From a virus, in the IMG/VR virus record IMGVR_UViG_637000095_000001: a DNA stretch of 64,000 nucleotides; one strand, given 5' to 3'. Below the pieces are notes generated by a model that made no database searches, was not told the DNA's origin, and worked only from the letters and a program-made list of their open reading frames with translations. Both the position numbers and the translations under genes were made by a program. Below, piece by piece: positions 1 through 64,000 of this stretch. Within the stretch, counting starts at the first letter, position 1. Each line of letters begins with the position of its first letter.

Positions 1-480
1 TAAAATAGCGTGGTATGTCGGATAGTGCTTCAGGTCGTCCTTCTTGAACTTATAGAATTTATCCACCCGCTTGAAGTGCATGAGCATCTTTTCCACAAAG
101 CTGTCATAGATCGGATAGTCCTCCGGGAAATGGTGGCTGCAATACTTGGTGGCAAACGAATAAAAATTGATGGTCTTCTGGCCGTTAACCTTAACCACGG
201 CAATGTCGTTTACGAGAGTCAGATCCCGGTTGCCAAGACGTTGGTCGATATCCAAATCGACTATGTGTTGGGCAACGGTAAATGGTGAAAAAATGTTCGT
301 GCTGTAAAAGTCGTTCAGCGAACAGACCTTGATCAGGACATCATCCATATCGACATTTCTGGGGTACGTCTCAGCGAACAGTTTTCTGAGGCTGCTCTCC
401 TGCAGTACATAATTGTCCAACGAATCCCACCGCTCCAGATACATGCCCACCTGCTCCGCCGACGGTCTGACTTTATTCAT
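1..480 (-). CDS. Hypothetical protein, 3'-truncated by window edge; possible HhH-GPD/glycosylase-like fold
   Basis: Manual translation from ATG at 480: MNKVRPSAEQVGMYLERWDSLDNYVLQESSLRKLF...NFYSFATKYCSHHFPEDYPIYDSFV..., open to base 1; ATG overlaps the stop of 473..1588 (TATGAATAA). Absent from the ORF track because it has no stop in the window. Fold guess is weak. Confidence 0.75.
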   Translation of the reverse strand, partial: MNKVRPSAEQVGMYLERWDSLDNYVLQESSLRKLFAETYPRNVDMDDVLIKVCSLNDFYSTNIFSPFTVAQHIVDLDIDQRLGNRDLTLVNDIAVVKVNGQKTINFYSFATKYCSHHFPEDYPIYDSFVEKMLMHFKRVDKFYKFKKDDLKHYPTYHAIL

Positions 481-1588
481 AGAGCGCATCCTCGTTGATA
501 TAGGTTGAGTCGTCGTCCCCCTCAGGCTTGATTGTGAAAAGGCATCGGTAGCAGCCTTCTTCCTTCAGGTATTCAATCGGGTCATCTTCCAACCGGAAAA
601 ACTCACGCAGCTTTTTTGACAGGCGCGGTTTCTGGTCTTTGACCTTGAAGGATGCATGCTGGCTCTGCCAATCAATCTGACCGCGAGAATCAGCAAAGGC
701 TCTGAAGAGCTCCCAAGGAATTGTCGGGTTCCCGTTTCTGGTATTGGCCATTCCCATCTGGGTGTAATTGTACTGGCCGTGCGATTTGGTTGTGCGGATT
801 GAAACGGTATGGCCGTCAATAAACTTGATGGTGATGCCGCTCCAGTTGATACCGGCAGGCGTGTCGAAATGGACCATGCCACCGGAATCCGGCTCAGGTA
901 CATCTGCCTGAAAGGTTGCAAATACATCGGTCGCTGACCTAAGAGCCTTCAAGCTACCATTGGCTTGAATGGAAAATTCCTCGCTCAGCACGATACATAT
1001 TGAACCACTCCGGCCCAACAGATCTTCAGTCCGGGGTGTCAATTGTTTGCGGGTTGAAATGATCAGCGCATAAGGAGCCTGACCAAGCAGGCTGACATTC
1101 CTGACGCTTTCGAGAAGTTCGTCCGGGTCATTCTTGAAGGTCAGATAAACCGGAAAATTGAAACCGGCGGTCGGCGTGTAATCACCCAAACGGAAAACAC
1201 CGGGAATGCCATCGAGGGTATTTTCATTTCGTGTAATGCCCAGCCCGGTACAGATGCTTTTGTGGAATGCTGACCGGTTCAATGTATAGACCAGCACATC
1301 CCTCTTGTTCAGTCTGTAAGGCTTCTCTTCCTGCTCTGGGCACACCGCAGCGATATCATCGGCGGCATGCTCGACAACTTTTCTGGGGCAGCCCTGTCCA
1401 CATTCCGTCCGGCAATTGACAGCAGATGCACGCTGATCGGTCAGCTGCAGGAACTTCCTTTCAAATCCGTTGAAGGAATCCCAGCCGCCAAACTCATCCT
1501 GCCATTCACACCACGGGGCATTCTGCTTAGGGTGCTCTTCTAAGAATTGCCAAAGCCGGGTTTCACTCACCGTCATCCTCCGAATCAA
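473..1588 (-). CDS. Hypothetical protein (Cys cluster CxxxCxxxC; possible C-terminal winged helix)
   Basis: 371-aa ORF overlapping its neighbours on both sides; true start may be ATG 1576 or the nearby GTG. Confidence 0.8.
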   Translation of the reverse strand: MIRRMTVSETRLWQFLEEHPKQNAPWCEWQDEFGGWDSFNGFERKFLQLTDQRASAVNCRTECGQGCPRKVVEHAADDIAAVCPEQEEKPYRLNKRDVLVYTLNRSAFHKSICTGLGITRNENTLDGIPGVFRLGDYTPTAGFNFPVYLTFKNDPDELLESVRNVSLLGQAPYALIISTRKQLTPRTEDLLGRSGSICIVLSEEFSIQANGSLKALRSATDVFATFQADVPEPDSGGMVHFDTPAGINWSGITIKFIDGHTVSIRTTKSHGQYNYTQMGMANTRNGNPTIPWELFRAFADSRGQIDWQSQHASFKVKDQKPRLSKKLREFFRLEDDPIEYLKEEGCYRCLFTIKPEGDDDSTYINEDALYE

Positions 1589-2729
1589 CGATGATAAAGC
1601 CCCGGCGGATCAGCCACTCTTCAAGAATCTCGGCGTCATCATCCCGTTTGAACTGAGCCCGGTTACCAGAGCTGAGTGTAACGGTTCGCGGTGTTTTGGA
1701 ATCGGAAAACTTGATCTGGAAGCTGGCCTTGCTCAATCGCCCACCGTTGGGAATCGTGCGCTCTCGCTCTTCCAATGAAGCAAAGATGTCCTCGGCTTTG
1801 CGGATCTCGATCTCTTTGTGTGTTCCGCCACGGAAGATCTGGAACTCCTTCAGGCGCACCCAATCAATCCCTTCAACATCATCACAGAGGACGGACGCCG
1901 AACCTACCTCCCGTAAGGGCTCCAATGTGAATTTGCTTTTGCCGTCGAAAAACTCGCTGTCACCGAAAAGGTGCAGGCCAAACTTCGTGCGGTACAGTTC
2001 CTTTTCACCCTTGGAGCGGGCGTTCATCCGGATCTCACCATTTTCCGGGCTGTAAACGAGCACGTCATATTTTTCCGGCCGATAGAACAGGCTTTTGGAT
2101 TCACCATCCTTGATGATCGACTCCCGGGTGAATGGCTCTCCATGGCGGACAAGGAACCAGACATAGTCCTCTTTCACATAGATGAAAACCTTGGAAGCAC
2201 GGCCACGGCGTTTCTTGGCAAACCATTCATCCAGATCCGCTTCGAGGGCGGTGATGGTTTCTTCGCTTGGCTCTTCAAAATCAGGAATGGTTTCACGGGT
2301 GCATTTGAAATATTCAAATGAGCGCGGGCGAAACAGGAACTGCTCGGCATGGAGTCGCTCGATGATGTTGCGGTCCTGCACCCATACCTGCAAAGCCAGG
2401 TCACCGTAAGCGGCATCTTCGGAGATGTTGACATCGATCTCAGTGTCGGCAATGGCCTCCTGTATCAGGTCGAAGCCTTCAGGAGTCGACATCTCGTTAA
2501 TGTAATAGAGAGCTTCCGACATCTCAGGAGGTGTGCTGGTGTTCGGGTTCAGCAGCACGTTACTCATGACTGTATAATCCAGTCCGTTTTCTGCGGCTGC
2601 CGATGGCAACTCTATCCCTCGCCCGGATAGATATTCGGTGTAGGGCTCAAGAAATGTGATCAGATGGCTCCGGTCGATCTTCCGGAGCATTTCCGGCTTC
2701 GAAAAGCGGCGAAGGTTTAAAGTTGCCAT
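1563..2729 (-). CDS. Hypothetical protein in the repressor operon
   Basis: 388-aa ORF with AGGAG upstream of ATG; 50 nt downstream of lexA, same strand. Confidence 0.85.
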   Translation of the reverse strand: MATLNLRRFSKPEMLRKIDRSHLITFLEPYTEYLSGRGIELPSAAAENGLDYTVMSNVLLNPNTSTPPEMSEALYYINEMSTPEGFDLIQEAIADTEIDVNISEDAAYGDLALQVWVQDRNIIERLHAEQFLFRPRSFEYFKCTRETIPDFEEPSEETITALEADLDEWFAKKRRGRASKVFIYVKEDYVWFLVRHGEPFTRESIIKDGESKSLFYRPEKYDVLVYSPENGEIRMNARSKGEKELYRTKFGLHLFGDSEFFDGKSKFTLEPLREVGSASVLCDDVEGIDWVRLKEFQIFRGGTHKEIEIRKAEDIFASLEERERTIPNGGRLSKASFQIKFSDSKTPRTVTLSSGNRAQFKRDDDAEILEEWLIRRGFIIVDSEDDGE

Positions 2730-2779
2730 TAATTTCTCCTGTTTTTTTTAGCTTATAGCTGTCCTTACATAGTGTTCTC

Positions 2780-3403
2780 TCAAATTCGTTTACGGCCCAC
2801 CACTTTGCCGAGAATCCTCAATTCATCTTCAGGTTTGACCCTGATCGGTTTCAGCCTCGGATTCTCCGGGACCAGCTCGATGAGCTCATTATCAATTTTC
2901 AGCCTTTTGACCGTGGCTTCATCGTCAAGCAGCGCAATAACGATATCACCGTCTTCGGCAATTGGCTGACGCCTCACAATGATCAGGTCGCCGTCGTTTA
3001 TTCCGGCATCGATCATACTGTCGCCCTGTGTGTACAAGGCAAAGCACTTGCCTGATCCGACAACGGATGCTTCCACCAGAACCTCGCCCGTGATGTTCTC
3101 ATGAGCGAAAATCGGATGACCGGCTGCAACCGTGCCGACAATCGGAACCGCCACAAGGGCGACCGCGTTTGTCTGAGGATGCTTGGTCACGGTCAGACCG
3201 CGAGCCTTACCTTCCTCTCTTTTCAAATAACCTTTGCGAACCAGCTGGTTGATCCGGTCATGCACACTGGCGTGACTGATTCCAAATGTTTCGCTCATTT
3301 CCTTAACCGTCGGCGGATACCCTTTGGCTGAAACGTACCGGCATATTTCATCAAGTGTTTCCTGCTGCAACGGCGTAATGTCGTCTTCTCTGTTTCTGCC
3401 CAT
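2780..3403 (-). CDS. lexA: LexA-family repressor (S24 autopeptidase)
   Basis: N-terminal wHTH (GYPPTVKEM...GISHASV), Ala-Gly cleavage site VAAG, catalytic GDSM and TVKRL. Confidence 0.92.
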   Translation of the reverse strand: MGRNREDDITPLQQETLDEICRYVSAKGYPPTVKEMSETFGISHASVHDRINQLVRKGYLKREEGKARGLTVTKHPQTNAVALVAVPIVGTVAAGHPIFAHENITGEVLVEASVVGSGKCFALYTQGDSMIDAGINDGDLIIVRRQPIAEDGDIVIALLDDEATVKRLKIDNELIELVPENPRLKPIRVKPEDELRILGKVVGRKRI

Positions 3404-3459
3404 AGCGTCCTCCTTCCTTTAAAAGACAGAGAGCCCCAGTTTGGGCCGAATAACACATA

Positions 3460-3488
3460 AATATACGACCTTATATCCATCAGGTCAA
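3460..3488 (-). promoter_or_regulatory. Sigma70-type promoter of the lexA operon
   Basis: Minus strand TTGACC-N17-TATATT, about 55 nt upstream of the lexA ATG. Confidence 0.75.
3467..3486. promoter_or_regulatory. Candidate repressor operator GACCT-N10-AGGTC (copy 1)
   Basis: GACCT tatatccatc AGGTC overlaps the -35 box and spacer of the lexA promoter; second copy at 6775. Confidence 0.6.
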
Positions 3489-3509
3489 GAAATCTTATAA
3501 ATAAAACTT

Positions 3510-3540
3510 CCGACGGATTGAAGTCCCTCCCGGTAAGTAA
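3510..3540 (+). promoter_or_regulatory. Element-specific bipartite promoter motif, copy 1
   Basis: CCGACGG-N13-CCGGTAAGTAA upstream of the small ORF/DUF2924/recombinase operon. Confidence 0.8.
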
Positions 3541-3610
3541 CCTCCGAAAGTTCCGAGGGTTCGTCTCGGACATGAGTTAGAAACCAGACAATTGGCCGGA
3601 TGCCAGGCAG

Positions 3611-3660
3611 AGGCGGTTGTGGGTGCTGAAAAACGCGCATCCCAACCGCCTTTTGTTTTT
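3611..3660 (+). terminator. Leader terminator/attenuator hairpin
   Basis: AGGCGGTTG(T)GGGTGC...GCATCCCAACCGCCT followed by TTTGTTTTTT. Confidence 0.6.
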
Positions 3661-3706
3661 GGCACCCGCAGCTTCCCTCATCGGCACCGGCCCAACGGAG
3701 GCCCTT

Positions 3707-3970
3707 ATGCTTGATGTGGAATTAGCACCAGAAAACCCTTACTCAAACCAGTTGACCGACGACCAATTGCCGGATGCTGAAGGCATTAACCCGGAGCAGC
3801 GGCTGGATGCCATTGCGGCCATTCTGGCCATTGCCGCACTCAGGAGTCGGTATCGTAAGGCCAATAATGCCAACAACTTAAAGAATGTTGCAGATTCTTC
3901 CGGAACCTTCGGAGAAGGACTTGATTCTTCTGCCAGAAAGAGCGTCATTCATGACAACCGAGTCCTGTAA
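3707..3970 (+). CDS. Small hypothetical protein upstream of DUF2924
   Basis: GGAGG RBS then ATG 3707; 87 aa, PEQRLDAIAAILAIAALR helix. Confidence 0.6.
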   Translation: MLDVELAPENPYSNQLTDDQLPDAEGINPEQRLDAIAAILAIAALRSRYRKANNANNLKNVADSSGTFGEGLDSSARKSVIHDNRVL

Positions 3971-3990
3971 TCGAATATAAGGAGTTGAAA

Positions 3991-4497
3991 ATGAATGACT
4001 TGAAAAACAAAAAAACGGAGCCGACCAAGACCTCGGTGTTGAGGCAATTGGCAACGCTCCAGAACATGAGCCTTGATCAGCTCAGAGAGAAATGGCTGGA
4101 CCTTTATGGAACCGAGCCACCCCAGTACAAGAAGCAGTTTCTGGTTAAACGGCTGGCGCACCGGATTCAGGAGCTCTTTTACGGCGGCCTGTCGGAGCAG
4201 GCCAAATCTCACCTGAAGAAAGTTGCCGAGACCGATCCGGTGGCAACGGTCATCCGCAAGATTCCGGAAGAACGAAAATCACAGGAAGCCATTCTGCCGG
4301 GCACCCGGTTTGTCCGGATTTGGAACGACCAGCGCTATGAAGTGATCGCCCGGGAAAGCGGCTTTGAGTACGACGGGCGCATCTTCAGATCACTGAGCGC
4401 CATAGCGAGGGAAATCACAGGCACCCGCTGGAACGGCAAGATCTTTTTCGGCCTGAAGAACAGTCACAGAAAAAAGGAAGGTGGTCCGAATGCTTAA
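3991..4497 (+). CDS. DUF2924 family protein
   Basis: LREKWLDLYG..PP...L..RLAHRIQE..YGGL and PGTRFVRIWN...F.YDGR..RSLSAIAREITGTRWNG..FFGL; AAGGAG RBS. Confidence 0.85.
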   Translation: MNDLKNKKTEPTKTSVLRQLATLQNMSLDQLREKWLDLYGTEPPQYKKQFLVKRLAHRIQELFYGGLSEQAKSHLKKVAETDPVATVIRKIPEERKSQEAILPGTRFVRIWNDQRYEVIARESGFEYDGRIFRSLSAIAREITGTRWNGKIFFGLKNSHRKKEGGPNA

Positions 4498-6073
4498 CAA
4501 TAACAACACACAAAACGGCCAGCGTAAAACGCTCCGCTGTGCCATCTATACCCGGAAAAGCCACGAGGAAGGTCTGGATCAGGAATTCAATTCACTCGAC
4601 GCCCAGAGGGAGGCCGCCGAAGCCTACATCGAAAGTCAGAAGCTGCAGGGATGGAAGGCCATCCCTTACCGATATGATGACGGCGGCTTTTCCGGCGGCA
4701 CCATGGAACGTCCGGCTCTGCAGAGACTGCTGGCGGATATCGATGCCGGTAAGATCGATGTCATCGTTGTTTACAAGATCGACCGGCTATCCCGATCCCT
4801 GCTGGACTTCATGAAGATGATTGAGCTTTTCAATGAAAAGGAAGTGAGCTTTGTATCCGTCACCCAGCACTTCAGCACCACTGACTCGACGGGCCGCATG
4901 TTTCTGGGAATCCTGATCACCTTTGCCCAGTATGAGCGTGAGGTCATTGGTGAGCGTATCCGGGACAAGGTGGCCGCCGCTAAACGCCGGGGAAAATACT
5001 GCGGCGGGCCTGCTGTACTCGGTTACGACGTGGACCGGGAAAACAAAAAGCTGCTCATCAACCAGAGCGAGGCACCGCTGGTGAAACTCATCTTCAGGCG
5101 ATACACGCAGGTGGGATCGGCAAAGAAGGTGGCGCAGGAGCTTAACGAGCAAGGATACAAAACCAAGTCATGGACCACCAAGAAAGGCAAGGAGCGGATC
5201 GGTACCGAATGGAACACGGCTCAGGTCTATCGCCTTCTCAACAACAGGCTCTATATCGGAGAGATCGCTTACAAGGGTAAAAACTATCCGGCGGAGCATG
5301 ATGCCCTGATTGATCAAAACACATGGGACAAGGTTCAGGCGCTGCTCTCGGAAAACAATCGAACCAAGATGAGCAAGGCCCGGGTGAAAATGGTCTCGCC
5401 CCTGAGCGGAGTGATCCGGTGCGGCCACTGCGACAGCGCCATGGGCATCACCTATACCAACAAAGGCGACCGCCGCTACTCCTATTATATATGTGAAAAG
5501 GATACCAAACGCGCCGTCAGCCGGTGCCCTTTGAAACGGGTTCCTGCCGGAGACATCGAGTCGGTGGTACTTGACCAGCTGGGAGCCGTATTCAGAACAC
5601 CGACCTTGGTGGCCAAGACCTACTTTGCCGCCAGAGAGATCGAGGCCGAAGAACGAGAGCGCTTGCAGGTCCAGAAGAAGGAACTCGAACAATCCCTGCA
5701 GAGCGTCAGGCAGGAAGCTCTGAAGCTGATGTCGCCCGACAATGATGATCCCGACCGGAACAGCCGACTGCCCTTGGTCAATCAGCAGGCCGTCGATCTG
5801 ACCAAACAGCTCACCAATGTATCGGCCCGATTGAAGGTAATTGATACCGAACAGATTTCCGAGGGGGATGTATCCGAAGCCTTTCAGAGCGTGAAAACCT
5901 TCTGGGAGGATCTGTTTCCCCTCGAGCGAAACCGACTGATCCAGCTTCTGGTGGAAACCATCGAAATACGGGAAACGGGAATCGACATGGAACTGAAAAC
6001 CAACGGTCTCACAAACCTTGTCACCGAGCTGGCCGGTCTGGCCTGTGAAGTCAGGGAAAGGAGTAACAGCTGA
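4490..6073 (+). CDS. Large serine recombinase (integrase)
   Basis: AIYTRKS (catalytic Ser), DDGGFSGGTMERPALQRLL, KIDRLSRS, recombinase domain, Zn ribbon CGHC...YYIC. Confidence 0.95.
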   Translation: MLNNNNTQNGQRKTLRCAIYTRKSHEEGLDQEFNSLDAQREAAEAYIESQKLQGWKAIPYRYDDGGFSGGTMERPALQRLLADIDAGKIDVIVVYKIDRLSRSLLDFMKMIELFNEKEVSFVSVTQHFSTTDSTGRMFLGILITFAQYEREVIGERIRDKVAAAKRRGKYCGGPAVLGYDVDRENKKLLINQSEAPLVKLIFRRYTQVGSAKKVAQELNEQGYKTKSWTTKKGKERIGTEWNTAQVYRLLNNRLYIGEIAYKGKNYPAEHDALIDQNTWDKVQALLSENNRTKMSKARVKMVSPLSGVIRCGHCDSAMGITYTNKGDRRYSYYICEKDTKRAVSRCPLKRVPAGDIESVVLDQLGAVFRTPTLVAKTYFAAREIEAEERERLQVQKKELEQSLQSVRQEALKLMSPDNDDPDRNSRLPLVNQQAVDLTKQLTNVSARLKVIDTEQISEGDVSEAFQSVKTFWEDLFPLERNRLIQLLVETIEIRETGIDMELKTNGLTNLVTELAGLACEVRERSNS

Positions 6074-6492
6074 TGAAGAAGATTAAACCAACCATCAAAC
6101 TTTCAGACAGCGGAAACCTGCACATCCATATCCCCATGTTCATCCGGAGAATGCGCGGCCGCAAAATGGTATTCACACCTGATACGCTGGACGGTGAAAA
6201 CGAAGGCATGCCGGAAACGGTGCAGACGGCCATTGTCCAGTCGCTGGCCAGAGCCTTTTCATGGGCGGACATCCTTGAGAGTGGTGAGATCAAGTCCATC
6301 AGCGAGCTGGCCAGAGATCTCGATGTGGATTCATCCTACGTCGCCAGAACCCTGAAACTGACCACACTCGCCCCGGACATTATCGAAGCCATCATTAACG
6401 GTGAAGAGCCCAGCGGATTATCCCTATCAAAGCTGGTGAAAACATTCCCTCTCGACTGGAGTGAACAGCGATCATTCTTTGGTTTCAGCTGA
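6073..6492 (+). CDS. Recombinase-associated HTH protein
   Basis: TGATG coupling; SISELARDLDVDSSYVARTLKL helix-turn-helix. Confidence 0.8.
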   Translation: MKKIKPTIKLSDSGNLHIHIPMFIRRMRGRKMVFTPDTLDGENEGMPETVQTAIVQSLARAFSWADILESGEIKSISELARDLDVDSSYVARTLKLTTLAPDIIEAIINGEEPSGLSLSKLVKTFPLDWSEQRSFFGFS

Positions 6493-6519
6493 TCGCTATC
6501 CCAAACCATCATCCTCAAC

Positions 6520-6544
6520 AGCCGACCTTGTGTCGGCTTTTTTT
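6520..6544 (+). terminator. Intrinsic terminator
   Basis: AGCCGAC cttgt GTCGGCT followed by a T-run. Confidence 0.8.
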
Positions 6545-6774
6545 ATGCCCTGACGAGTGAGCCCAACGAAATTTCACTGAGGGGTGGTAAAAAAAGTTAA
6601 AAAATATTTCCCCGCCTCATTCAATCAAATCCCACTCAAATTCAAGGCATTAGCCAATCCAAGCGCATCTGTATCGGGTGAAATTTCAGTGGTCCAACGA
6701 AATTTCGCCAAAGAAGGGTGACAGGTCTGGTGAACAGAAAAACGTTCACGACCTCACCCGGAGAAATCATGCCG

Positions 6775-6794
6775 GACCTGTCTTCCGGGAGGTC
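6775..6794. promoter_or_regulatory. Candidate repressor operator GACCT-N10-AGGTC (copy 2)
   Basis: (G)GACCT gtcttccggg AGGTC(C), just upstream of the RBS of the operon containing the sigma gene. Confidence 0.55.
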
Positions 6795-6814
6795 CTCAAC
6801 AAAGGAGGTTCGGC

Positions 6815-7141
6815 ATGAACCAGATAAAGAAGACAGAACTAAACGAGCCGCAGCAAAAGCTCATCGAGCTGATGCAGCAAATCAACTTCGGGCGCATTTC
6901 CAACATACCGGTTGTGGGCGGAAATCCCGAACTCACCGCAGACACCATTATCGAGCGTGAAATCAAACTGGGCGGCCAGAACGGTAACCGTCCGGAGCTG
7001 GCCAAGGATGACTTCACCCTGAAGCAGGAAGTGCTCGCTCTTATCGAACACCTTACCCGCATGGGTGATGGAATCATCCGTCATCTTGAAATCAAGCATG
7101 GGTTGCCATTCCTGATCCGTATCGAGGAACGGGCAGCATAA
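6815..7141 (+). CDS. Hypothetical protein (108 aa)
   Basis: AAGGAGG RBS, ATG 6815. Confidence 0.8.
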   Translation: MNQIKKTELNEPQQKLIELMQQINFGRISNIPVVGGNPELTADTIIEREIKLGGQNGNRPELAKDDFTLKQEVLALIEHLTRMGDGIIRHLEIKHGLPFLIRIEERAA

Positions 7142-7356
7142 CAAACTGAGAATTTAGACACTTCGACAACAAGCTGGACGCAAGGCGGAGGCTGTTGTGG
7201 GTGTCGCCGAGCCAAACCTGACCGTGTGTTTATCAGCACGGCAGGTGGCAGAAAAGGCGAACCTGCGACACTCCGCTTGTTGGATCAGCTCCTTCCTCTG
7301 TTTCCGGCCCGTGCCGACACCCACGCGGTGCTCCTCCTCGCTCCGAGGAGGACCAA

Positions 7357-7941
7357 ATGTTTTATCGAAATTCCTATGACGGCATCGATGGCTATGCCGC
7401 AGACCTTATTCGGCACAAGGCAAGACAACTGGTGGGTAAAGCAGGACTGACAGAAGACGATCGGCAGGATCTCGAGCAGGAACTGATGATCGATCTGCTG
7501 GGCAGGATGAAGCACTTCAATCCAGCCAAGGGCAAAAAGACAACCTTCATGACCCGCATCGTTGAGCGGCGGATCTCAACCATTCTGGAAGCCCGCTTCG
7601 CGCAATGCCGGGACTGGCGCAAATGCACCGCCTCTCTCAACGATCCCATTCCGGGCGGAGATAACGATTCCGCCGAGCGTATCGAGCAGGTCTGCAGTGA
7701 TGGACAGATGGGACATCACGGCCGGGATACCAACGAGCAACGGCAGAACGACATCCGCTTCGATCTCGAACGGGTCATTGCCGCACTGCCGGAAGACCTG
7801 CAGGAGCTCTGCGAAAAACTGCAGTCGAGCAACATGGCTGAAATCGCAAGGGAGATGGGCGTTCCGCGCAGCACCCTCTACGGAAAACTGACCAAGCTGC
7901 GGGACGCATTCCGGGATGGTGGATTGGAAGAATACCTCTGA
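7357..7941 (+). CDS. Sigma-70 family (ECF-like, regions 2 and 4) RNA polymerase sigma factor
   Basis: Region 2: DRQDLEQELMIDLL...FNPAKG..TTFMTRIVERRI; region 4 HTH: LPEDLQELC...SNMAEIAREMGVPRSTLYGKL; GAGGAGG RBS. Confidence 0.85.
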   Translation: MFYRNSYDGIDGYAADLIRHKARQLVGKAGLTEDDRQDLEQELMIDLLGRMKHFNPAKGKKTTFMTRIVERRISTILEARFAQCRDWRKCTASLNDPIPGGDNDSAERIEQVCSDGQMGHHGRDTNEQRQNDIRFDLERVIAALPEDLQELCEKLQSSNMAEIAREMGVPRSTLYGKLTKLRDAFRDGGLEEYL

Positions 7942-7945
7942 TCGA

Positions 7946-7976
7946 CCGACGCATCGCCCGGGGTTCCGGTAAGTAA
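7946..7976 (+). promoter_or_regulatory. Element-specific promoter motif, copy 2
   Basis: CCGACGC-N13-CCGGTAAGTAA, 4 nt after the sigma stop, heading the replication operon. Confidence 0.85.
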
Positions 7977-8049
7977 GCATCGTGCCGCATGAAGCGGACG
8001 ACCGGGGCCTCGGTAAACAGAAAACCTGCAAAACAACAGGAGATTAACA

Positions 8050-8370
8050 ATGGAAACTTACAAGTATCGCTTTGATCAGTCGGTCCCGGCTCAGGACTTG
8101 GAAGATACCTTCATGCTGGCGTTGCTGGCTGTGGAAAGCATGTATGGACACTCCAGAGTGAGGATGGAATCCCGCTTCAATCTGGATAAGCAAAACCGCA
8201 CCTGCTTTATCGACGCAGCGACCAAGGTCGGCTGTGATCTGGCGAGCATCTTTACCGGATTCGCCACCAAGGAGTATGGCGAACGAGCGGTAATGATCGA
8301 CCGTGAGCCCGCCAGTGGCGGATGCGCCTGCAATGCAAAGGCACCTTCAGCAATGGAGGTGGCGGTATGA
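8050..8370 (+). CDS. Hypothetical protein
   Basis: AGGAG RBS; ATGA overlap with the next gene. Confidence 0.75.
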   Translation: METYKYRFDQSVPAQDLEDTFMLALLAVESMYGHSRVRMESRFNLDKQNRTCFIDAATKVGCDLASIFTGFATKEYGERAVMIDREPASGGCACNAKAPSAMEVAV

Positions 8371-9383
8371 GCGAATTGATGACCACCACGTATTCCATGT
8401 GGCGGCTCTTCCGCAATTGCCGCAAGGCTTGTGAATACCGCTACCTGAGGAACCTTGTTCCTCTGGAGCGGGATCACAACCTGGCTTTCGGATCGGTCAT
8501 TCACGACTGCCTTGAAATCTGGCATGGCCAGCGGGAGCTCGAAAAGGTTCTCGAACACATTGATCAGGTCTATGCCAACCGGGCACAGGATGATCATCAA
8601 CTCGCCGACTGGCATCTGGCCACCGCCATGATGAGTTCATACTCGGAGCATTATCCCGTCGAAGACTTTGACGTGGTTGCTCTGGAGAAGACCTTCGAAG
8701 GTCCCATCGTCAATCCGGATACCAACGCCGCATCGAGAAGTTTCGTGCTGGCTGGCAAGGTGGACGGTTTGGTCCAGCAGGATGGTCAATACTTCCTGCT
8801 GGAGCACAAGACCGCCTCACAAATCGATGCCGGTTATCTGGAGCGGCTTTGGACTGATTTTCAGATCATTATTTATGCGTGGTATCTGGAACAGACCCTC
8901 GGCATCCGTATCTCCGGCATCATCTACAACGTGCTGGTCAAAGCCAAACTGCGCCAGAGCAAAGGCGAAACGGAAGCTGAGTTTGAATCCCGCCGTGCCG
9001 AGCTGATTGCCAAATCCAAAACCGGCAAGAGCAGCGCCAAGCGCAAGATGCCCGAGCCGGATGATGTCTTTCAGCAGCGCCTCAAAGACAAATACCTCGA
9101 ACCCGGCATGTTTCACCGGGAGATGCTCTACATCTCCCGCGATCAATTCGACGAGCTTCGCAGTGAGCTTTGGGAACTATCCAAAGCCATGTTGGATGCC
9201 CGTCGCCGCAACACCTTCTACCGCAATACGGCCTTCTGTTTTCAGTATGGACGCGCCTGTCCTTACTTCCCGCTGTGCCGGAGCGGTGAGAACCCCAACG
9301 TCATTGAAAACCATTACCAACGGGTGCTCCCGCACGAAGAGCTGCGGGATGGAGCAAGTGAAGACGCTGCCCCTGTTTTTTAA
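8367..9383 (+). CDS. PD-(D/E)XK exonuclease, RecB/AddB/Cas4-like with Fe-S staple
   Basis: LAGKVDGLV...LLEHKT...Q..IYAW; Cys at NCRKAC and CFQYGRACPYFPLC; start moved to ATG 8367 (GGAGG RBS). Confidence 0.85.
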   Translation: MSELMTTTYSMWRLFRNCRKACEYRYLRNLVPLERDHNLAFGSVIHDCLEIWHGQRELEKVLEHIDQVYANRAQDDHQLADWHLATAMMSSYSEHYPVEDFDVVALEKTFEGPIVNPDTNAASRSFVLAGKVDGLVQQDGQYFLLEHKTASQIDAGYLERLWTDFQIIIYAWYLEQTLGIRISGIIYNVLVKAKLRQSKGETEAEFESRRAELIAKSKTGKSSAKRKMPEPDDVFQQRLKDKYLEPGMFHREMLYISRDQFDELRSELWELSKAMLDARRRNTFYRNTAFCFQYGRACPYFPLCRSGENPNVIENHYQRVLPHEELRDGASEDAAPVF

Positions 9384-9408
9384 CCCAAACCATACAAGGA
9401 GATAAATC

Positions 9409-10179
9409 ATGCTTCCAAAAAGCAAAACCAAACCGAAAGCACACCTGAACGACCTGACCGCGCTGGTCTACGGTCCAAGCAAAATCGGCAAGAGCACGTG
9501 GTGCTCCCATGCGGAGAACGCCCTGTTTCTCGCCACGGAACCGGGCCTGAACGCCCTCGAAGTGTTCGAAGCGCCTATTACCTGCTGGGACGACCTTCTG
9601 CAGGCGTGTGCCGAGATTGCCGAAGGCAAACACGACTTCAAGACCATCGTCATCGATACGGTGGATAACGCCTATCGCATGTGTGCGGATTATGTCTGCA
9701 AGAAGTTCAAGATCGAGCACGAGTCCGACCTTGGCTACGGCAAAGGCTATGCCCTCATCAACAATGAGTTTCAGCGCGTTCTCAACAAACTGGCCTTTCT
9801 GCCATACGGCCTGATCCTCATTTCCCATTCCCACGAGCGTGATATCGAAACACGCACCGGGAAACACACACGCATCGTGCCGACCCTGCCGGACAAGGCC
9901 CGCAAGCTGGTGACCGGTCTGGTGGACCTGATCCTGTTCTGTGATCTGGACATGAAAACCGGTGACGACGGCAAGCCCATCTATCAGCGGGTGATGCGAA
10001 CCAAGCCAAGCCCCAATTACGACGCCGGAGACCGTACCGGCCGACTTCCGGAGATGATCCCTCTGGATTTCCCGACCTTCCTGAAAGCTTTCAATCAAAC
10101 GGCTGCCGGTTCAGCGGTGAGTGCCGCCCGGACAAAGTCGGAGCCAGCCACAACGGCTAAACCTCAAACTAAGGAGTAA
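9409..10179 (+). CDS. Phage AAA ATPase (AAA_24/Sak4-like)
   Basis: Walker A GPSKIGKST, Walker B IVIDTVD. Confidence 0.85.
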   Translation: MLPKSKTKPKAHLNDLTALVYGPSKIGKSTWCSHAENALFLATEPGLNALEVFEAPITCWDDLLQACAEIAEGKHDFKTIVIDTVDNAYRMCADYVCKKFKIEHESDLGYGKGYALINNEFQRVLNKLAFLPYGLILISHSHERDIETRTGKHTRIVPTLPDKARKLVTGLVDLILFCDLDMKTGDDGKPIYQRVMRTKPSPNYDAGDRTGRLPEMIPLDFPTFLKAFNQTAAGSAVSAARTKSEPATTAKPQTKE

Positions 10180-10658
10180 TGACAATGAGTTGGAATAACG
10201 ATGACACCATGGACCTCGCGCAGTTCGACGATGATTTCGTTTCTGCGGATGTTGAAGAAAAGGACTTTGAAGCTGTTCCCGACGGGAAATATCAGGTCAA
10301 GGTCGATCGTGTGGAACTGACCCGCTCGGAAACTTCCGGCAATCCCATGCTCAAGTGGGCGCTGAAGATTCTGGGTCCCACGCATAAAGGCCGTCTGCTC
10401 TGGCGTAACAACGTCATTGCCAGCAAGGACAATGTGAAATGGCTCAAGCAGGATCTTTATACCTGCGGCCTGCAGATGGACAAGCTCTCCGATCTCCCGG
10501 GCAAACTGGAAACCCTTCTGGATGTCGGACTCGAGGTGACTAAGCGCACGAAAAACGAATTCGAGAACATCTACTTCAACCGCCGGATTGTGCTTTCGGA
10601 TGAAGACGCCGCCGCACCGTCGACCGGTCACGATGTAGACGACATGATTCCGTTTTGA
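10179..10658 (+). CDS. DUF669 family / putative single-strand DNA-binding protein
   Basis: VPDGKYQVKV...SETSGNPMLKW.LKI; acidic C-tail ending DDMIPF. Confidence 0.8.
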   Translation: MTMSWNNDDTMDLAQFDDDFVSADVEEKDFEAVPDGKYQVKVDRVELTRSETSGNPMLKWALKILGPTHKGRLLWRNNVIASKDNVKWLKQDLYTCGLQMDKLSDLPGKLETLLDVGLEVTKRTKNEFENIYFNRRIVLSDEDAAAPSTGHDVDDMIPF

Positions 10659-10660
10659 GG

Positions 10661-11137
10661 ATGGGCATGGTTACCGTTGTCGTTGATACCCGGGAACAGG
10701 AGCCTTACGGATTTGATTCGGAATCAGTCGCATCAGTCCGCAAGGCCCTCCCGGCGGGAGATTACTCCATCGAGGGATTCGAGACCCGGGTGGCGGTGGA
10801 AAGAAAGTCCATGGCGGATTTTGTCTCCACTGTCATCAGAGGCCGAAAGCGTTTTCACAAGGAGCTGGAAAAGCTCCGGCATTATGACGCGGCCTGTGTC
10901 GTCGTTGAGGCCAATTACCGGGATATTCTCGGGGCCTGCTACCAGAGCGACGCTCATCCAAACGCCCTCATAGGAACCATTGCCTCCATCATCATCGACT
11001 TCGGTGTGCCCGTTTATTTCTGTTCAGACCGTCAGGCAGCCTGCCGGTTTGTTGAAGAGTTTTTAATGCGCTTTCACCGGAGGTTCGCTCAATGCCAAGA
11101 AAAACAAACTCCCCGGCAAAACTCCGGGGAAGAATAG
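10661..11137 (+). CDS. ERCC4/XPF-domain nuclease
   Basis: VVDTREQ...GDYS...VAVERKSMADFV. Confidence 0.88.
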   Translation: MGMVTVVVDTREQEPYGFDSESVASVRKALPAGDYSIEGFETRVAVERKSMADFVSTVIRGRKRFHKELEKLRHYDAACVVVEANYRDILGACYQSDAHPNALIGTIASIIIDFGVPVYFCSDRQAACRFVEEFLMRFHRRFAQCQEKQTPRQNSGEE

Positions 11138-13314
11138 AGAGAGTTTATTATGCCGGGCCAAAGTTTTCCGCAGGCCGTTTGCTCACCGCCACAGGAGAGG
11201 AAATCCAGTTTGCCGGAAATCTGTTTGCCCGTGAAAATCAGCCCGTGGTCCTTTTGGGGACGTGGGCCACCCATCCGAAATATGGTCGCCAGTTCAAGGT
11301 CGATGCCATGGAGCACGATCTTGATCTGAACCCGGAAGGATTGATTCACTATCTGGCCAATCACCCTGACATCAAAGGGATTGGTCCTGCCAAAGCCCGC
11401 CTTATCGTTGAAGAGTTCGGCGATTCTTTCGAGGAGACCCTGATTGAATCCCCGGAGCTCATCGCATCAAAAGCCAGAATTTCCCTCGATGCCGCTAATC
11501 GTCTTAAGGATGAATGGTGTAAAAACCGCAGCGTCAATGCCGTCCTGGCATGGCTCTCCGCCTTTGGGTTGACCCACCATCAGGTAACCACGCTGGTCGA
11601 TAAGCTGGGCGGGAACTGTCTGGAAATCCTCAAAGCCGATCCTTACATCCTCATCCGGGAACTGCGTGGATTCGGCTTCAAGAAAGTCGACAAGATTGCC
11701 CGCAAACTGGGTACGCCCAAAGACCACACCCCAAGAATCCGTGCCGGTATCCAGTACTGCATGCACGAGGCGCTGGATCAGGGAAACTGCTGGGTCGAAT
11801 ACGAGGACCTAGTTGATCAGGCCAATCTGCTGCTGGTGATGGATAATCTGGACAGCCGCATCCGTATCGAAGCCTCGCTGGACAATCTGATCAGTGAAAG
11901 ACTGCTTTCCTGTGAATCACACGCGGGACGTTTTCTGGTGGCGCTTTCCGATATCCTGAAAATGGAACAGGATATCGCCGCCATTTTCACCAAGGCGGAT
12001 GCCTCGAACCCTCATTTCAAATCGACCCGCAATCTACAGAAGCTGATTCTTCGTCAGGCGGAAACGCTCAATGAAAAGCAGCTCGAAGCGGTTCACTCTG
12101 CTTTGCAGCACTCCATCAGTCTGATATCCGGTGGAGCCGGATCGGGAAAAAGCTACACCGTATCGGTCATCAACGCGGTATGTGAAGAGTGCGATCTGGA
12201 AGTGGTTCTTTCCGCTCCGACAGGCAAAGCGGCCAAAAGGCTCGAGGAAGTGAGCGGTCGCACCGGAACCACAATCCATCGACTGCTTGGCTATGACGGC
12301 AAGTCCTTTTCAAAGGACAGTAACAATCCCATCGATGCCGACATCCTGATCATCGATGAGTTTTCCATGGTGGATGTTTCTCTGGCATGGCACCTTTTCA
12401 ATGCGGTGGACTTTGCCAGAACGGCCATTGTCATTGTGGGAGACCATAACCAGCTACCGCCGGTCGGACCGGGAAATATCCTTCGGGATCTGATTCACTC
12501 GAATGCCATCCCCACGGTCATTCTGGATAAGGTGGTCAGGCAGGCCGGTGTGTTGAAGGAAAACAGCACCGCCATTCTCAAAGGCGAAGTTAGGAAAACC
12601 AGTGATGCCAGTACACAGGGCTGCCGGGATTGGTATCTGGCGGATCAGTTCACCGACCCGGGTGCTGCTCGAAATTTCCTGCTGGATCTCTTTGACAAGC
12701 GGCTCGATGCCCTTGGATTTGATCTAATCAAGGATGTGCAGGTGTTGACTCCAACGCACAAGGGGCCGCTGGGAACCAAGTCACTCAATGAAGATTTGCA
12801 GCGGCTTATCCAAAAGCGTCTCTGGAATGTGAGCGTTCCGGAAACGCAACTGGGTCGCCGGTCGCCATTTTTGAAACATGACAAGGTCATTCAGACCCGC
12901 AACAACTACGACCTGAACGTCATGAACGGTGCCATCGGTCATGTGGTCGATGTGCTGCCCAACGGCACGCTGCTGATTGATTTTGAGGGTGTGGCAGTTG
13001 AGATTGAAAAAGGTTCACCGAACCTTCAGGACATCCAGCTGGCCTATGCGCTGACAATCCACAAAACCCAGGGATCGGAATTTCCTTGCGCTGTTGTGGT
13101 GGTCCATAAGGCGCACTCGTTCATGCATCATCGCAACCTGCTGTACACCGGTGTCACCCGTGCCCGCAAGACTGCGATTGTACTCGGTGACCGCTGGGGC
13201 ATCCGCAATTGCGCCAAGAAATGTCAGGTGGATGACCGCAAGACCTTTCTTTCCATTCTGTTGAACAATTTGAATTGCCCTGAAGAGCAGTCAGCTTGTG
13301 CGGGGGCATTATGA
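11092..13314 (+). CDS. recD2: RecD2-like SF1B helicase
   Basis: N-terminal OB and HhH (IKGIGPAKA), Walker A GGAGSGKS, IIDEFSMVD, GDHNQLPPVGPG, AYALTIHKTQGSEF, LLYTGVTRA. Confidence 0.92.
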   Translation: MPRKTNSPAKLRGRIERVYYAGPKFSAGRLLTATGEEIQFAGNLFARENQPVVLLGTWATHPKYGRQFKVDAMEHDLDLNPEGLIHYLANHPDIKGIGPAKARLIVEEFGDSFEETLIESPELIASKARISLDAANRLKDEWCKNRSVNAVLAWLSAFGLTHHQVTTLVDKLGGNCLEILKADPYILIRELRGFGFKKVDKIARKLGTPKDHTPRIRAGIQYCMHEALDQGNCWVEYEDLVDQANLLLVMDNLDSRIRIEASLDNLISERLLSCESHAGRFLVALSDILKMEQDIAAIFTKADASNPHFKSTRNLQKLILRQAETLNEKQLEAVHSALQHSISLISGGAGSGKSYTVSVINAVCEECDLEVVLSAPTGKAAKRLEEVSGRTGTTIHRLLGYDGKSFSKDSNNPIDADILIIDEFSMVDVSLAWHLFNAVDFARTAIVIVGDHNQLPPVGPGNILRDLIHSNAIPTVILDKVVRQAGVLKENSTAILKGEVRKTSDASTQGCRDWYLADQFTDPGAARNFLLDLFDKRLDALGFDLIKDVQVLTPTHKGPLGTKSLNEDLQRLIQKRLWNVSVPETQLGRRSPFLKHDKVIQTRNNYDLNVMNGAIGHVVDVLPNGTLLIDFEGVAVEIEKGSPNLQDIQLAYALTIHKTQGSEFPCAVVVVHKAHSFMHHRNLLYTGVTRARKTAIVLGDRWGIRNCAKKCQVDDRKTFLSILLNNLNCPEEQSACAGAL

Positions 13315-16300
13315 GCATGGGCGGTTCAGACAATGTCAGAGAATACTACCGCCTGATAACCGAGCTCGATATCGGAGATGTGGCAAGGGATCTTCTGGCC
13401 GGAAGGATCACACAGGAATCCCGGCAGCGGCTTCAGTGCGATTGTCCGCACCACCAGAGTCAGTCCCGTCGCTCCCTTCATGTGATGCTCGACAAACAGG
13501 GCTGGTATTGCTTCGGCTGCGGTGTGGGCGGAGATGTCCTCCAGCTCGTCGAGTTTGTTCAATCGGGAACGGTTACGGCCGGTCAATCCGGTCCCATGCC
13601 CGACAGCCATCGGCAGGCCCGTGACTTCCTCGCTGGTAAAGCCGGGATGCCGCCACTGTCGCGTTATGGCCTCACGCAGGAACGATTGGAGCAGACGGAA
13701 AACGATCGATCGTTTGAGATCCGGGTCAAAGATGCCCTGACCGAACTGGCCCGCTACTATCACCAGCGGCTCAAGGAAAATCAGGAGGCGCTGACCTGGC
13801 TGAAGGAAAAGTACGCCATCAGTGATGAGACCATCGACGACCTGCTGATCGGTTTTGCCGACAATGAATCCGGTGTCATTGCAGCTCTGCGCTCCGGCGA
13901 ACATGGCTTCAGCAAACGGGAGCTTTCCGCCACAGGTGCCTTTCGCCCGACCAGTCAGGATGGATTGAATCCGTTTTTTGAGAAACGCATCATTTTCCCA
14001 TACTGGAGCCGTGGTCGTGTCGTGTTTATGATCGGCCGCAAAACACCGTGGACTCCGGACGTAAACTGGGAACAGGGAAAGTACAAGAAGCTGCCGGTTC
14101 ACGATGAACATCAGCGCCCTTATGTCGCCCGCTTCATCAACAATGCGGTGCTGTTCAATGAAGACTGCCTGCTGGGCAAGCCCGATCACATCATCATTAC
14201 CGAAGGTGTGACCGATTGTATTGCTCTGATGCAGCAGGGATTTCCCGCGCTCTCTCCTGTAACGGTAAGAATCAGGGCCGCAGACTGGGAACGTCTGGTT
14301 CCAAAGATGCGCGGACTCAAGACCGTCTATATCTGTCAGGACAATGAAATCTCGGAGGCCGGGCTCAAGGGAGCCTTGCAGACTGCTCGCACGCTGGCCG
14401 AACACAAGATTGATACGAAGCTGGTTACCATTCCTCTGAATGAGCCCCAGCAGCAGGCTCGGCAGGAACTTTCGCGACGGTTCAACCTGACGGCAGCTGT
14501 CGGTCCCCGGGAGTTGGCCAAATTACTCGAAGGCCATTCAGACGAGGATATCCGGGAGGCTGAAACGCTGCTGGCCAACGCCAAGATCGATGTGAACGAC
14601 TTCTTTGCATCCCGTAATGGCAAGGCCGAGTTTGAGGAGCTGCTTTCTTCGGCCTGTACGCCGGTTGAGTTCGGCATTCAAAGTCTGCCCGAGGATGCCC
14701 CGGAGGAAGAGAGAAACCGCCAGCTCGAGCCGGTTCTGGCTGAAATTTCGGCGCATTCACCGCTGGAGCAAAGCCGTCTGCTGAAACTGGTTCAGGAACG
14801 GCTGGGTAAAGCGGTTCCAATGGCGACCCTCAAGGAGCAGGTGCGCTCTGTTCAGCAGAACCGACGGGACAGCGCCAAGAAGGAAAAGAAGAAAGCCAAA
14901 CGTCTCAGCGGATCACCGCCCGGTTCCTGTCGCGCCCGGGTCGATGAGGTACTGATTGATACAGAGCTGGAAAACGGTGCTCCGGATTATACCGCTGCAG
15001 CTGAAGCGGCCTATGACTGGTTTACCGCCAACGGAGCCCAGTTCTTTCACACCCAGACCGGTGAGCCATTTATGTATTTCGATAACTCCATCTACTGGAT
15101 GGATTCACCCGACCGTGGGCGCAAGAGACAGTATGCGGCCATGCTCTATAAGCACACCGGCATGGTTCCGACATCCAACGGCGGTCGCACCTTTTTCGAG
15201 GTATTGCCGAGTCTGGCGATGATTCGTGGTCAGGTGCGAGACCATTTCTCGTGGCTGCATTCGGATATTTCCAATTTCACGGTCTATTTTAACTTGAATA
15301 ATCAGGACCATGAGATTGCCCGGATCACACCGGATGGCATCGAGATTCTGAAGAACGGTGGAAATGCCGATGGGATCATTCTCGACGGCTCCCGCAAAAT
15401 GAAGCCGCTGAAGTTTCTGAAGGAAGCCTCTCCGGAGGAAGCCGACAAACTGCTGGTCGATCTTCTGATCAACAATATGACCTGCTCGCAGGGAGACCGC
15501 TTTCTGATTCTGTCCTGGCTGACCTGTTTTCTGCTGATCGACTTTTCCGGAACCCGGCCCATGACCCGTTTTGAAGGTTCGGCCGGTTCGGGTAAGACCA
15601 CCGCCAGCAAGCTAATTTCGGCGCTGCTTTACGGTGAGCCCCAGCACAAGAAAGCCACCGATGCGGCCAACTATACCGATGGTTCCCAGAATCCGCTTAT
15701 CGTCCTCGACAACATCGAGGTCAAGCAGATGACCGAGGATCTGACCACCTTCATGCTGACCAGCATCACCGGCATTGCCAAAGAGAAACGCAAGAGCGGC
15801 ACCGACAGCGAAACCGTAACCGAGCGAACCAAATGTCTGCTGAATACCACCGGCATCGAACCGTTGTGCGGAGAGCTGTCCGAAATTCAGTCCCGTAGCT
15901 TTGTGATCAATTTTGATATCGGTAATCAGGGCAACGACTGCTTCATCGAGTCGGAGGTGATTGCAGCTCTTCAGCGCAACCGGGACCTGATCATTTCCGC
16001 TTTGATGAAACGGACCAGCGAGGTGCTGGCCATGATGAAAGACGGGATGCGGACACAGGCGATGAAGCTGCTGCACGAGGCCCTTGGCAACCATGACAAA
16101 CGGCGCTGCAACGAATACCTCAGCCTGATGTATCTGATGCTGCTGGCCGGGTCATCTCAGGATCAGATCGAACAGGGAATGTCGACTCTGGCTCCAGCCT
16201 TCAAGCAGCAGATCCAGACCATCAACCAGACCAGTCGTGAAACGGCACGGGATTCCAATCACACCGCAACGGCGCTCTCGACTTTGTTCAAGGCATGGCG

Positions 16301-16613
16301 AACAGCCGTGGAGGCCGATCGGAAAGACATGTACAACGATCGCCGAGTGGATCACATTCAGGAGTTCGTTGCCCGCTATCAGGTGCAGCTTGAAGAAGAC
16401 GGCTGCCTCAAGGAGGTATTGTCCCGGGAACTGTTCGTGGCGCTCAAGCGTGTGGCCAGAGATTTTGGTCTGCGCTTTGAAATGGATTCATCGAGGCAGT
16501 TTGCCCAGCGCTTTGCCAACGATCTTGAAACCATCCGCGAGGCCGGATTCGATGTGGTCATCAGCCAGAAACGCTACGGAACCAAGCTCTATACTATCCA
16601 GACAGTCGAATGA
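13311..16613 (+). CDS. DnaG-type primase (Zn finger + TOPRIM) fused to a C-terminal P-loop ATPase/helicase
   Basis: CPHH...WYCFGC zinc finger, IITEGVTDCIAL and ICQDNE TOPRIM, FEGSAGSGKTT Walker A; ATGA overlap at 13311. Confidence 0.88.
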   Translation: MSMGGSDNVREYYRLITELDIGDVARDLLAGRITQESRQRLQCDCPHHQSQSRRSLHVMLDKQGWYCFGCGVGGDVLQLVEFVQSGTVTAGQSGPMPDSHRQARDFLAGKAGMPPLSRYGLTQERLEQTENDRSFEIRVKDALTELARYYHQRLKENQEALTWLKEKYAISDETIDDLLIGFADNESGVIAALRSGEHGFSKRELSATGAFRPTSQDGLNPFFEKRIIFPYWSRGRVVFMIGRKTPWTPDVNWEQGKYKKLPVHDEHQRPYVARFINNAVLFNEDCLLGKPDHIIITEGVTDCIALMQQGFPALSPVTVRIRAADWERLVPKMRGLKTVYICQDNEISEAGLKGALQTARTLAEHKIDTKLVTIPLNEPQQQARQELSRRFNLTAAVGPRELAKLLEGHSDEDIREAETLLANAKIDVNDFFASRNGKAEFEELLSSACTPVEFGIQSLPEDAPEEERNRQLEPVLAEISAHSPLEQSRLLKLVQERLGKAVPMATLKEQVRSVQQNRRDSAKKEKKKAKRLSGSPPGSCRARVDEVLIDTELENGAPDYTAAAEAAYDWFTANGAQFFHTQTGEPFMYFDNSIYWMDSPDRGRKRQYAAMLYKHTGMVPTSNGGRTFFEVLPSLAMIRGQVRDHFSWLHSDISNFTVYFNLNNQDHEIARITPDGIEILKNGGNADGIILDGSRKMKPLKFLKEASPEEADKLLVDLLINNMTCSQGDRFLILSWLTCFLLIDFSGTRPMTRFEGSAGSGKTTASKLISALLYGEPQHKKATDAANYTDGSQNPLIVLDNIEVKQMTEDLTTFMLTSITGIAKEKRKSGTDSETVTERTKCLLNTTGIEPLCGELSEIQSRSFVINFDIGNQGNDCFIESEVIAALQRNRDLIISALMKRTSEVLAMMKDGMRTQAMKLLHEALGNHDKRRCNEYLSLMYLMLLAGSSQDQIEQGMSTLAPAFKQQIQTINQTSRETARDSNHTATALSTLFKAWRTAVEADRKDMYNDRRVDHIQEFVARYQVQLEEDGCLKEVLSRELFVALKRVARDFGLRFEMDSSRQFAQRFANDLETIREAGFDVVISQKRYGTKLYTIQTVE

Positions 16614-18125
16614 TTATTCGGGTCGGTTATAGCCGTCTTTCACTGCCTGTTCCATGGCCGACAATTCTTCATCGGTCAGGAAGTCAAAGTGAGCGGATCT
16701 CTTCCTTGCAGAAAGGCTGCCGTTGTTCTGCAGACACAACTGGATGAATAAGTCGATCAGGCGGTCAGGCATATCAATGATGTCCTGTATCGCCTTCTTG
16801 GTATTGTCGTAGTTGGCCAGAAAGCTGAGTTCTTCCACAAGCTCTTCTTCAATCGTTTTGGTAACAAACTCATACAAGGCTTCTGACTGAGCTGTCATAT
16901 CCATATACTGATACCAGCATGCGGTATCGTTCTCGACGGTCATTTGCCCCATTTCATCCAACCGATAATCGATGAGTTGCAACAAGGGTCGAGAGAACGC
17001 TTCCAGTGATGCATCATAGGCCGCCGGATTTTTGAGCATGACGGCCGAAACCGGAAACATGAGTCCGCGTGGCACCAGCTCCTGCAGCGACAGAATGTTA
17101 TGTATCAGAAACCGATGAATTCGTCCGTTCCCATCTTCAAACGGGTGCAGGAACACAAAGCCATAGGCAATGCTCGCCGCATGAATGACCGGAGATACAT
17201 TTCCCACTTTCATCCGCTTATGGGAGTCAATCAATCCCTCCATGAGGCTTTGCAGATCATCAGGTTTTGGACAAATGAAATGTATGATCTCCTTTTGATA
17301 GGCAACCGTCTGGCCGACATAATTCTGGCTCACCCGATAGTCACTGTCTTTGAAACGCGGATCGACGATTCGGTTCTGAAGCTCTATCAGCCTTTCCTTT
17401 TCACAGAAGTCTTCCTTTTCGGCAAGCTCCAGCGATGTGATGAATTTTTCAGTACGGGAAGCGTTGGGCTTTATGTGCTCAATTTCAAAAGATGACTTCG
17501 TTTCCTTGTTGTAGAGGTAGCTCAGTGCCCGGCGAAGCAGTTCCGGTGGATATGCGGTGACAATATCCTCACACCTTTTTCGCAGGTCGGCTGAATCCAG
17601 CTTGGCAAGCTTTTCGGTCCTTCTTACGACAGGGCAAAACGATTTGGGGCCAAGAAGGTTGTTTACAATGCGGTGACGTGAAGATTTTTCTCCGTTCTGA
17701 ACGGTGTAATAATCTTTGGCTTCCAATGCATCGACATAATTGCCGGAAGTCAGGTCATCGACAGGCAGTTGTTTGCCGGTCAGAAACTCATAGAAGAACC
17801 AGACTCTCCGAGCATACTTCCCCGTAGGTTTGGATTTGATGAACTCGGTTAGCTCATCCTGAGAAACCTTTTCGAAGATTCGAGCCAGTAAGCCCAGATT
17901 GACCCCGTCATATTTCAGCACGAATTCAAGATGGTCTCCGACCTTTTCCCCGGGCCAGTACCTTATAGGGTAGATGTCTTCTATTGTTCCATCCTGAACC
18001 TTCGATCTGTGAGTTCCTGATGAAGACACAAACGAGGTATGCCAATGGGGCATGCCTGTCAGCCCCATCATATCAAGCAGATACGCGTAGCCTGCCGGGC
18101 GAGATTCCAAAACGTTTATATCCAT
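16614..18125 (-). CDS. Fic-domain protein
   Basis: Complete HPFEDGNGRIHR motif; start moved to ATG 18125 behind GAGGAG. Confidence 0.9.
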   Translation of the reverse strand: MDINVLESRPAGYAYLLDMMGLTGMPHWHTSFVSSSGTHRSKVQDGTIEDIYPIRYWPGEKVGDHLEFVLKYDGVNLGLLARIFEKVSQDELTEFIKSKPTGKYARRVWFFYEFLTGKQLPVDDLTSGNYVDALEAKDYYTVQNGEKSSRHRIVNNLLGPKSFCPVVRRTEKLAKLDSADLRKRCEDIVTAYPPELLRRALSYLYNKETKSSFEIEHIKPNASRTEKFITSLELAEKEDFCEKERLIELQNRIVDPRFKDSDYRVSQNYVGQTVAYQKEIIHFICPKPDDLQSLMEGLIDSHKRMKVGNVSPVIHAASIAYGFVFLHPFEDGNGRIHRFLIHNILSLQELVPRGLMFPVSAVMLKNPAAYDASLEAFSRPLLQLIDYRLDEMGQMTVENDTACWYQYMDMTAQSEALYEFVTKTIEEELVEELSFLANYDNTKKAIQDIIDMPDRLIDLFIQLCLQNNGSLSARKRSAHFDFLTDEELSAMEQAVKDGYNRPE

Positions 18126-18136
18126 GCGGTCTCCTC

Positions 18137-18329
18137 GTAAAACTGTTATTCTGCTGGTAATATAGTTAAAAACAGGGCATTTGTCAATAAAACAATTAAA
18201 ATTCAACCATTGTCTGGTAAAACAATTACGAGTGAGCTGCCAACATTTAGAAATTGGCATCTGGCTGGCGAAACTATTATTCGGCTGGTAAAATGATTAG
18301 AAAACGGCATCTGGCTGGTAAAATCGTTA
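18137..18329. repeat. Seven degenerate 11-12-bp direct repeats upstream of the Fic gene
   Basis: GTAAAACTGTTA 18137, GTAATATAGTTA 18157, ATAAAACAATTA 18187, GTAAAACAATTA 18217, GCGAAACTATTA 18268, GTAAATGATTA 18288, GTAAAATCGTTA 18318. Confidence 0.6.
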
Positions 18330-18343
18330 CAAAGGCCGCCGGT

Positions 18344-18664
18344 GTAGAAAGACCTTTCTACAATGTAGAATGTCCAAAAAGCACCTTTCTACAGCGCAAG
18401 TCCTTGTTATTTATGGTGTTACGCGGCAGGCGTAGAAAGTGTAGAAAGGTTTCAGAGATTACTCCCCCTTACTGTTCATTTTTTCAAACCATAGGATGAA
18501 GGCATGCCTGAAAAAAAACGGGCTATGCGTAAGTAATATTTCTATACCTTTCTACACTTTCTACAAAAATATCTATAACTAACTGCTATTACTACTGTTA
18601 AGAGATGTAGAAAGGGGGTGTAGAAAGGTCTCTGGGCGTAGAAACCCCTTTCTACGCTTTCTAC
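18344..18664. repeat. GTAGAAAG iteron-like array, putative replication origin
   Basis: 11 exact copies: plus strand 18344, 18432, 18441, 18607, 18620; minus strand 18354, 18385, 18548, 18557, 18648, 18657; AT-rich stretch near 18565-18605. Confidence 0.7.
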
Positions 18665-18667
18665 CAT

Positions 18668-18698
18668 CCGACACTCAGGCTCCGGCTCCGGTAAGTAA
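18668..18698 (+). promoter_or_regulatory. Element-specific promoter motif, copy 3
   Basis: CCGACAC-N13-CCGGTAAGTAA. Confidence 0.85.
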
Positions 18699-18736
18699 CG
18701 GGAAGAAAAATAAACCCGAACTTCCGGAGGTCATCC

Positions 18737-19525
18737 ATGAGCCTTTTACAAACCATGCTCACGCATCTCGATTCCCCTGAGTGTGAGCCTTCTGAACAAG
18801 CTCCTCCGCCTGTTGAAAATGACAGCAGCGCACCGGAGCCCGATCTTTTTGTATCCACCGATCTGGATACCGCACAATTCGAGTGGGTCGTCACGTCTGC
18901 CAGCGACGTTGAATACAATGGCAAAATCTATCGACGTCTCGAGCCGGAGTATTTCGCATGGCTCCGTTCACGGATGCTGGCAGCCCAGTCCGCTTTCAAA
19001 GCCGGTAAGCTTTCTGAATCAACATGGGAAAGCCTGAAAAGCAGGTTCAACCCGCTTCAGGAATACGCGGTTCAGAAATTCGGCAAGGAAGATTTACAGC
19101 AGACATCCCGGCAGTTCAGCCCACAGAATTACCAAGCTCCCCGCCATGTTCCGGTAAAACCCGAGATACCTGCAGAACCTCCCAAGAACAACTGGATTTA
19201 TCCGCCAAACGAAGCTTGGAATTGTATAGAGCACGTCAGCTCCGACGCATTGGCCAAGGTTGATGCCATCAAGGAGGAAGCCATGTCCCGGAAATGGTCT
19301 GAAGCCAGGTTATACCAGAATCAGGGACGATACCGCTTCCCCTGCGGTCAGGACTATGGGCTGGTCTGCTTTGTCGGCGGTGACCGTAAGATCGGTGCCG
19401 TGACCGAAAGATATATCGAAATCATCCACAGTCCGGATACACCGCGTCCCAGCACGCTCAGGTTTCACAACCCGGATGTTCCGCAGCCGTGGTTGAAGAA
19501 AGTGGAGAGTAACCATGAGCATTAA
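18737..19525 (+). CDS. Hypothetical protein (262 aa)
   Basis: GGAGG RBS; overlaps the next gene. Confidence 0.8.
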   Translation: MSLLQTMLTHLDSPECEPSEQAPPPVENDSSAPEPDLFVSTDLDTAQFEWVVTSASDVEYNGKIYRRLEPEYFAWLRSRMLAAQSAFKAGKLSESTWESLKSRFNPLQEYAVQKFGKEDLQQTSRQFSPQNYQAPRHVPVKPEIPAEPPKNNWIYPPNEAWNCIEHVSSDALAKVDAIKEEAMSRKWSEARLYQNQGRYRFPCGQDYGLVCFVGGDRKIGAVTERYIEIIHSPDTPRPSTLRFHNPDVPQPWLKKVESNHEH

Positions 19526-19790
19526 GAAATACGCCAATGCCGAACACATCCTCCCGAGAGAGCTGCTCAAGGAGGTACAGAAGCATCATTCCGGCATTCT
19601 TTGGATTCCAGCGCCGGGCAGTTTTTACAAGGAGCGCAGGCAGCTGGTTATCGCCCTCAAAAGTCAGGGAATCGAAACCGATGAAATTGCCAGCCTCGCC
19701 GGTATCACACGTCGCCGGGTCAATCAGATCCTCGCGGACCACCGAAAAGAGGCTGACGCCCGACAGGTTGAGGACTCTTCCGGTATGTAA
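19515..19790 (+). CDS. CD3324/Mor-like HTH transcriptional regulator
   Basis: KYANAEHILPRELLKEVQKH.SGILWIP N-terminus; C-terminal HTH TDEIASLAGITRRRVNQIL. Confidence 0.65.
   Translation: MSIKKYANAEHILPRELLKEVQKHHSGILWIPAPGSFYKERRQLVIALKSQGIETDEIASLAGITRRRVNQILADHRKEADARQVEDSSGM
19760..19790 (+). promoter_or_regulatory. Element-specific promoter motif, copy 4 (variant)
   Basis: CCGACAG-N13-CCGGTATGTAA; the final TAA is the stop of the 91-aa gene; upstream of putative terS. Confidence 0.7.
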
Positions 19791-19878
19791 GGCTTGAGGT
19801 TCGGGAAAACGGGCTAAATCTGCCTTCCGCCCCGAACCCCGAAATTTGGAAACAAAATTGATAAACCGGAGATGAGCC

Positions 19879-20412
19879 TTGGGCGTTACAAAAAAAGACG
19901 AACAGAATCTGGATCGCTGGCATCGGAATGAGGGCCGGACAGACCATGATCAGGCAAAGAGCAAAGCGGGAGCTAAAGAAGGAAACCTTCGCACGCTCAA
20001 GCATGGCATCTTTGCCGACCGCTGCCTGACACCGGAAGAAAAGGTCATGTTCGACAGCATCATCGAAAAGCTGCATGAGGATTTTCAGTTCAACAAATCC
20101 AGTGACTTCCTGCAGGTCGAGCTTGTGGGCATCTACTCGGTAAAGCTGGTCCGGGCACAAATCGAAGGAAACACACAGGCGGCCGAGAGTCTCGACCGGA
20201 TGATCCGCTGCCACATGAAGGATCTCAAGACCACCAAGATTGCCCGCGAGGGTGAGGAGCCGAAAGGTCCGCAGACGTCTCCTGCCGAATGGGCCTCCGC
20301 TCTTCTTGAAAAAGTGAGTGAAGCCGCCGCCCAGAAGACCGCTTCCGTGAAAAAGCCGAAAAAAAGTTCAGATAACACCAGAGCCTCGAGAAGAAATAGC
20401 GCGAAGGATTAG
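19879..20412 (+). CDS. Putative terminase small subunit
   Basis: GNLRTLKHGIFA resembles the GNxNAxKHG motif of TerS N-termini; helical, basic C-tail; start uncertain (TTG). Confidence 0.55.
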   Translation: MGVTKKDEQNLDRWHRNEGRTDHDQAKSKAGAKEGNLRTLKHGIFADRCLTPEEKVMFDSIIEKLHEDFQFNKSSDFLQVELVGIYSVKLVRAQIEGNTQAAESLDRMIRCHMKDLKTTKIAREGEEPKGPQTSPAEWASALLEKVSEAAAQKTASVKKPKKSSDNTRASRRNSAKD

Positions 20413-20571
20413 GCAGTTATGGAGGCTCAAGATGACAGGAATTTCAGATAAGACGTGTTCCTTGCACTTTCGGAATCGGCATTCTTCGGCCGCCGATCAT
20501 CATTTCCACTCCTCTATTTCTTCCTGCAGCTCTCGATACCCGATTGGCATGTGTGCGCATAAGCCGAGCCG

Positions 20572-20774
20572 CATAAGCCAAGCAGATATTGGCATGTTCA
20601 CGCCGGGGCTCTCTCACACAACCCAAGTAAATATGGGCATGTCGAGCCCCAGGCAGAACCGGCCAGGCCCCGCAAACAGCCATTTTTTCGGCAGCGGCCC
20701 CCACATAAGCCAAGCAGATATTGCCATGTGTGTTCCGCGCCCGGAGCGCACAAGCCAAGCAGTTATAGCGATGT
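20572..20774 (+). repeat. Four 26-bp direct repeats in two pairs
   Basis: CATAAGCCAAGCAGATATTGGCATGT 20572, CACAACCCAAGTAAATATGGGCATGT 20617, CATAAGCCAAGCAGATATTGCCATGT 20704, CACAAGCCAAGCAGTTATAGCGATGT 20749. Confidence 0.8.
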
Positions 20775-20929
20775 GCGGCCGACAGACAGAAAAGGAGAAA
20801 TTCCGGTCAATCGATATTTCCCGCTCCGCCCGGGAGGCCGAGAACCATCGTCATGATCATTCATCATCGGCGGATGTGTTCTTCTGCGGGCACTGTCATT
20901 CACTGTCTTCGATACTGTCTTCCCCAACG

Positions 20930-20955
20930 AAAACAGGAGCAGCCGAGGCCGCTCC
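20930..20955 (-). terminator. Intrinsic terminator of the tyrosine-recombinase cassette
   Basis: Minus strand GGAGCGGC ctcg GCTGCTCC TGTTTT, 20 nt after the recombinase stop. Confidence 0.65.
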
Positions 20956-20975
20956 CATCGTCGGGTCCGGAAGGA

Positions 20976-21890
20976 TCAGAGGCGTTCGAGGGCTTCCTCG
21001 AGCTGGCCGTCCACGAGGTGGGTGTAGATCTGGGTGGTGGACACGTCCCGATGCCCCAAGGCCCGCTGCACCACGAGCAGGTCATTGGTCGCGCCGTAGA
21101 GGTGGGTGGCGAAGGTATGCCGCAGCCCGTGCGGCGTCAGTTCCTTTTCGATCCCGGCCTTCCGCAGCCAGTGGGCGAGCCGGTTGGCAATCTGCCGCTG
21201 GCAGAGTCTGCCGTCCCGGTTCGACAGGAACAGGGCTTCCATTTCCGGACGGCCATGTCGGCGGCGCTCGGCCAGGTAACGGCGCAGCAATGTGCGGAGG
21301 TCGGTCTTGATGAACTTGACCTGCGGTACATTCCCCTTGGCCCGCACCCGCAGATGTTTGGCGTCGAGGTCGATGTCATCCATGTCGAGCGCGGCCAGCT
21401 CGCCAAGCCTGATCCCGGTGCCCAGCAGCACCTCGATCATGGCGCGGTCGCGCAGAGCGGAGAAGTCGGTCCGTCCCTTGAGTTCCTTGAGCAGTCGTTT
21501 CTTTTCGGCGGTGGTCAGGAACACCGGCAGCTTTCTCGGCAGCCGATGCATGCGGATGGACCGGGCCGGATTGTCATCGACCACGCCAGCCTCGGAGGCC
21601 CAGGCGAAAAAGGCCCGCACCGCCGCCTTCATCCGATGGAGCGAGGCCGCCGAGCGTGGGCCGCGCCCGCTCTCGGTGACCGCCCCGGCGGAGAACGCCC
21701 GGTCGAGGAGCCCGGCCGTGATCGCCCGGCAGATGATGCCCGGGGCCAGCTCATCGGCAACGCGGGCCACCAGGGCAAGGTCCCGGCGGTATGCGGCTAT
21801 GGTCGCCGGGGAGCGTCCTTCGGCCGACAGGCGGGCACAGAACGCCTCTGTCGCGCCCGTCAGGTCGAGGTCAGCCGTTCGGTTGCTCAT
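20976..21890 (-). CDS. XerC/D-like tyrosine recombinase
   Basis: RDRAMIEVLLGTGIRLGEL, KGN, LTPHGLRHTFATHL, LGHRDVSTTQIY (R-K-H-R-H-Y set). Confidence 0.93.
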   Translation of the reverse strand: MSNRTADLDLTGATEAFCARLSAEGRSPATIAAYRRDLALVARVADELAPGIICRAITAGLLDRAFSAGAVTESGRGPRSAASLHRMKAAVRAFFAWASEAGVVDDNPARSIRMHRLPRKLPVFLTTAEKKRLLKELKGRTDFSALRDRAMIEVLLGTGIRLGELAALDMDDIDLDAKHLRVRAKGNVPQVKFIKTDLRTLLRRYLAERRRHGRPEMEALFLSNRDGRLCQRQIANRLAHWLRKAGIEKELTPHGLRHTFATHLYGATNDLLVVQRALGHRDVSTTQIYTHLVDGQLEEALERL

Positions 21891-22245
21891 CGCTGGACTC
21901 CTTCACCCTGCTGTGACCCATGGGTGTGCTCTTGGGCAGCGGCAGCTCCTCGATGCGCCCCGATTCCCTGGCCCATACCATCATCATGCGGAACACCCGG
22001 ACGGTCTTGGCGACGGTGCGTTCAGCCCGCTCCTTGCCGTCGGGGAGTTTGAGCAGCAGATCCGACTTGTAGAACTTGCCGACCTGGGGAAGCCGGATCT
22101 CGGTGAGCTGGCGATCCGCCCCAAAGAAGACCTCCACTACATCGAGGTCCTTCCGGTAGGTGTAAAGGGTCCGCTCTTTCTTTCCGGATTCCCGCAGGTG
22201 GCCGATGAAAGCCTCGGCGGCTTGATGCACGGTGCATTCGGTCAT
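21871..22245 (-). CDS. Stand-alone integrase N-terminal (SAM-like core-binding) domain protein
   Basis: AAEAFIGHLRESGKKERTLYTYRKDL...TVAKTVRVFRMMMVWA parallels the N-terminus of the adjacent recombinase; AAAGGAG RBS. Confidence 0.7.
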   Translation of the reverse strand: MTECTVHQAAEAFIGHLRESGKKERTLYTYRKDLDVVEVFFGADRQLTEIRLPQVGKFYKSDLLLKLPDGKERAERTVAKTVRVFRMMMVWARESGRIEELPLPKSTPMGHSRVKESSDEQPNG

Positions 22246-22278
22246 GTCGATGTCTCCTTTGTCGGTGGCCCGGTGTGT

Positions 22279-22473
22279 TCAGGACAGGAACTCGTCCAGC
22301 TCCCGCAGCAGTTCCTCGACGTGACCGAGGGAGCCGACGCTCGCCCAGGTGATGTCCGGCTGCTTCGCGTCTGCTTCGAGCTTGCCGCGAATGCCCTCGA
22401 TCAGCCGGGCGATATTCTCCTGCTTTTCTCGGTACGCCTTGAGTGCCTGCTGGCGGTTTCTGTCGTAGGTCAT
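22279..22473 (-). CDS. Small prophage protein (64 aa)
   Basis: GGAGG RBS, ATG 22473; DITWASVGSLGHVEELL motif. Confidence 0.7.
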   Translation of the reverse strand: MTYDRNRQQALKAYREKQENIARLIEGIRGKLEADAKQPDITWASVGSLGHVEELLRELDEFLS

Positions 22474-22521
22474 GGCCTGCCTCCGGTTCCGTTTTCGTGG
22501 ATGCGGGACCATCCCGCGTCA

Positions 22522-22557
22522 CATCCAATGACGCTTCTATTTCGTTGGAAATCAAGT
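22522..22557 (-). promoter_or_regulatory. Accessory-cassette promoter motif ACTTGATTT-N10-AGAAGC (copy A)
   Basis: Minus strand ACTTGATTTCCAACGAAATAGAAGCGTCATT; same motif at 62441. Confidence 0.5.
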
Positions 22558-22612
22558 GTTTGCAGAGATCTTTCTGCATGTGCCCCAAACCCATAACCCA
22601 AAGGAGATCAAC

Positions 22613-22885
22613 ATGTTGAAGAAGACCCTCGAATGGACCATCCCACTGGCGCTGGCCGGGATCATGACCGGCTGCGCCACCTACCGGCCTCCGGCCCAGA
22701 TCCAGTCGGCGGTGGCCACCGTCAACCGCCACACGCCCGAGTACGTGACCGAGGCCAACAAGGCGCTGCGCGAGGTCGGCCACCCGGACGCCGAGCGCCT
22801 GACCGGAGTCGGTCTGCGCCTGCAGACCGCCGTGGACGCCCTTGACCAGTGGGCCAACGGCTCGAACCGGGAGGCAGGCCAATGA
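22613..22885 (+). CDS. Lipoprotein (90 aa)
   Basis: AAGGAG RBS; signal peptide ending in a lipobox-like IMTGC. Confidence 0.75.
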   Translation: MLKKTLEWTIPLALAGIMTGCATYRPPAQIQSAVATVNRHTPEYVTEANKALREVGHPDAERLTGVGLRLQTAVDALDQWANGSNREAGQ

Positions 22886-23160
22886 AAGAGATCCTTCAGG
22901 AAAACAGCGATGCCGTTCGCCAGGCCGGTGAGGCCCTGGTCGAAATCGGCACCGAACTGGCGGCGGGACGGATCGAGAACGCCCTCGGCCGTCTGGAAGC
23001 GGCCCAGCAGCAGTACCGGGCCTGGGCGGAGTTGGACCAGGCCATCATCGACATTCAGGAGGCTGTCCACGACAGGAAGAACACTCTGGCTGTGCAGCAG
23101 ATCCTGACGGAACTGGTGGGCACCATCCTCGGCAGCGCCTTGAGGACGGGAATGCACTGA
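22882..23160 (+). CDS. Small helical hypothetical protein
   Basis: ATGA overlap with the lipoprotein; TGATG coupling to terL. Confidence 0.7.
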   Translation: MKEILQENSDAVRQAGEALVEIGTELAAGRIENALGRLEAAQQQYRAWAELDQAIIDIQEAVHDRKNTLAVQQILTELVGTILGSALRTGMH

Positions 23161-24683
23161 TGGCGGTAACCGACAAGGAGCGCAAACTTGCGGCGACCCT
23201 GAGCGATCCCGTGTTGTGGGGGCAAGCCTACCTCTACAACCGGGATGGCTCAGGCCGCGACTATTGGCCGCATCAGGTGGAGGACCTGCGCTGCCCGGCC
23301 AAGAACATCATCCACCTCGACGGCCGGGACGTGGGCAAGTCCATCGTTCTCTCGACCGACGCGCTCCATTACGCCTTCACCACCCGAGGCGGCCAGGGCC
23401 TCGTCGCGGCTCCGCACCAGGGGCACCTCGATACCATCATCGAGGAGATCGAGTTCCAGCTCGACACCAACCCGGATCTGATGAACAGCATTGCCCTGAC
23501 CAAGTACGGCAAGCCCAAGATCCACCGCAAACCCTACTTCAGGCTGGAGTTCACCAACGGTTCGGTTCTCTATTTCCGCCCGGCCGGGGCCTATGGCGAC
23601 GCCTTCCGGTCCTTGCATGTCGGCCGCGTCTGGGTCGATGAAGGAGCCTGGCTGACCGAACGGGCCTGGAAGGCGCTGCGCCAGTGCCTCAAGGCCGGGG
23701 GGACGCTACGCATCTACTCCACGCCCAACGGCCTGCGCGACACCACCTATTACCGGCTCACCTCGTCGGAGCAGTTCCATGTGTTCCGCTGGCCGTCCTG
23801 GCTCAACCCTCTTTGGACCGAAGATCGCGAGGCCGAACTGCTGGAGTTCTACGGCGGCCGCGACAGTTCCGGCTGGCAGCACGAGGTGGCCGGTGAACAC
23901 GGCAAGCCCTCCTATGGGGCCTTCAATGTCGAACAGTTCAACCTCTGTCGGCAGGATCTGCTGGAGTATCAGAAGATCGTCATCACCGATTCCGAGCTGC
24001 GCGATTGCGACACTGAGGAAGCGGCCCACGACCGGCTGGAGATGCTGCTCAACCTCACGCCCCGCAGCGGGCAGTTCTGGGTCGGCGGCGACCTGGGCTA
24101 CACCAACGACCCCACCGAGATCGTCGTATTTCAGGAGATGGAGGTCGGCGAGCGGACGCTGCTGAAGATGATCCTGCGCGTGCATCTTGAACACGTTTCC
24201 TATCCGCACATCGCCCAGATCATCGCGCTGCTGGAGCGTTACTACACCCCGGCTGGCATCGGCGTGGACAACGGCGGCAACGGCCTGGCCGTGGTTCAGG
24301 AACTGCTCACCCTGGACAAGTACAAAGGGCTGGAGCTGGAAGGCAGGCTCAAGGGATACGACTTCGGCGGCATGACCCGGCTGGCGGTGCGGGACGGAAA
24401 GGAAATCAAGAAGCGGACCAAGGAGCTGATGACCAGCCTCATCAACGGAGCACTACAGCGCAAGCAGCTCATTTTCCCCTCGGACGACCTGGAGGTGGAA
24501 GACCAGTTCACCACCCACACCTACACCCTGCGGGACGGCAAGATCATCTATTCCAAGGGCAACGACCACATCATCGACGCGGTGCGCTGCGCCATGCTGA
24601 TCCGGGAGGAAGGCAACCTCGACCCGGTCGGCGAAGAGGTGGTCTCGCTCAAGCCGGTCCTCACCAATCCGGTTTTCATCTGA
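23160..24683 (+). CDS. terL: Terminase large subunit
   Basis: YWPHQ adenine motif, GRDVGKS Walker A, VWVDEG Walker B, YSTPNG, RNase H-like GGDLG...NDHIIDAVRCA. Confidence 0.9.
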   Translation: MAVTDKERKLAATLSDPVLWGQAYLYNRDGSGRDYWPHQVEDLRCPAKNIIHLDGRDVGKSIVLSTDALHYAFTTRGGQGLVAAPHQGHLDTIIEEIEFQLDTNPDLMNSIALTKYGKPKIHRKPYFRLEFTNGSVLYFRPAGAYGDAFRSLHVGRVWVDEGAWLTERAWKALRQCLKAGGTLRIYSTPNGLRDTTYYRLTSSEQFHVFRWPSWLNPLWTEDREAELLEFYGGRDSSGWQHEVAGEHGKPSYGAFNVEQFNLCRQDLLEYQKIVITDSELRDCDTEEAAHDRLEMLLNLTPRSGQFWVGGDLGYTNDPTEIVVFQEMEVGERTLLKMILRVHLEHVSYPHIAQIIALLERYYTPAGIGVDNGGNGLAVVQELLTLDKYKGLELEGRLKGYDFGGMTRLAVRDGKEIKKRTKELMTSLINGALQRKQLIFPSDDLEVEDQFTTHTYTLRDGKIIYSKGNDHIIDAVRCAMLIREEGNLDPVGEEVVSLKPVLTNPVFI

Positions 24684-24692
24684 CCGCATCCT

Positions 24693-24723
24693 CCGACGCT
24701 TTCCACCCCGCTCCGGTAAGTAA
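24693..24723 (+). promoter_or_regulatory. Element-specific promoter motif, copy 5
   Basis: CCGACGC-N13-CCGGTAAGTAA, 9 nt after the terL stop, heading portal-MuF. Confidence 0.85.
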
Positions 24724-24797
24724 CCGGCATCGAGCCGGGTTCGGCCCACACGGGCCGGATGTGCGGCTGTCATGGCCGAAACTACCGAGAGGATCAC

Positions 24798-26306
24798 GTG
24801 GAAAGCACCGCCCATCAGGACGAACAACCCGAAAGCCTGGACACCACCGGCTTTGTCATCGCGCCGCTGGCCGCAGCGGCAGCGCTCGACTCGGCCGCCT
24901 TCGCCAAGGTGAACGCCGCCGAAGCGATTCCTGCCACCTGGGAAGAACGCGCCCGCAAGGCCTGGGAATACTACGTCGAGGAGCCGCTGGTGAAAAACTG
25001 CGTCAACTCCTGGCGCACCTTCGCCGTGGGCGACGAGATCAAGATCACCAGCGATGACGAGACCCTCAAGGAGCAAGCCCTGGAGGCCGCCTGGCGGCTG
25101 AACGTCTCGCAGTTTATCAAGGACATGGTTCTTCAGCTCCTGGTGAAAGGCGACGCCATCGGCTTCAAGCGCTTCAGCAAGTCCGGCCAGGACATCGAGG
25201 AGCTGGTCTGCGTCAACCCGGTTTCGGTCAAGGTCAAATACGCCCAGGGCGAACTGATCGAGGCCCGGCAATTTCCCGAAGAAACTCTCGGCGGCGGGGA
25301 ATCCATCCCACTGCCCGTCGAACAGGTGGTCCACCTCAAATGGGACGCACCGGCCTTCTCGCCCCGGGGCAATTCCCTCGTGCTTCCCGCCTTTCAAGCC
25401 ATCGAACTGCTGCGCGACTACCGCCGGGCCGAACAGGCCATCGCCAAGCGCTGGGCTACGCCCTTTCGCCTGCTCAAGGTGGGCGGCGCGTTCGGCCAGA
25501 AGATGGTGATGCCGGACCAGCGGATGCTCGAACAGGTCCGCGACATGGTCAACAAGATGGACATGAAAAGCGGCCTGGTGGTCCCGTTCTACGTCAATGT
25601 CGAAACCCACGGCACCGATGGCCAGGTCCTCAACGTCGAGGACAAGGTCAAGGAGGTGAAGGAAGACATCGTGGTGGCCCTGGGTCTGTCACGCTCGCTG
25701 GTAACCGGCGACGGCCCGAATTTCGCCACCGCCTCGGTGAGCATGCAGAAGATGATGGTCATGATCCGCGAGATCAAACAGGCCGCACGCAAGCTCCTCG
25801 ACTGGGTGTTCGACGACTGGATGGAGCTGAACGGCCATGGCGACAAGAGCATCCAGTTTATCTTCAACGACCTCGACCCCAGCGACGCGGTCGATTTCAA
25901 GAAGCTCCTCATCGAACTCTACGACCGCAAGCTCATCAGCCGCTCCAGCCTTCAGCTCAAGATGGACCTGGACCCGGACATCGAGGCCGCCAACCGCGAG
26001 ACCGAACGTAAGCAGATCGACCTGATGGACGAGAAGCAGGTGAAGCCGGTGGTGGATATGGTCGTCTCCGGCATCCTCAGCGTGCCTCGCGCCCGGAAGA
26101 TGCTCGGGATTCCGGCCGAGGACGATGAACCCACGGCGGAGGCGGCATTGGTCTGGTCGGGTGACCTGGAGTCCACCGGCATTGCTGCCGTGTGCGACGA
26201 GTGCAGCCACTTCATCGCTGACACCAACCACTGCCGGGTCCACAACAGCGAGCGCACTTTCGACGCCCCGGCCTGTCGTTTCATCGACCGCCGGGAGCCC
26301 CGCTAA
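24798..26306 (+). CDS. Portal protein
   Basis: Position after terL; EPLVKNCV, QVVHLK...PRGNS, DIVVALGLSRSLVTGDGPNFATASV; GTG start behind GAGAGGA. Confidence 0.85.
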   Translation: MESTAHQDEQPESLDTTGFVIAPLAAAAALDSAAFAKVNAAEAIPATWEERARKAWEYYVEEPLVKNCVNSWRTFAVGDEIKITSDDETLKEQALEAAWRLNVSQFIKDMVLQLLVKGDAIGFKRFSKSGQDIEELVCVNPVSVKVKYAQGELIEARQFPEETLGGGESIPLPVEQVVHLKWDAPAFSPRGNSLVLPAFQAIELLRDYRRAEQAIAKRWATPFRLLKVGGAFGQKMVMPDQRMLEQVRDMVNKMDMKSGLVVPFYVNVETHGTDGQVLNVEDKVKEVKEDIVVALGLSRSLVTGDGPNFATASVSMQKMMVMIREIKQAARKLLDWVFDDWMELNGHGDKSIQFIFNDLDPSDAVDFKKLLIELYDRKLISRSSLQLKMDLDPDIEAANRETERKQIDLMDEKQVKPVVDMVVSGILSVPRARKMLGIPAEDDEPTAEAALVWSGDLESTGIAAVCDECSHFIADTNHCRVHNSERTFDAPACRFIDRREPR

Positions 26307-29300
26307 TGCCGTCGGACCTGAAGCAGCGCATCCAGACGGCCACCCTGAAAAGTCTGACGGCCCGCAACCGCTACAACGACCAGGTCACGGCCCAGCTCAC
26401 CCAGGCGCTGAAACAGGCCGAAGACGAGGTCGCCCGCGCCATCCTCCAGTACCGCTCCCTCGGCTCCCTGCCGGACAACAAGCTCGCCGCCCTCAAGGGG
26501 CTGGAAAAGCTCCAGCTCGAACTCGACGACACCATGAAGCGGCTCAAGCGGGAGCAGACCCTGCTCTTTCGCAAGACGACCAAGGACTCCTTCAAGCTCG
26601 GCATCCAACAGGGAATCGGAGAGCTCGCCGACGCGGCGCTGCCGTTCTACGCCGACCTCAAACCCGAAGGCATCGACAAGCTGGCCACCAAGGTGTTCAC
26701 CATCGTCGACACCAATGCCCTCGACTTCATGGCGCAGTACAACCTCACACTCGCCGGTGACGTTCACCGAGAACTCGCAGACGGCATCAAGCGCACCATC
26801 CTGAACGGCGTCGCCACGGGCAAGGGAGCCGACGACATCGTCCGGGACATGGGCAAGGTGATCATCGACAAGGACTCCTTTCGCCAGGCCGGAAGCCGGG
26901 TGTTCAGCAAGGCGCAGTACCGCATGGAGATGATCGCCCGCACCGAGGTCCTCCGCGCCCACAACATGGGCAGGCTCAAGTTCCACGAGCGGGTCGGCAT
27001 CCAGAAACTGGAATGGCTGGCCATGGAGGACGAGCGCATGTGCCCGGTCTGCGGCGGCCAGGACGGCAAGACCTTTCCCATCGACAAGTTCCCGCAGCAA
27101 CCCGCGCATCCGCACTGCCGCTGCACCAATATCGTGGCTTGGCCGATGACCGTCTGCGGCAGCGAGATGGCCGCCAAGGCCGCCACCCAGGCATCGCAGG
27201 GGGACGCCTGCATTCTCCCGCCCCACGTGCTGGAAGGCATGGCCGACGCCCAGGCCAAGGAGAACGCCAAGCTCAAGAGCGCCTTTGAAAACGGCGACAT
27301 CGCCGACCTCGGCTCGCTGACGGTCAAACAGCTCCAGACCCTGGCGAAACAGAACGGCGTGGCCATCGCCCGGACCAAGGCCGATTTCATCAAGCTGCTC
27401 GATCTGGCCGAACCCGGCATCGATCACGGCGACCTGGCCGGAGCGGCACTCAGCGCCAAGCTCAAGGAACACAAGATCGGCCTGCTGCGGACCAAGGAAG
27501 AACTGGTCGATCTGCTCGGGCTGAAGCAGACGGAACTCAAACAGGCCAAGCTGCTCGCCGCCCAGATGGCAAAGATCCCTCCAGCCGAGGGGCTGGAGGG
27601 CATGACCGCCCAGCAGCTCAAGGAGATGGCGAAGGAAAACGGCATCTCCCTCAATATGACCAAACAGGAGACCATCGAGCTGCTCGACAAGCTGGAACCC
27701 GGAGTGGATCACAGCGGCCTGATGGGCAAGGAACTCGCGGCGGCCAAACAGAAGCACGGCATCGGCATCCTCAAGAACAAACAGCAGCTCGTCGAGGCGC
27801 TACAGAAGAAGGCCGGTGCCGATATGGCCGAGTCGGTCAAGAAAAAGGCGGTCGACGAGGCCAAGCAGAAGTTGATCCTGAAACAGAAAACGGCACTCGA
27901 AGACGCCGCCAAGGCCGTGGTCGTTCCCGACACGCCGACCGGCTACAAGGATTTCCTCGACGCGATTGCCAAGGCGGAACAGGCGGTTTCCGGCGGCACC
28001 GATCTGCCCCAGGAACTGCTTGCGGCCCACAGCAAGGAAATCGCCCTCAAGAAACAGCTCTTCCAGGATCAGGTCGGCAAACTGAAATCGGCAGAGCTCA
28101 AGACGCTCGCCAAGGAGACCAAGGTCCAGTATTGGCAGTGGGCCAACAAAGACGAGCTGACCACGCTCTTCACCGAGACCGACCCCGCGAAAATCAAGGC
28201 GGTTCAGGTCAGCATCGACACCAAGCACGCCGCATGGGCCGAAAAACATGGCGGCAAGAAGAAAACCGCTCCTGCCAAGCCCGCCACACCGAAGAAAGAG
28301 CCACCGAAACCGGCTCCACAACCGAGCCCGGTCAAGCCGCCCGAGCCCAAGATCGGCAAGAAAGGTGCGGAGTTCGCCACAGTCGATTCAGCGTGGCAGC
28401 AGAAAGGTCTGCCGTCAAAATTCAAGAAATCCGGCAAGGCCGCTGTCGGCGGCGCACATGAAAAGGAGTTCTGGACCGACGAAAACGGCGACAAATGGCT
28501 GTTTAAGCCCATTGGCCGCAAGGACGATGAGTTCATCGCCTTCGGAGAGGAAGCCGCCTACAAGATTGGCCGCCTGATCGACCCCCATTCCATCGAGGTG
28601 CGCACCATCCAATTGAACGGCCGCACCGGCTCCATCCAGAAATGGCGCACCGATCTGCGGGACGACTTCGATTTTCGCAACATACTGCCCCAGGATCTGA
28701 CCACCATCGAACTGGAGCAGATCCAGCGCGAGCATGTGGTCGACTGGCTGATCGCCAACCACGACGGACATTCCAAGCAGTTCATCCGCGCCCGGGACGG
28801 TCGCGTCTACGGCATCGACAAAGGCCAGGCATTCAAGTTTCTGGGCCAGGACAAGCTCTCGCTCGACTATCACCCCAACGGCGTCTGCGGCGAGGAAGAG
28901 CCGTTTTACAACAAGGTCTTCCGGGCGGCCAAGGAAGGGAAGGTACGGGTCGATCCGAACGCGACCCTTCGCTACATCCAGGAAGTCGAAAAGATCGCCG
29001 ACGAGGATTATCTCGATCTGCTGCGCCCCTACGCCGAGGGCCGGTTCGCCAAGGACCCAGCCGGGCTGAGGCATTTCTACGATCTGGCCCTGGAACGAAA
29101 GCACAATCTTCGACGGGACTTCGAGGCTTATTACGCCGATGTGCTGGGGGATCGGGGGTTCCGTTTCGACAAGCTGACGGCCGCCACCGGCAAGAAAAAG
29201 CTGCTCTCCTCCGCCGAGGAAGCCCTGGTTGAGGAAGCCCGCAAACTCGGCTGGCAAGGCAAAACATTGCCCTTCGACAGCGGCGACGTGGAAGATCAGA

Positions 29301-30895
29301 ACGCGCTGATCTTCACCGAGACCTTCAAGGGGAAGAAGCGCACCGTGGTCAAGATGAAGATCCGGCCGGACACGGACCGCCGCATCGACGAAGTGCTGCG
29401 CAGGTATGTGCAGACGGCGGTCGGGGAAAAGGGACAACCGCTGGTCGAAGACAGCTTCTTTCCGACGATTCTGGACGCCGTCAAGAACGTCAATTTCCAC
29501 GTGGGCGACGGCAAGTACAACCGGACCAAGATCGACAAGGCCCTGCGCCTGCGCAAGAAACTGGAAGCCCTGCAAAAGAGCGCCGACCCCAAGGTCAAGG
29601 AGATGGCGGACCACTATCTGAAATGGGTCAAGGAGATCGAAGAGTCCGTCGACTGGGACCGGGCCACCAACGGCGTATTCGATCAGTACTTGCCCAAGCT
29701 CGACGCGCAGAAACCCAAGGAGAAACCGCCGTTCAAGGTGGAACGTGGCAAGGTGACCCATACCAAGCGCAGGATCGGGTCCGGCACCATTACCGTCGAG
29801 GCCGACGACATCGACAACCGGACGCTGTTCAATCACAACTCCCGCATGCAGGACGGGCACCAGTACACCGTCACCTTCGAGGACGGCACCCGGGTCCGCT
29901 ATCGCCCCTGGTCCGACACCAACCTCTATGCCCAGCGCGGCGAGCTGGAAATGATCCTGGACGGCGACGCCACCCCTGGACGGGTCGAGGCGATGCTGGA
30001 AAAGCTCGAACAGCTTGGGATCGATACCCGGGTGGCCACGGCGGAAAACGCCGAGCAGATGTATCTCGAAAAGCTCGCCTACATCCGCAAGACCGACAAG
30101 AGCGCCGACTACAAACGACTGCAGAAATCCCTCGACGACCGCAATGCCACCACCACCGAGCGGGTCCAGGCTCTGCGCGGCTATTGGCAAAAGGAACTGG
30201 GCGTTCAGGACATCACCCAGCTTTCCGGATACAACCCGCTGGGCGAATACCAGGCGGGTTTTCTGGACCGCGACGCCAAGGGCGGATACCGGCACCAGTT
30301 CCGGTTCGACATCACCGATGAGGAGCTGGAAAAACAGATGAAGGGCTATTCGCTGGTCCACGATCTGACCAACGGCGAGAGCATGTCCGGCTTCATCGAC
30401 TTGATCATGGAGAACAACGGAGCCATGGTCAGCACGGTCGAGAAGATGCGCATGGGCGTGGCTCCGGGCGGAATGTCCCCGGTGGCCGACATGCAGACCG
30501 GCGGCGCGAGCTATTTCTTCACCCGAATCAAGAAGCAACCGGCCAGCGACGCCTCACCGGCCCTCTACTTCAAGAAACAGATGCTGCGGCGCATGGACGC
30601 CATCAGCTATGACCATGACGCCTACGGCAAGGTGATTGACGACTACGTGCAGCGCAACCGGGGAGCCAGCATCGATGATTGGAAGCGGTTCTCGCAGCGC
30701 CATGGCAACGAGACCATCTTCAAATACTCGGTGACGCTACTGGACAACATCGAGTTCATCGTGGCCAGAAGCGACAACGAACGCCGGGAGATCGTCCAGA
30801 GTTTCACCCGGCGCGGCATCAAGAAACTGCCCGACGGGCGCAAGGTGGAGGACATCGTCCATACCCCGCAAAGCTGGAGCAAACGCAAACAATGA
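26306..30895 (+). CDS. MuF/SPP1-gp7 head morphogenesis protein with helical repeats, HipA/PI3K-like kinase and putative ART domain
   Basis: MuF core IARTEVLRAHN..G...W...DERMCPVC...HPHCRC; kinase WLFKP...DWLIANHDGHSKQF...IDKGQAF; C-terminal LVH...YFFTR...NETIFK. Confidence 0.85.
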   Translation: MPSDLKQRIQTATLKSLTARNRYNDQVTAQLTQALKQAEDEVARAILQYRSLGSLPDNKLAALKGLEKLQLELDDTMKRLKREQTLLFRKTTKDSFKLGIQQGIGELADAALPFYADLKPEGIDKLATKVFTIVDTNALDFMAQYNLTLAGDVHRELADGIKRTILNGVATGKGADDIVRDMGKVIIDKDSFRQAGSRVFSKAQYRMEMIARTEVLRAHNMGRLKFHERVGIQKLEWLAMEDERMCPVCGGQDGKTFPIDKFPQQPAHPHCRCTNIVAWPMTVCGSEMAAKAATQASQGDACILPPHVLEGMADAQAKENAKLKSAFENGDIADLGSLTVKQLQTLAKQNGVAIARTKADFIKLLDLAEPGIDHGDLAGAALSAKLKEHKIGLLRTKEELVDLLGLKQTELKQAKLLAAQMAKIPPAEGLEGMTAQQLKEMAKENGISLNMTKQETIELLDKLEPGVDHSGLMGKELAAAKQKHGIGILKNKQQLVEALQKKAGADMAESVKKKAVDEAKQKLILKQKTALEDAAKAVVVPDTPTGYKDFLDAIAKAEQAVSGGTDLPQELLAAHSKEIALKKQLFQDQVGKLKSAELKTLAKETKVQYWQWANKDELTTLFTETDPAKIKAVQVSIDTKHAAWAEKHGGKKKTAPAKPATPKKEPPKPAPQPSPVKPPEPKIGKKGAEFATVDSAWQQKGLPSKFKKSGKAAVGGAHEKEFWTDENGDKWLFKPIGRKDDEFIAFGEEAAYKIGRLIDPHSIEVRTIQLNGRTGSIQKWRTDLRDDFDFRNILPQDLTTIELEQIQREHVVDWLIANHDGHSKQFIRARDGRVYGIDKGQAFKFLGQDKLSLDYHPNGVCGEEEPFYNKVFRAAKEGKVRVDPNATLRYIQEVEKIADEDYLDLLRPYAEGRFAKDPAGLRHFYDLALERKHNLRRDFEAYYADVLGDRGFRFDKLTAATGKKKLLSSAEEALVEEARKLGWQGKTLPFDSGDVEDQNALIFTETFKGKKRTVVKMKIRPDTDRRIDEVLRRYVQTAVGEKGQPLVEDSFFPTILDAVKNVNFHVGDGKYNRTKIDKALRLRKKLEALQKSADPKVKEMADHYLKWVKEIEESVDWDRATNGVFDQYLPKLDAQKPKEKPPFKVERGKVTHTKRRIGSGTITVEADDIDNRTLFNHNSRMQDGHQYTVTFEDGTRVRYRPWSDTNLYAQRGELEMILDGDATPGRVEAMLEKLEQLGIDTRVATAENAEQMYLEKLAYIRKTDKSADYKRLQKSLDDRNATTTERVQALRGYWQKELGVQDITQLSGYNPLGEYQAGFLDRDAKGGYRHQFRFDITDEELEKQMKGYSLVHDLTNGESMSGFIDLIMENNGAMVSTVEKMRMGVAPGGMSPVADMQTGGASYFFTRIKKQPASDASPALYFKKQMLRRMDAISYDHDAYGKVIDDYVQRNRGASIDDWKRFSQRHGNETIFKYSVTLLDNIEFIVARSDNERREIVQSFTRRGIKKLPDGRKVEDIVHTPQSWSKRKQ

Positions 30896-31404
30896 CCATG
30901 AAGGACTTTATCGAGCAGGAAAAACGGCGGCTGCAAGAATCGCTGCACTGGTTCAACAGCCGGGGCAGCCGCATGACGGTCAGAGAATCCGGGGATCTCT
31001 TTCTGGATACCCTGGTGGACAGCTTCACCGTCACCCGGATCGCACCCCATTTCGACGCTGCTGGCAACCATCTGCGCACCGATTTCTGGCTGTTGTGGAA
31101 GGCGCTCGGTTACGACGAGGGCTTTCAGCACGCCCACACCATCAAAGTGGTCGATGTCCGGGTCGAAGACACCCTGATGGCCGAACATGACGGCAAGGAG
31201 GCCGAAGGCTGGCTGATTGTCGAGCTGACCGACGATCTGGGCCGGATTCACCATGTCGAAATGATGGAGCCGGTCTCGGAGCCCGAGCTCGCGGCGGACT
31301 GGCAACGCTGGATCGCCTACCGACAAAAAAACGCCGAAAGATTCCACCGGATCGACGCCCAGCTTCTGGAAGAGCATCTCCAGATCGCGGAGGACTGGTC
31401 ATGA
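30892..31404 (+). CDS. Hypothetical protein (candidate immunity/partner of MuF)
   Basis: ATGA overlap with the MuF stop; 170 aa. Confidence 0.7.
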   Translation: MTMKDFIEQEKRRLQESLHWFNSRGSRMTVRESGDLFLDTLVDSFTVTRIAPHFDAAGNHLRTDFWLLWKALGYDEGFQHAHTIKVVDVRVEDTLMAEHDGKEAEGWLIVELTDDLGRIHHVEMMEPVSEPELAADWQRWIAYRQKNAERFHRIDAQLLEEHLQIAEDWS

Positions 31405-31754
31405 AACTGCGCTATATGATCGACTCGATAATGGCCGACCGGCAAGCCACCGTCCCGGAATACGTGCCCGTGGGCGTCTGGGTTCAGGGGCCGGGTCCCG
31501 GTCTGGATGTGGAGATGTACTACCTCGACCGGGGGCCGAACGGGCTTGCCGACCGCAAGGACGAGGCCGCCTGGGTGGTCAACCGTCTGGTCGAGGCCGA
31601 GGCCACCTCGCTTCCGGCGAATTTTCTCGAATATCACCGGCTGTCCCGCTCCCCCTATGACGGGGTCTTTTCCGAGATCACCGAGAGCGACGAATACCCC
31701 TCCCTCGACGCCTGCGGCAAGGCCGTTCTGGCCCGGCTGAACCCCACCCGCTGA
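31401..31754 (+). CDS. Hypothetical protein (117 aa)
   Basis: ATGA overlap; GGAGG upstream. Confidence 0.7.
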   Translation: MKLRYMIDSIMADRQATVPEYVPVGVWVQGPGPGLDVEMYYLDRGPNGLADRKDEAAWVVNRLVEAEATSLPANFLEYHRLSRSPYDGVFSEITESDEYPSLDACGKAVLARLNPTR

Positions 31755-31770
31755 AATTCTCCGTCACCCT

Positions 31771-31801
31771 CCGACACATCAACGACGCTTCCGGTAAGTA
31801 A
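31771..31801 (+). promoter_or_regulatory. Element-specific promoter motif, copy 6
   Basis: CCGACAC-N13-CCGGTAAGTAA heading the protease-capsid operon. Confidence 0.85.
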
Positions 31802-31854
31802 CCGCTGAACGCTCCCCGCAGGTCGCGGAGAGCACAGCAAACTGACCGGAGACG

Positions 31855-34254
31855 TTGATGGAACTGTTCGCCACAGACCTGGAAAGGCTGGCGTTTCTAC
31901 TGGAGGCCGATGCGGCGCTGACTCTCGATCCCGATGCGCTCGGGACCGAGGCCGCCGAACAGTCCGCTCCTGAAGAGCTCCCTCCCGAGAAGCGCCCCAA
32001 GTACATCACCAACTACATCGGCAGTAAGCAGAAGCTCGTCGACTGGATCTGGAAGCATACCCCGGAAGGCGTTGGCACCGTGCTCGACGCCTTTTCGGGG
32101 TCTGCGGTCGTGGCCTACATGTACAAGACCAAGGGCCTCCAGGTCATCGCCAACGACCGGCTCCGCTACTGCCACCACGCCGCCAAGGCGATCATCGAGA
32201 ACAACTCGGTTCGCCTGAGCGAGGACGAGATCGAGGCGCTCCTGGCCGACAACGCCAAGGCGGGCAGCTTCGTTCAGGACAACTTCAAGGGCATTTTCTT
32301 CGCCAAGGGCGTCCATGCGCTGATCGACACCATCCGCGCCAACTGCGACAAGCTCTCCGGCTTCAAGAAAGACATCGCCCTGTTCGGCCTCGGCAAGACC
32401 TGCATGAGCGGCAAGGGCGGCTTCGGCCACTTCTCGTCGTCCACCGACTATGGCCGCCGCCAGGACACCCCAGACGAATTCAAGGATCGTCTGCGCAAGA
32501 ACCTGCAGCGCATCAACGCCCTGGTCTTCGACAACGACAAGGAGAACAAGGCCCACCGGCAGGACATCAACGACCTGCTGCCGAAAGCCAAGGCGGATCT
32601 GGCCTACTTCGATCCGCCCTACGCCACCGAGTTTTCGACTACCAACTACGAGCGGGCCTACCACTTCGTGGAAGGGCTCATGACCTATTGGGAAGGGCTC
32701 GAAATCAAGGCCGACACCAAGGTCAAGTATTACGAGACCGACCACAAGACCGTCACCAAGGCCAACGCCAGCGAGTTCTTCCAGACCTTTCTCGGCAATG
32801 CCAAGCACATTCCGCACTGGCTGATTTCCTACCGCGATCACGCCTATCCCAACGAGCAGGAGATGAAGCGGATCATCGGCTCCTTCGGCAAACAGAGCCG
32901 GATGAAGTCCAAGGATCACCACTACGCCATCACCTCCAAGCACGGCGAGGCTTCCAACGCCAAAGAACGTCTGTTCGTCTGCGCTCCCGGGGCCAAGGCC
33001 AGCGCCGAACGGGAGGAGAAACCCGTTCCGATGGCCGCCGCCGCGAACTTCCACACCAGCATCCCCGTGGACATCCGGCTGGGCGATGGTGAACGCCTCG
33101 CGACCGAGGCCATGGATGTCGGTTCGGCGGGCGACCCCCAGTTCAGCTTCGTGCTCTGCCGAACCGGGACCAACAAGAACGGCGACCACTTCACCGCCGA
33201 GGAGTTGTCCGGTCGGCACATGACGGCCGTGAACAAGAAGGTCGATCTGCAGCATTCGCAGGAGTTCAACGACATCGTGGGTGGCATCGTCGCCGCCGAC
33301 TACCTGGAGGACGACAACGGCGGCCGCGTGGAATGCGTCGGCGAGCTGTATGTCCACGACACCCCGGCCGCCCGGCTGGCCTACAAGCTGATGAAGCGCG
33401 GGATCATCTCCCAGGTCTCCATGGAGTGCGACTACCAGGAAGGCGAATGCTCGGTCTGCCACAAGCGCTTCCAGAACAAGGCCGACTACTGCACCCACCT
33501 GCGCAAATTCAAGGGCCGTGATGTGGGCGGCCAACCCGTTTTCGAGATTCTGCACGGCGTCACTTTCACCGGACTGGGACTGCTCGACCGCAAAGGCGCG
33601 GACGAGAACGCCAGGATTCTGCAGGTGGCGTCCCTTCAGAGCCAGCCCGACCAATCCCAACCCGAAGGAGATTCCACGATGGAAGACAAAACCAAACCTA
33701 CAGATGAACCGGCCGTCGAAGCGGCCAAGAAGAAACCGGCCCAGCAGGAAGGCGATCCTGCCCGCGTTACCGACCTGGAAAAGGAAAACCGGCAGCTCAA
33801 GGCCCAGGTGGCCGAGCTGCAGAAACGAGTCCAGGAACTGGAAGCCGAACAAAAGGCGGCCGCCTGCCGCTCCCGGGCCAAGAAGCTGCTCACCCGTCTG
33901 GAGAAGCAGGGGCTCTCCTTCGCTTCCGAGGAGGACCGGGAAGCCGAGCTGAAACGCCTGGCCGAACTGTCCGACGAAGCCTTCGCCGCCACCGAGGCCG
34001 CTTACGAACGCCTGCCCAAATCGGCCAAGGCGGACAAGGACAAGGAAGAGAAACCCGCCGACAGCGACCAGGGCGGCAAGCCCGCCGCCAAGGCATCGAC
34101 GGAAACCCCGCTACGCAGCGACGCCGGTGTCCGGCCCCACGATGTGGACGACCGCAAGGTGTCGCTCGAGGACCGTCTGCGCGACGGGTTCATGGCCGCT
34201 TACCGCAACCGTGTCGGCGAGGACTTTCCCGAACACTCGCAAATCAACGCATAA
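31855..34254 (+). CDS. DNA adenine methyltransferase (D12/Dam class) fused to prohead protease and scaffold
   Basis: NYIGSKQKL, VLDAFSGSAVV, YFDPPY (N-half); KKVDLQH...IVGGI...QVSMEC...CSVC...YCTH...FTGLGLL...AD.NARI (protease); coiled-coil acidic tail; single uninterrupted frame. Confidence 0.85.
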   Translation: MMELFATDLERLAFLLEADAALTLDPDALGTEAAEQSAPEELPPEKRPKYITNYIGSKQKLVDWIWKHTPEGVGTVLDAFSGSAVVAYMYKTKGLQVIANDRLRYCHHAAKAIIENNSVRLSEDEIEALLADNAKAGSFVQDNFKGIFFAKGVHALIDTIRANCDKLSGFKKDIALFGLGKTCMSGKGGFGHFSSSTDYGRRQDTPDEFKDRLRKNLQRINALVFDNDKENKAHRQDINDLLPKAKADLAYFDPPYATEFSTTNYERAYHFVEGLMTYWEGLEIKADTKVKYYETDHKTVTKANASEFFQTFLGNAKHIPHWLISYRDHAYPNEQEMKRIIGSFGKQSRMKSKDHHYAITSKHGEASNAKERLFVCAPGAKASAEREEKPVPMAAAANFHTSIPVDIRLGDGERLATEAMDVGSAGDPQFSFVLCRTGTNKNGDHFTAEELSGRHMTAVNKKVDLQHSQEFNDIVGGIVAADYLEDDNGGRVECVGELYVHDTPAARLAYKLMKRGIISQVSMECDYQEGECSVCHKRFQNKADYCTHLRKFKGRDVGGQPVFEILHGVTFTGLGLLDRKGADENARILQVASLQSQPDQSQPEGDSTMEDKTKPTDEPAVEAAKKKPAQQEGDPARVTDLEKENRQLKAQVAELQKRVQELEAEQKAAACRSRAKKLLTRLEKQGLSFASEEDREAELKRLAELSDEAFAATEAAYERLPKSAKADKDKEEKPADSDQGGKPAAKASTETPLRSDAGVRPHDVDDRKVSLEDRLRDGFMAAYRNRVGEDFPEHSQINA

Positions 34255-34266
34255 GGAGGAAACACC

Positions 34267-34629
34267 ATGTCATTCATCAATCCGTGTCACCGCAGCCTCG
34301 CCTATGGCGACGGCCACATCCAGGGCGACGGCCAACTCGGCCAGGTGGTCCGCGTGGTCGGCGACGACCTGTTCGCCGTCAACACCGATCCCACCAAGCG
34401 CTCCTTCGGCATCCTGATCAAGGATTACGCCGGTGGCGAAATGCCCGGCATCTACTGCGACGGCGGCGTTTACGAGACTGACGCCTTCGAAGGGACCGTC
34501 GTCGCCGGAGACGACCTGAAAGTTTCGGCGAGCGGTCGGCTGACCAACGGCATCGCGGCCGGAGAGCACGTCGTCGCCCACGCCATTTCCGTACAGAGCG
34601 GCGTCCTCAAATTCCGCCTGCTCGTCTAA
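34267..34629 (+). CDS. Head decoration/cement protein
   Basis: 120-aa beta-rich protein between protease and capsid; AAGGAGG RBS. Confidence 0.7.
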   Translation: MSFINPCHRSLAYGDGHIQGDGQLGQVVRVVGDDLFAVNTDPTKRSFGILIKDYAGGEMPGIYCDGGVYETDAFEGTVVAGDDLKVSASGRLTNGIAAGEHVVAHAISVQSGVLKFRLLV

Positions 34630-34647
34630 CCCAAGGAGCCAACGCAC

Positions 34648-35511
34648 ATGAAAACCAATCAGTTGAAGATCCATTCCCAGGAATACATGGAAACCATGGC
34701 GCGGCTCATGAGCGAGGCTCTCGAGTCGCCCGAAGGCATGCGGGCGCTTGCCGCCGCCATTGCCGCGCCCATCGAACAGGAGATCAAGCGCAAGGAGATC
34801 TCCTCGCTGCTGCTCACCAAGCACACGCTGCCAAAGGGCGAACGTCCGGTTTACCAGAAGAAACCGACCGTCAAGGCCCACTGGATCAGCAAGGACGGCG
34901 ACGCCCAGGAGCAGGAGGTGGGCAAGGACGAAGTCGAGTTCCCCACCAACCGCATCCACTCCAATCCGATGGTGGACGTGTCCGTCCTCAAGAACGGCAA
35001 CATCGGCACGCTGATGGACATCCAGACCAGCGCCGCCGACGCCATCCGCAAGGAGATGGACCGCCGCACCATCTCGGTGCTCTCCTCGGCCATCCCGGCG
35101 ACCAACACCATCGAGGTCACCGGCGACCTGCTCACCGAAGAGGCGCTGAACGAAGCCATCTCGATCATCGAGGACCTGGAGCTGTCGGTGAAGTACATCG
35201 TCATGCGCGGCCGCCGGTTCAACGACATGCGCGGCTGGAACCTCGATCCCCAGACCAAGCTCGAGCTGCGCCAGAAGGGCGTCATCAAGAACTACGGCAC
35301 CGGCGGCATTCTGCTGACCGCCTCCATGCCGCTGGACGAGATCATCATCGTCCCGGATGAAGAGGTCGGAAAGATGCCGGTGCGCGAAAACCTGAAGACG
35401 GAGTCCATCGATCAGAAGACCCGCTTCAAGACCGGCTGGCTGGTGTGGTCCGAAATCGGCCAGGGCATTACCCGCCCTGACATCATGGCCAAGGTCAAAC
35501 TGGTTCCGTAA
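34648..35511 (+). CDS. Major capsid protein (HK97-like fold)
   Basis: Position; VEFPTNRIHSNPMV...IQTSAADAIRKEMDRR..., terminal GWLVWSEIGQGITRP. Confidence 0.82.
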   Translation: MKTNQLKIHSQEYMETMARLMSEALESPEGMRALAAAIAAPIEQEIKRKEISSLLLTKHTLPKGERPVYQKKPTVKAHWISKDGDAQEQEVGKDEVEFPTNRIHSNPMVDVSVLKNGNIGTLMDIQTSAADAIRKEMDRRTISVLSSAIPATNTIEVTGDLLTEEALNEAISIIEDLELSVKYIVMRGRRFNDMRGWNLDPQTKLELRQKGVIKNYGTGGILLTASMPLDEIIIVPDEEVGKMPVRENLKTESIDQKTRFKTGWLVWSEIGQGITRPDIMAKVKLVP

Positions 35512-35529
35512 TCCGGGAGGTGACGTGAG

Positions 35530-35889
35530 ATGAATCGAATCAAGAACATCCGTCCCGGCGTTCTGGTGATCCCCGACGCCGGGCTGAAACTCAAGCCCGG
35601 CCAGGTAGTCGAGGTGGAACGCCTCACCAAGCAGATCCAGGCGGCGCTCAAGAACGGCCGCCTGGCCATGGCCGACAAACCGAAGCAGGAACCGCTCGCC
35701 CCTCCAGAGCCAGACCAGGACGCGGAACCGGTGGACCTGAGCAAGCTCTCCGCCACCGACGCGATTTCCAAGGTCAACGAGGAGGCCAATCCGGAGACCC
35801 TCAAGGGCTACATGGAAACCGAGAAACGCCGCACGGTGATCGACGCGCTCAAGAGCCGTCTGGAGGGCCTGCAAGGTGCTGCTGAGTGA
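35530..35889 (+). CDS. Hypothetical head-associated protein
   Basis: GGAGG RBS; C-terminal DLSKLSATDAI...EKRRTVIDALKSRL helical domain. Confidence 0.7.
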   Translation: MNRIKNIRPGVLVIPDAGLKLKPGQVVEVERLTKQIQAALKNGRLAMADKPKQEPLAPPEPDQDAEPVDLSKLSATDAISKVNEEANPETLKGYMETEKRRTVIDALKSRLEGLQGAAE

Positions 35890-36340
35890 CCTGATCGCCG
35901 ACCTGCGGCTCGACCTGTCCGATCCGGGCGCATCTCTCTTCGAGGACCAGACTCTGGAGAGATGCGTCCGGAAGGCCGTTTTCCGGGTCGGCCGTGACCT
36001 CGACCAATCGCTGACGATCACGGCCGGAGAGATCACCCCCGATCCCACCGGCGAGGTCCGCGAGCTTCTGGTGATCATGGCGCAGATCCACGCCTGCCAG
36101 GTCATGCGTTCGGCCACCGCCAACGCCTTCTCCTTTTCCAGCGGCGACAAGCGGGTGGACAAAACCGGCCAGCCCGGCCACTGGGCCAAGCTCGAGGCCG
36201 ATCTGCTCGCGGACTACCGGCAACGCATCGCCGAACTGTTACCTACCGCGCAGGTCGATCCTGAATCCTACATCCTGACCCCGAGCGGCCTTACGCCGGT
36301 CATCTACGAACAAGGGATCGATCTCGATGTTGTTGAATGA
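35876..36340 (+). CDS. Head-tail adaptor
   Basis: Position after capsid; SFSFSSGDKRVD motif. Confidence 0.65.
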   Translation: MLLSDLIADLRLDLSDPGASLFEDQTLERCVRKAVFRVGRDLDQSLTITAGEITPDPTGEVRELLVIMAQIHACQVMRSATANAFSFSSGDKRVDKTGQPGHWAKLEADLLADYRQRIAELLPTAQVDPESYILTPSGLTPVIYEQGIDLDVVE

Positions 36341-36686
36341 CCGGGAACGCGCCGAAGCCGTGGCCGACGTCGCCCGGCTGATCCTCTCCTCGGGCCAGAC
36401 AGCACGCGTCCTGCGGGTGGTTCCCGGCGAGCGGCTCTACGGCACCGACGATGCCGAATACACGGAAATCTCCGTCATCCCCCTCGAACTGAACGAAACC
36501 CCGCCGGAGGAGCTGAGCGGCAAGATCGACGCGCTTGCCTGTGTCCTTCCGGATGCCGATGTCCGGGGTGAAGACCGCCTGGCCTCAGACAGGGAAACCT
36601 ATCGCATACAGAGTGTGGAAGAAGAACACTTCTTCGGCACCGTCACTCATAAGAACCTGCAACTGGTGAAGCTCAATGGGCGTTAG
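36327..36686 (+). CDS. Head closure protein
   Basis: Position, size, beta-rich pattern. Confidence 0.6.
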   Translation: MLLNDRERAEAVADVARLILSSGQTARVLRVVPGERLYGTDDAEYTEISVIPLELNETPPEELSGKIDALACVLPDADVRGEDRLASDRETYRIQSVEEEHFFGTVTHKNLQLVKLNGR

Positions 36687-37161
36687 GCGGACCGGTGACT
36701 GGGACAAGGCCCGCGCCAAGCTGACCACCGGCATGGGGCCGCGCCTGGCCACGGCCCTGCGTCAGGCCACGATCCGCAACGCCCTTTTTCTGGTGCGCGA
36801 GATCCAGCGGGGGATTCGCTCCCAGGCCCCGGGCGGACAGGCTTTCGTGAAACTCGCCGAAAGCACCATCGAGCGCAAAGGTTCCAGCAAGGCGCTCATC
36901 GACACCGGCTTTCTCATCAACGCCATCACCCAAAAAATCATGGCAGACAAGGCGTTCGTCGGACTGCTGCGCGGCACCGTCAACAAGGACGGTGAAGACA
37001 TGGTGAACATCGGTGCCGTCATGGAGTACGGAGCCACCATCAAACATCCGAACGGCGCGACCATCATCATCCCCGCCAGACCTTTTCTACATCCGGTGAT
37101 GGAGAAGTACCGCGAGCAGATCCTCCAGAACTATCGTGAGGCGATCCGCTCCGCGCTTTGA
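36676..37161 (+). CDS. Neck / virion morphogenesis protein (HK97 gp10 or Mu gpG-like)
   Basis: LAESTIERKGSSKALIDTG.L...GAVMEYGA...IPARPFLHP. Confidence 0.8.
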   Translation: MGVRRTGDWDKARAKLTTGMGPRLATALRQATIRNALFLVREIQRGIRSQAPGGQAFVKLAESTIERKGSSKALIDTGFLINAITQKIMADKAFVGLLRGTVNKDGEDMVNIGAVMEYGATIKHPNGATIIIPARPFLHPVMEKYREQILQNYREAIRSAL

Positions 37162-37165
37162 GCCT

Positions 37166-37196
37166 CCGACACATCGCCAGCGCTTCCGGTAAGTAA
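37166..37196 (+). promoter_or_regulatory. Element-specific promoter motif, copy 7
   Basis: CCGACAC-N13-CCGGTAAGTAA, 4 nt after a stop, heading the tail operon. Confidence 0.85.
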
Positions 37197-37220
37197 CCAG
37201 GCAGAAAACGGAGGCGTCCC

Positions 37221-37844
37221 TTGAGCACGATACAGACCGTCACAGAAACCCTGATCCGCCTGGCCAAGCAGGCCATCCATCCGGACACCGTGCTGGTGTT
37301 CCCGGATGACCTGTTCGAGGTCCAGCGCACCCCCAGCGTCATCCTCCAGGGGCCGAAACTGACGGAAGACCGTTTCCGCCGCAGCCAGAGCCGCCTATTC
37401 GAGAAGAATGTTGCGGAGCTGACTTTCGAGGAGTGCCGGTTTCCCAGGCTCTATCACCTCGATTTCGATCTGGTGGTGACCGTGGACCGGGAGGCCGAAC
37501 TGCTCGGTTTTCACGAGTCAGTGTCGCGGTTCCTCCAGCTTCACGCGGAGATCGCCATCGCCGACCAGGGCAGTTTGAACCTCACTGAACTGGTTCCTCT
37601 GGGCGGTCTGGCCCGGGTGAACCTCTCCAACCTCCGGCAAAGCTCCGGACGCATCCGTATCGAATCCTGCCCGGTGTACGACGGCGACCTGCGCGACGGT
37701 CGGCTGATCCGGGACCGGACCTTCCAGTTTCATGTCGCACATCCCTGTGCTCCACCCCTTCGGGGCGACCTGCGGTCGTGCCAACCGGCTGTCCTGCCGG
37801 TTGGTCACGGCGACGTGACAGAGCAACGAACCATTCAACCGTAA
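37221..37844 (+). CDS. Tail terminator/completion protein
   Basis: Position before sheath; GGAGG RBS with TTG start. Confidence 0.6.
   Translation: MSTIQTVTETLIRLAKQAIHPDTVLVFPDDLFEVQRTPSVILQGPKLTEDRFRRSQSRLFEKNVAELTFEECRFPRLYHLDFDLVVTVDREAELLGFHESVSRFLQLHAEIAIADQGSLNLTELVPLGGLARVNLSNLRQSSGRIRIESCPVYDGDLRDGRLIRDRTFQFHVAHPCAPPLRGDLRSCQPAVLPVGHGDVTEQRTIQP
37731..37805. repeat. 75-nt four-hairpin REP-like segment inside the CDS
   Basis: GCACA-tccc-TGTGC, CCCC-ttc-GGGG, CGACC-tgc-GGTCG, CCAACCGGC-tgtcct-GCCGGTTGG in tandem, flanked by TCA. Confidence 0.6.
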
Positions 37845-37856
37845 AGGAGAACAACC

Positions 37857-38114
37857 GTGATCGAGATCAGAAACCTGCAGTTCCAACCCCTGACGTTCAA
37901 CCTCTCCGGCCAGGGAACCCTTCACCTCGGGCCGCGAGAACGCAAGAGCATCGCCCGCAAGGACCTCTCCGCCGAGATCAAGACCGCCGGAAAACGCGGC
38001 CTGGTGCGCATCACCGACCTGACCGGCGGCGCGGAACCGGAACCGGAAAAGCCCACGGCAACCGAGGACGCCGCAGCCGATGAGGCCAAGACCACCAGCA
38101 AGCGGAGGAAATAA
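37857..38114 (+). CDS. Small protein preceding the sheath
   Basis: AAGGAG RBS; 85 aa. Confidence 0.7.
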   Translation: MIEIRNLQFQPLTFNLSGQGTLHLGPRERKSIARKDLSAEIKTAGKRGLVRITDLTGGAEPEPEKPTATEDAAADEAKTTSKRRK

Positions 38115-38116
38115 CC

Positions 38117-39646
38117 ATGCCGACCTATCTATCGCCCGGGATTTACACCCGGGAAACGGACTTCAGTTTCTATGTGAAGCAGATCTCGACCTCGTCGGCT
38201 GCCATGGTCGGAGTGGCCGAGAAAGGCCCGATCAACAAGCCCGTGCTGGTGACGAGCTGGGAACAGTTTATCAACCGTTTCGGCTCCTATATCAACGAAA
38301 GCTATCTGGCCTACGCCGCACGGGCGTTTTTCGACAACGGCGGGGCGGTCCTCTACGTCACCCGCATCGCCCATCTCACCGACTCCACCGACCGGGACAC
38401 CCTGACGGCGCTCAAATCTTCCATCGTGCTGCAGAACCGGGAGGCGACGCCCGCCGACGCCCTGCGGATCGAGGCCGTGAACGAAGGCGTCTGGGGCGAC
38501 CGACTCTCCATCTCCATCGAGGACGGTTCTCTCGATCCGGCCAACCATTTCAACCTGGTGGTCCGGCACAAAGGCGATGTGGTCGAGGTGTTCAAGGATC
38601 TGAGCATGGACGAGACGCTGCCGAACCATGTGGAGCTGGCGATCAACGACCGCTCGGATTTCATCTTGGTCCAGGATCTGGCCGCAGCAATGGGAACGCC
38701 CAGCGACCGTCCGGCATTGGGCGTGTTCACGCTCAGCGGCGGCGACAATGGTCTGACCGATCTGGCCGATGCGGACTTCATCGGCGATCCCTCGCAGCAT
38801 ACCGGCCTCTATGGCTTTGACGAGATCGACGCCCTGAACCTGCTGATGGTCCCCGGCGTCACGACGGTGCCGGTGATCAACGCCGGAATCGCCTATGCCG
38901 AGGGGCGCAAGGATCTGCTGTTCATCGCCGACACGCCCATGCACCTGGAGCCGCTCGAAGCGGTAGATTTCCGCAAGGGACAAGGGATGTACAGCCACGC
39001 GGCCTTCAACTCCTCCTACGCGGCGCTCTACTACCCCTGGCTGGAGATCAGCGATCCGGTCAACTCGCGCAAGAAGCTGGTGCCGCCCTGCGGCGCGGTG
39101 GCGGGATGCATCGCCCGCAGCGACCAGAAGACCAACGTCTGGAACGCGCCCGCCGGTATCGACCGTGGCCGCATCTTCAACACGCTCTCCCTGGCCTACA
39201 AGACCAGCCGTGGCGAGCGCGATGTGCTCTATCCGGAAGGGGTCAACGTCATCGCCGTGTTCCCCGACACCGGCATCAACATCTGGGGCCAGAAGACGCT
39301 GCAAAGCCAGCCCTCGGCCGTGGACCGCATCAACGTGCGCCGTCTGATGATGTTCATGGAGGAAGCCATCTCGGAATCCTCCCGCTTCGTGGTGTTCGAG
39401 CCGAATCATCCCCAGACCTGGCGTGCCCTCGGCCGCCTGATCAATCCCTTCCTGCAGGACATCAAGGACAAGGGTGGCCTCTACGACTTCGCCTTCCAGT
39501 GCGACGAGGAGACCAATACCCCGGCGGTCATCGACCGCAACGAAATGGTGGCCCGCGTGTTCGTCAAGCCGACCAAGACGGCGGAGTTCATTGAGCTGAA
39601 CTTCATCCTGACCAGCACCGGCGCGGACTTCAAAGAAATCATCTAA
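38117..39646 (+). CDS. Contractile tail sheath protein
   Basis: YLSPGIYTRE, AALYYPWLEISDP...PPCGAVAG, WNAPAG, IWGQKT, INVRRL...FEPN, VKPTKTAEFI. Confidence 0.95.
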   Translation: MPTYLSPGIYTRETDFSFYVKQISTSSAAMVGVAEKGPINKPVLVTSWEQFINRFGSYINESYLAYAARAFFDNGGAVLYVTRIAHLTDSTDRDTLTALKSSIVLQNREATPADALRIEAVNEGVWGDRLSISIEDGSLDPANHFNLVVRHKGDVVEVFKDLSMDETLPNHVELAINDRSDFILVQDLAAAMGTPSDRPALGVFTLSGGDNGLTDLADADFIGDPSQHTGLYGFDEIDALNLLMVPGVTTVPVINAGIAYAEGRKDLLFIADTPMHLEPLEAVDFRKGQGMYSHAAFNSSYAALYYPWLEISDPVNSRKKLVPPCGAVAGCIARSDQKTNVWNAPAGIDRGRIFNTLSLAYKTSRGERDVLYPEGVNVIAVFPDTGINIWGQKTLQSQPSAVDRINVRRLMMFMEEAISESSRFVVFEPNHPQTWRALGRLINPFLQDIKDKGGLYDFAFQCDEETNTPAVIDRNEMVARVFVKPTKTAEFIELNFILTSTGADFKEII

Positions 39647-39661
39647 CGGGAGAACACGGCT

Positions 39662-40123
39662 ATGAGAAGCGGAAATATGCCCAAGAGCCTTTACCAGAAC
39701 TGGCAGTTCGCCATCGAGGTAAACGGCTTCGACGTGGCCCTGTTCCACAAGGGACAGGAGCCCAAAACAGAATTCGAGGAAGTGGCCTTTGCCCCGGCCG
39801 GTTCGATGTTCGACCAGAAGGTGGCGGGGCGGGTCAAGTTCGAGGACATCACCCTCGAGAAAGGCAACCTGCAGGACGGCTCCGACGAGGCGGCACGCGA
39901 ATGGATCAAGAAACAGGTGGACGTGAACGCCGTCACCGGCGGCCTTCCGGCCGACTACATGCGCGACATCGACGTTGTCCGCTACGACCGCACCGGCAAC
40001 GAGACCCGCCGCTGGACCCTGCATGGGGCCTGGGTGAAGGCGCTCGAATACGACGAGCTCGAAGGCGGCAACACCGAGAACACCATCGAGAAGCTCACCA
40101 TCTGCTTCCAATACTGGACCTAA
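39662..40123 (+). CDS. Tail tube protein (T4 gp19-like)
   Basis: FAIEVNG...KFEDITLEKG...W...RRWTLHGAWVK...IEKLTICFQY. Confidence 0.9.
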   Translation: MRSGNMPKSLYQNWQFAIEVNGFDVALFHKGQEPKTEFEEVAFAPAGSMFDQKVAGRVKFEDITLEKGNLQDGSDEAAREWIKKQVDVNAVTGGLPADYMRDIDVVRYDRTGNETRRWTLHGAWVKALEYDELEGGNTENTIEKLTICFQYWT

Positions 40124-40138
40124 ACCGGAGGATCGACC

Positions 40139-40816
40139 ATGTACAGCTTTGAACTGCCAAGCGGCACTGAACTCGAGCTCCGGGAAATGACCGGGGCTGA
40201 GGAAGAACTACTCACCAACCAGCGCCTGATCCGCTCCGGAGAGGCGATCAACCAGGTGCTCCGCAACTGTTTCGTCCGGCTGGACGAGAAGACCGCCCCC
40301 GATCTTTCCGAGGTGATGAACCTGCTCTCGGGTGACCGGCTGTTCGCCCTGGTCCGCCTGCGCCAGATTTCCCTTGGGGACGAGGTGGAGCTGGAGCTGA
40401 GCTGTCCGAACAGCGCCTGCCGCATGACCAATTTCGTGACCGTCAATCTCGAGGATCTCAAGGTCACCCCCTACGGCGAGGAGCGGGAGTTCTCCTTCAA
40501 GCTGCCCGGCTCGAAGAAAACCGTGCGCTTCGGATATCTCGATGGCCACAAGGAAAAGCGACTGGCCAGCCTGCGCGAGCCCAATATCAGCTCGGCCATG
40601 CTCATACGTATCCTCGACATCGACGGCAAGGCTCCCTCCAAGAAGAGCCTGGCGGAAATGTCGATGCGCGACCGCAACGCGCTGCGGCAGGAGATGTCGC
40701 GGGTCGACGCGGGAATCGACACCTCGGTCGAAACCGAATGCGATGGCTGCGGCACCAAGATCCGCACCCGCCTGGAGGCCGAACCGGCTTTTTTGTTCCC
40801 AGGAGTTCGCTTGTAA
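40139..40816 (+). CDS. Tail assembly chaperone (G-like)
   Basis: Between tube and tape measure; LREMTGAEEELL, GDRLFALVRLRQISLGD, CPNSAC and CDGC. Confidence 0.8.
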   Translation: MYSFELPSGTELELREMTGAEEELLTNQRLIRSGEAINQVLRNCFVRLDEKTAPDLSEVMNLLSGDRLFALVRLRQISLGDEVELELSCPNSACRMTNFVTVNLEDLKVTPYGEEREFSFKLPGSKKTVRFGYLDGHKEKRLASLREPNISSAMLIRILDIDGKAPSKKSLAEMSMRDRNALRQEMSRVDAGIDTSVETECDGCGTKIRTRLEAEPAFLFPGVRL

Positions 40817-40959
40817 GCGACGCATTCTTTCTCGCTTACGGCGGACTGCACTGGGGCTGGTCGGAAACCCGCTCGCTGCCGCTCAGGGTCCGGCGTCAGT
40901 TCGTCGAGGCCCTCGAGCGGCAGCTTGATTTTGAACGTGAGCAAACGGAACGGCGATAG
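40789..40959 (+). CDS. Chaperone GT extension via -1 frameshift at T TTT TTG
   Basis: Slippery heptamer 40789-40795 in the G frame; the -1 frame stays open to 40959 (FFLAYGGLHWGWSETRSLPLRVRRQFVEAL) and has no RBS of its own. Confidence 0.7.
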   Translation, partial: FFVPRSSLVSDAFFLAYGGLHWGWSETRSLPLRVRRQFVEALERQLDFEREQTERR

Positions 40960-43900
40960 ATGAACGGCGATCTCGGACTGGGCATAGTGGTATCGATGAA
41001 GGATGCGTTCTCGCAGAACGCGCAGCGCATCCGTGGCTCCATGATGGACCTCGATTCCACCGTGGCGGATGCCAGCGAGCGGATGACCCGCAACCTGGAC
41101 CGTATCCAGCAAGGCACCATGATGCTTGGGGCGGGGCTGGCCCTGATGGCAGTGCCCGCCGCCTTGGTCGCCTCCACCGCCGCGACCCAGAAGGCCCTGG
41201 GAGAGCTGGCGTCCTTGGGCGTGCAGGATCTCCGTGCCATCGAGGACGCCGCCGAATCCTTCACTAACCAATGGTCCGGTGCCGACAAGGCCGCCTTCAT
41301 CACCGCCACCTACGATGTGAAATCGGCCCTGTCCAACCTCAGCGACGAGGCGGTGGGCGTCTTCACCTCCATGGCCGCCATGACCGCCAAGGCGACCAAG
41401 GCCACCACCCAGGAGATGGTCGGCACCTTCACCACGGCCTACGGGATCTTCAAGCCCATCATGGCCGACATGAACGACATGGAATGGGCGACCGCCTTTT
41501 CCGGAGCCATGGCGCAGACCGTGGCCTCGTTCAAGACCAACGGCACCCAGATGGCCGACGCCATCAAGAACATCGGCGCGGTGGCGGCCGCGAGCAATAT
41601 TCCGCTGAACGAGCAGCTCGCCGTGCTCGGTCAGCTCCAGACCACCATGCCCGGCTCAGAGGCGGGCACGCTGTACAAGGCGTTCATCATGAAGGCGGCC
41701 GAGGCCGGTGACGAGCTTGGCCTGTCCTTCACCGACACCAGCGGCCGTCTCAAGGGCGTGGTTCCCATCCTGCAGGAGATCAAGCGCCAGTTCCCCGATC
41801 TCTCCAACGCCGCCGCCCAGGTGAAGCTGAAGAAGGCCTTCGGCTCCGACGAGGCGGTCAAGTTCCTGCTGCAGATGTCGGCGGGCATGGAGAGCCTCGA
41901 AGGGAATATCCAGTCGGTGGGCCGGGCCATGAAGACCGGCACGGCGGTCACCGAACAGATGGCCGACGCCATGAACCAGGATATCGGAGCCCGGTTCCTG
42001 CTCCTGCGCCAGCAGATGGCCAACCTCAGCGAAATCCTGGGTCGCACGTTGTTGCCGGTGGTCACGCCGGTGATAAACGGCGTCTCCCGCGTCATTCTGT
42101 TCCTGCAACGCATGGCCAAATCGATGCCGGGTGTGACCCGGGTGGTCCTGGGGCTGTCCATGGCCCTCGGCACCATTCTGGTCGTGGCCGGAGCCGTCAC
42201 CGCCGCCGTGGGCATGGTGGGACTCATGCTTCCAGCCATCAAGGCCGGGTTCGTGGCCATCAGCGCCGCGTTGGCCGGGGTGGGTTCGGCGGTCGCGACC
42301 TATTTTCTGCCCGTCACCGCGATCATCGCGGGCGTGATCCTCTCGGTGTATCTGCTCAAACGCGCCTGGGAAACCAACTTCGGCGGCATCCAGGACGTCA
42401 TAACCGGGGCCTGGAACAAGGTCTCGCTGGTGTTCCGGGGGGTCAGAGAGCTGGTGGGTTCGCTCAGCGGCGGCGTCGGACAGATGTCGGCCGAACTGGC
42501 CCAAAAGCTCGAATCCGCCGGTCTGCTGGGCTTCGTGGTCACCGTCTTCAAAGCCTATTACCGCGTTCGTGAGGCCCTGGCCGGATTGTGGGGCGCTTTT
42601 TCCCATGCCTTTGGCCGCATCCGCGCCATCCTCGAACCGACCGTCCGCACCCTGATGAGCGCCTATGCGGCGCTGGCCAGCGCGGTCTTTTCGGTGGTGG
42701 AGATTTTCGGTGTGGCGGCCAGCGCCACCGATGGTTCGTCCTGGCGAACGTTCGGCACAGTCATCGGCACTGTCGCCGGTGTGCTTCTTCAGGGGTTGGC
42801 TTTCGCACTCAAGATCGTGGCCTGGAACCTGTCTCTCATCGTCCGAGCCCTGGCGGTCGTAGTGCGCAGCGTGGTCTGGGTCGGCAAGATCATCGTCGGC
42901 ACTTTGGTCGGTGCCGCCAAGTTCATCTACAAGTTTCTGTTGCCCGTGCGGATGATCGGCGAGGCCTTCGTGGCCGCTGGGAAGATCGTCTATGCGGTCT
43001 GGCAGGTGCTGAGCGGAGATATCTCTCTGCTCGACGGCCTGAAGGCCATTGGCGGCGCGGTCTACGATTTTCTGGCCACCCCGTTTCGCTGGGCGCGGGA
43101 TGTGGTGGTCGGCGTCTGGAATTTCATTTCCGGCATTTTCACCTCCATCGGCCGCCTGGTGGCCGACGCCGCCGGACAGATCGGCCAGGCGATTCTGAAT
43201 CTGCCGATCATCAGCACCCTGCGGGATCTGTTTGCCACCGTGCGCTCCTTCTTCGCCGGGGATACCACCTTTTTCGAGGCGGGCAAGAAGCTACTGATCA
43301 CCCTTGGCGAAGGGATCTGGTCGGCGGTGACCTATCCCTTCACCATGCTTAAGAACGCCCTCGGCAAGCTGCGCAATCTGCTGCCGTTCTCCGATGCCCG
43401 CGAGGGACCACTCGCCAGCCTGACCGCCTCCGGTTCCGCGCTGCTCAAGACCCTCGCCGACGGCATGAGCCTTACCCAGTCGCTGCCCGCGAAAGTTTTC
43501 GGCTTCGCCGCTCGCGGGATTCTCTCGGACGCTGCGGGAGCCTGGCAGCAGATCAAATCGGCGGGCGGCAACCTCATGGAAGCCGCCTCGGCTCCCTTCC
43601 GGATGGCTGGAAAACTCTGGGATGGGCTGACCACCGGGGCTCAATCCGTCGCGGCCAAGGCCGGTGCCATCTTCGGCGGTCTCAAACAATCCCTGTTTGG
43701 CGACACGCCCGAACTGGCGCTCACGCCGCCCCAGGTCAATACCTGGGACGCGCTGGCCACAGGAGCCGTCAATCTCCGCGACCGGATCGTTGCCACGCTG
43801 TCTGCCGTCCCCGGGGCTGTCGGTCGAATCTTTACCAACGCCGGTGCCGAGGGGCAAACCCTCTGGCAGAGGCTTTCCACCGGCGCGAGCGCGGGCATTC

Positions 43901-44595
43901 AGGCGATCAAGGATAGAAGCGCTGGGATCGCCAACGGTTTGCTCTCCTCCGCTCGTGCCATGCTGGGAGTCCAGACCCCGATTCCGCAGGTGGCCGAGCA
44001 GAAGCAAACACTCGGAGCTGCGCAGCCCGCCGAATCGATTGGGCAACGCATCATCGAAAGCGTGCTGAGTCTCGTGCCGCGTCTGGACGAGCGCCTGGTG
44101 CCCAAGGCCCTGAGCGCCATGCTGATGCTCCAGCCGGTCATGGCCACTGCCGCGCCGCCTCCGCAACCGATGAACGGCATCGTGCAGACCGTCGCAGCGG
44201 CCGTCGAGCCGGTAAGTAAGAGCTATATCCAGCCGTTCGCGGTGGAACCGCCACTGGAAAACGGAGATGCCTCTCTGGCTCCGGCCGGGATCGAGCGGCC
44301 CAAGACAACCGCGCCGACTCCGATAGCGAAGCCCCTGCAATCCGGACTCACCGAGACGGTGCCTTCCGAACGGTTGATCGCTCCGGCCCGCACCGCTCCC
44401 GCGACACCCATGCGCGGAGAGGAAGCCGGTCCGGGAGTGCGCGAACTGCTGGAATCCCTGCTCTCGCGCCTCGATGGCCTGGCCGACCGCCCGGTGGAAT
44501 TGAGCGTGACCACCAACATCGATGGTCGGAAGGTGGCCGAGGCGGTCTACAAGGACCTGCGGGAGCGGAAGATCAGAAACTACGAAACCCTGTGA
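40960..44595 (+). CDS. Tape measure protein (TP901-type core)
   Basis: 1211 aa, Ala/Gly-rich amphipathic helices, Trp-spaced repeats. Confidence 0.92.
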   Translation: MNGDLGLGIVVSMKDAFSQNAQRIRGSMMDLDSTVADASERMTRNLDRIQQGTMMLGAGLALMAVPAALVASTAATQKALGELASLGVQDLRAIEDAAESFTNQWSGADKAAFITATYDVKSALSNLSDEAVGVFTSMAAMTAKATKATTQEMVGTFTTAYGIFKPIMADMNDMEWATAFSGAMAQTVASFKTNGTQMADAIKNIGAVAAASNIPLNEQLAVLGQLQTTMPGSEAGTLYKAFIMKAAEAGDELGLSFTDTSGRLKGVVPILQEIKRQFPDLSNAAAQVKLKKAFGSDEAVKFLLQMSAGMESLEGNIQSVGRAMKTGTAVTEQMADAMNQDIGARFLLLRQQMANLSEILGRTLLPVVTPVINGVSRVILFLQRMAKSMPGVTRVVLGLSMALGTILVVAGAVTAAVGMVGLMLPAIKAGFVAISAALAGVGSAVATYFLPVTAIIAGVILSVYLLKRAWETNFGGIQDVITGAWNKVSLVFRGVRELVGSLSGGVGQMSAELAQKLESAGLLGFVVTVFKAYYRVREALAGLWGAFSHAFGRIRAILEPTVRTLMSAYAALASAVFSVVEIFGVAASATDGSSWRTFGTVIGTVAGVLLQGLAFALKIVAWNLSLIVRALAVVVRSVVWVGKIIVGTLVGAAKFIYKFLLPVRMIGEAFVAAGKIVYAVWQVLSGDISLLDGLKAIGGAVYDFLATPFRWARDVVVGVWNFISGIFTSIGRLVADAAGQIGQAILNLPIISTLRDLFATVRSFFAGDTTFFEAGKKLLITLGEGIWSAVTYPFTMLKNALGKLRNLLPFSDAREGPLASLTASGSALLKTLADGMSLTQSLPAKVFGFAARGILSDAAGAWQQIKSAGGNLMEAASAPFRMAGKLWDGLTTGAQSVAAKAGAIFGGLKQSLFGDTPELALTPPQVNTWDALATGAVNLRDRIVATLSAVPGAVGRIFTNAGAEGQTLWQRLSTGASAGIQAIKDRSAGIANGLLSSARAMLGVQTPIPQVAEQKQTLGAAQPAESIGQRIIESVLSLVPRLDERLVPKALSAMLMLQPVMATAAPPPQPMNGIVQTVAAAVEPVSKSYIQPFAVEPPLENGDASLAPAGIERPKTTAPTPIAKPLQSGLTETVPSERLIAPARTAPATPMRGEEAGPGVRELLESLLSRLDGLADRPVELSVTTNIDGRKVAEAVYKDLRERKIRNYETL
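44189..44219 (+). promoter_or_regulatory. Element-specific promoter motif, copy 8 (inside the tape measure gene)
   Basis: CCGTCGC-N13-CCGGTAAGTAA. Confidence 0.65.
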
Positions 44596-44603
44596 GAGGA
44601 CCG

Positions 44604-44915
44604 ATGAAACGCATCTTTGTCTGCAGCCCGTTCGCGGGCGGCATAGCCCGAAACGTCAGGGTCGCCGAGGCGCTTTGCCGCCGGATCATGCGAAGTGGTC
44701 ACGCGCCGTTCGCGCCGCACCTGCTGTATCCGACCTTTACCGATGACAGCGTTCCCGAGCAGCGGGAGACGGGCATCGCCTGCGGCCTGGCTTACATGGA
44801 ATGTTGCAACGAGGTATGGGCGTTCACCGGCAACGGCATTTCCAGCGGCATGCGGCTGGAACTCGACCGGGCCGGACAACTGGGCAAGCCGATCATCGAG
44901 ATCGCCGAGGTGTAA
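44604..44915 (+). CDS. DUF4406 / nucleoside 2-deoxyribosyltransferase-like protein
   Basis: IFVCSPFAG...APFAPHLLYP...CCNEVWAF...ISSGMRLE...GKPI. Confidence 0.75.
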   Translation: MKRIFVCSPFAGGIARNVRVAEALCRRIMRSGHAPFAPHLLYPTFTDDSVPEQRETGIACGLAYMECCNEVWAFTGNGISSGMRLELDRAGQLGKPIIEIAEV

Positions 44916-44918
44916 GGA

Positions 44919-45389
44919 ATGGCCTGGGATCAACAGCCCATCAAGGGATATCTGGTGGATGCCGACACGGGGGAGCGGCTCGAATTCCAGTACAACCCCA
45001 ACTCCATCAGCGACGAGAAGTCGACCGACTACGCGACGATCAAGATCCCCGGCATGAGCCATCCGCGTTACCAGTACGTCGCTGGGGAACCACGCCGGAT
45101 CGCCTTCAAGGTCGAGCTGTTCAAAGGGCCGGTAAAGCAGAAGGTCGACTGGCTCCGCTCGTTGCAATACCCGGAGCACGCCGGAACCATGCTCAAGAAT
45201 GCGCCGCACCGCGTGCTGCTCATCTTCGGCGATCTCTATCCCGGCGTGACCTGCATCGTCCGGCAGGTGAAGGCGCGGTTCTTCGGCCTGTTCGATCGGG
45301 ACAACCTGCTGCCGCAACGGGCCGAGGTGGACATCGTCCTCGAGGAATACGTGGACCGTTCCATCAACTGGTCGGAGGTGCGCTCATGA
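44919..45389 (+). CDS. Tube-initiator / CIS-tube-like baseplate protein
   Basis: LEFQYNPNSISDEKS...QYVAGEPRRIAF.VEL...PHRVLLIFG...RAEVDIVLEEY. Confidence 0.8.
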   Translation: MAWDQQPIKGYLVDADTGERLEFQYNPNSISDEKSTDYATIKIPGMSHPRYQYVAGEPRRIAFKVELFKGPVKQKVDWLRSLQYPEHAGTMLKNAPHRVLLIFGDLYPGVTCIVRQVKARFFGLFDRDNLLPQRAEVDIVLEEYVDRSINWSEVRS

Positions 45390-45676
45390 TCGGCCGTGAT
45401 TCCCGATACGCCCGCTGCGTTCTCTACCGGGACAGCGACGGCACCTCCCTCGGCATGCGCCAGCGCATCGACACCACCCCCAGATACGACGACCGCCTGC
45501 ACACCGTGGTCGAAGGCGACCGCCTGGATCTGCTCGCGCACCGCTATCTGGGCGATGCCCGGCTCTGGTGGATCATCTGCGACTACAACGACATCTTCTT
45601 TCCGCTGGAACTCGATCCGGGCCTGGCGCTGCGCATACCCTCCCGCGAACACGTCCAGATGCGCCTGCTCGACTGA
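45386..45676 (+). CDS. LysM/gpX-like tail protein
   Basis: HTVVEGDRLDLLAHRYLGDARLWWIICDYN...LRIP; start moved to ATG 45386. Confidence 0.85.
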   Translation: MIGRDSRYARCVLYRDSDGTSLGMRQRIDTTPRYDDRLHTVVEGDRLDLLAHRYLGDARLWWIICDYNDIFFPLELDPGLALRIPSREHVQMRLLD

Positions 45677-45681
45677 AGCGT

Positions 45682-45712
45682 CCGACACCTCGCCATGCCT
45701 TCCGGTAAGTAA
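45682..45712 (+). promoter_or_regulatory. Element-specific promoter motif, copy 9
   Basis: CCGACAC-N13-CCGGTAAGTAA. Confidence 0.85.
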
Positions 45713-45742
45713 GCAGGGAACTGCGAACCGCCGGAGAAACGC

Positions 45743-47026
45743 ATGGATCTGGATACCTTCAAGCCGACATTTCTGATTCAGATTGAGGGGCAAGACCTCT
45801 CGAAGGACATCACCCAGGAGATCACCTCGTTTGTATTCACCGACAACGAGGAGGAGCTGGATGTCCTCGAACTGTCGGTGACCGACCGCAATCTGCAGTT
45901 CGTCGACGATCCGCTGTTCCAGGAAGGCAACGAGATCGTGGCCCGCTTCGGCTACGTGGGGAACCTCTCTCCGCGCAAGAAGGCGGTCATCAAGGACATC
46001 GATTACGACTTCCCGGAAAACGGCGATCCGACCATCCGCATCAAGGCCTACGACAAGGGCTTCAAACTCGCGGGCAAGGAGAACCAGAAAGTCTGGCAGA
46101 AACCCGCTCCCGGCATCCTCTATTCGGAAATCGCCGAACAAGTCGCCGCCGCCAATGGCCTCACCCCGGTGGTCACGGCCACCAAGGGAACCCATCTCCG
46201 CGTCACCCAGAGCAACATCTCGGACGCCCAGTTTCTCAAGGAGTTGGCGGAAAAGGCCCGCGACCGCGATGGCGACGGTGTGAGCGGCTATGTCTTCTAC
46301 ATCCAGGACGACGAACTCCATTTCCATCCCCGCGAGCTCGACCAGACGCCGCTTCTGACCCTCGAATATTTCACCGACACCAAGGGCCTGCTGCGCTCGT
46401 TCCGCCCCAGCACCCAATCCCAGGGGGCCAAGGGCGCGGGTGTCGAGACCAAGACGGTCGGCGTCGACCCGCGCAAGAAGGACGTGGTCGAGCACAAGGC
46501 AAACAACGCCACCACCCCCGAGCGGACGGCCCTGGGCAAGCAGACCTATCTGGTCGACGGCAACACCGGCGAAGGCAGCTTCAAGGAACAGGAGACGGGG
46601 CAGATCGTGCCCAGCTTCGACCGTTCCGAAGGCTTTCACGAAGAGCCGCGCCAGGAGCCCGCCCAGGACAGCGCCGAAGGCAAATTCCGCGAGGCCGAGC
46701 TGCGCCAGGTCGAGGCGGATGCGGCCACCATCGGTATTCCCCAGCTACGCGCCAAGAAGAACGTCGAGATCAAGGGCGTGGGACGGAAGTTTTCCGGCAT
46801 CTACTACTGCCACTCGGTGCGCCACAGCAGCAGCGGCGCTGGCTATCTCTGCGAACTCAAACTCAAGAAGAACGCCCTCGGCAAAGGCGCGGGTGACAAG
46901 TCCGCCGAGTCCCAGGGCAAACCCAACGATAAGGAGGCCCCGCCCACGCCGCAAAACGAGCCGCCAGCCATGGTGACCATCGACGCGGACTCCGGCGCGG
47001 TCACACAAGGAGGCGGCAATGGGTGA
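45743..47026 (+). CDS. Baseplate hub (gpD / late control D-like)
   Basis: TQSNISDAQFLKELA...YVFYIQDDELHF, IGIPQLRAKKNVEIKGVGRKFSGIYY. Confidence 0.85.
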   Translation: MDLDTFKPTFLIQIEGQDLSKDITQEITSFVFTDNEEELDVLELSVTDRNLQFVDDPLFQEGNEIVARFGYVGNLSPRKKAVIKDIDYDFPENGDPTIRIKAYDKGFKLAGKENQKVWQKPAPGILYSEIAEQVAAANGLTPVVTATKGTHLRVTQSNISDAQFLKELAEKARDRDGDGVSGYVFYIQDDELHFHPRELDQTPLLTLEYFTDTKGLLRSFRPSTQSQGAKGAGVETKTVGVDPRKKDVVEHKANNATTPERTALGKQTYLVDGNTGEGSFKEQETGQIVPSFDRSEGFHEEPRQEPAQDSAEGKFREAELRQVEADAATIGIPQLRAKKNVEIKGVGRKFSGIYYCHSVRHSSSGAGYLCELKLKKNALGKGAGDKSAESQGKPNDKEAPPTPQNEPPAMVTIDADSGAVTQGGGNG

Positions 47027-47393
47027 TCTCAGCAAGAATTTCAACCGTTCGGAATTCGCCTGCAAAGGCACGAACTGCTGCGGCCATTCGGCTGCAGTCC
47101 ATCCCGACCTGGTCGACGCCCTGCAGGCGTTGCGCGACCACATCGGCAAACCGCTGTCCATCACCAGCGGCTTTCGCTGCAACAGGCACAACAAGGCGGT
47201 GGGCGGCGCGGAGCAGAGTTTCCACACGCTGGGCATGGCTGCCGACGTGAGCTGTCCCGCAGGCGTTTCGCCCGAGGAACTGGCGGTCATCGCCGAGGAG
47301 ATCCCGCTCTTCCGCGAGGGTGGCATCGGCGTCTATGCCTCCTGGGTCCATCTCGATGTGCGCCAGTCGGGCAAGGCGAGGTGGCGGTCATGA
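47019..47393 (+). CDS. Peptidase M15A (endolysin-like D-Ala-D-Ala peptidase)
   Basis: NFNRSEFACK, ITSGFRC..HN..VGG, SFH..GMAAD, VHLD. Confidence 0.88.
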   Translation: MGDLSKNFNRSEFACKGTNCCGHSAAVHPDLVDALQALRDHIGKPLSITSGFRCNRHNKAVGGAEQSFHTLGMAADVSCPAGVSPEELAVIAEEIPLFREGGIGVYASWVHLDVRQSGKARWRS

Positions 47394-47809
47394 GCGCTGA
47401 AACCAAGACCCTGTTTTCCGGCACCGCGCTGGGACTGTCCGGGCCTCTTCGGGTGGAGATCCTGCCCAATGGAATGACCGCGAGGCTGACCCAGCCGTTC
47501 CGTGTCCGCACCGGCGCTGGCCGCATCATCGAAGTGCCCGCCGGGTTCGAGACCGACTTCGCCTCGGTGCCGCGCCTGTTCTGGCGCGTGGTGCCGCCCT
47601 GGGGGCGATATTCCCCGGCGGCCGTCGTTCACGACTACCTCTACCACACCGGCAAGGTCTCGCGGCTTGCGGCCGACCGGCTCTTTCTCGAACTGATGGC
47701 GGCCCTGGGCGTGCCTCTGTGGAAACGCCAGTTCATGTATTGGGCGGTTCGCCTGGGCGGCTGGCTGGCCTGGAACGCCAGTCGAAAGCGGGAGGCGGAG
47801 CATGCTTGA
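47390..47809 (+). CDS. DUF1353 family protein
   Basis: VPAGFETDFASVPR...AAVVHDYLY...ADRLF. Confidence 0.85.
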   Translation: MSAETKTLFSGTALGLSGPLRVEILPNGMTARLTQPFRVRTGAGRIIEVPAGFETDFASVPRLFWRVVPPWGRYSPAAVVHDYLYHTGKVSRLAADRLFLELMAALGVPLWKRQFMYWAVRLGGWLAWNASRKREAEHA

Positions 47810-48851
47810 AACCCGCGACCGTCAATCCGAGGAACGCTACCGCAACCGCTGGTACGGCAAGTACCGGGCCTTCGTGCGCGATAACAACGACCCCGAACGC
47901 CTCGGCCGGGTCCGCCTGGAAATCCCCGCCGTGCTCGGCTGCGGGCGTGAGAACTGGTCCGAATGGGCCGCGCCCTGTTTTCCCTACGGCGGTAACGACG
48001 ACACCGGCATGTTCCTGGTCCCCGAGGAAGGGGCCTCGGTCTGGGCCGAGTTCGAGGGCGGCGTCGTCCAGCATCCGATCTGGACCGGGGTCTGGCTGGC
48101 CAAGAGCAATCCCGGTGAGCAGCCCGAAGAATCCAAGCGCACCTGCGCGAACGCCTTCTGTCATGACTGCGAGGACAAGGTCGAGCATCAGACCAACCGG
48201 CACGACGATCTCGAACACAAGAAGTACCACGGCCATCCGCCGTATTACTGCCCACGCCTGAAGGTCCTGCTCAAGACCGAAACCGGCCACACCATCCTGG
48301 CCGATGACCGCGACGGCGACGAGCTGCTGCGGATCATCGACCGCGCCGGACAGATCCTCACCATGGAAGGGAAAGTGAAGCCCGAGATACAGAGCGGCAA
48401 CGCCCTGCGCCGAGGCACGAAGGACGCCGAGAAAGGCGACCAGCTCGACATCGCTTCGCAGATCGTCGGCTCCCGCGCCCGCATCCAGCTCACCGACCTC
48501 TGCCGCCAGCAGGTAATCCTCGAAGCCTGGCAGGACAAGGAGAAGGTCCACATCCTCTCGTGCGACAAGGGCCGCTCCCGCTGGCAGAAGATCCTCATCG
48601 ATACCACCAAGGGTCGGGAGAAGGTTCACATCTGGGGGCTCAACGGCACTCAGGAAATCCTCGTCGACTCCACCGCCGCCGCCGAACAGATCCGGCTCAC
48701 CGACAAGGCCGGTCAGGTGGTGCGCATGAACGCCGCGCCCGGCCAGGAGAGTATCAGTGCCACCGACAAGTCCGGCAGCCTCGTGTTCATGGATGGGGTG
48801 GCCGGAAACATCATCATTCGCTCGACGAACACCGTCTTGATCAACACCTGA
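47802..48851 (+). CDS. Baseplate spike gpV/VgrG-like
   Basis: YGKYRAFV..NNDPERLGRV, WAAPCFPYGG...P..G..VWAEFEGG....PIWTG OB fold; beta-helix repeats. Confidence 0.9.
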   Translation: MLETRDRQSEERYRNRWYGKYRAFVRDNNDPERLGRVRLEIPAVLGCGRENWSEWAAPCFPYGGNDDTGMFLVPEEGASVWAEFEGGVVQHPIWTGVWLAKSNPGEQPEESKRTCANAFCHDCEDKVEHQTNRHDDLEHKKYHGHPPYYCPRLKVLLKTETGHTILADDRDGDELLRIIDRAGQILTMEGKVKPEIQSGNALRRGTKDAEKGDQLDIASQIVGSRARIQLTDLCRQQVILEAWQDKEKVHILSCDKGRSRWQKILIDTTKGREKVHIWGLNGTQEILVDSTAAAEQIRLTDKAGQVVRMNAAPGQESISATDKSGSLVFMDGVAGNIIIRSTNTVLINT

Positions 48852-48863
48852 AGGAAGCATTGC

Positions 48864-49238
48864 ATGGGAGAAAGAACAACAACGCCCTCCGGACTCTCGG
48901 CCAGCGAGGAATTGCTGGCCCGGACCTTCGAGCATTGGCGGGAGGAATTCCGCAGCATCCTCGAAAACCACCGCCGGGAAATCCAGGACCGCCTCGAGAA
49001 GATCGAGCGCGAAATCGAGAAGAAATCGGACAAGGAAAACGTCGAGGTGCTGGTCCGCTCGATCTATTCCGATCTGCACCGGCACGCCGAGGAGATTGAC
49101 CGGCTGCATGCCCGGGTCGGCTCCAAGATGGGGACCGAGACCATGTGGAAGATCGTCGGCCTGGTGCTGACCATCGGCAGCACCATCGGCGGACTCGTCG
49201 GCTTTCTGATCCATCTGCTGCTGAAGGTGAACCCATGA
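48864..49238 (+). CDS. Coiled-coil protein with C-terminal TM helix (holin/XhlA-like candidate)
   Basis: Heptad-rich N-part; IVGLVLTIGSTIGGLVGFLIHLLL. Confidence 0.6.
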   Translation: MGERTTTPSGLSASEELLARTFEHWREEFRSILENHRREIQDRLEKIEREIEKKSDKENVEVLVRSIYSDLHRHAEEIDRLHARVGSKMGTETMWKIVGLVLTIGSTIGGLVGFLIHLLLKVNP

Positions 49239-49498
49239 GCTCCCAGGCGCGACTCGGCGACATCAGCAGTCACGGCGGCGTCATCATCACCGGGGCGAGC
49301 CGGACGCTGGACAACGGCATGCCGGTGGCCCGCATGGGTGATCTGCACGTCTGTCCCATCCCTGGGCATGGCGTGACGCCCATCGTGACCGGCAGCTTCG
49401 ACACCATCACCGAAGGATTGCCCAACGCCCGCATCGGCGACATCACCGCCTGCGGAGCCATCATCGTCACTGGCAGTCCCGACACCATCGACAACTGA
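49235..49498 (+). CDS. PAAR spike-tip protein
   Basis: ARLGDISSHGG, PVARMGDLHVCP..GHG, PNARIGDITACGA. Confidence 0.92.
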   Translation: MSSQARLGDISSHGGVIITGASRTLDNGMPVARMGDLHVCPIPGHGVTPIVTGSFDTITEGLPNARIGDITACGAIIVTGSPDTIDN

Positions 49499-49508
49499 GG
49501 GGGACGCC

Positions 49509-49817
49509 ATGAACAATCTCGAACAGCCGCAGGAACCGCACTACTGGGATGTTTTCCCGAAACTGATCCGGGTCTCGCGATCCCCATTCGTCCAGCGCAT
49601 TCCGCTCTCGATCCGGGGTCTACCAGAAGCGCCGGTGTTCGAATCGTCCAATCCCGACGTGGCCAGTGTCGATGAGGACGGCAATGTCGAGTGCGGCTTC
49701 GTTCCCGGGGCGGCCATGATCCTGGTCTGGGATTCTGCCGAGCGGCTCAGCCTGCGTCACGTCCAGGTCGAGGTCTATGGCGGCGGCGTCTCCGCACCGG
49801 TGGAGGTTCCTTCATGA
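49509..49817 (+). CDS. Ig-like (Big_2) domain protein
   Basis: PVFESSNPDVASVDEDGNV. Confidence 0.75.
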   Translation: MNNLEQPQEPHYWDVFPKLIRVSRSPFVQRIPLSIRGLPEAPVFESSNPDVASVDEDGNVECGFVPGAAMILVWDSAERLSLRHVQVEVYGGGVSAPVEVPS

Positions 49818-50824
49818 CGGATACCCCGCCAGCCTTTAGCCACTGGGAGGTTCAGCCTCGCTCCATCCGCCTCTCCGCTGGCGAGTTCGAGCAACGGGTT
49901 CCGCTCTCCCTGCGCGGCGACGTGGACGCCCCGGTCTTTGCCTCCAGCAACCCGGAGGTCGCGGAGATCGAGCCGGATGGTGTCATTCGCTGCGGCTGGA
50001 CCATCGGCAACGCCGTGCTCATGGTCTGGCGATCCTCGGCCCGGGACAGCCTTCGCCATGTTCTGGTGGAGGTCCGCGATCCGTCCTGGTTCGCCGACCA
50101 CCCGGACTTTGCCAGCGGAGCATCGGTCTTCCTCAGTGGCACGGTGATCAACGCCCTCAACACCAGCGGCGTCGGCAACGCGCTGATCGAATTCCGCCGC
50201 TCGGAAACCGGCCCGGCGGCGTTTCAGACCTTCGCCAACGCCTATGGCGGGTTTGAGCTGTCCGTGCCCGAGGGATTCTATTACGTGGAGGTCACAGCGC
50301 CGGGATACATCGCCTGGCACGGCTGGGTGAACGCCGACCCCAACACCTCCGGCGACATCCAGATCGTTCTTTCGCCCGAGCTCGACGGCCAGGTCGCCCG
50401 CATCGTGTTGCAGTGGGGCCTCAACCCCAGGGATCTCGATTCCCATCTCACTGGACCGACGCCATCGGGCGGCAGGTTCCATGTGTTCTATTCCCACACC
50501 ATCGAAAACGAGGCGGCGGAATTGGACGTGGACGACACCAGCTCCTACGGGCCGGAGACCATCACCATCCATCGGCTCATCCCCGGCGTCTACCGCTACG
50601 CGGTCCACGACTACACCAACCGCAACGCCAATCCGAGCACCGGCCTGGCGCAGTCGGGAGCATCGGTGAAGGTGTTCTTGAGCGATGGCCGTGAGCAGAC
50701 CTTCACCGTTCCCAACGCCCCGGGCACGGTCTGGACCGTGTTCGAAATAGACGGCGCGACCGGGACTGTGACGCCGGTCAACGCCATGAGCTATCAATCC
50801 CAACCCGCCAACGTCGGCATGTAA
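49814..50824 (+). CDS. Ig-like + carboxypeptidase-regulatory-like + YfaP-like virion protein
   Basis: FASSNPEVAEIEPDG; LSGTVINA...YYVEVTAPGY; IVLQWG..PRDLDSH...LDVDDTSSYGPETI. Confidence 0.75.
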   Translation: MTDTPPAFSHWEVQPRSIRLSAGEFEQRVPLSLRGDVDAPVFASSNPEVAEIEPDGVIRCGWTIGNAVLMVWRSSARDSLRHVLVEVRDPSWFADHPDFASGASVFLSGTVINALNTSGVGNALIEFRRSETGPAAFQTFANAYGGFELSVPEGFYYVEVTAPGYIAWHGWVNADPNTSGDIQIVLSPELDGQVARIVLQWGLNPRDLDSHLTGPTPSGGRFHVFYSHTIENEAAELDVDDTSSYGPETITIHRLIPGVYRYAVHDYTNRNANPSTGLAQSGASVKVFLSDGREQTFTVPNAPGTVWTVFEIDGATGTVTPVNAMSYQSQPANVGM

Positions 50825-50836
50825 TGGAGGTTGTCC

Positions 50837-51727
50837 ATGATTTCCGAAGAACCCGCCGACTTGCAGGCCACCATCGAACAAACCGATTCCGGCCAACAAC
50901 AGTATGTGCTGCGGGCGCTCTGCGATCACCTGTCCGGCATCCGTGAAGAACTTTCCGGCATCCGCACGCTGCTGGAGGCCAGTCACGCCGCCTCGGAGGC
51001 GATGCGTGGCCAGGCCCAGGCCTATCTTGAGGCCCAGCAGGCCAGGACCCAGGAGTACCTGGAGCAGGTACAGATCGAGCCGGAGCCCGATTTTTATCCC
51101 TTTGTCGAACTGCCAGCGGGCACCGAACCCCGGGATCTGCCGGATGGCAACCGGCTCTTCACCTTGCCCGACGGCATGATCCTGCGGACCACGGACGACC
51201 AGCGAATTTGCGTTATCGACGGCGGGGAACAGCAGGTCATCACCCCCGGACCCGGCACGGCCATAGAGGTCGCCCCGGGACGCCTTTACACCCTGGTCGA
51301 GTCCTATCTGAGCGCGACCCAGGAGGCAGCCGGTATCAGCGGACTGCCCGCCGGGATCGAGCCGACCGCCATGGGCGCGGAACGCTTCGCGGTGGATCTA
51401 CCCGAGGGCATCCGTCTCGACGTCGATCACCGGGAGCGGTTCATCACCCTCATCAATCCGGCCGGACCTATCGACATCATCGGCATCGGCCGCATCGAGG
51501 GCATCGGCGAAACCATCGCTGTCCGTCTGCTCTCCGGCGGAGCCAAAGGATTCCAGTGCGGCCAGTCCGACCACGGCGGGCTGATCGAGGCGGACGGAAC
51601 CATCCATCTGGGACTCAAGAGCGGTCTAGATCTGGTGGTCCGGTTCCAGGGAGAAGCCATCGACGACGGCGCACCGGAAAATGGCTGCTCGGGACAGTGC
51701 GGCCTCGACTGCGAGGAGCGTACCTGA
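50837..51727 (+). CDS. Hypothetical protein
   Basis: GGAGG RBS; TGATG coupling to gp25. Confidence 0.75.
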   Translation: MISEEPADLQATIEQTDSGQQQYVLRALCDHLSGIREELSGIRTLLEASHAASEAMRGQAQAYLEAQQARTQEYLEQVQIEPEPDFYPFVELPAGTEPRDLPDGNRLFTLPDGMILRTTDDQRICVIDGGEQQVITPGPGTAIEVAPGRLYTLVESYLSATQEAAGISGLPAGIEPTAMGAERFAVDLPEGIRLDVDHRERFITLINPAGPIDIIGIGRIEGIGETIAVRLLSGGAKGFQCGQSDHGGLIEADGTIHLGLKSGLDLVVRFQGEAIDDGAPENGCSGQCGLDCEERT

Positions 51728-52644
51728 TGAGCTACGACTTTCTCGGCAAGGGGCTGCGTTACCCGTTCCGGTTTCAGTCGGTATCCGGCGGCACCCAGAT
51801 ATCGACCGCCACCTCCCGTGAGCACGAGCATATCCGCGAAAGCATCCTGCAGATCCTCGGCACCCGGATCGGCGAACGGTTCATGAATCCAGAGTTTGGC
51901 TCCCGGCTGAAGGATCTGGTTTTCGAACAGAACGACGAGGTGCTCAAGGGCCTGCTGCGCCACTACGTGATCGACGCCATCAAGCGCTGGGAAAAGCGGG
52001 TGATCATCACGGAGGTACACTTCGACGACCGGCCGCTGAACATCGACGGCAACCTGCTGCTGGTGCATATCGCCTACCGGGTGATCCAGAGCCAGGTGGA
52101 CGGCAACCTGGTCTATCCCTTCTACAGAGAAGACCCGAACAATCCCGCACCCAGCTATCCCCAGCCGGAGCCCGAGCCAGAGCCGCCGCCGGTGCGCAGC
52201 GTGCGCCTGTCGCCGGACGTGCGCACGCTGTTCAATCTGCTCTGGTTCGACGCGGCCGAAATGAGCCCCGATCCGGACGACTCCTTGATCTGGCCAGCCG
52301 GGGAATACGAAGTCGCCTACATCGAGGGAGCCTTTCAGGACCGCAACGGCAAGTGGATCGTCAGCGATCCGGGTGACAACCACGGCCATTACCTGACGTT
52401 CGAGGGAGCGCCAGAAACAGAAGCGCCCCAGGCCGAGCACGCCCTCTATCTGGCCGCGAGCGGTCTGGGCTTCGACACCCAGAGTCAGGCGGAAGACAAC
52501 GCCGCTGGCACCGTTCACCGGATCACCACCCTGGAGCCGGGCCGCATCGGTCTATTCTATTTCGAGGGCAAGAAGGAATCCCACTACCTCAACAACACCT
52601 CTGGGCAGCCCAATCCCGTCTGGCAACTGCGCGGCCCGCTCTGA
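51727..52644 (+). CDS. gp25/gpW baseplate wedge protein with C-terminal extension
   Basis: HIRESILQILGTRIGERFMNPEFGSRL..LVFE...WEKRV; then PQPEPEPEPPP linker and about 150 extra aa. Confidence 0.85.
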   Translation: MSYDFLGKGLRYPFRFQSVSGGTQISTATSREHEHIRESILQILGTRIGERFMNPEFGSRLKDLVFEQNDEVLKGLLRHYVIDAIKRWEKRVIITEVHFDDRPLNIDGNLLLVHIAYRVIQSQVDGNLVYPFYREDPNNPAPSYPQPEPEPEPPPVRSVRLSPDVRTLFNLLWFDAAEMSPDPDDSLIWPAGEYEVAYIEGAFQDRNGKWIVSDPGDNHGHYLTFEGAPETEAPQAEHALYLAASGLGFDTQSQAEDNAAGTVHRITTLEPGRIGLFYFEGKKESHYLNNTSGQPNPVWQLRGPL

Positions 52645-52656
52645 GGCATCCCGCCT

Positions 52657-52687
52657 CCGACACATCCAGGCCCCTTCCGGTAAGTAA
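52657..52687 (+). promoter_or_regulatory. Element-specific promoter motif, copy 10
   Basis: CCGACAC-N13-CCGGTAAGTAA heading the baseplate J to fibre operon. Confidence 0.85.
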
Positions 52688-52743
52688 CCGGCGTGGCGAG
52701 AGCATCAGGCGCTCTCGCATAACCGCCGAAAACCGGAGAGACC

Positions 52744-54153
52744 ATGGGCCGCGCAAGCATCGGATACATCAACAAGGATTACGAATCGATCCGCCAGGAG
52801 CTGTTGGCGAAGATCCCGCAGCTCACCGACCGCTGGACCGATTTCAACCACTCCGATCTCGGCGTCGTCCTGCTCGATCTGTTCTGCGGCGTGGGCGACA
52901 TGCTGGCCTACTACCTGGACGCCCAGGCGGCGGAGGCCTTTCTGCCCACGGCCCGCCAGCGCCAGAACGTCATCAACCTCTGCAAGCTCATTGGCTACCG
53001 GCTGGATTCGCCGGTGGCCTCCACCACCACGCTGCGTTTCCGCATCTCCGCCCCGCTCGGCAAGGACCTGACCATTCCGGCGGGGACGGCCTGCCGCGCC
53101 TTGCTGAGTGACGGCGAGGCGGATTTCGAGACGGTCGAGGATGGCCTGCTCCCGCGAGGCGTGCTCTCGGTGGACATCCCGGCCCGTCAAGGCGAGCGCC
53201 GCACCGAGACCTTCACGTCGTCGGGGCTGCCATTCCAGCGCATCCGCCTGACCGGCGACGTCATCGCCCAGGGCTCCATCACCGTTACTGTTGGGGACGA
53301 CGCCTGGAGCGAGGTCGATCATTTCCAGGACAGCCTGGCCGACAGCCGCCATTTCATGGCCGACCTCGACGCCCTCGACATCTCCACCCTGATTTTCGGC
53401 GACGGGCAAAGCGGCGCTGTACCCGCTCAGGGAAGCGCCATCACCGTCAGCTATCTGCAGACCATCGGAGACCAGGGCAATCTCGGTTCGAACCGGATCA
53501 CCCAACTGCTGAGCCCGGTCTACCTCGACGGCGGCCAGGTTTCCCTGACCGTCACCAACCCGGTGCCTTCCACCGGAGGAGCGTCGCGGGAAGCCCTCGA
53601 ACATGCCCGCCGACAGGCACCGGCGGAGCTGCGCAGTCTCTGGAAAGCCGTCACCCTGGAGGATTACCAGGCGCTCGCCGAAGGTTACCCCGGCGTCGCC
53701 AAGGCCAAGGTGCTCGACACCAATGCCTGCCAGAACATCCGCTATTACAACGTTCAACTGGCCATCGCCCCCAACGGCGGCGGAATGCCCTCGGCGCTGC
53801 TCAAGCGGGACCTCGCCGAGTTCCTCGAACGCCGCAAGGTCATCACGGTCGAGATCAACCTGTTCGACCCGATCTACCGCCCCGTTTCCATCGACGCCGA
53901 GGTCTACGTCTGGCCCGGTGAACCGCTGGAAAACGTGCGCAGCCGCATCGAAGCCGCGCTCACCGATTTCTTTTCCTTCGAGCGGGTCTCCTTCGGGCAG
54001 ACCATCCACTTCTCCGACCTGGTGGCCCTGATCGACGGCGTGCGCGGCGTCAGCCACATGCATCTCTACGCGCCGCAGCAGGACATCGAGCTGCGCCACG
54101 GCGAAATCCCGGTTCTCGGCACGGTCAACCTCGATCTGCGGAGGGCCGGGTGA
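52744..54153 (+). CDS. Baseplate J / gp47-like
   Basis: KDYESIRQELL...WTDFNHSDLGVVLLDL...YYLD.QA.E.FL.TA, AVTLEDYQALA. Confidence 0.9.
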   Translation: MGRASIGYINKDYESIRQELLAKIPQLTDRWTDFNHSDLGVVLLDLFCGVGDMLAYYLDAQAAEAFLPTARQRQNVINLCKLIGYRLDSPVASTTTLRFRISAPLGKDLTIPAGTACRALLSDGEADFETVEDGLLPRGVLSVDIPARQGERRTETFTSSGLPFQRIRLTGDVIAQGSITVTVGDDAWSEVDHFQDSLADSRHFMADLDALDISTLIFGDGQSGAVPAQGSAITVSYLQTIGDQGNLGSNRITQLLSPVYLDGGQVSLTVTNPVPSTGGASREALEHARRQAPAELRSLWKAVTLEDYQALAEGYPGVAKAKVLDTNACQNIRYYNVQLAIAPNGGGMPSALLKRDLAEFLERRKVITVEINLFDPIYRPVSIDAEVYVWPGEPLENVRSRIEAALTDFFSFERVSFGQTIHFSDLVALIDGVRGVSHMHLYAPQQDIELRHGEIPVLGTVNLDLRRAG

Positions 54154-55727
54154 TGGCGGATTGGTTCAAGGACAATCTGCTCGGCCTGCTGCCGCCGCTT
54201 TACGAGCACAACGACGAGGCCGGTGACCTGCGCACCTTTCTGAGCCTTCCCGCCGGAACGCTCGACGAGCTCAAGCAGGCCATCGACGATTTCCCGACCA
54301 TCTTCGATGTGGATCATTGCGACGAGCGCTTCCTGCCGTTGCTGGCGAGACTCGTCGGCCTCGAAGTGGACGGCACCTGTTCGCCGGACTGCCAGCGCCG
54401 CCGTGTGCGGGAGGCGGTCGAAATCTATCGTCGAAAGGGGACCATTCCGGCCATCGAACGCGACTTCAATGCGCTTGGTTGGCAGGGGAAACTGCAGGAG
54501 ACCTTCCGCTCGGCTCTGCGCCTCAATGCCCGTTCCAGACTCAGCAGCGCCAAGCTGCCCGGGCTGGTGTTCAGCCTCGGCGTGTTTCGCGTGCTGTGTC
54601 TCAACCAGACCGAGGGGCTGCGCGACGCCCTGGTGTTTCACCACCCGGCGGGCACGCGCTGTTTTTGGCTCCAGTTCCTGCTCGAATGGATCGAAGGCGG
54701 CGCGATGCTCGACTTCGGACACGCCAACGCCGTGCGCCGTATCGTATTGGCGTTTCTCGACGAGACCTTCGTCCTTGGCCGCTCCTCGCTCGGTTCCTGC
54801 CGTCACCTGACCAACAAGCAGAGAGTCTGGGAGCTGCTGCAGCTCACCAGCACCACGGAGATGCTCCCGGAAATCGACCGGGCCGCCGTTAAGGTCTTTC
54901 GCTTTCACGGCCGTCAGAATCGGATGCGTCTAAACCACCGGACCCTCAACGCCTGGCGGCTTCCGTACACCCGCGTCGGCGAGGACCGGGTTTCCTTCTG
55001 CACGCCCATCTACACCGGCCGCGACTTCGAAGGGGATGTGCTGGAAAGCGGTTTCGGGCTCGGCGAAAGCCATCTCAACCGTAAATCACTGACCCATGGC
55101 GAGACCGCGCTGCGCTACTGCTTCCGGCAGAAGGATTTCTTTTTCGACACGCAGGCTGAACCGGTCGAGCGGGCGGAGGCCAAGTACGACCTGCGCCTGC
55201 CCTTGGAATCTCGACACCGTCTCTGCTTCCAGCTCGGCCGCGCCAGGCTCAACGCTGGTCTCGACCTCACCGCCAACCAGGGCGGGATCAGCAATCTGCT
55301 GCTCGCCTCCACCGCTGGCTGCGACGCGGACGTCACCCTGGCCGTGGACCGGATCGACCGATGGCGGCGGAGAGGGCCTGTGTTCCGGCTCAACGCGAAC
55401 ACCCTGAACACCCGGTATCTGAGCAATGCGAATCTGACCGGCGAACGGGCCTCGCTTGAAGTCTACGTGGACACGGGCTCTCTCCAGCGCCATCGGGTCG
55501 AGACCATGAAGCTGGGCGCGAGCCCACTCAACACCACCGGCCTGCGCCTCTCCGTTGACCGGACCCGCCCGATGCGCATCAGCCGCATGCGCCTCAATCA
55601 GGCCGGATTCCGCTGGTCGCGGCCGTCCTACCGCTGGCTGTTCCGTCAGCAGGACCTGCACGCGCCCACGCAGGCCGGGTTCGAGGCCGCCAACAACAAC
55701 TATCGCGCCACCCAGTGGCCCATCTGA
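54153..55727 (+). CDS. Tail protein I / baseplate wedge (gpI-like) with repeat-rich C-terminus
   Basis: LP.LY...FLPLLARLVG...YRRKGT..AIE; HHPAGT; repeated FxL(G/N)xxxLN. Confidence 0.75.
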   Translation: MADWFKDNLLGLLPPLYEHNDEAGDLRTFLSLPAGTLDELKQAIDDFPTIFDVDHCDERFLPLLARLVGLEVDGTCSPDCQRRRVREAVEIYRRKGTIPAIERDFNALGWQGKLQETFRSALRLNARSRLSSAKLPGLVFSLGVFRVLCLNQTEGLRDALVFHHPAGTRCFWLQFLLEWIEGGAMLDFGHANAVRRIVLAFLDETFVLGRSSLGSCRHLTNKQRVWELLQLTSTTEMLPEIDRAAVKVFRFHGRQNRMRLNHRTLNAWRLPYTRVGEDRVSFCTPIYTGRDFEGDVLESGFGLGESHLNRKSLTHGETALRYCFRQKDFFFDTQAEPVERAEAKYDLRLPLESRHRLCFQLGRARLNAGLDLTANQGGISNLLLASTAGCDADVTLAVDRIDRWRRRGPVFRLNANTLNTRYLSNANLTGERASLEVYVDTGSLQRHRVETMKLGASPLNTTGLRLSVDRTRPMRISRMRLNQAGFRWSRPSYRWLFRQQDLHAPTQAGFEAANNNYRATQWPI

Positions 55728-55737
55728 AGGAGAACCC

Positions 55738-56331
55738 ATGGCGATACATCTCTATCTTAACGAAGCGCTGACCCAGCAGATTTCCGAGGGGGATTTCAGC
55801 CGCCCCGAGGCCGAGAGCTACAACGGCACCGACGGCGACATCAAGGATCGGCAGCTCTACGTCGCCAACGAGCAGACGAGCCTCCCTACGGCCATTGACG
55901 CGGCGCAGACCTCCATCGCCCTGGCCGACCCGCGCTTTGCCGACGGCGAACTCATCATCATCGATGGCGAGCAGATGCTCATCGAAAGCGGCGGCGGCAC
56001 CGCCAACCTCACCGTGCAGCGGGGCGTGGCCAACACCGCTCCGACCGCGCACGACGCCGGGACGACCATCTATTCCGGCTACGACTACACCGGGCTGGTG
56101 CTCGATCCCATCGACGAAACCGGCACCGACGAAGCGGTCTGGTACCGCCTGGCCCTGACCCAGGCCGAACTCGACACCGCCACCCAGGGCGCACCGCTCA
56201 ATCTCGGCGACAAGGCATTCCAGCAGACGCTGTCTTTCTGGCGGCGCTGCACCGTACTCCCGGGCACACCGGTGCAAAACAAACTCGACATCAAGCTGCG
56301 CCTGACCGGCACGGAAAACCCGATTCTCTAA
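55738..56331 (+). CDS. Tail/fibre-associated structural protein
   Basis: AAGGAG RBS; IIIDGEQM...LTVQRG..NT.P.AH.AG. Confidence 0.65.
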   Translation: MAIHLYLNEALTQQISEGDFSRPEAESYNGTDGDIKDRQLYVANEQTSLPTAIDAAQTSIALADPRFADGELIIIDGEQMLIESGGGTANLTVQRGVANTAPTAHDAGTTIYSGYDYTGLVLDPIDETGTDEAVWYRLALTQAELDTATQGAPLNLGDKAFQQTLSFWRRCTVLPGTPVQNKLDIKLRLTGTENPIL

Positions 56332-56341
56332 GGAGGCCGCC

Positions 56342-57331
56342 ATGGCATACCACAGCATTCAAGGACTCGCCCACGGTCGGCTCGACCTACTCAATCAACT
56401 GCGGACCTTTCTGGTGACCACCACCGGATGGACCCTGCACGACGACCAGTCGGCCGACCCGCAGCCATATTTCGTCTTCAAGTCGCACGGGGAATCCGGG
56501 GCCGAGGACGTCTATCTGCAGTTTCGTATCAGCACCACCTCCGGGCGGATTCACGTCGCTGCATTCCAGTATTGGGACTCGGCTACCCACACCGGCGTCA
56601 ACGAGGCTTCGCACACCAGTTACACATACCTGCGGGTGGAGGACAGCGCCGACTTCATCTTCTGGCTGTTCGCCGACCTGGACCACGTCTTCGTGGTGAC
56701 CAAGCTCGTCTCCACCTACTACGGCCATTACAGCGGATTGCTGAAACGGTTCTGGTCCGGGGCCGTCGCGCTCACGCAGGCGGCGGTCACTGCCGGAAGC
56801 GGCGTGGTGCTTCAGGTCAACGACGCCACCGTGGTCACGCCCGGACAGGACTATGTGATCAAGGACGACGCGGGCATCGAACGCGTGCGGGTGAGCGCCA
56901 TCGACAACGCTGCCACGCCGAACACCATCACCGTAGAGACCCTCGTTCGGGATTACGCCTCGGGAGCCAAAATCGGCGAGGACCCACAGCCGGTCGTCAA
57001 CAGCTACTACAACGCGCCGGGCACCTTTTACGCCGTGAACAAGTTCGACGGCTGGACCTCCGCCTCCGGCCAGCAGGGCCGCTGCGGCGCGGCAAATGGT
57101 GGGCTCCAGGGCGAAACCGATCCGGAGACACGCTACGGCACCACCATCCTCTTTCCCTGGCTCGCCTCGATGTCCGGCTCCGCCGTCTACCAGGAACTGC
57201 GCGGCGAACTCATCGAGATCTTCTCCGTGGGCGGCGGCAACGTCGCCTCGGAAGACACCATTCAGATCGGAACGGACAGCTACCGCGTGTTCAACCTGAC
57301 CACCGGCGGCTGGTGCGCGGTGAAGGAGTAA
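56342..57331 (+). CDS. Putative virion/fibre protein
   Basis: AAGGAGG RBS; beta-rich 329 aa. Confidence 0.65.
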   Translation: MAYHSIQGLAHGRLDLLNQLRTFLVTTTGWTLHDDQSADPQPYFVFKSHGESGAEDVYLQFRISTTSGRIHVAAFQYWDSATHTGVNEASHTSYTYLRVEDSADFIFWLFADLDHVFVVTKLVSTYYGHYSGLLKRFWSGAVALTQAAVTAGSGVVLQVNDATVVTPGQDYVIKDDAGIERVRVSAIDNAATPNTITVETLVRDYASGAKIGEDPQPVVNSYYNAPGTFYAVNKFDGWTSASGQQGRCGAANGGLQGETDPETRYGTTILFPWLASMSGSAVYQELRGELIEIFSVGGGNVASEDTIQIGTDSYRVFNLTTGGWCAVKE

Positions 57332-57335
57332 CGCC

Positions 57336-57467
57336 ATGGCAACGCATAGCGGAAAGCTCAAAACCATCACCACGATCACCGGTCAGCGTCGCCCGGAAAC
57401 GCTCCTGTCCATGAACCGTGGCCAGGCGCTCAAGCTCAGCGGGAGGATTCGCCGTGGCCGTGCATAA
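57336..57467 (+). CDS. 43-aa ORF paralogous to the N-terminus of the next gene
   Basis: AAGGAG RBS; MATHSGKLKTITTITGQRRPETLLS; below the ORF-track cutoff. Confidence 0.5.
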   Translation: MATHSGKLKTITTITGQRRPETLLSMNRGQALKLSGRIRRGRA

Positions 57468-57915
57468 GGGACAACTGGCATCCATTACCACCCGCCGAGG
57501 CATCCGGCGGCCGGAACTGCTCGCCATCGGCGCGGCGCAACCCGGAGCGCTCTTCGAGCTGTTTTCCGGGGCACCGGTCAGGCGCACGGTGATGGTCCGG
57601 GCCGACAGCGCGGTGCGGGTCGCCCATCGGCTCGAACGTCGATCCGACCTCGCGCTTCGCGTGAACAACCGCCTGAACCGGAGCGCCGACCTGTGGCTCG
57701 TCGTCCATGGCCGTCTGGGCGTCGATGCCGACGCGGCGGTGCGGGTGACGCGCCCCTGGCTGCGGAGCATCGACACCAGCGTCCGGACGTCCGGCGCACA
57801 CATCAGTCTATCCGACACCGTTCAGCGCATCGCGATCCCGGCCGGGATGCTGGCCGACACGCGCCAGATCCTGTTCGCGGTGCTCATCGATCAAGACCAC
57901 GAAATTCAGACCTAA
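57454..57915 (+). CDS. Hypothetical tail-region protein
   Basis: GGAGG RBS, GTG start; MAVHKGQLASITTRRGIRRPELL. Confidence 0.6.
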   Translation: MAVHKGQLASITTRRGIRRPELLAIGAAQPGALFELFSGAPVRRTVMVRADSAVRVAHRLERRSDLALRVNNRLNRSADLWLVVHGRLGVDADAAVRVTRPWLRSIDTSVRTSGAHISLSDTVQRIAIPAGMLADTRQILFAVLIDQDHEIQT

Positions 57916-57927
57916 AGGAGAACAGCA

Positions 57928-58461
57928 ATGGCACTGGGACTCATCGTCAAAACCGGCCGGATACTGACGGCCAAACTCCTCCTCGGCCAGGCCGTGGACG
58001 GCATCACCCACTGCGCCATCGGCGACGGGGATGCCAGCTTCAGCGACCCGCAGAATCCGCCCGCGCCGGACATCGGCCAGACCGGGCTCAGAAACGAACG
58101 CGCCCGCAAGTGCTACTACAAGCGGACCTTCCTCAAGGAGGACGCCGAAGGGGCGCTGCTGGTCAACGGCGTGCGCTATCTCGAAACCGGCGAGGAGACC
58201 AACACCATCGGCATCTTCTTTCGCTTCGACGAGGCAGAGGCCAACGGCATCACCATCCGCGAATACGGCTTCTTCGGCGGCGACGTGCAGTACGTGCAAA
58301 GCGTCACCGGGGATCTCGCCATGGGCGGCGTGTTCCATCAGGACACCAATCCGACCGGCGAGGTGCTGCGCCCGGGCTACCTGTACGAGGTGAAAAACAT
58401 TCCCGACTTCAACAAGATTTCCGACACCCGCGTGGAGCTGGTCGGGATCATCAAGATCTAA
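57928..58461 (+). CDS. Tail collar/fibre attachment protein
   Basis: GRILTAKLL...ITHCAIGDG...P...QTGLRNERAR, ITIREYGFFGG. Confidence 0.7.
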   Translation: MALGLIVKTGRILTAKLLLGQAVDGITHCAIGDGDASFSDPQNPPAPDIGQTGLRNERARKCYYKRTFLKEDAEGALLVNGVRYLETGEETNTIGIFFRFDEAEANGITIREYGFFGGDVQYVQSVTGDLAMGGVFHQDTNPTGEVLRPGYLYEVKNIPDFNKISDTRVELVGIIKI

Positions 58462-58476
58462 CTGGAGGATTCAAAC

Positions 58477-61400
58477 ATGAGCATCTCACGTGAGACATTC
58501 GACCCGACCAAGAATTACAAGCGCATCCGTTACCATCAGGATCGCGACCTGCTGGATTCAGAACTCAACGAACAACAGGACATCGTCAACCTGGAGCGGC
58601 GCAAGATCGCCGACATCCTGTTCAAGGAAGGCTCCATCATCATGGGCCTCGAGGTCAGCGCGGCCGCCAACATCCTGACCCTGGCCCCGGGCGTGGTCTA
58701 CATCGACGGCCACCTGGAACAGGTGAGCGGCGCGACCCTGACCTATGACCCGGCCACCACCAGCGGGGCCGATTACGTCTATGTGGAGCTGCTGAAGTAC
58801 AACTACGGCTACACCCAGGACCCGGCCCTGATCAATCCGGCCACCGGCGAGCCCACCGCCGAAAGGGAAAAATGGGTTCTTTCTCTCAAGGCGACGGACA
58901 CCAGCGGCCAGACGCTGCCCAACAACGTGGCCGAGCGCCGGGTGATACCGATCTACAAGTTCGACCGCGAGAGCGGCGACGTCACGCCCACGGTGCAGGA
59001 GAAATCCAACCTCTACCTGCGGGATCTGCTGGGCACGCTGCCGGGCAGCCGGATCACCGTCTCCTCGATCACCGAGGACCAGCTCTCCTTCGCCGCCGCC
59101 GAGGGGCTCAACTCACTGATTCAGAACCTGGCCGAGCGCACCTTCGACCAGGCCGGAAGCTATCTGGTGCGGGGCTTCGACACCTTCATCGGCGGCGTCG
59201 ACGACGACAGTGTGGAGGCGATCACCAACGCCGGACGCGCCTACATCCAGGGCTTCCGGCATCAGCGCGATCTACCCACCTCGTCCCTGGTGCCCAAATC
59301 CATCGCCACCAAGTCGGTGCGCGGCGAGCAGAAAACCTTCGACATCAACAAGCGCCGCTATCCGGTCAACTCCACGCCACTCAAGGAAACGACCCAGGTG
59401 GAGGCCATCGTCGAGATCACCCGCAACGTCACTCGCGGCTCGGTGGGCGGCGGCGAAGACCTGCTCGACCCCAATCCGGTGGTGGACATCCTCGAGGTCA
59501 GCCAAGGGGCGACCATCTTCCAGGAGGGCGTGGACTGGCAGCAGTCGGGCAACCATGTCGACTGGCTCGGCTCCGGCAACGAACCGGCCATCGGCACCAC
59601 CTATACGGTGCGCTGGACCTACACCAAGCAGATGATCAAGGGCACCGACTACGTGGATAGCGGCTGGTTCGGACAGGCCAACCATCCAGCGGCCGGAAAC
59701 TATTTCTATCTGGTGACCGCCTACAACGCCACCGGCGAGACGGCCTTCAACGCCGCTGCGGTCATTGCCCGGGCCACCGCCGCCGGGGAGATGAACAAGC
59801 TCTCCTGGCTGCCGGTCAGCGGCGCGACCGGCTATCGCGTCTACCGGGCCGCCACCAACGGCGCACGCACCGACTACAAGCGCCTGATGGAACTGGGCAG
59901 CGATGCGCTCTCCTACGTCGACGACGGCGTCGAGGAGATCGGCACCGCTTCGCCTCCGGCCACCAACACGGCCGGACTCACCATGTCGCCGGTCCAGCTC
60001 GAGCTGGGCAACCTCAACGTGATCAACTTCGGGCGCGGCAGCCTCGGCGACCAGCCGGTGAACGGCTCCAACTGCAGCCTGGACTACGACTATTACCTCG
60101 GCCGCCGCGACATCGTTTACGCCACCACCACCGAGATCAAACGGCTGGAAGGGGCTCCTGCCGATTTTCCGAAGCTGCCCATCGTGCCGGAAAACGCCCT
60201 GGGGCTGTGCAGCATCGACTGCCCGCCCAACTCCACCGACATGGAGATCCGCAACTTCGGCCTGACCCGCATCACCATGGACCAGATCCACGACATCATT
60301 CAGGACGTCGAGGACCTGAAGTACAACGATGCCCAGTACCAGATGAACAACGAGCTGCAGAACCGGGACGCCCAGACCAAGAAAGGTATCTACTCGGACG
60401 ACTTCTCGAACACCGCCCAGTCGGACATCTACCACGCCGAATGGGACGCCCGAGTAAACGAGATCGCCCGCTTCGTCGCGCCGGACCGCATTCCGCACTC
60501 CACCGTGCTCTCGGTCGATCAGGCGGGCAGCAACGCCAGCTTCTTTGGCAGCCTGGCGCTGCTGCCGGGCAACGAGACCGTGCTGGTGGAGCAGAACGAC
60601 TGGTCCGAGGAGCGCAACATCAACCCCTACGCGGTGTTCGACAAGCCCCCGGCCATGCTGCAGATCACGCCCAACCTCGGGCGGCGCGGCCAGACCGGCA
60701 TCGCCGTCACCGGCATCAACTTCACCCCGAGCAAGTCCGGCATCGTGCTGCGCTGCGACGGCCAGGTGATGGCCAGCAACCTGATCAGCGACGAGGCCGG
60801 TCGGGTCAGCGCCTCCTTCACCATCCCGACCAACGCCCGCAACGGCAACCGGATCGTGGAGATGGCCGACGGCGTCTACTCGGCCCGGGCCAGCCTGCAG
60901 ATCAACGATCCGCTGGTCATCACCCGCATCGAGCGCATCATCGAGAACCGCATCATCCGCGTGCCCGTGGTGCAAGTGGTCTGGCGCACCCAGACCATCT
61001 TCGTGCCCCGCGATCCGCTGGCCCAGACCTTCAGTTTCACCCAAAACCAGGTGATCTCCAGCATTGGTCTGCAGTTCACCGCCAGGGACCCGAGCATCCC
61101 GGTCACGGTGCAGATTCGCGGCGTCACCACCGGTCTGCCCAACGGCGTGGTGTTCGCCGAGAAGGTGCTGGCCCCGAACGAGATCAGTCTGAGCGGCGAG
61201 ACCCGCATTCGTTTCGACGACCCGTTCTACGCCGAGGCCAACACGAGCTACGCCGTGGTGCTGCTGACCAACAGCACCAACTACAAGGTGCGCACCGCCA
61301 CCCTGGGCAAGATGGGCCGCTGGGGCATCATCACCCGGCAGACCTACATGGAGGGCGTGCTGCTGGAGAGTTCCAACGCCGAGACCTGGACGCCGCTCAA

Positions 61401-62025
61401 CGGCTCCGACCTGGCGATGAAGATCTACGGCTACAACTTCCAGTCCGAGGGCATGATCCGCTTCCAGCCGATCAACGGCGTGCAGTTCTCCGATATCAAC
61501 CTCGACGAATACTCGGCCATCCCCCAGGGCACCGGTCTCGACTGGGAATACTCCACCGACGGCGGCGTGACCTGGGACGCCATGGTTCCCGCCGAGGAGG
61601 AACGGCTGCCCAACCTCGCCACCCGGGTCCAGATCCGCGTGCGCCTGAGCAGCTCGCTTCCCAACGACACCCCGGCCATCAACTTCCGCGACGTCAACCT
61701 GGTGGGCTACCTCAACAAGACCACCGGGGCCTACCTGACCCGCGAGAACGAGCTGACTCAGGGGGTGGAATCGACCAAAGCCTATGTGCAGATGCAGATC
61801 CCCAGCGGCACCACCCTGCAATGGTTCGCCAGCAACGACGGCGGCCTGACCTGGGAGGCGATGACCGTCCAGGACACCCGGCCCATCGACGAGAACTGGA
61901 CCGAGTACACCCTGGTGCGAACCTTCACCGACAACACCGGCAACAAGGTCCGTTACAAGGCCGAGATGACCGGCACGCCGCTGATCTACCCGCGCATCCA
62001 TTCGCTGGGCGCAACCCTGAGCTAA
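58477..62025 (+). CDS. DUF4815-like large tail/baseplate fibre protein
   Basis: FDPTKNYKRIRY...SELNEQQD, GRAYIQG, GIYSDDFS, RDPLAQTF. Confidence 0.8.
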   Translation: MSISRETFDPTKNYKRIRYHQDRDLLDSELNEQQDIVNLERRKIADILFKEGSIIMGLEVSAAANILTLAPGVVYIDGHLEQVSGATLTYDPATTSGADYVYVELLKYNYGYTQDPALINPATGEPTAEREKWVLSLKATDTSGQTLPNNVAERRVIPIYKFDRESGDVTPTVQEKSNLYLRDLLGTLPGSRITVSSITEDQLSFAAAEGLNSLIQNLAERTFDQAGSYLVRGFDTFIGGVDDDSVEAITNAGRAYIQGFRHQRDLPTSSLVPKSIATKSVRGEQKTFDINKRRYPVNSTPLKETTQVEAIVEITRNVTRGSVGGGEDLLDPNPVVDILEVSQGATIFQEGVDWQQSGNHVDWLGSGNEPAIGTTYTVRWTYTKQMIKGTDYVDSGWFGQANHPAAGNYFYLVTAYNATGETAFNAAAVIARATAAGEMNKLSWLPVSGATGYRVYRAATNGARTDYKRLMELGSDALSYVDDGVEEIGTASPPATNTAGLTMSPVQLELGNLNVINFGRGSLGDQPVNGSNCSLDYDYYLGRRDIVYATTTEIKRLEGAPADFPKLPIVPENALGLCSIDCPPNSTDMEIRNFGLTRITMDQIHDIIQDVEDLKYNDAQYQMNNELQNRDAQTKKGIYSDDFSNTAQSDIYHAEWDARVNEIARFVAPDRIPHSTVLSVDQAGSNASFFGSLALLPGNETVLVEQNDWSEERNINPYAVFDKPPAMLQITPNLGRRGQTGIAVTGINFTPSKSGIVLRCDGQVMASNLISDEAGRVSASFTIPTNARNGNRIVEMADGVYSARASLQINDPLVITRIERIIENRIIRVPVVQVVWRTQTIFVPRDPLAQTFSFTQNQVISSIGLQFTARDPSIPVTVQIRGVTTGLPNGVVFAEKVLAPNEISLSGETRIRFDDPFYAEANTSYAVVLLTNSTNYKVRTATLGKMGRWGIITRQTYMEGVLLESSNAETWTPLNGSDLAMKIYGYNFQSEGMIRFQPINGVQFSDINLDEYSAIPQGTGLDWEYSTDGGVTWDAMVPAEEERLPNLATRVQIRVRLSSSLPNDTPAINFRDVNLVGYLNKTTGAYLTRENELTQGVESTKAYVQMQIPSGTTLQWFASNDGGLTWEAMTVQDTRPIDENWTEYTLVRTFTDNTGNKVRYKAEMTGTPLIYPRIHSLGATLS

Positions 62026-62037
62026 GGAGGCACGGCC

Positions 62038-62295
62038 ATGATCGTTCGACGCAAAGGCGGCCTGACCGAGTTCATCCCCACGCCGCAAGAGAAGCGCGAC
62101 GGCTTGATCCGCGACCACGTCCTGGGCCTGCTGGAGAATCTGCACCAGCGCCTGGCGCGGCTGGAGCGGGCGTCAAAGCTCCCGGCCGACGAAGCAGAGG
62201 CCTTCACGGCGCTGCTGGCGCGGATGCGGGCCGACGAGTCGCGCAACCTCGAGCTGCACGCCAGCCTGATCACCTCTGATACCGCCTCCGGCTGA
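62038..62295 (+). CDS. Small hypothetical protein (possible fibre chaperone)
   Basis: AAGGAGG RBS; last gene before a hairpin. Confidence 0.65.
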   Translation: MIVRRKGGLTEFIPTPQEKRDGLIRDHVLGLLENLHQRLARLERASKLPADEAEAFTALLARMRADESRNLELHASLITSDTASG

Positions 62296-62319
62296 CCCGC
62301 TCGCTGCCACCGCCAATCC

Positions 62320-62359
62320 AGAAACCCCGGATACGGCCAGCCCGTTCCGGGGTTTCTTC
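62320..62359 (+). terminator. Terminator-like hairpin ending the structural operon
   Basis: AGAAACCCCGGA...TCCGGGGTTTCT 12-bp stem. Confidence 0.6.
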
Positions 62360-62440
62360 CGTCTGTGCGCCGCCCAATCCGGCCAAGTTCGCAAGTCATT
62401 GAAAATAAACGTGTTAAATGTCGGCTTCGGCTGTTCTTCT

Positions 62441-62472
62441 ACTTGATTTGTGTCCGGAAAGAAGCATTCATT
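62441..62472 (+). promoter_or_regulatory. Accessory-cassette promoter motif ACTTGATTT-N10-AGAAGC (copy B)
   Basis: ACTTGATTTGTGTCCGGAAAGAAGCATTCATT upstream of the amidoligase. Confidence 0.5.
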
Positions 62473-62544
62473 CATGGTGTAAGCAGAGGCTAAAAAGCCT
62501 TGCCAGACAACGACTTAGAAGCGCCATGAACGACGGAGGCACGC

Positions 62545-63501
62545 ATGAACCTGAAAGAGATCCACTACGGGATCGAGATCGAGACCGTAAAACGCACCCG
62601 GGAGCAGATCGCCTGGGCCATCCACTCGGTGGTGGGCGGCACGGTCCGCCATGTCGGCATCCCCAGCAGCTATGACCCCTGGGAGGTCGAGGACCTGCGC
62701 GGCCGCGTCTGGAAAGTGGTGGGGGATGCCTCCCTGACCAGCGTCCCGGCCCACCTGCGGGCCGAGGTGGTCAGCCCGGTGCTCGGCTACGACGACATCC
62801 CGCAACTGCAGGAGGCGGTCCGGGCCATCCGCCGCGCCGGGGGCAAGATCAACAGCCAGTGCGGCATCCACATCCATATCGACGCCGCGCCCTTCGACGG
62901 CAGGCACCTGGGGAACCTGGCCAAGATCATCTACAAGCAAGAGCCGCTGATTCTCCACGCCCTCGGCATCAGCCGCGACCGGCTCAACCGCTACACCCGG
63001 CCGGTCAGCGACGAGCTGATCCAACGCATCGAACAGCATCGCCCGCGCACCAAGGACCAGCTCAACCGCATCTGGTACGGCTACCACAACCGCCAGCCCC
63101 AGCACTACGACAACAGCCGCTACCACGGGGTCAACCTGCACAACGTCTGGTACCGGGGCACGGTGGAGTTCCGCTGGTTCGAGGCGACCCTTCACGCGGG
63201 GCGGATCAAGGCCTACCTGCAGTTCTGCCTCGCCGTCGCCGCCAAGGCGCTCAACGGTCGGGCCGCCTCCAGCCGCAAGCGGGACTTCGATCCCCAGAGC
63301 GCCAAGTACGACTTTCGAGTCTTCCTGCTCCACCTCGGCCTGATCGGCGACGAGTTTAAGACCGCCCGCAAGCATCTGATGGCCAACATGCCCGGCGACG
63401 CCGCCTTCAAGAACGGACGGCCTAAACCGGAGGAGGTCCTTCCGGACGAAACCACCACTCACACCAACGAGGCCGGGCAAGTTCCCGGCCTCACTGTTTA
63501 A
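62545..63501 (+). CDS. Putative amidoligase (Amidoligase_2 / COOH-NH2 ligase family)
   Basis: [42 protein letters not shown]. Confidence 0.88.
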
Positions 63502-63512
63502 GGAGGGGCTCC

Positions 63513-64000
63513 ATGAAAATTCTGATCCGCTCCACCCGGCTTTCCGGCGAACCGATCCCCGGCAGCGGGGAAACCCTGCAGGCCGCCGACTGCCTCGAAG
63601 TTGTCGAGTTGATGCGCGGCCAGACGCCGTTTACCGCCAGCCGAGCGCCCCGGGACTACATGACCGAGGTGCTCTCCGGCATCGAAGGCGGTCCGACCCA
63701 GCCGTTGCCGGAGGACGCCGCCGCTGCGGCCGCCGAGTTTCTCACCCGCCTGGCGCGGCACGGCCTGATCGAGTTCCTGCCCGACGACAAGGCCAGCGAT
63801 CCCTGGCCGGAACGATTCCTCGAAGCCCTGGAAACGGTGCGGCTCTCCGGGCGCACCAACATGCTCGACCACCTGGAGGTGACCCGGCTGACCGCCGAGA
63901 TGGGCTACCCAGAGGTGGCCGAGTGGCTGACGGGCCACCGGCGCGAGTACGCGGCCTTCGTCCTCGATGGGACAAGACCGCTCGGCAAGAACTTCGGCGG
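63513..64000 (+). CDS. DUF5049-like domain protein, truncated by window edge
   Basis: AAGGAGG RBS; manual translation is open to the end: ...LETVRLSGRTNMLD...MGYPEVAEWL..HRREYAAFVLDG. Confidence 0.7.
   Translation, partial: MKILIRSTRLSGEPIPGSGETLQAADCLEVVELMRGQTPFTASRAPRDYMTEVLSGIEGGPTQPLPEDAAAAAAEFLTRLARHGLIEFLPDDKASDPWPERFLEALETVRLSGRTNMLDHLEVTRLTAEMGYPEVAEWLTGHRREYAAFVLDGTRPLGKNFG

Follow-up and report, generated by a model that had tools for sequence, protein, structure and literature searches.

Our analysis points to an autoregulated phage LexA with one operator, a sigma-side palindrome that belongs to an RNA leader, and indirect coupling between the two, an account that we consider probable. 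The window (the whole 64,000-nucleotide stretch of viral DNA that was analysed) corresponds to a prophage of ~65 kb, the integrated form of a temperate phage. A first-pass annotation had proposed a two-step switch, in which LexA dimers sit on the same palindrome at the lexA promoter and at the sigma factor operon, so that DNA damage cleaves LexA, directly derepresses the sigma operon and thereby fires ten promoters. Such a two-operator cascade, if true, would amount to a self-contained phage SOS switch. The evidence instead leads to an autoregulated repressor with an already known class of box.

The identity of the repressor is clear from its sequence. The lexA gene (2780-3403, minus strand) encodes a protein scoring 182.9 bits against the NCBIfam model TIGR00498 (cut-off 110.95), with an N-terminal winged-helix DNA-binding domain (PF01726, 56 bits, residues 8-69) and a C-terminal S24 peptidase domain of the autoprotease kind (PF00717, 117 bits, residues 87-202). 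The Ala-Gly cleavage site lies within the motif VAAG (A94-G95) and the Ser/Lys catalytic dyad is formed by S129 (GDSM) and K166 (VKRL); A94, S129 and K166 are invariant among 16 homologues. What had been described as a LexA-like repressor is a true LexA borne by a phage, and it probably undergoes RecA-stimulated self-cleavage. It may be the sole LexA of some hosts: a search of the related complete genome G001 found no sequence reaching the family cut-off besides this LexA type.

As first annotated, a GACCT-N10-AGGTC palindrome at 3467-3486 (GACCTTATATCCATCAGGTC) overlaps the lexA promoter. This promoter, PlexA (3460-3488, minus strand), is of the sigma-70 type, with TTGACC (3488-3483) and TATATT (3465-3460) separated by a 17-nt spacer and 10/12 positions matching, and the palindrome extends over both the -35 and the spacer. 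It is the sole sigma-70-like promoter found by a scan of 2700-8100, and its -10 and -35 are both kept in eight aligned relatives. The complete operator (3466-3487; core 3469-3484, CCTTATATCCATCAGG) belongs to the CCT-N10-AGG class and has the family consensus TGACCTGAT-N4-ATCAGGTCA, which is indeed unlike the E. coli CTGT-N8-ACAG and Bacillus GAAC-N4-GTTC boxes. More than 40 related loci, across phyla, each have one site scoring 21-32 bits at a distance of 63-134 bp upstream of lexA; the arms do not vary among them but the centre does, and it is this phylogenetic footprint that identifies the palindrome as the LexA operator. The CCT-N10-AGG pattern itself occurs upstream of lexA in 11 of the first 16 related loci as well as in Magnetococcales loci. 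In a scan with a position weight matrix built from 14 training sites (21-32 bits; 28 half-sites), the operator scored 29.8 bits and the runner-up in the window 7.1 bits. The site is similarly distinctive elsewhere: in a related 3.9-Mb genome the strict and the extended pattern are both perfect at its two prophage lexA promoters and nowhere else, and a related phage record of 90 kb has a perfect extended pattern at the lexA promoter only, where the strict pattern has one mismatch. Autoregulation of lexA through an operator overlapping its own -35 is thus predicted in silico. A divergent plus-strand sigma-70 promoter under the LexA box (TATAAA, 3496-3501) was also considered, and was dropped on account of a poor -35 and the lack of conservation of the hexamer.

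Two further genes lie in the lexA operon on the minus strand. The second, orf388 (1563-2729), always directly follows lexA in related elements (39-88% identity) and gave no family or structure match, its PDB profile matches being insignificant; an Atlas lead to GAPS4b_N (0.77) was too weak for use. The third, orf371 (473-1588), follows lexA-orf388 in about 15 loci. It matched no sequence family and a full-length Foldseek search was empty. Its structure model (pLDDT 85.5) combines a cluster of Cys and His residues with a PD-(D/E)xK-like domain and, at the C-terminus, a winged helix of the OmpR/PhoB type. Residues 103-232 of the model resemble nuclease folds (VIA Z 6.4-7.8), a lead at the level of the domain, and residues 250-357 resemble winged-helix DNA-binding domains with middling scores (VIA Z 5.0-6.3), again as a lead; Trans_reg_C was found in 31% of the members of a related cluster, a further lead. 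Many relatives share the gene order lexA-orf388-orf371-orf108-sigma, and family records carrying this LexA type with its partners and an ECF-sigma come from Desulfobacterota-like, Planctomycetota, Acidobacteriota and Magnetococcales sources.

This arrangement bears on a reading that we regard as possible but rather unlikely, in which LexA governs just an SOS-inducible cargo or defence operon (orf388 and orf371) and both lysis-lysogeny and the sigma factor are under other factors. Its own operon is the sole predicted LexA target, the predicted nuclease-like domain of orf371 would suit a defence role, and a sister clade carries in the same slot, behind the same box, a 77-aa ORF comprising the LexA DNA-binding domain only, a 262-aa gene and a 700-aa QatC-like gene (PADLOC QatC, 179 bits). 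However, the lysogeny module showed no further candidate for a repressor, and lexA lies beside an integrase-type recombinase, the usual place of a phage repressor. Moreover, in most relatives lexA-orf388-orf371 immediately precedes orf108-sigma in the same orientation, in some of them without a terminator between; in the present phage the module is inverted relative to this. The cargo proposal is compatible with two points of the account that we prefer.

The sigma operon spans 6815-7941 on the plus strand. Its first gene, orf108 (6815-7141), was paired with the sigma gene in all loci fetched and has no known fold. It belongs to no family in Pfam, PHROG, NCBIfam or PADLOC and has no PDB sequence match, its structure model (pLDDT 81) resembled no known fold (Foldseek E-value 0.18 and VIA Z 3.0 at best), and in Atlas it falls in hypothetical-protein clusters only. 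The second gene (7357-7941) encodes a phage ECF-type sigma factor with sigma-70 regions 2 and 4 (TIGR02937, 46.1 bits, cut-off 42.9, residues 16-183; Sigma70_r2, 28 bits; phrog_1740). The ten sigma-type promoters of the first-pass annotation are well founded, the motif TCCGAC-N16-CCGGTAAGTAA being present in the window in 10 copies, all on the plus strand, against 0.19 expected, in keeping with a phage ECF-type sigma. Copy 1 (3509-3540), 23 bp from the LexA box and kept in 8/8 aligned relatives, faces a recombination module on the plus strand (3708-6492) made up of orf87 (3708-3970, with a start conserved in the alignment of relatives), a DUF2924 gene (3985-4497), a large serine recombinase (4481-6073) and orf139 (6073-6492), with the families PF11149, PF00239, PF07508, PF13408 and phrog_14161. 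A conserved leader stem-loop (3612-3660, plus strand), which in this phage has a T-run, lies ahead of these genes, and the scan placed an intrinsic terminator after orf139 (6520-6548, plus strand). Copy 2 (7945-7976, plus strand) was found by the motif scan directly 3′ of the sigma gene. Since the scan located no copy between 3530 and 7966, the orf108-sigma operon is without a sigma-type promoter, as had been noted.

A second GACCT-N10-AGGTC does lie just before this operon, at 6775-6794 (GACCTGTCTTCCGGGAGGTC), extending to GGACCT/AGGTCC at 6774-6795. Several features make a direct LexA-to-sigma switch appealing. Two exact copies are found in the window where 0.05 are expected, and none of 100 shuffles reached two, although with one mismatch allowed the count (3 found, 1.95 expected) is not above chance. 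The longer, 6+6 palindrome falls in the one intergenic region where a repressor site would make sense, 20 nt before the first gene of an operon lacking its own sigma-type promoter; 14 close relatives and the locus L020 carry it exactly; and lexA and orf108-sigma are linked across phyla. It also contains CCT-N10-AGG, reportedly the minimal motif of the Magnetococcus MC-1 system, so that weak LexA binding is possible. Yet the two palindromes are not the same site: they have in common just the outer 5-6 bases per arm, and 6774-6795 scores -2.3 bits with the LexA-box matrix (21-32 bits for real boxes), ranking 54 among the 63,979 positions of the window. The inner A8, which is invariant in 28/28 lexA-box half-sites and which the Magnetococcales variants (CCTNA) also have, occurs in neither arm, and the invariant G7 is lacking in one; the half-sites thus read CCTGT and CCTCC. 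A scan for sites of at least 8 bits upstream of orf108 found none in any related locus, including ~26 sister-clade loci with lexA boxes of 27-32 bits and the genome_contigs loci, all of which are without a comparable site.

The pattern of conservation argues in the same direction. The check on conservation suggested in the first-pass annotation comes out well for the lexA-side box, kept in more than 40 loci, but not for the sigma-side palindrome, whose exact form is limited to the window's own tight clade (orf108 at least 93% identical) and to L020, which has the same leader. In G002-type phages it is degenerate, with AGG changed to CGG, so that RNA pairing is still possible and the LexA core is broken; in the G001-A prophage the 3′ half of a leader terminator takes the place of its right arm; and it is absent in G001-B-type loci. 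Among the close relatives its spacer is invariant like the arms, whereas the centres of the lexA boxes of the same relatives vary, and its left arm is kept where lexA was not detected in the locus. A scan found no sigma-70-like promoter on the plus strand in 6493-6815, and none recognisable overlaps the palindrome. The distant locus L177 has one strict GACCT-N10-AGGTC 369 bp ahead of orf108, which was treated as chance because it is not homologous to 6774-6795 and does not resemble the lexA-side box of that locus. We therefore regard direct derepression of the sigma factor by LexA as improbable. The palindrome is unsupported as a second LexA operator and most probably belongs to a hairpin of the RNA leader, and the direct switch is consequently unsupported too.

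The leader itself is well conserved. Upstream lie three CGAAATTTC-type palindromes (6567-6577, 6678-6688 and 6698-6708) and an A-rich block (6567-6708 in all), and two palindromes of this type ~130 bp apart are retained in relatives from several phyla. We rejected their interpretation as attP, because the region is internal to an integrated prophage in G001. Two plus-strand hairpins are predicted downstream. Hairpin 1 (6716-6759; GGGUGA..AGGUC..GUGAAC / GUUCAC..GACCU..CACCC) is predicted in 8/8 versions folded, with stems that have changed yet still pair. Hairpin 2 (6768-6817), in which CAUGCCGGACCU pairs with AGGUUCGGCAUG, contains the palindrome and is predicted to sequester the Shine-Dalgarno sequence and AUG of orf108, a pairing that recurs in diverged relatives. 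The leader fold has a minimum free energy of -50.6 kcal/mol (z -4.6; 0/200 shuffles equally stable) with the Shine-Dalgarno sequence and AUG paired. The left arm GCCGGACCTGTC and the complementary GGTCCGGC beside the AUG are retained where orf108 is only 42-46% identical, in loci where no lexA was detected within the locus sequence examined. The RNA hairpin is backed by thermodynamics and position, with G-C/G-U changes and few true compensatory ones. As no promoter of the sigma operon was identified, the placement of the palindrome in the leader rests on the conserved hairpins rather than on a mapped start.

The same comparison raises the prospect that the palindrome is functionless in both DNA and RNA, a by-product of a deletion that remodelled an ancestral leader terminator. 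Most relatives have a leader with an intrinsic terminator, the window-type leader resembles a shortened form of their four-hairpin leader, and the right arm is clade-specific. This is nevertheless hard to reconcile with a region that is nearly invariant while the flanking proteins of those relatives are just 43-70% identical, or with a fold far more stable than its shuffles, and we consider it very improbable. In the RNA leader account that we favour, the left arm GCCGGACCU would be an old anti-ribosome-binding-site element pairing with AGGUUCGGC at the orf108 Shine-Dalgarno/AUG, and the right arm a recent clade-specific addition able to compete for the same pairing.

Taken together, these observations suggest a model in which LexA binds the single operator at 3466-3487 and, by covering the -35 and spacer of PlexA, would repress its own operon lexA-orf388-orf371. 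After DNA damage, RecA-stimulated self-cleavage should lift this repression. The palindrome at 6774-6795 would be part of the transcribed orf108-sigma leader; with its left arm pairing at the orf108 ribosome-binding site, the sigma operon may come under its own upstream elements, namely the CGAAATTTC palindromes and the structured leader. LexA would then be linked to the sigma operon only indirectly, and coupling between them, if any, is probably of this kind. A broader speculation, which we judge unlikely, is that the CCT-N10-AGG LexA lineage, probably including that of MC-1, is a temperate-phage repressor found across phyla, always with orf388-orf371 and orf108-ECF-sigma, and the only LexA present in some hosts, such as G001. 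It would control its own operon only, and the damage signal would reach the sigma operon either because Orf371, for which a winged helix is predicted, acts on the CGAAATTTC palindromes or by read-through into the terminator/anti-RBS leader. This LexA type, its two partner genes of unknown function and the ECF-sigma module form a widespread phage family across phyla, and the leader of the sigma operon is conserved and structured and is predicted to hide the operon's ribosome-binding site. The window is contained in 12 RNA runs as assembled contigs, four of which cover 2700-8100 in long pieces of flat depth. The phage is resident in cultured organisms with existing RNA-seq runs, so the order of induction is measurable.

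The cascade first proposed would work like the PrtR/PrtN system of Pseudomonas aeruginosa R-pyocins, in which a RecA-cleavable LexA-like repressor restrains the positive regulator of a large late cluster (PMC12066065). The present repressor is a true LexA where PrtR is CI-like, and the positive regulator is a sigma factor here but an activator in the case of PrtN. Systems of that kind place a repressor operator on the promoter of the positive regulator; here the credible box is at the lexA promoter only. Coliphage 186 Tum, CTXphi rstA and GIL01 all read the SOS signal via a LexA box that lies in phage regulatory DNA. They borrow the LexA of the host along with its box, whereas this phage brings its own LexA and its own box. 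Phage-encoded sigma factors for late genes also exist, for example Xpf of PBSX. The present sigma is like Xpf in being a small, early-encoded sigma-70/ECF-type factor matching a repeated bipartite promoter before late operons, and unlike it in being always preceded by the 108-aa partner without a known fold and by a structured leader.

The closest parallel is the LexA of Magnetococcus marinus MC-1, reportedly described in 2003 to recognise a CCT-N10-AGG box, with the minimal motif derived by mutagenesis. Its lexA is said to be co-transcribed with two genes of unknown function, and the protein reportedly not to be tied to the usual SOS genes. The box class seen here is on this account already known rather than new, and the likeness extends to a palindrome on the lexA promoter with CCT and AGG ten bases apart and to the two genes of unknown function behind lexA. 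The present operator differs in its longer arms (ACCTGA-N6-TCAGGT), and the gene is clearly phage-borne. In two Magnetococcales loci (L032 and L033) the LexA is 49-50% identical to that of the phage, lexA, orf388 and orf371 follow one another in the same way, and variants of CCT-N10-AGG lie upstream. As a further difference from MC-1, no umuD-like gene was found within 6 kb of the Magnetococcales lexA operons. From these loci, which are other than MC-1, we infer that the MC-1 LexA belongs to the same phage family, an origin that may explain why it did not control the usual SOS genes.

Almost all of the window is a single prophage. A related complete genome of 3.9 Mb (G001) has two prophage copies related to it (about 62 and 65 kb, from comparison of their flanks), which match the window at 93-98% identity in the late genes and at about 70-76% in the early region. 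The third relative is G002, a viral record of 90 kb. The exact pattern GACCT-N10-AGGTC occurs only twice in the 64-kb window; shuffled sequences held it 0.05 times on average and never twice. As read from the sequence, the first copy, GACCTTATATCCATCAGGTC at 3467-3486, covers the -35 element and spacer of TTGACC-N17-TATATT (minus strand, 3488-3460), the lexA promoter and the sole sigma-70-like promoter from a scan of 2700-8100. The second, GACCTGTCTTCCGGGAGGTC at 6775-6794, has arms that extend to GGACCT/AGGTCC and lies before the orf108-sigma operon. The sigma-type motif TCCGAC-N16-CCGGTAAGTAA has 10 copies in the window, all on the plus strand, against 0.19 expected. A scan of the window found no copy between 3530 and 7966, and the orf108-sigma operon is therefore without one. 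To this extent the first-pass annotation, which had placed both palindromes, the overlap with the lexA promoter, the ten motif copies and their absence from the sigma operon, described the region correctly.

The repressor of the window (lexA, 2780-3403, minus strand) is a true LexA, which scores 182.9 bits against TIGR00498 (cut-off 110.95). Its winged-helix domain is of the LexA type and is joined by an S24 domain, the Ala-Gly site and the Ser/Lys dyad. Its operator was analysed in LexA relatives from genome contigs and orf108 relatives from viral contigs. A single palindrome with the consensus TGACCTGAT-N4-ATCAGGTCA lies 63-134 bp upstream of lexA in more than 40 loci. Its arms are invariant (ACCT and the inner base A8 in 28/28 half-sites) and its central four bases vary freely in the half-site set, the pattern expected of a dimeric repressor site. 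Across the divergent lexA region, the conserved blocks in eight aligned relatives are the -35 element, the box and the -10 element. On a scoring matrix derived from 14 sites, the first palindrome reaches 29.8 bits and the next best window position 7.1 bits. Throughout G001, the two prophage lexA promoters are the only places with a perfect match, whether the strict pattern or the extended ACCTKA-N6-TMAGGT is used; in G002 the lexA promoter is the one perfect match to the extended pattern and departs from the strict one by a single mismatch, at the outermost base. Given the distance to the runner-up and the sole perfect sites in G001, the target of LexA is most probably its own operon alone. 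A second CCTNA-N6-TNAGG match lies inside lexA at 2969-2990 (CCTCACAATGATCAGG), where one half-site, ATCAGGTCG, is perfect. Its score is 5.1 bits in the window and 8.7 bits at the corresponding position of the related locus L016, and it is probably a coding-sequence coincidence. It is of some interest that the prophage copy is the only sequence in G001 above the LexA cut-off, the other S24 hits being a UmuD-like protein, a fragment from prophage B and two weak matches. The G001 host may lack a LexA of its own.

Two Magnetococcales loci encode a LexA that is 49-50% identical to that of the window, keep the order lexA-orf388-orf371 (orf388 and orf371 being the second and third genes of the lexA operon), and have the upstream boxes CCCTAA-N6-TTAGGG or GCCTTA-N6-TAAGGC. 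We take these boxes to be of the CCT-N10-AGG class, which was reportedly defined by mutagenesis for the LexA of Magnetococcus MC-1, a protein said to be co-transcribed with two unknown genes and not to bind recA or uvrA. The proposal of a box unlike those of E. coli and Bacillus therefore stands, but not as a new kind of box, the class having reportedly been described for MC-1. The evidence here supports a phage LexA that regulates itself and belongs to the already known CCT-N10-AGG class.

The second palindrome has only the outer pentamers in common with the real box. Its half-sites are GACCTGTC and GACCTCCC, as against GACCTGAT; the invariant A is missing from both and the G from one, and it scores -2.3 bits, ranking 54 among 63,979 window positions. 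The exact site, 46 nt before orf108, was found in only 14 viral loci with an orf108 at least 93% identical and in L016 and L020, two loci whose whole 110-nt leader is nearly identical to that of the window. Across about 26 sister-clade loci (lexA boxes of 27-32 bits), nothing in the 400 bp before orf108 scored above -0.2 bits. In G002-type phages the right arm reads CGGTCC, which breaks the AGG; in the collinear G001 prophage its place is taken by the 3' side of a terminator stem, and in the other by unrelated sequence. Among close relatives the spacer of this site is unchanged throughout, and the lexA boxes of the same relatives vary at their centres. Conservation before sigma in related phages, set beforehand as a test, thus fails outside the close clade, L016 and L020, and the idea that the two palindromes are the same operator is not supported. 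A perfect 6+6 palindrome is rare and the minimal CCT-N10-AGG is present, so that direct binding by LexA might still be argued; with its weak matrix score, missing inner bases and poor conservation, we consider this improbable. Judged by its sequence, the site is not a credible LexA operator.

The site is instead best explained as part of a predicted leader RNA structure. The 131 nt before and into orf108 (6815-7141, plus strand) have a predicted fold of -50.6 kcal/mol (z -4.6, no shuffle as stable) with two hairpins. In the second, CAUGCCGGACCU (6768-6779, including the left arm) would pair with AGGUUCGGCAUG (6806-6817), hiding the Shine-Dalgarno sequence and start codon of orf108. In other phyla the leader of most relatives is longer: the same first hairpin is followed by another hairpin, then by an intrinsic terminator with GCCGGACC in its loop, and last by a fourth hairpin ahead of the ribosome-binding site. 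Loci whose orf108 is only 42-46% identical still carry the left arm with the bases after it, GCCGGACCTGTC, and the complementary GGTCCGGC next to the AUG, and lexA was not detected in the fetched loci of this kind that keep the left arm. The left arm is thus ancient, goes with the ribosome-binding site and does not depend on LexA. The right arm was gained recently. It copies the RBS-side partner (AGGUCC vs AGGUUC), so it may compete with the RBS side for the left arm, and the G002 variant retains this RNA complementarity but not the LexA core. A conserved stem-loop, GGCGGTTGTGGGTGC...GCATCCCAACCGCC, also lies at 3612-3660, downstream of a sigma-type promoter and before the recombination genes, and a similar GGCTGTTGTGGGTG element is found where a gap of 215 nt (7142-7356) separates orf108 from sigma.

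The lexA and orf108-sigma genes are nonetheless linked in evolution: many relatives have the order lexA-orf388-orf371-orf108-sigma, all co-directional, and in two loci lexA immediately precedes orf108-sigma. Several co-directional relatives have no terminator between orf371 and the leader, and there transcription from a derepressed lexA promoter would reach the leader terminator. In the window, orf371, orf388 and lexA are on the minus strand, followed on the plus strand by orf87, a DUF2924 gene, a large serine recombinase and orf139, then a terminator and a 270-bp non-coding region, and then orf108, the ECF-type sigma factor (7357-7941, plus strand) and replication genes. The window and some relatives carry the whole 6-kb lexA-recombinase module in the inverted orientation, so this read-through route is closed there. 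Relative to orf108-sigma, the module (473-6545) occurs in at least three orders and orientations among the arrangements compared (window; L004 and L007 from G002; L005, L008 and L097 from G001-B; L006 and L096 from G001-A; L022-L030), with lexA pointing towards sigma in two of three orders; both orientations are present in G001, bounded by the same end block of about 240 bp, and either active inversion or rearrangement during evolution could account for this.

Two further features may bear on a link between LexA and sigma. Palindromes of the type CGAAATTTC, about 130 bp apart, precede the leader, and part of the phage family keeps them across phyla. In the window they lie upstream of the sigma operon at 6567-6577, 6678-6688 and 6698-6708 (spacing about 131 bp), and relatives belonging to several phyla keep them together with an A-rich block, AAAAAAAGTTAAAAAA (6588-6612). 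Among distant relatives, the first takes the form of a terminator-like hairpin and the second has no symmetry. For Orf371, which the LexA-controlled operon encodes, an OmpR/PhoB-like winged helix is predicted, but the Z scores (5.0-6.3) are middling and it is only a lead. Separately, the 108-aa Orf108, whose gene comes before that of sigma in every one of the 80 viral loci fetched, has a confident model (pLDDT 81) of two helix-plus-hairpin repeats, for which the PDB gave no match; it may be a partner or regulator of sigma.

A serious rival is that LexA controls only an SOS-inducible cargo operon. A sister prophage clade keeps the LexA box (30-32 bits) upstream of a 77-aa ORF that has the LexA DNA-binding domain alone, without the protease domain, and a 262-aa gene followed by a 700-aa QatC-like PP-loop protein (PADLOC QatC, 179 bits) replaces orf388 and orf371. 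This layout was seen in L135 (3017-6243), 12 further IMG/VR loci (L134-L149) and G001 (2913420-2913739), and suggests that the slot behind the box holds exchangeable cargo, which speaks against the operon having a central role. We keep the rival because different genes, among them the defence-type QatC-like one, lie behind the same box.

The breadth of the phage family, the constant orf388-orf371 and orf108-sigma partners and the structured leader are of some interest. The 2700-8100 region was found in public runs at 100% in small DNA-labelled runs of cultured organisms and in 12 RNA-seq runs from four studies, and at about 73% in oil-field and landfill metagenomes; its presence in cultured organisms makes induction work on a lysogen feasible. 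Xpf of PBSX is a phage-sigma system. The model as first proposed, in which DNA damage relieves LexA repression of sigma and sigma then fires ten promoters, would resemble such systems, and would also work like PrtR/PrtN of the Pseudomonas pyocins (PMC12066065).

Follow-up and report, generated by a model that had tools for sequence, protein, structure and literature searches.

A 31-bp element that recurs ten times in the 64-kb window (the whole stretch of DNA analysed, all of it part of a contractile-tailed prophage that exceeds 64 kb) is, on the sequence evidence, probably a promoter at which the prophage's own ECF-type sigma factor would direct the host core RNA polymerase. The original prediction had read the element as the cognate promoter of this 194-aa sigma, and its restriction to prophages, its co-occurrence with the sigma and the adjacency of the two support that reading. 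One sigma would plausibly serve both early and late genes.

The motif had been given as CCG(A/T)C(A/G)(C/G)-N13-CCGGTA(A/T)GTAA in ten copies with a fixed gap, and both points proved exact: every copy is at its predicted position on the plus strand, and the spacer is 13 nt in all ten (Table 1). When two mismatches were allowed, no further site was found on either strand of the 64-kb window. Dinucleotide-preserving shuffles predict 0.01 sites for the full pattern, as compared to the ten observed, and 0.27 when the 11-mer box is taken by itself; the information content of the ten sites is about 41 bits across the 31 nt. The −10-side box is CCGGTA in all ten sites, a T-rich stretch directly follows the −35 box, and 16 bases separate CGAC from CGGTA. 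In the family consensus, built from 65 de-replicated sites, conservation ends immediately after GTAA.

Table 1. Motif copies, associated modules and regulatory features of the window
Feature	Coordinates	Strand	Description
LexA-like repressor	2780..3403	-	LexA DNA-binding domain and S24 peptidase; phage-borne; divergent from motif copy 1
Palindrome GACCT-N10-AGGTC	3467..3486	.	Exact match; overlaps LexA-like gene promoter; candidate operator
Motif copy 1	3510..3540	+	Heads ORF117 / DUF2924 / serine recombinase / ParB-like module (3617-6492), closed by intrinsic terminator
Intrinsic terminator	6520..6548	+	7-bp stem, then seven T; closes recombinase module
Palindrome GACCT-N10-AGGTC, second copy	6775..6794	.	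21 nt before ORF108-sigma operon; candidate operator
ORF108	6815..7141	+	Conserved protein upstream of sigma, in one operon with it
ECF-type sigma factor, 194 aa	7357..7941	+	Sigma-2 at about residues 16-82, sigma-4 at about 129-187
Motif copy 2	7946..7976	+	Starts 4 nt past sigma stop
ORF106	8050..8370	+	Conserved protein, first gene after motif copy 2
Copy 2 module	8050-16613		ORF106, PD-(D/E)XK nuclease, AAA_24, DUF669, ERCC4, RecD2-like helicase, primase
Motif copy 3	18668..18698	+	Before ORF262 (18737-19525) and HTH_23 small protein (19515-19790)
Motif copy 4	19760..19790	+	Sole copy with CCGGTATGTAA; overlaps HTH_23 ORF stop codon
Copy 4 module			Last gene is large terminase, 23160-24683
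Motif copy 5	24693..24723	+	Before portal (24759-26306) and 1529-aa minor-head fusion protein
Motif copy 6	31771..31801	+	Before 799-aa DNA methyltransferase and major head protein (34648-35511)
Motif copy 7	37166..37196	+	Before tail module: sheath 38117, tube 39662, tape measure 40960-44595
Motif copy 8	44189..44219	+	Most divergent (CCGTCGC; GAG before CCGG); in 3' part of tape-measure ORF
Motif copy 9	45682..45712	+	Before tail protein 45743, peptidase/endolysin-like ORF, baseplate wedge (51208-52644)
Motif copy 10	52657..52687	+	Before baseplate wedge 52744, tail protein 54150, about 11 kb more plus-strand genes

Nine of the ten sites are intergenic, with the next start codon 24–88 nt downstream and a GGAG-type ribosome site at most of these nine start codons. 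Most copies had been said to follow a stop codon by a few nucleotides, and seven of the ten indeed start 4–16 nt past, or overlap, the stop of the preceding ORF. The proposed assignment to functional modules was borne out for the recombinase, replication/recombination, large terminase, portal, major head, sheath/tube/tape-measure and baseplate genes, but the small terminase (terS) that it included was not identified among the window ORFs. No sigma-70-like plus-strand promoter was found ahead of the structural (late) modules in 16000–35900, where the single plus-strand match, at 17295, falls beneath a minus-strand Fic ORF. The one copy within a gene, copy 8, has the next gene 372 nt further on and probably serves as an internal promoter from which the baseplate-wedge gene at 44801–45676 is transcribed. 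In a 73%-identical relative, the eighth motif of the series has canonical boxes and is followed at about 1.5 kb by the ninth, which matches the window; the flanks of the two eighth copies fail to align without gaps.

The strand-specific placement of the motif between modules, with no preceding terminators, could also suit an element acting on RNA, where it would serve processing, stability or protein binding at the module junctions of long polycistronic transcripts, and stable hairpins do occur in some downstream leaders (z −2 to −4 at 19760, 24693 and 52657). However, these hairpins are inconsistent (z > −1 at six of the ten sites), and no conserved structure extends across the motif. The 13-nt spacer is fixed in length and free in sequence, as for two DNA contacts, and copy 1 is located between divergent genes, where no plus-strand transcript from upstream is available to be processed. 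We regard a role at the RNA level as very improbable.

As compared to the 73%-identical late region, the −35 and −10 boxes are 90% and 98% conserved, against 47% for the spacer and 29% for the upstream flank. Among the relatives, the boxes vary in concert: a GGGTA variant occupies four of four sites in L119 and three of three in G156, and a variant ending in GTAT all three sites in each of G119 and G100. In relatives with an inverted recombinase module, its motif copy is inverted too, so that orientation tracks the local gene module and not the genome axis. This argues against a polar DNA signal outside transcription (packaging, replication or recombination-guiding), to which the co-orientation of the copies along 49 kb could otherwise point, as does the position of the nine intergenic sites, each just before a start codon. 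Alternatively, a phage RNA polymerase not recognised as such might use the motif as its promoter, given that a number of large ORFs are without a known function, but no RNA-polymerase-like protein was detected among the ORFs scanned in the window. To this pair of explanations we give hardly any credence.

The original prediction had also pointed to the host chromosome as a check, and in whole genomes the motif is strand-specific and confined to prophage clusters. The box patterns used to scan ten whole genomes were short or relaxed, and almost every copy fell within a co-oriented prophage cluster: 14 of 14 in two clusters of one genome (G001), with none elsewhere in 3.9 Mb; 31 of 31 in a 9.1-Mb Bryobacterales chromosome (control, 0); 14 of 14 in two clusters of Desulfosarcina; 8 of 11 in one cluster of Ectothiorhodospira; and 10 of 11 and 10 of 10 in two MAG chromosomes. 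A reversed full-pattern control gave 0–1 matches per genome in 151 genomes. The expected co-occurrence with the sigma was likewise found, as ten of the 151 genomes surveyed in one family bear the motif, and nine of these ten also encode the close form of the sigma. In 72 of 75 related loci, drawn from many phyla and with sigma identities of 36–99%, a motif starts at most 45 nt past the sigma stop, and the adjacency holds down to 36% identity.

The sigma–motif pair recurs in related prophages of many bacterial phyla, some of them near-identical in very distant hosts. The 40-kb late region of the window is 96–97% identical to prophages of Ectothiorhodospira (Gammaproteobacteria) and Desulfosarcina (Desulfobacterota) isolates. 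For the early region, by contrast, the match is a Geopsychrobacteraceae MAG, in which the late region has just 73% identity; the same promoter motif is used by both module types. RNA-seq runs contain the prophage as contigs, which are fragmented by paralogous prophages and in which no 5' ends are visible.

Profile and structure-sequence matches agree with the identification of the 194-aa ORF as a sigma, and place it among the two-domain ECF-type factors. Pfam PF04542 (Sigma70_r2) matches the sigma-2 domain at residues 16–74 (28 bits, cutoff 24), TIGR02937 matches residues 16–183 (46.1 bits, cutoff 42.9; profile positions 12–159 of 165), and PHROG 1740 (sigma) is matched at E 7e-18. The nearest solved structure, the ECF factor SigE of R. 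sphaeroides (2q1z), aligns in two stretches, with residues 21–82 and, through its sigma-4 domain, with residues 129–179, and HTH matches fall at residues 154–184. Pfam yielded no Sigma70_r4 match at E ≤ 0.01 and no match to the Sigma70_r3 or r1 domains, and an alignment shows just a variable linker, about 45 aa long, between sigma-2 and sigma-4. The protein therefore has the ECF features of a sigma-2 domain, a sigma-4 HTH and a small size without region 1.1 or sigma-3.

ECF promoters typically carry AAC in the −35 element and CGT in the −10 element, with a spacer of 14–17 bp (PMC5758882). In the motif, GAC and CGGT are 16 nt apart; the 16-nt gap between CGAC and CGGTA is within the ECF spacing range and the geometry fits the published pattern (PMC5758882), but the boxes are non-canonical, and we count their difference (GAC and CGGTA) against the promoter reading. 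We infer that the sigma binds the motif, its sigma-4 domain taking CCGAC(A/G) for the −35 element and its sigma-2 domain (C)CGGTA(A)GTAA for the −10 element, and that transcription would start no more than about 10 nt past the final GTAA. It also counts against the reading that ten modules under one sigma leave early-versus-late timing without an explanation.

The motif could instead be the site of a different phage factor that activates or anti-terminates the host holoenzyme, the sigma having another or a partial role; ORF108, ORF106 and the HTH_23 protein are the candidates. The first two, which have no known function, are conserved beside the sigma in nearly all loci: in almost all of 80 loci ORF108 precedes the sigma start by about 500 nt, and ORF106 is retained after the sigma in most. 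Since both are as tightly tied to the motif as the sigma itself, the comparative data leave room for either as the reader or a required co-factor. In Gram-positive phages, late operons are served by Ltr activators that resemble sigma region 4, RinA and ArpU among them. phiEco32 requires a small protein, gp79, besides its sigma gp36 (PMC12276001); by this analogy, ORF108 might, as a conjecture, be a gp79-like partner. On the other hand, neither predicted model contains an HTH or other DNA-binding fold. The AlphaFold2 model of ORF108 (pLDDT 92) has no PDB match, nor does its sequence match Pfam or PHROG, and that of ORF106 (pLDDT 89) adopts a generic ferredoxin-like fold. ECF sigmas commonly, if not always, have a cognate anti-sigma factor transcribed with them. 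An anti-sigma domain was not matched in either protein, the confident models resembling no solved anti-sigma fold. Within the conserved trio, DNA-reading domains occur in the sigma only; furthermore, the sites lack accompanying sigma-70-type −35/−10 elements, and the geometry of the motif, which is bipartite and asymmetric, is ECF-like. A separate activator or anti-terminator is therefore unlikely.

Under the preferred reading of the motif as the sigma's promoter, the sigma operon stands out as the only lytic unit without a copy. None lies between the terminator at 6520–6548 and the sigma start, the nearest being those at 3510 and, downstream of the gene, at 7946, and the terminator insulates the operon from copy 1. 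The usual ECF autoregulation from an upstream promoter of its own is not a feature of this sigma, and the missing motif agrees with a cascade where the excision, replication and structural modules are all switched on by one sigma. Upstream, the LexA-like repressor matches TIGR00498 at 183 bits (cutoff 111), has homologues in related prophages and is preceded by a sigma-70-like promoter, TTGACC-17-TATATT, at 3488–3460 on the minus strand. The palindrome GACCT-N10-AGGTC occurs in two copies, common to the repressor promoter and the front of the ORF108–sigma operon. In the circuit that we infer, the phage repressor would silence this operon via the shared palindrome, a step based on just these two copies, and DNA damage would lead to its self-cleavage. 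The host housekeeping sigma would then transcribe ORF108 and the phage sigma, and the latter would fire the ten module promoters, for recombinase/excision, replication, packaging, head, tail and baseplate.

The result is a full, testable circuit map, from repressor through sigma to ten promoters, for a large, uncultured and very widespread prophage family, of which cultured lysogens include Desulfosarcina alkanivorans PL12, Ectothiorhodospira shaposhnikovii DSM 243 and Desulfobulbus rhabdoformis DSM 8777. The motif provides a simple, highly specific marker for related prophages and operon starts, and the sigma–promoter pair, apparently functional in many phyla, is of practical interest for orthogonal expression in non-model anaerobes. 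More tentatively, the sigma and its portable 31-bp promoter might form a host-independent transcription system that permits function in very distant hosts and free module swapping. If a private sigma frees the phage from host promoter specificity, there would be a mechanistic basis for a cross-phylum temperate host range; near-identical prophages across phyla, each with its own promoter-recognition system, offer a concrete hypothesis of how such a phage might come to infect an unusually wide range of hosts.

With its motif as the very probable promoter of a phage master sigma, the window system joins a known kind, represented by phiEco32 gp36 with its middle/late promoters and by pBS32 SigN. 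Like the window sigma, for which this is a prediction, gp36 is a two-domain ECF-like phage factor that takes the host core polymerase to a recurring phage-specific consensus (PMC12276001); a PDB search gave no sequence match between the window sigma and gp36. However, phiEco32, a podovirus infecting E. coli, is virulent (PMC12276001), whereas the window belongs to a temperate myovirus-type prophage, whose predicted regulon, unlike that of phiEco32, comprises recombinase, replication and all structural modules, and whose promoter consensus is also different. SigN (ZpdN) of pBS32 in B. subtilis is expressed from a LexA-repressed housekeeping promoter that DNA damage derepresses, and its regulon lies on the element (PMC6751061). 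The window would share with it an element-borne sigma that acts behind LexA-type repression and drives the element's regulon. The putative repressor is a phage-borne LexA-like protein, as compared to LexA at pBS32; SigN also has an autoregulatory SigN-dependent promoter (PMC6751061), whereas no motif precedes the window sigma operon; and host phyla and consensus differ between the two systems.

Cellular ECF (group 4) sigmas, such as SigW, SigX and SigM of B. subtilis and SigE of R. sphaeroides, have the same sigma-2 plus sigma-4 architecture, and their promoters resemble the motif in being bipartite, with a short −35 element that ends in AC and is followed by a T-rich stretch, a gap of 16 nt and a −10 element with CG(G)T (PMC5758882). 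The window differs from them in its boxes, CCGAC and CCGGTAAGTAA in place of AAC and CGT, and in having no recognisable anti-sigma partner and no autoregulation. Its sigma is virus-borne and predicted to serve the lytic programme, in contrast to the envelope-stress regulon of the cellular factors.

In the deposited phage collection, the only relatives of the window sigma are sigma-70-domain proteins of Wolbachia phage WO, which is temperate like the window phage. The relationship is very distant, at 22–24% identity over more than 90% of the sigma length (E down to 2e-11), and we know of no defined promoter for phage WO. Other phage sigma-like proteins that switch on late operons are the Ltr superfamily activators (RinA and ArpU, in Gram-positive phages), SPO1 gp28 and T4 gp55. 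These act at one or few late promoters, or as successive sigmas, whereas in the window about ten promoters, spread over all lytic modules, appear to be served by one complete ECF-type sigma.

The bipartite element CCG(A/T)C(A/G)(C/G)-N13-CCGGTA(A/T)GTAA occurs ten times in the window. Its downstream 11-mer, CCGGTAWGTAA, is found in ten copies, all on the plus strand, against 0.27 expected from shuffled sequences. A search of both strands for the full pattern, allowing up to two mismatches, returned the identical ten sites and no others (0.01 expected from shuffles), so the coordinates and motif described in the original prediction proved exact. The spacer is 13 nt long in every copy, and the ten sites hold about 41 bits of information, conservation beginning at the initial C of CCGAC and ceasing after the final A of GTAA. 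In 65 de-replicated sites of the wider family, the consensus becomes tCCGAC(A/G)..T(C/T)...c.tCCGGTA(A/g/t)GTAA(c/g)c, and several positions left free by the search are still 77-100% conserved. An extended consensus, CCGACACATC...CTTCCGGTAAGTAACC, is common to the late copies and absent from the early ones; it could grade promoter strength.

The window, with a GC content of 0.60 and no tRNA genes, lies entirely within a large prophage, and homology with related prophages extends past both of its ends. Downstream of the lysogeny block, all of the genes run rightward except for the Fic gene. The copies had been predicted to precede operons, and the ORF context confirms that each of the ten heads one gene module. 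Seven of them start 4-16 nt past the preceding stop codon or overlap it, and in nine the distance from the motif end to the next start codon is 24-88 nt; the copy at 44189 is located inside the tape-measure ORF. No sigma-70 consensus was found on the plus strand in front of the structural modules (16000-35900), the sole plus-strand match in this interval, at 17295, lying beneath the minus-strand Fic ORF.

Features of the prophage region, with positions in the window
Feature	Position	Orientation	Remarks
LexA-like repressor	2780-3403	leftward	end of lysogeny block; TIGR00498, 183 bits; LexA DNA-binding and S24 peptidase domains
Motif copies	3510, 7946, 18668, 19760, 24693, 31771, 37166, 44189, 45682, 52657	plus	
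DUF2924, large serine recombinase, ParB-like protein	3617-6492	rightward	
Strong terminator	6520-6548		closes recombinase module
ORF108 and sigma	6815-7941	rightward	
ORF106, PD-(D/E)XK nuclease, AAA_24, DUF669, ERCC4, RecD2-like helicase, primase	8050-16613	rightward	
Fic/DOC-domain gene	16614-18260	minus strand	the one gene within the array that is not rightward
Large terminase, portal, 1529-aa head-morphogenesis fusion, methyltransferase, major head protein		rightward	after the Fic gene
Sheath, tube, tape measure, baseplate, tail proteins		rightward	after the head genes

The Fic gene itself has an 11/12 match to the sigma-70 consensus (TTGACA-17-TATATT) at 18187-18159, and local GC content is low (0.49-0.50); the gene probably represents a moron that the lysogen expresses. 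Among the head genes, the 1529-aa ORF (26306-30895) carries an SPP1 gp7/Mu F-like minor head domain at residues ~25-280, and its remaining long region matches PHROG 6577 (function unknown).

The 194-aa ORF upstream of the second motif copy scores above the Pfam Sigma70_r2 cutoff and has matches among the PHROG sigma families. It also passes the NCBIfam model for the ECF superfamily over nearly its full length. A profile of 21 sigma homologues matches the solved Rhodobacter sphaeroides ECF SigE in two stretches, sigma-2 and sigma-4, separated by a variable linker. Together, these matches identify the ORF, from its sequence, as a predicted two-domain ECF-type sigma. ECF promoters combine a short -35 element ending in AC with a CGT-type -10 element, across spacers of 14-17 bp (PMC5758882). 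The motif is likewise asymmetric, bipartite, fixed in spacing and gene-proximal, with 16 bases between CGAC and CGGTA; its geometry fits that of ECF promoters, though its boxes (GAC and CGGT) differ from the canonical AAC and CGT, and the T-rich stretch after its -35 box is reminiscent of them. Most simply, sigma-4 would recognize CCGAC and sigma-2 would recognize CGGTAAGTAA, with transcription predicted to initiate a few bases past the motif. In sigma-4, Tyr175 is replaced in three loci, namely those with GTCAAC as the -35 box; since this covariation apparently reflects one evolutionary event, it is only a hint of a residue-to-base link. A conserved leader hairpin following the motif was also considered and rejected, as only 3-4 of the ten leaders fold better than shuffled sequences.

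The motif is tied to prophages and to the sigma across genomes. In the nearest of the genomes searched (G001, 3.9 Mb), the 11-mer occurs 14 times, always on the same strand and only within two clusters of prophage size; the reversed control gave 4 matches. With a loosened pattern, all 31 matches in a 9.1-Mb Bryobacterales chromosome fall inside prophage clusters (control, 0), as do 14 of 14 in two adjacent clusters of Desulfosarcina alkanivorans, 8 of 11 in one cluster of Ectothiorhodospira shaposhnikovii, and 10 of 11 and 10 of 10 in single clusters of two MAG chromosomes. The comparison with host chromosomes proposed in the original prediction thus places the copies mostly or wholly in prophage clusters of the genomes searched. 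The co-occurrence of motif and sigma that it anticipated in related prophages was also observed. The full pattern is present in 10 of the 151 genomes of the family of G001; nine of these encode a 67-70% identical sigma immediately upstream of a copy, and the tenth retains a prophage remnant only. Scanning the genome collection with the sigma profile yielded 80 loci, in Desulfobacterota, Gammaproteobacteria, Acidobacteriota, Planctomycetota, Verrucomicrobiota, Chloroflexota, Nitrospirota, Armatimonadota and others. The motif begins within 45 nt downstream of the sigma stop codon in 72 of the 75 loci having downstream sequence, at sigma identities as low as 36%.

Motif variants are element-specific and common to all copies within an element. 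CCGGTA is present at 10/10 sites in the window, GGGTA at 4/4 sites in locus L119 and 3/3 in genome G156, and ...GTAT at 3/3 sites in each of genomes G119 and G100. Independent sites have changed in concert, implying a shared, element-encoded reader. In the class of sigmas with 68-70% identity, the recombinase module points the opposite way to the sigma, and the motif copy of that module has turned with it. An apparently smaller element with a 42%-identical sigma is found at G119:C1 3380001-3450000 (L048-L051) and in G100:C2, and its motif copies number just three, of a variant form, CCGACGTTT-N11-CCGGTA(T/C)GTAT; these 70 kb of G119 also contain a repeat array of ~200 copies, resembling a very large CRISPR array.

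The boxes are also selectively conserved. In the prophage of a Geopsychrobacteraceae MAG, whose late region is ~73% identical to that of the window, the motif is present at 10/10 corresponding places of the series. Over six late pairs, identity between the two reaches 90% in the -35 box and 98% in the -10 box, as against 47% in the spacer, 29% in the 30 nt upstream and 56% downstream. At the tape-measure-internal site of the MAG prophage, the boxes are canonical though the flanks cannot be aligned without gaps.

No motif precedes the sigma's own operon, the only rightward unit without one, and no anti-sigma is recognizable. ORF108, directly upstream, and ORF106, the first gene behind the second motif copy, flank the sigma in nearly all of the 80 related loci. 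The AF2 model of ORF108 is confident (pLDDT 92) and shows a helix-plus-hairpin unit in duplicate, for which the PDB search gave no match; that of ORF106 adopts a generic ferredoxin-like fold. As candidate anti-sigmas, neither has family matches, and their confident models resemble no solved anti-sigma fold. By analogy with gp79, the co-factor of phiEco32 gp36 (PMC12276001), ORF108 or ORF106 could be a co-factor or regulator of the sigma.

The terminator insulates the sigma operon from the first motif copy. An exact palindrome, GACCT-N10-AGGTC, lies 21 nt ahead of ORF108, at 6775-6794, and a second copy, at 3467-3486, overlaps the sigma-70-like promoter of the LexA-like gene. This pair is a better operator candidate than the GAAATTTC palindromes (6567, 6679 and 6698), which are clustered, yet of a pattern not enriched in the window. 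Within the same control region, 25 nt upstream of GACCT-N10-AGGTC, a perfect inverted repeat, GTGAAC-N8-GTTCAC (6730-6749), could represent either a further operator or a box for host LexA. The motif-free, terminator-insulated sigma operon and the palindrome shared with the LexA-like promoter suggest a cascade, the repressor step of which we infer. DNA damage would trigger self-cleavage of the repressor, the housekeeping sigma would then transcribe ORF108-sigma, and the phage sigma would in turn activate the ten modules, among them that of the recombinase required for excision.

Fourteen RNA-seq runs contain the late region. They were examined as Logan assembled contigs, which break at paralogous-prophage branch points and not at promoters; because the contigs fragment where paralogous prophages diverge, 5' ends are not visible, and the data are neutral on transcription starts. 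For window positions 30000-39999, 88-100% of the late-region words sampled are present in RNA-seq libraries from a single cultured organism (three studies) and in oligo-dT libraries that carry the label of a second organism. Given this coverage, public raw reads able to map the starts probably exist.

In its late region (~20.8-63.4 kb), where ~40 kb of structural genes lie, the window shares 96-97% DNA identity with prophages of two isolates, E. shaposhnikovii DSM 243 (G159, Gammaproteobacteria) and D. alkanivorans PL12 (G158, Desulfobacterota) (loci L140-L145); a further cultured lysogen is Desulfobulbus rhabdoformis DSM 8777. The early region (1-20.4 kb) has its match in the Geopsychrobacteraceae MAG, with 93-95% identity. 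These matches indicate that the lineage is an early/late mosaic and has recently spread across phyla, between very distant hosts. Self-encoded promoter recognition common to all modules is an attractive explanation that would account for both the mosaicism and the spread to distant hosts.

Tandem motif pairs occur in three genomes (L149 in G008:C67, 5518-6606; G024:C10, ~8812-8913; G159:C55, 2276-2376). In L149, two copies 70 nt apart and a 62-aa ORF lie beside a tmRNA gene (6253-6606, minus strand), just upstream of the host recA and alaS, and the first copy with its preceding 330 bp shares 82% identity with the stretch ahead of the capsid-module promoter. This match and the tmRNA-adjacent location mark the fragment as a prophage remnant, its probable attachment site being ssrA; two other readings, a satellite making use of the sigma and control of the host recA, were therefore rejected.

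We found no description of the motif consensus, the sigma clade or the phage family in the literature, and no DNA match to the window among deposited phages. Across 50,697 deposited phage records, the sigma has relatives only in Wolbachia phage WO, whose sigma-70-domain proteins (MN180251, KX522565 and HQ906662; hits H1-H5) match it at 22-24% identity. Among deposited phages, the capsid is 31% identical to that of Bacillus phage G. The kind of system, a phage sigma with private promoters, is already known: SPO1 gp28 and T4 gp55 are phage-encoded sigmas of this type, and phiEco32 gp36 is likewise a phage-encoded sigma with private promoters. A DNA-damage-derepressed, element-encoded sigma with its regulon on the element is also known, namely SigN of pBS32 (PMC6751061).

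Follow-up and report, generated by a model that had tools for sequence, protein, structure and literature searches.

A giant MuF protein in the head gene cluster

What does a head protein of 1529 amino acids, most of it lying beyond the head-morphogenesis domain, do for the phage that encodes it? We addressed this question for a temperate phage, some 90 kb in length, of which we analysed one stretch of 64,000 nucleotides (the window; IMG/VR virus record IMGVR_UViG_637000095_000001). An earlier note, written from the letters of the window, had proposed a polyvalent MuF protein with DNA-binding repeats, a kinase and a probable ADP-ribosyltransferase (ART). The gene is a single open reading frame exactly where that note had placed it, and translation bore out the positions of all its blocks. 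It is coupled to the portal gene. The parts of the gene are as follows.

26306..30895, plus strand: whole gene, MuF polyvalent head protein P0001 (open reading frame and translation)
26306..27175, plus strand: MuF / SPP1 gp7 head-morphogenesis domain, residues 1-290 (PF04233, TIGR01641)
27305..27805, plus strand: four HeH (Rho_N/SAP-like) repeats R1-R4, residues 334-500 (self-alignment)
28079..28183, plus strand: fifth, weak HeH-like repeat, residues 592-626 (z 2-3 against R1-R3)
28253..28375, plus strand: Pro/Lys-rich linker, residues 650-690 (sequence, family alignment)
28403..29185, plus strand: atypical protein-kinase-like domain of the PI4KII/CtkA/HipA type, residues about 700-960 (predicted fold, conservation)
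29228..30325, plus strand: conserved module without family assignment, residues about 975-1340 (predicted fold)
30332..30883, plus strand: DarT-like ADP-ribosyltransferase domain, residues 1343-1526 (predicted fold; H1352, Y1403, E1469)

The gene follows those for the large terminase (23160-24683) and the portal (24759-26306), an order that is also found in relatives. Stop and start codons overlap at both ends: the portal stop with its ATG (TAATG), and its stop with the ATG of the following gene (ATGA). The next large gene encodes a Dam methyltransferase fused to a prohead protease-scaffold. A match to phrog_6577 spans residues 38-1370 of the MuF protein, and a megablast search against GenBank phages gave zero matches. 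The protein joins two enzyme folds, the kinase and the ART, to MuF in one polypeptide encoded inside the head gene cluster, and the label 'polyvalent' fits it (Iyer et al. 2017, PMC5512222).

The N-terminal MuF core was confirmed by two profiles that both score above their curated cut-offs, Pfam Phage_Mu_F (PF04233; residues 160-275, E 1.9e-14, 54.8 bits vs 29.6) and TIGR01641 (E 3.2e-16, 59.7 bits vs 39.65). The domain carries a CPVCG...HPHCRC motif at residues 246-273. Five helix-loop-helix repeats had been proposed to follow. Self-alignment recovered four clear units (z 10-27), whereas the fifth is only weak. R1-R4 are a two-repeat block duplicated in tandem: the units align with each other at z = 27 against shuffles, R1 with R3 at z 13.8, R2 with R4 at z 10, and repeat pairs overall at z 5-14. 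The fifth stretch is conserved across the family despite its weak z. Rho_N and SAP profiles stayed below threshold in the 1529-aa protein (E 0.05-0.065), and Rho_N/SAP Pfam matches are recorded in the database for several homologues. The proposed Pro/Lys linker is seen in the translation and is the least conserved, gappiest part of the family alignment.

Two predicted enzyme domains flank a conserved module

The kinase-like block is conserved over its whole length in 108 full-length homologues, as is the C-terminal block. The kinase region was modelled with a pLDDT of 95.3 and a helical C-lobe. Foldseek matched the model to CtkA and PI4KIIalpha (TM 0.51-0.54), and VIA to PI4KIIalpha (Z 15.8), CtkA (Z 15.3) and HipA (Z 10.7), the very folds that the earlier note had led us to expect; at Z 15-16 the alignment takes in 233 of 281 residues. 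Eight residues are invariant among the 48 family members compared (K734, Q778, D813, D820, D838, D849, R931 and K932). They include the ATP-binding lysine of beta-3 (K734), the catalytic aspartate (D820) and the DFG-like, metal-binding aspartate (D838), and H822 is kept in 41 of the 48. Position 825 is, by its place in the D-x-H-x-x-N motif, that of the usual metal-binding asparagine. The DGHxxQ loop had been called atypical, a view not upheld by the family: glutamine occupies the position in 21 of 48 members and asparagine in 20 (N or Q in 41/48). Since the two residues alternate, Q825 is not aberrant, and we rejected it as a sign of a dead kinase.

For the kinase, PF07804 (HipA_C) reached only a sub-threshold E of 0.057 (13.5 bits vs a cut-off of 30.5), with 23.7 bits in one relative. 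In Pfam and NCBIfam, the enzyme domains of the protein gave only HipA_C and SCO1664, both below threshold, and PDB profile searches that started from alignments of the kinase, the module and the ART returned chance rows or nothing, with empty results for the ART.

The middle module was predicted with confidence as an alpha/beta domain into which a three-helix bundle is inserted, followed by a helical linker. In the protein clusters it nearly always accompanies the ART domain. An Atlas search gave no match for it, and we rejected the TBP, phosphoglucomutase domain 4 and triphosphate-tunnel folds as candidates, as their Z of 5-6 is the noise range quoted for the tool.

For the C-terminal block, DarT/PARP-like folds had been anticipated, and DarT1 and DarT2 came out on top in three independent structure searches. 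The model of the ART region has a pLDDT of 92. Foldseek matched the domain to DarT with a probability of 0.99-1.00 and VIA with Z 9.1-10.4. In an exhaustive search of 48,161 representative chains the top four were all DarT (Z 9.3-10.9, clearly above unrelated rows), led by DarT1 8baq at Z 10.9. The DarT alignments take in 148-164 residues of the domain. The LVH, YFFTR and NETIFK motifs picked out beforehand as an H...Y...E triad contain the conserved residues, namely H1352 (45/47), Y1403 (43/47) and E1469 (47/47). In the model these stand at the end of beta-1, at the start of beta-3 and at the start of the strand after an ARTT-like loop, respectively, the equivalence of the tyrosine being suggested by its place in the predicted strand. 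R1382, which follows beta-2 and is kept in 44 of 47 sequences, is by our mapping a possible equivalent of DarT R51/R52.

Sequence comparison placed the C-terminal domain in no ART family. Pfam DarT (PF14487) found nothing in the 1529-aa protein, and two of 47 relatives scored E 0.025, below the cut-off. A local hhalign comparison put E1469 on the DarT catalytic glutamate at a probability of only 30%, and looser settings put H1352 on the beta-1 histidine in a low-confidence extension; the global alignment of the domain with DarT was meaningless, and only the local stretch around the glutamate was usable. Because an ART-family sequence match is lacking, the assignment leans on predicted fold and motif positions, which together point to a DarT-like transferase.

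Two coupled genes are exchanged together with the enzyme block

Two small genes follow the MuF gene, and comparison with sister phages delimits a segment that contains them.

30892..31404, plus strand: d1, 170 aa, translationally coupled (ATGA overlap with the MuF stop)
31401..31754, plus strand: d2, 117 aa, coupled (position and identity in a relative)
27801..31748, no strand assigned: accessory segment from MuF codon 500 to the end of d2 (blastn breakpoints)

Distant relatives have a gene in the position of d1 with weak sequence conservation, and d2 is 41% identical to the same-position gene of a relative whose MuF protein is 47% identical. Pfam, PHROG and Atlas gave no assignment for either gene, nor the signature of a macrodomain, NADAR or another known antidote. 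We ruled out gp55 of mycobacteriophage McProf as a homologue of d2 (17% identity), so d1 and d2 could not be paired with individual enzymes.

In phages that are otherwise 96-98% identical, residues 500-1529, d1 and d2 are replaced by an XhoI-type restriction-modification (R-M) cassette, which codes for an Eco57I/N6_Mtase methylase, an XhoI endonuclease (E 2e-106) and an opposite-strand HTH protein. Among these sister phages, one is represented by a viral contig that has terminal repeats, and a second one is found twice in a single genome. Their MuF protein is 520 aa long, 98% identical over residues 1-499, and retains R1-R4. Since the sister phages do without residues 500-1529, d1 and d2, the enzyme block is accessory and d1 and d2 belong to it: the two genes are conserved together with the block and lost together with it, and all three are one dispensable accessory module. 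The R-M-bearing phages provide a ready isogenic comparison for experiments.

The exchange also bears on the idea that the protein has a structural role, as internal core or spacer, and that its enzyme-like domains are relics without activity. Sequence matches to kinase and ART families below threshold, and the glutamine in place of the canonical asparagine at 825, would fit such an origin. Relics would drift, however, and the catalytic positions are all invariant or nearly so in 47-48 divergent sequences, with Q and N alternating at 825; moreover, the sister phages lack the entire block, so that it is not structurally required. We regard decayed enzymes as highly improbable.

P1 DarB shields the phage genome from restriction. 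By analogy, the enzymes might act in cis, the ART on phage DNA or the kinase on head or internal proteins, at packaging or ejection, and so counter restriction. The nearest fold is that of a DNA-base ADP-ribosyltransferase, DNA-binding HeH repeats are present, the next large gene, the Dam methyltransferase-prohead protease-scaffold fusion, adds another DNA-modifying enzyme directed to the inside of the capsid, and the segment is occupied in sister phages by an R-M system that brings its own methylase. Yet the capsid interior is not expected to hold NAD and ATP, no recognisable reversing hydrolase lies nearby, and DNA modification of the DarT type stops replication in known cases (PMC11543638). 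Taken together, these points make action in cis quite unlikely.

The kinase-module-ART block is widespread and fixed in order

We asked how far this arrangement extends, and its spread is well outside what chance could give. Word sharing identified 246 homologues of about 1520 aa, and the kinase-to-ART block, which is one evolutionary unit, occurs in 2163 representative (50%-identity) protein clusters from many phyla at E <= 0.001. MuF was present in each of the four giant carriers tested. The order kinase, module, ART is kept at 40-72% identity across phyla, and the virion module is 92-98% identical in DNA among hosts belonging to Desulfobacterota, Gammaproteobacteria and Verrucomicrobiota. 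One relative encodes the ART module separately, in a gene that follows a MuF-kinase; a covalent link of the ART to MuF is thus not obligatory. Stand-alone kinase and module genes were also seen, on contigs whose shortness made them uninformative.

The distribution helps to weigh a further explanation, in which the protein is a MuF polymorphic toxin directed against competing bacteria: freed at lysis of a lysogen or borne by the particle, it would kill non-immune neighbours, with d1 and d2 giving the lysogen immunity. MuF with a toxin-like C-terminus and small coupled genes is the layout of such toxins (cf. PMC5576092, and Bxa with Bsi/BAH, PMC11699363), and the C-terminal part is swapped between near-identical phages. 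Polymorphic toxins swap their tips, however, whereas here the order of the three domains is fixed across phyla, and the exchange that we saw is for an R-M cassette and not for another toxin. HeH repeats and a fixed two-enzyme design also suit an injected effector better. We therefore consider a weapon against neighbours unlikely.

Proposed mechanism

We consider it likely that the protein is a polyvalent virion cargo with two predicted enzymes, probably ejected with the DNA, and that d1 and d2 are its dedicated partners. Packaging, ejection, catalysis, targets and the role of d1 and d2 we infer as follows. The MuF domain would anchor the protein in the procapsid beside the portal, and the four or five HeH repeats would fasten it to the packaged DNA. 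Next, across a flexible Pro/Lys linker, would come the fixed block: a putatively active kinase, the module and an ADP-ribosyltransferase that is DarT-like and NAD-dependent. The protein most likely enters the cell along with the ejected DNA. There, close to the incoming DNA and ahead of any phage gene expression, the kinase would phosphorylate, and the transferase ADP-ribosylate, components of the host or of defence. The products of d1 and d2 are most likely inhibitors or immunity proteins that shield the producing cell from the enzyme block.

A bolder version, to which we give little credence as it stands, is that the DarT-like domain is a virion-delivered ADP-ribosyltransferase acting on nucleic acids and forms, with a DNA-tethered promiscuous kinase, a 'first-minute' anti-defence kit; this kit and the capsid-targeted Dam methyltransferase would allow the virion module to become established in hosts from different orders and phyla.

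If active, the block would be a very common means for temperate phages to alter proteins of the host or of defence, or DNA, ahead of transcription. That phages inject enzymes (MuF effectors, T4 Alt, P1 Dar) is a known theme with few characterised cases. The idea of MuF effectors and polyvalent proteins is likewise known, and the widespread enzyme pair itself seems to be unstudied: the literature searched held no account or study of a fixed block of kinase, module, DarT-like ART and two partner genes.

Comparison with known systems

T4 Alt and MuF-fused effectors provide precedents for such a protein (PMC5512222, PMC9503650). Polyvalent proteins (PMC5512222) and MuF-fused ARTs (PMC9503650) are, as here, large head-associated multi-effector proteins encoded beside packaging genes. 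The study of polyvalent proteins described ARTs and a special kinase clade in Verrucomicrobia-type prophages; the clade conserves a glutamine in the N-lobe's final strand and is said to lack the C-terminal subdomain (PMC5512222). Q778 resembles this glutamine, but our model has a helical C-lobe, which leaves identity with the clade unproven. With PI4KIIalpha, Helicobacter pylori CtkA and HipA the kinase shares the fold, the beta-3 lysine and the (N/Q)HDxHxx(N/Q) and IDKG patterns, at an identity of just 8-16% and, unlike them, embedded in a head protein.

The middle domain of McProf gp54 is 32% identical to the kinase domain (E 1e-37). In gp54 and its relatives the kinase domain likewise belongs to a MuF-type (VG15) head protein with an ART at its end. 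That ART is a classical ADPrib_exo_Tox (PF03496), unlike the DarT-like domain, and the middle module differs too; gp54 is an independent pairing of a kinase and an ART on a MuF-type protein. Its annotation, 'minor capsid and ADP-ribosyltransferase domain fusion protein', leaves the kinase unmentioned.

Bxa, the MuF-ART of a Bacteroides stercoris prophage, is neutralised by two immunity proteins, Bsi and BAH (PMC11699363). Bxa and the family of Jamet et al. 2017 (PMC5576092) share with our protein the MuF N-terminus, the C-terminal ART, two small downstream genes and a temperate phage. The ART here is DarT-like and not of the exotoxin type, however, the kinase and a 370-residue module precede it, and neither d1 nor d2 resembles a known family of immunity proteins or ADP-ribosylhydrolases. 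The tip is conserved across the family, and the sole variant seen is its loss for the R-M cassette.

As infection begins, T7 gp0.7 and T4 Alt modify a large number of host proteins. In gp0.7 a DNA-binding domain steers the kinase to disarm DNA-associated defences (PMC13645617); gp0.7 belongs to another kinase family and is expressed early rather than packaged. Alt is packaged and injected, and is of the R-S-E type, unlike the ART here.

The best whole-domain structural match remains DarT1/DarT2, the toxins of DarTG (PDB 8BAQ, 7OMV, 7OMU, 7YK3; PMC11543638). DarT and the ART domain have in common the order of beta-1 histidine, beta-3 aromatic residue and catalytic glutamate, and an arginine after beta-2, whereas significant sequence similarity is absent. 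A relative supplied a genuine DarT-DarG pair, which looks unlike the present arrangement. In contrast to DarTG, no DarG macrodomain or NADAR partner gene lies beside the domain, which is fused to a virion protein and is owned by the phage instead of forming part of a host defence system. If active, it would have the phage employ the same enzyme fold that bacteria turn on phages in DarTG.

The MuF gene and its surroundings

The MuF gene spans 1529 codons in one uninterrupted reading frame and sits within the high-GC late region of the phage, the G+C content of the window rising from 0.50-0.54 to 0.61-0.65 at about 20 kb. Its ATG overlaps the stop codon of the portal gene (TAATG), and its TGA overlaps the ATG of d1, the first of two small genes that follow it. 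The relevant features are:

23160-24683, large terminase, upstream of the MuF gene
24759-26306, portal gene, upstream of the MuF gene
26306-30895, + strand, MuF gene
30892-31404, d1, coupled gene after MuF, 170 aa
31401-31754, d2, coupled gene after d1, 117 aa
31855-34254, + strand, Dam methyltransferase-prohead protease-coiled-coil scaffold fusion, downstream beyond d1 and d2

The fusion protein (799 aa) combines a D12-class Dam methyltransferase (E 1.7e-25) with a weak prohead-protease S78 match and a coiled coil. It fills the protease/scaffold slot, is conserved in relatives and, judged from these matches, looks like a second DNA-modifying enzyme directed at the capsid interior.

All blocks that the earlier note had described in the MuF protein were located at the expected positions. 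The MuF domain was significant in profile searches (PF04233, 54.8 bits; TIGR01641, 59.7 bits). Residues 334-500 consist of a unit of two helix-loop-helix (HeH) motifs that is tandemly duplicated (z 27 versus shuffles), and residues 592-626 form a weak fifth copy. Rho_N and SAP were sub-threshold in the window's protein and are database-listed Pfam matches for homologues. In an alignment of 108 full-length homologues, conservation spans the entire protein except the Pro/Lys linker (residues 650-690).

A kinase domain with a variant catalytic loop

We modeled residues 685-965 on an alignment of 48 diverse sequences (pLDDT 95.3). Foldseek returned only protein kinases, with the top TM-scores for Helicobacter pylori CtkA and human PI4KIIα (0.51-0.54), and VIA-align ranked PI4KIIα (Z 15.8, 233 residues aligned) and CtkA (15.3) above Fam20C (12.9), MavQ (12.6) and HipA (10.7). 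K734 (WLFKP, beta-3), Q778, D813, D820 (NHD) and D838 (IDKG) are invariant in the alignment, and H819 and H822 almost so. The predicted fold and the invariant K734, D820 and D838 bear out the proposal of a HipA/PI3K-like kinase. The same proposal had described the DGHxxQ loop as atypical. The glutamine is indeed present (Q825), but it is a lineage variant of the metal-binding asparagine: among the 48 sequences, position 825 has glutamine in 21, asparagine in 20 and alanine in 6. The loop is thus an (N/Q)HDxHxx(N/Q) version of the HipA/PI3K D-x-H-x-x-N motif. The domain scored 13.5 bits against Pfam HipA_C (cut-off 30.5), and is thus predicted from its model to act like the HipA/PI3K class though it lies outside it by the Pfam test.

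A DarT-like domain at the C-terminus

An alignment of residues 966-1529 with 43 relatives yielded a model at a pLDDT of 92.1. Against the PDB, Foldseek ranked Thermus DarT first (probability 0.99, TM-score by target 0.48-0.49), and against Swiss-Prot models it matched EPEC DarT to model residues 379-559 (probability 1.00). VIA-align of the Foldseek list gave six DarT entries Z-scores of 9.1-10.4, with the best unrelated row at 6.5, and an independent scan of 48,161 representative chains placed DarT1 (8baq) on top (Z 10.9, 164 residues aligned) and Thermosipho DarTG, Thermus DarT2 and Mycobacterium tuberculosis DarT in the remaining top-four places. In the model, H1352 lies at the end of beta-1 (conserved in 45 of 47 sequences), Y1403 of YFFTR at the start of beta-3 (43 of 47), and E1469 of NETIFK starts the strand behind an ARTT-like loop (47 of 47). 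R1382, conserved in 44 of 47, is a possible counterpart of DarT R51/R52.

Profile-profile comparison with five genuine DarT proteins from related genomes placed E1469 on the DarT catalytic glutamate, weakly (E 5.6e-4 for the pair, probability 30%), and a low-confidence extension under looser settings placed LVH on the histidine of YHFTH. The domain was not recognised by Pfam DarT and had no match among PDB sequence profiles; hence, its assignment as a probable ADP-ribosyltransferase (ART), as the earlier note had read it, rests on the predicted fold, closest to DarT, and the geometry of the retained H1352, Y1403 and E1469. By sequence it would not count as a DarT family member.

Spread of the kinase-module-ART block

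Between kinase and ART, residues 975-1340 fold confidently in the model as an alpha/beta domain, into which a three-helix bundle is inserted, plus a helical linker. Similarities of this module to TBP, phosphoglucomutase domain 4 and triphosphate-tunnel enzymes stayed at noise level (Z 5-6). An exhaustive HMMER search yielded 2163 representative clusters, of which 761 reached E ≤ 1e-30. In most, kinase, module and ART form a single C-terminal unit of a protein of 1000-5800 residues, and some have the kinase alone or module plus ART alone; MuF domains were present in all four giant carriers checked. In a metagenomic relative found on six contigs (L015 1109-5635), two genes stand in place of one: MuF-HeH-kinase (958 aa) and, 16 nt downstream, a separate module-ART gene of 544 aa, with d1- and d2-like genes still behind it. 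The ART module can therefore occur unfused to MuF.

Natural replacement by a restriction-modification cassette

Among the genomes and viral records compared, the nearest are genome G001, with two copies of the prophage, and viral record G002 (90,363 bp, direct terminal repeats); they share 95-98% DNA identity with the window on both flanks. In both, window 27801-31748 is swapped for about 2.9 kb of other DNA:

L005 13693-16556 (in G002; also in G001), opposite strand, XhoI-type restriction-modification (R-M) cassette

The cassette encodes an Eco57I/N6_Mtase-type methylase (579 aa), an XhoI endonuclease (246 aa, E 2e-106) and an HTH protein (119 aa), and occupies exactly the site of MuF residues 500-1529 plus d1 and d2. 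The remaining MuF protein has 520 aa, is 98% identical over residues 1-499 and ends just past the fourth HeH repeat. Two other species genomes of the same genus have the long form (98-99%), and distant relatives retain it together with d1 and d2; the long form is therefore the ancestral state, and the R-M form arose from it. That the enzyme block is dispensable for particle building is suggested by the terminal-repeat contig and the two prophage copies. Separately, two long-form copies in G015 (C1 490282-492816 and 579759-582293) are 89.5 kb from each other, roughly the length of one phage genome, a spacing that suggests a double prophage in tandem, and the short-form copies of G001 (C1 1933886 and 2888825) are 955 kb apart.

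Relatives with a MuF of 47-67% identity have d1 and d2 at the same positions; there d2 is 41% identical and d1 is conserved weakly. Neither could be assigned to a family in Pfam, PHROG or Atlas. Since they are lost together with the enzyme block, they appear to belong to it functionally.

Invariant catalytic residues, a dispensable block and a conserved tip make it highly improbable that the protein is an inactive structural one. The same three observations also count against an interbacterial toxin, an unlikely reading, as the tip is conserved rather than polymorphic. That the enzyme modifies the phage's own DNA in cis has a low probability. We favor a MuF-anchored, DNA-tethered cargo that probably enters the cell together with the genome; it would then phosphorylate and ADP-ribosylate host or defence components, with d1 and d2 as putative inhibitors within the producer cell. 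Precedents are T4 Alt and MuF effectors (PMC5512222, PMC9503650), the T7 kinase, which a DNA-binding domain biases toward DNA-associated defence systems (PMC13645617), and Bxa, a MuF-ART that is encoded by a prophage and neutralised by a pair of immunity proteins (PMC11699363).

The late region across taxa

The late/virion region (window 20000-64000; loci L023-L043) is 92-98% identical at the DNA level to species-representative genomes that bear the names of distant taxa, including the Desulfosarcina alkanivorans PL12 chromosome, Desulfocarbo indianensis, Desulfofustis glycolicus DSM 9705, Desulfobulbus rhabdoformis DSM 8777, Ectothiorhodospira shaposhnikovii DSM 243 and MAGs of Verrucomicrobiota, Geobacteraceae, Rhodospirillaceae and Hydrogenedentales. 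In five of these genomes, identity drops to 67-75% over the low-GC early region (window 1-20 kb). Across orders and phyla, a near-identical virion module is thus linked to early modules that diverge; errors in MAG binning cannot account for the isolates. Besides the 96%-identical copy, the D. alkanivorans chromosome (G060, C1 271-330 kb) has another, more diverged phage of this type (66-76% DNA identity), the two lying about 30 kb apart.

Comparison with known systems

The general theme of MuF effectors and polyvalent proteins is already known; our literature searches found no description of this particular kinase-module-ART block. Mycobacteriophage McProf gp54, a MuF-type (VG15) head protein, has the same kinase domain mid-protein (32% identical), whereas its C-terminus is a classical ADPrib_exo_Tox domain. 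The kinase copy (residues 450-731; L001) carries no annotation, and the GenBank product name covers minor capsid and ADP-ribosyltransferase only. Among the polyvalent proteins of Verrucomicrobia-type prophages, Iyer et al. (2017) described a kinase clade (PMC5512222) that may be identical with the kinase described here, because both have the conserved glutamine; however, that clade was described without a C-lobe, which our model contains. The present analysis adds the R-M replacement, the N/Q analysis at position 825 and the wide distribution of the late region.
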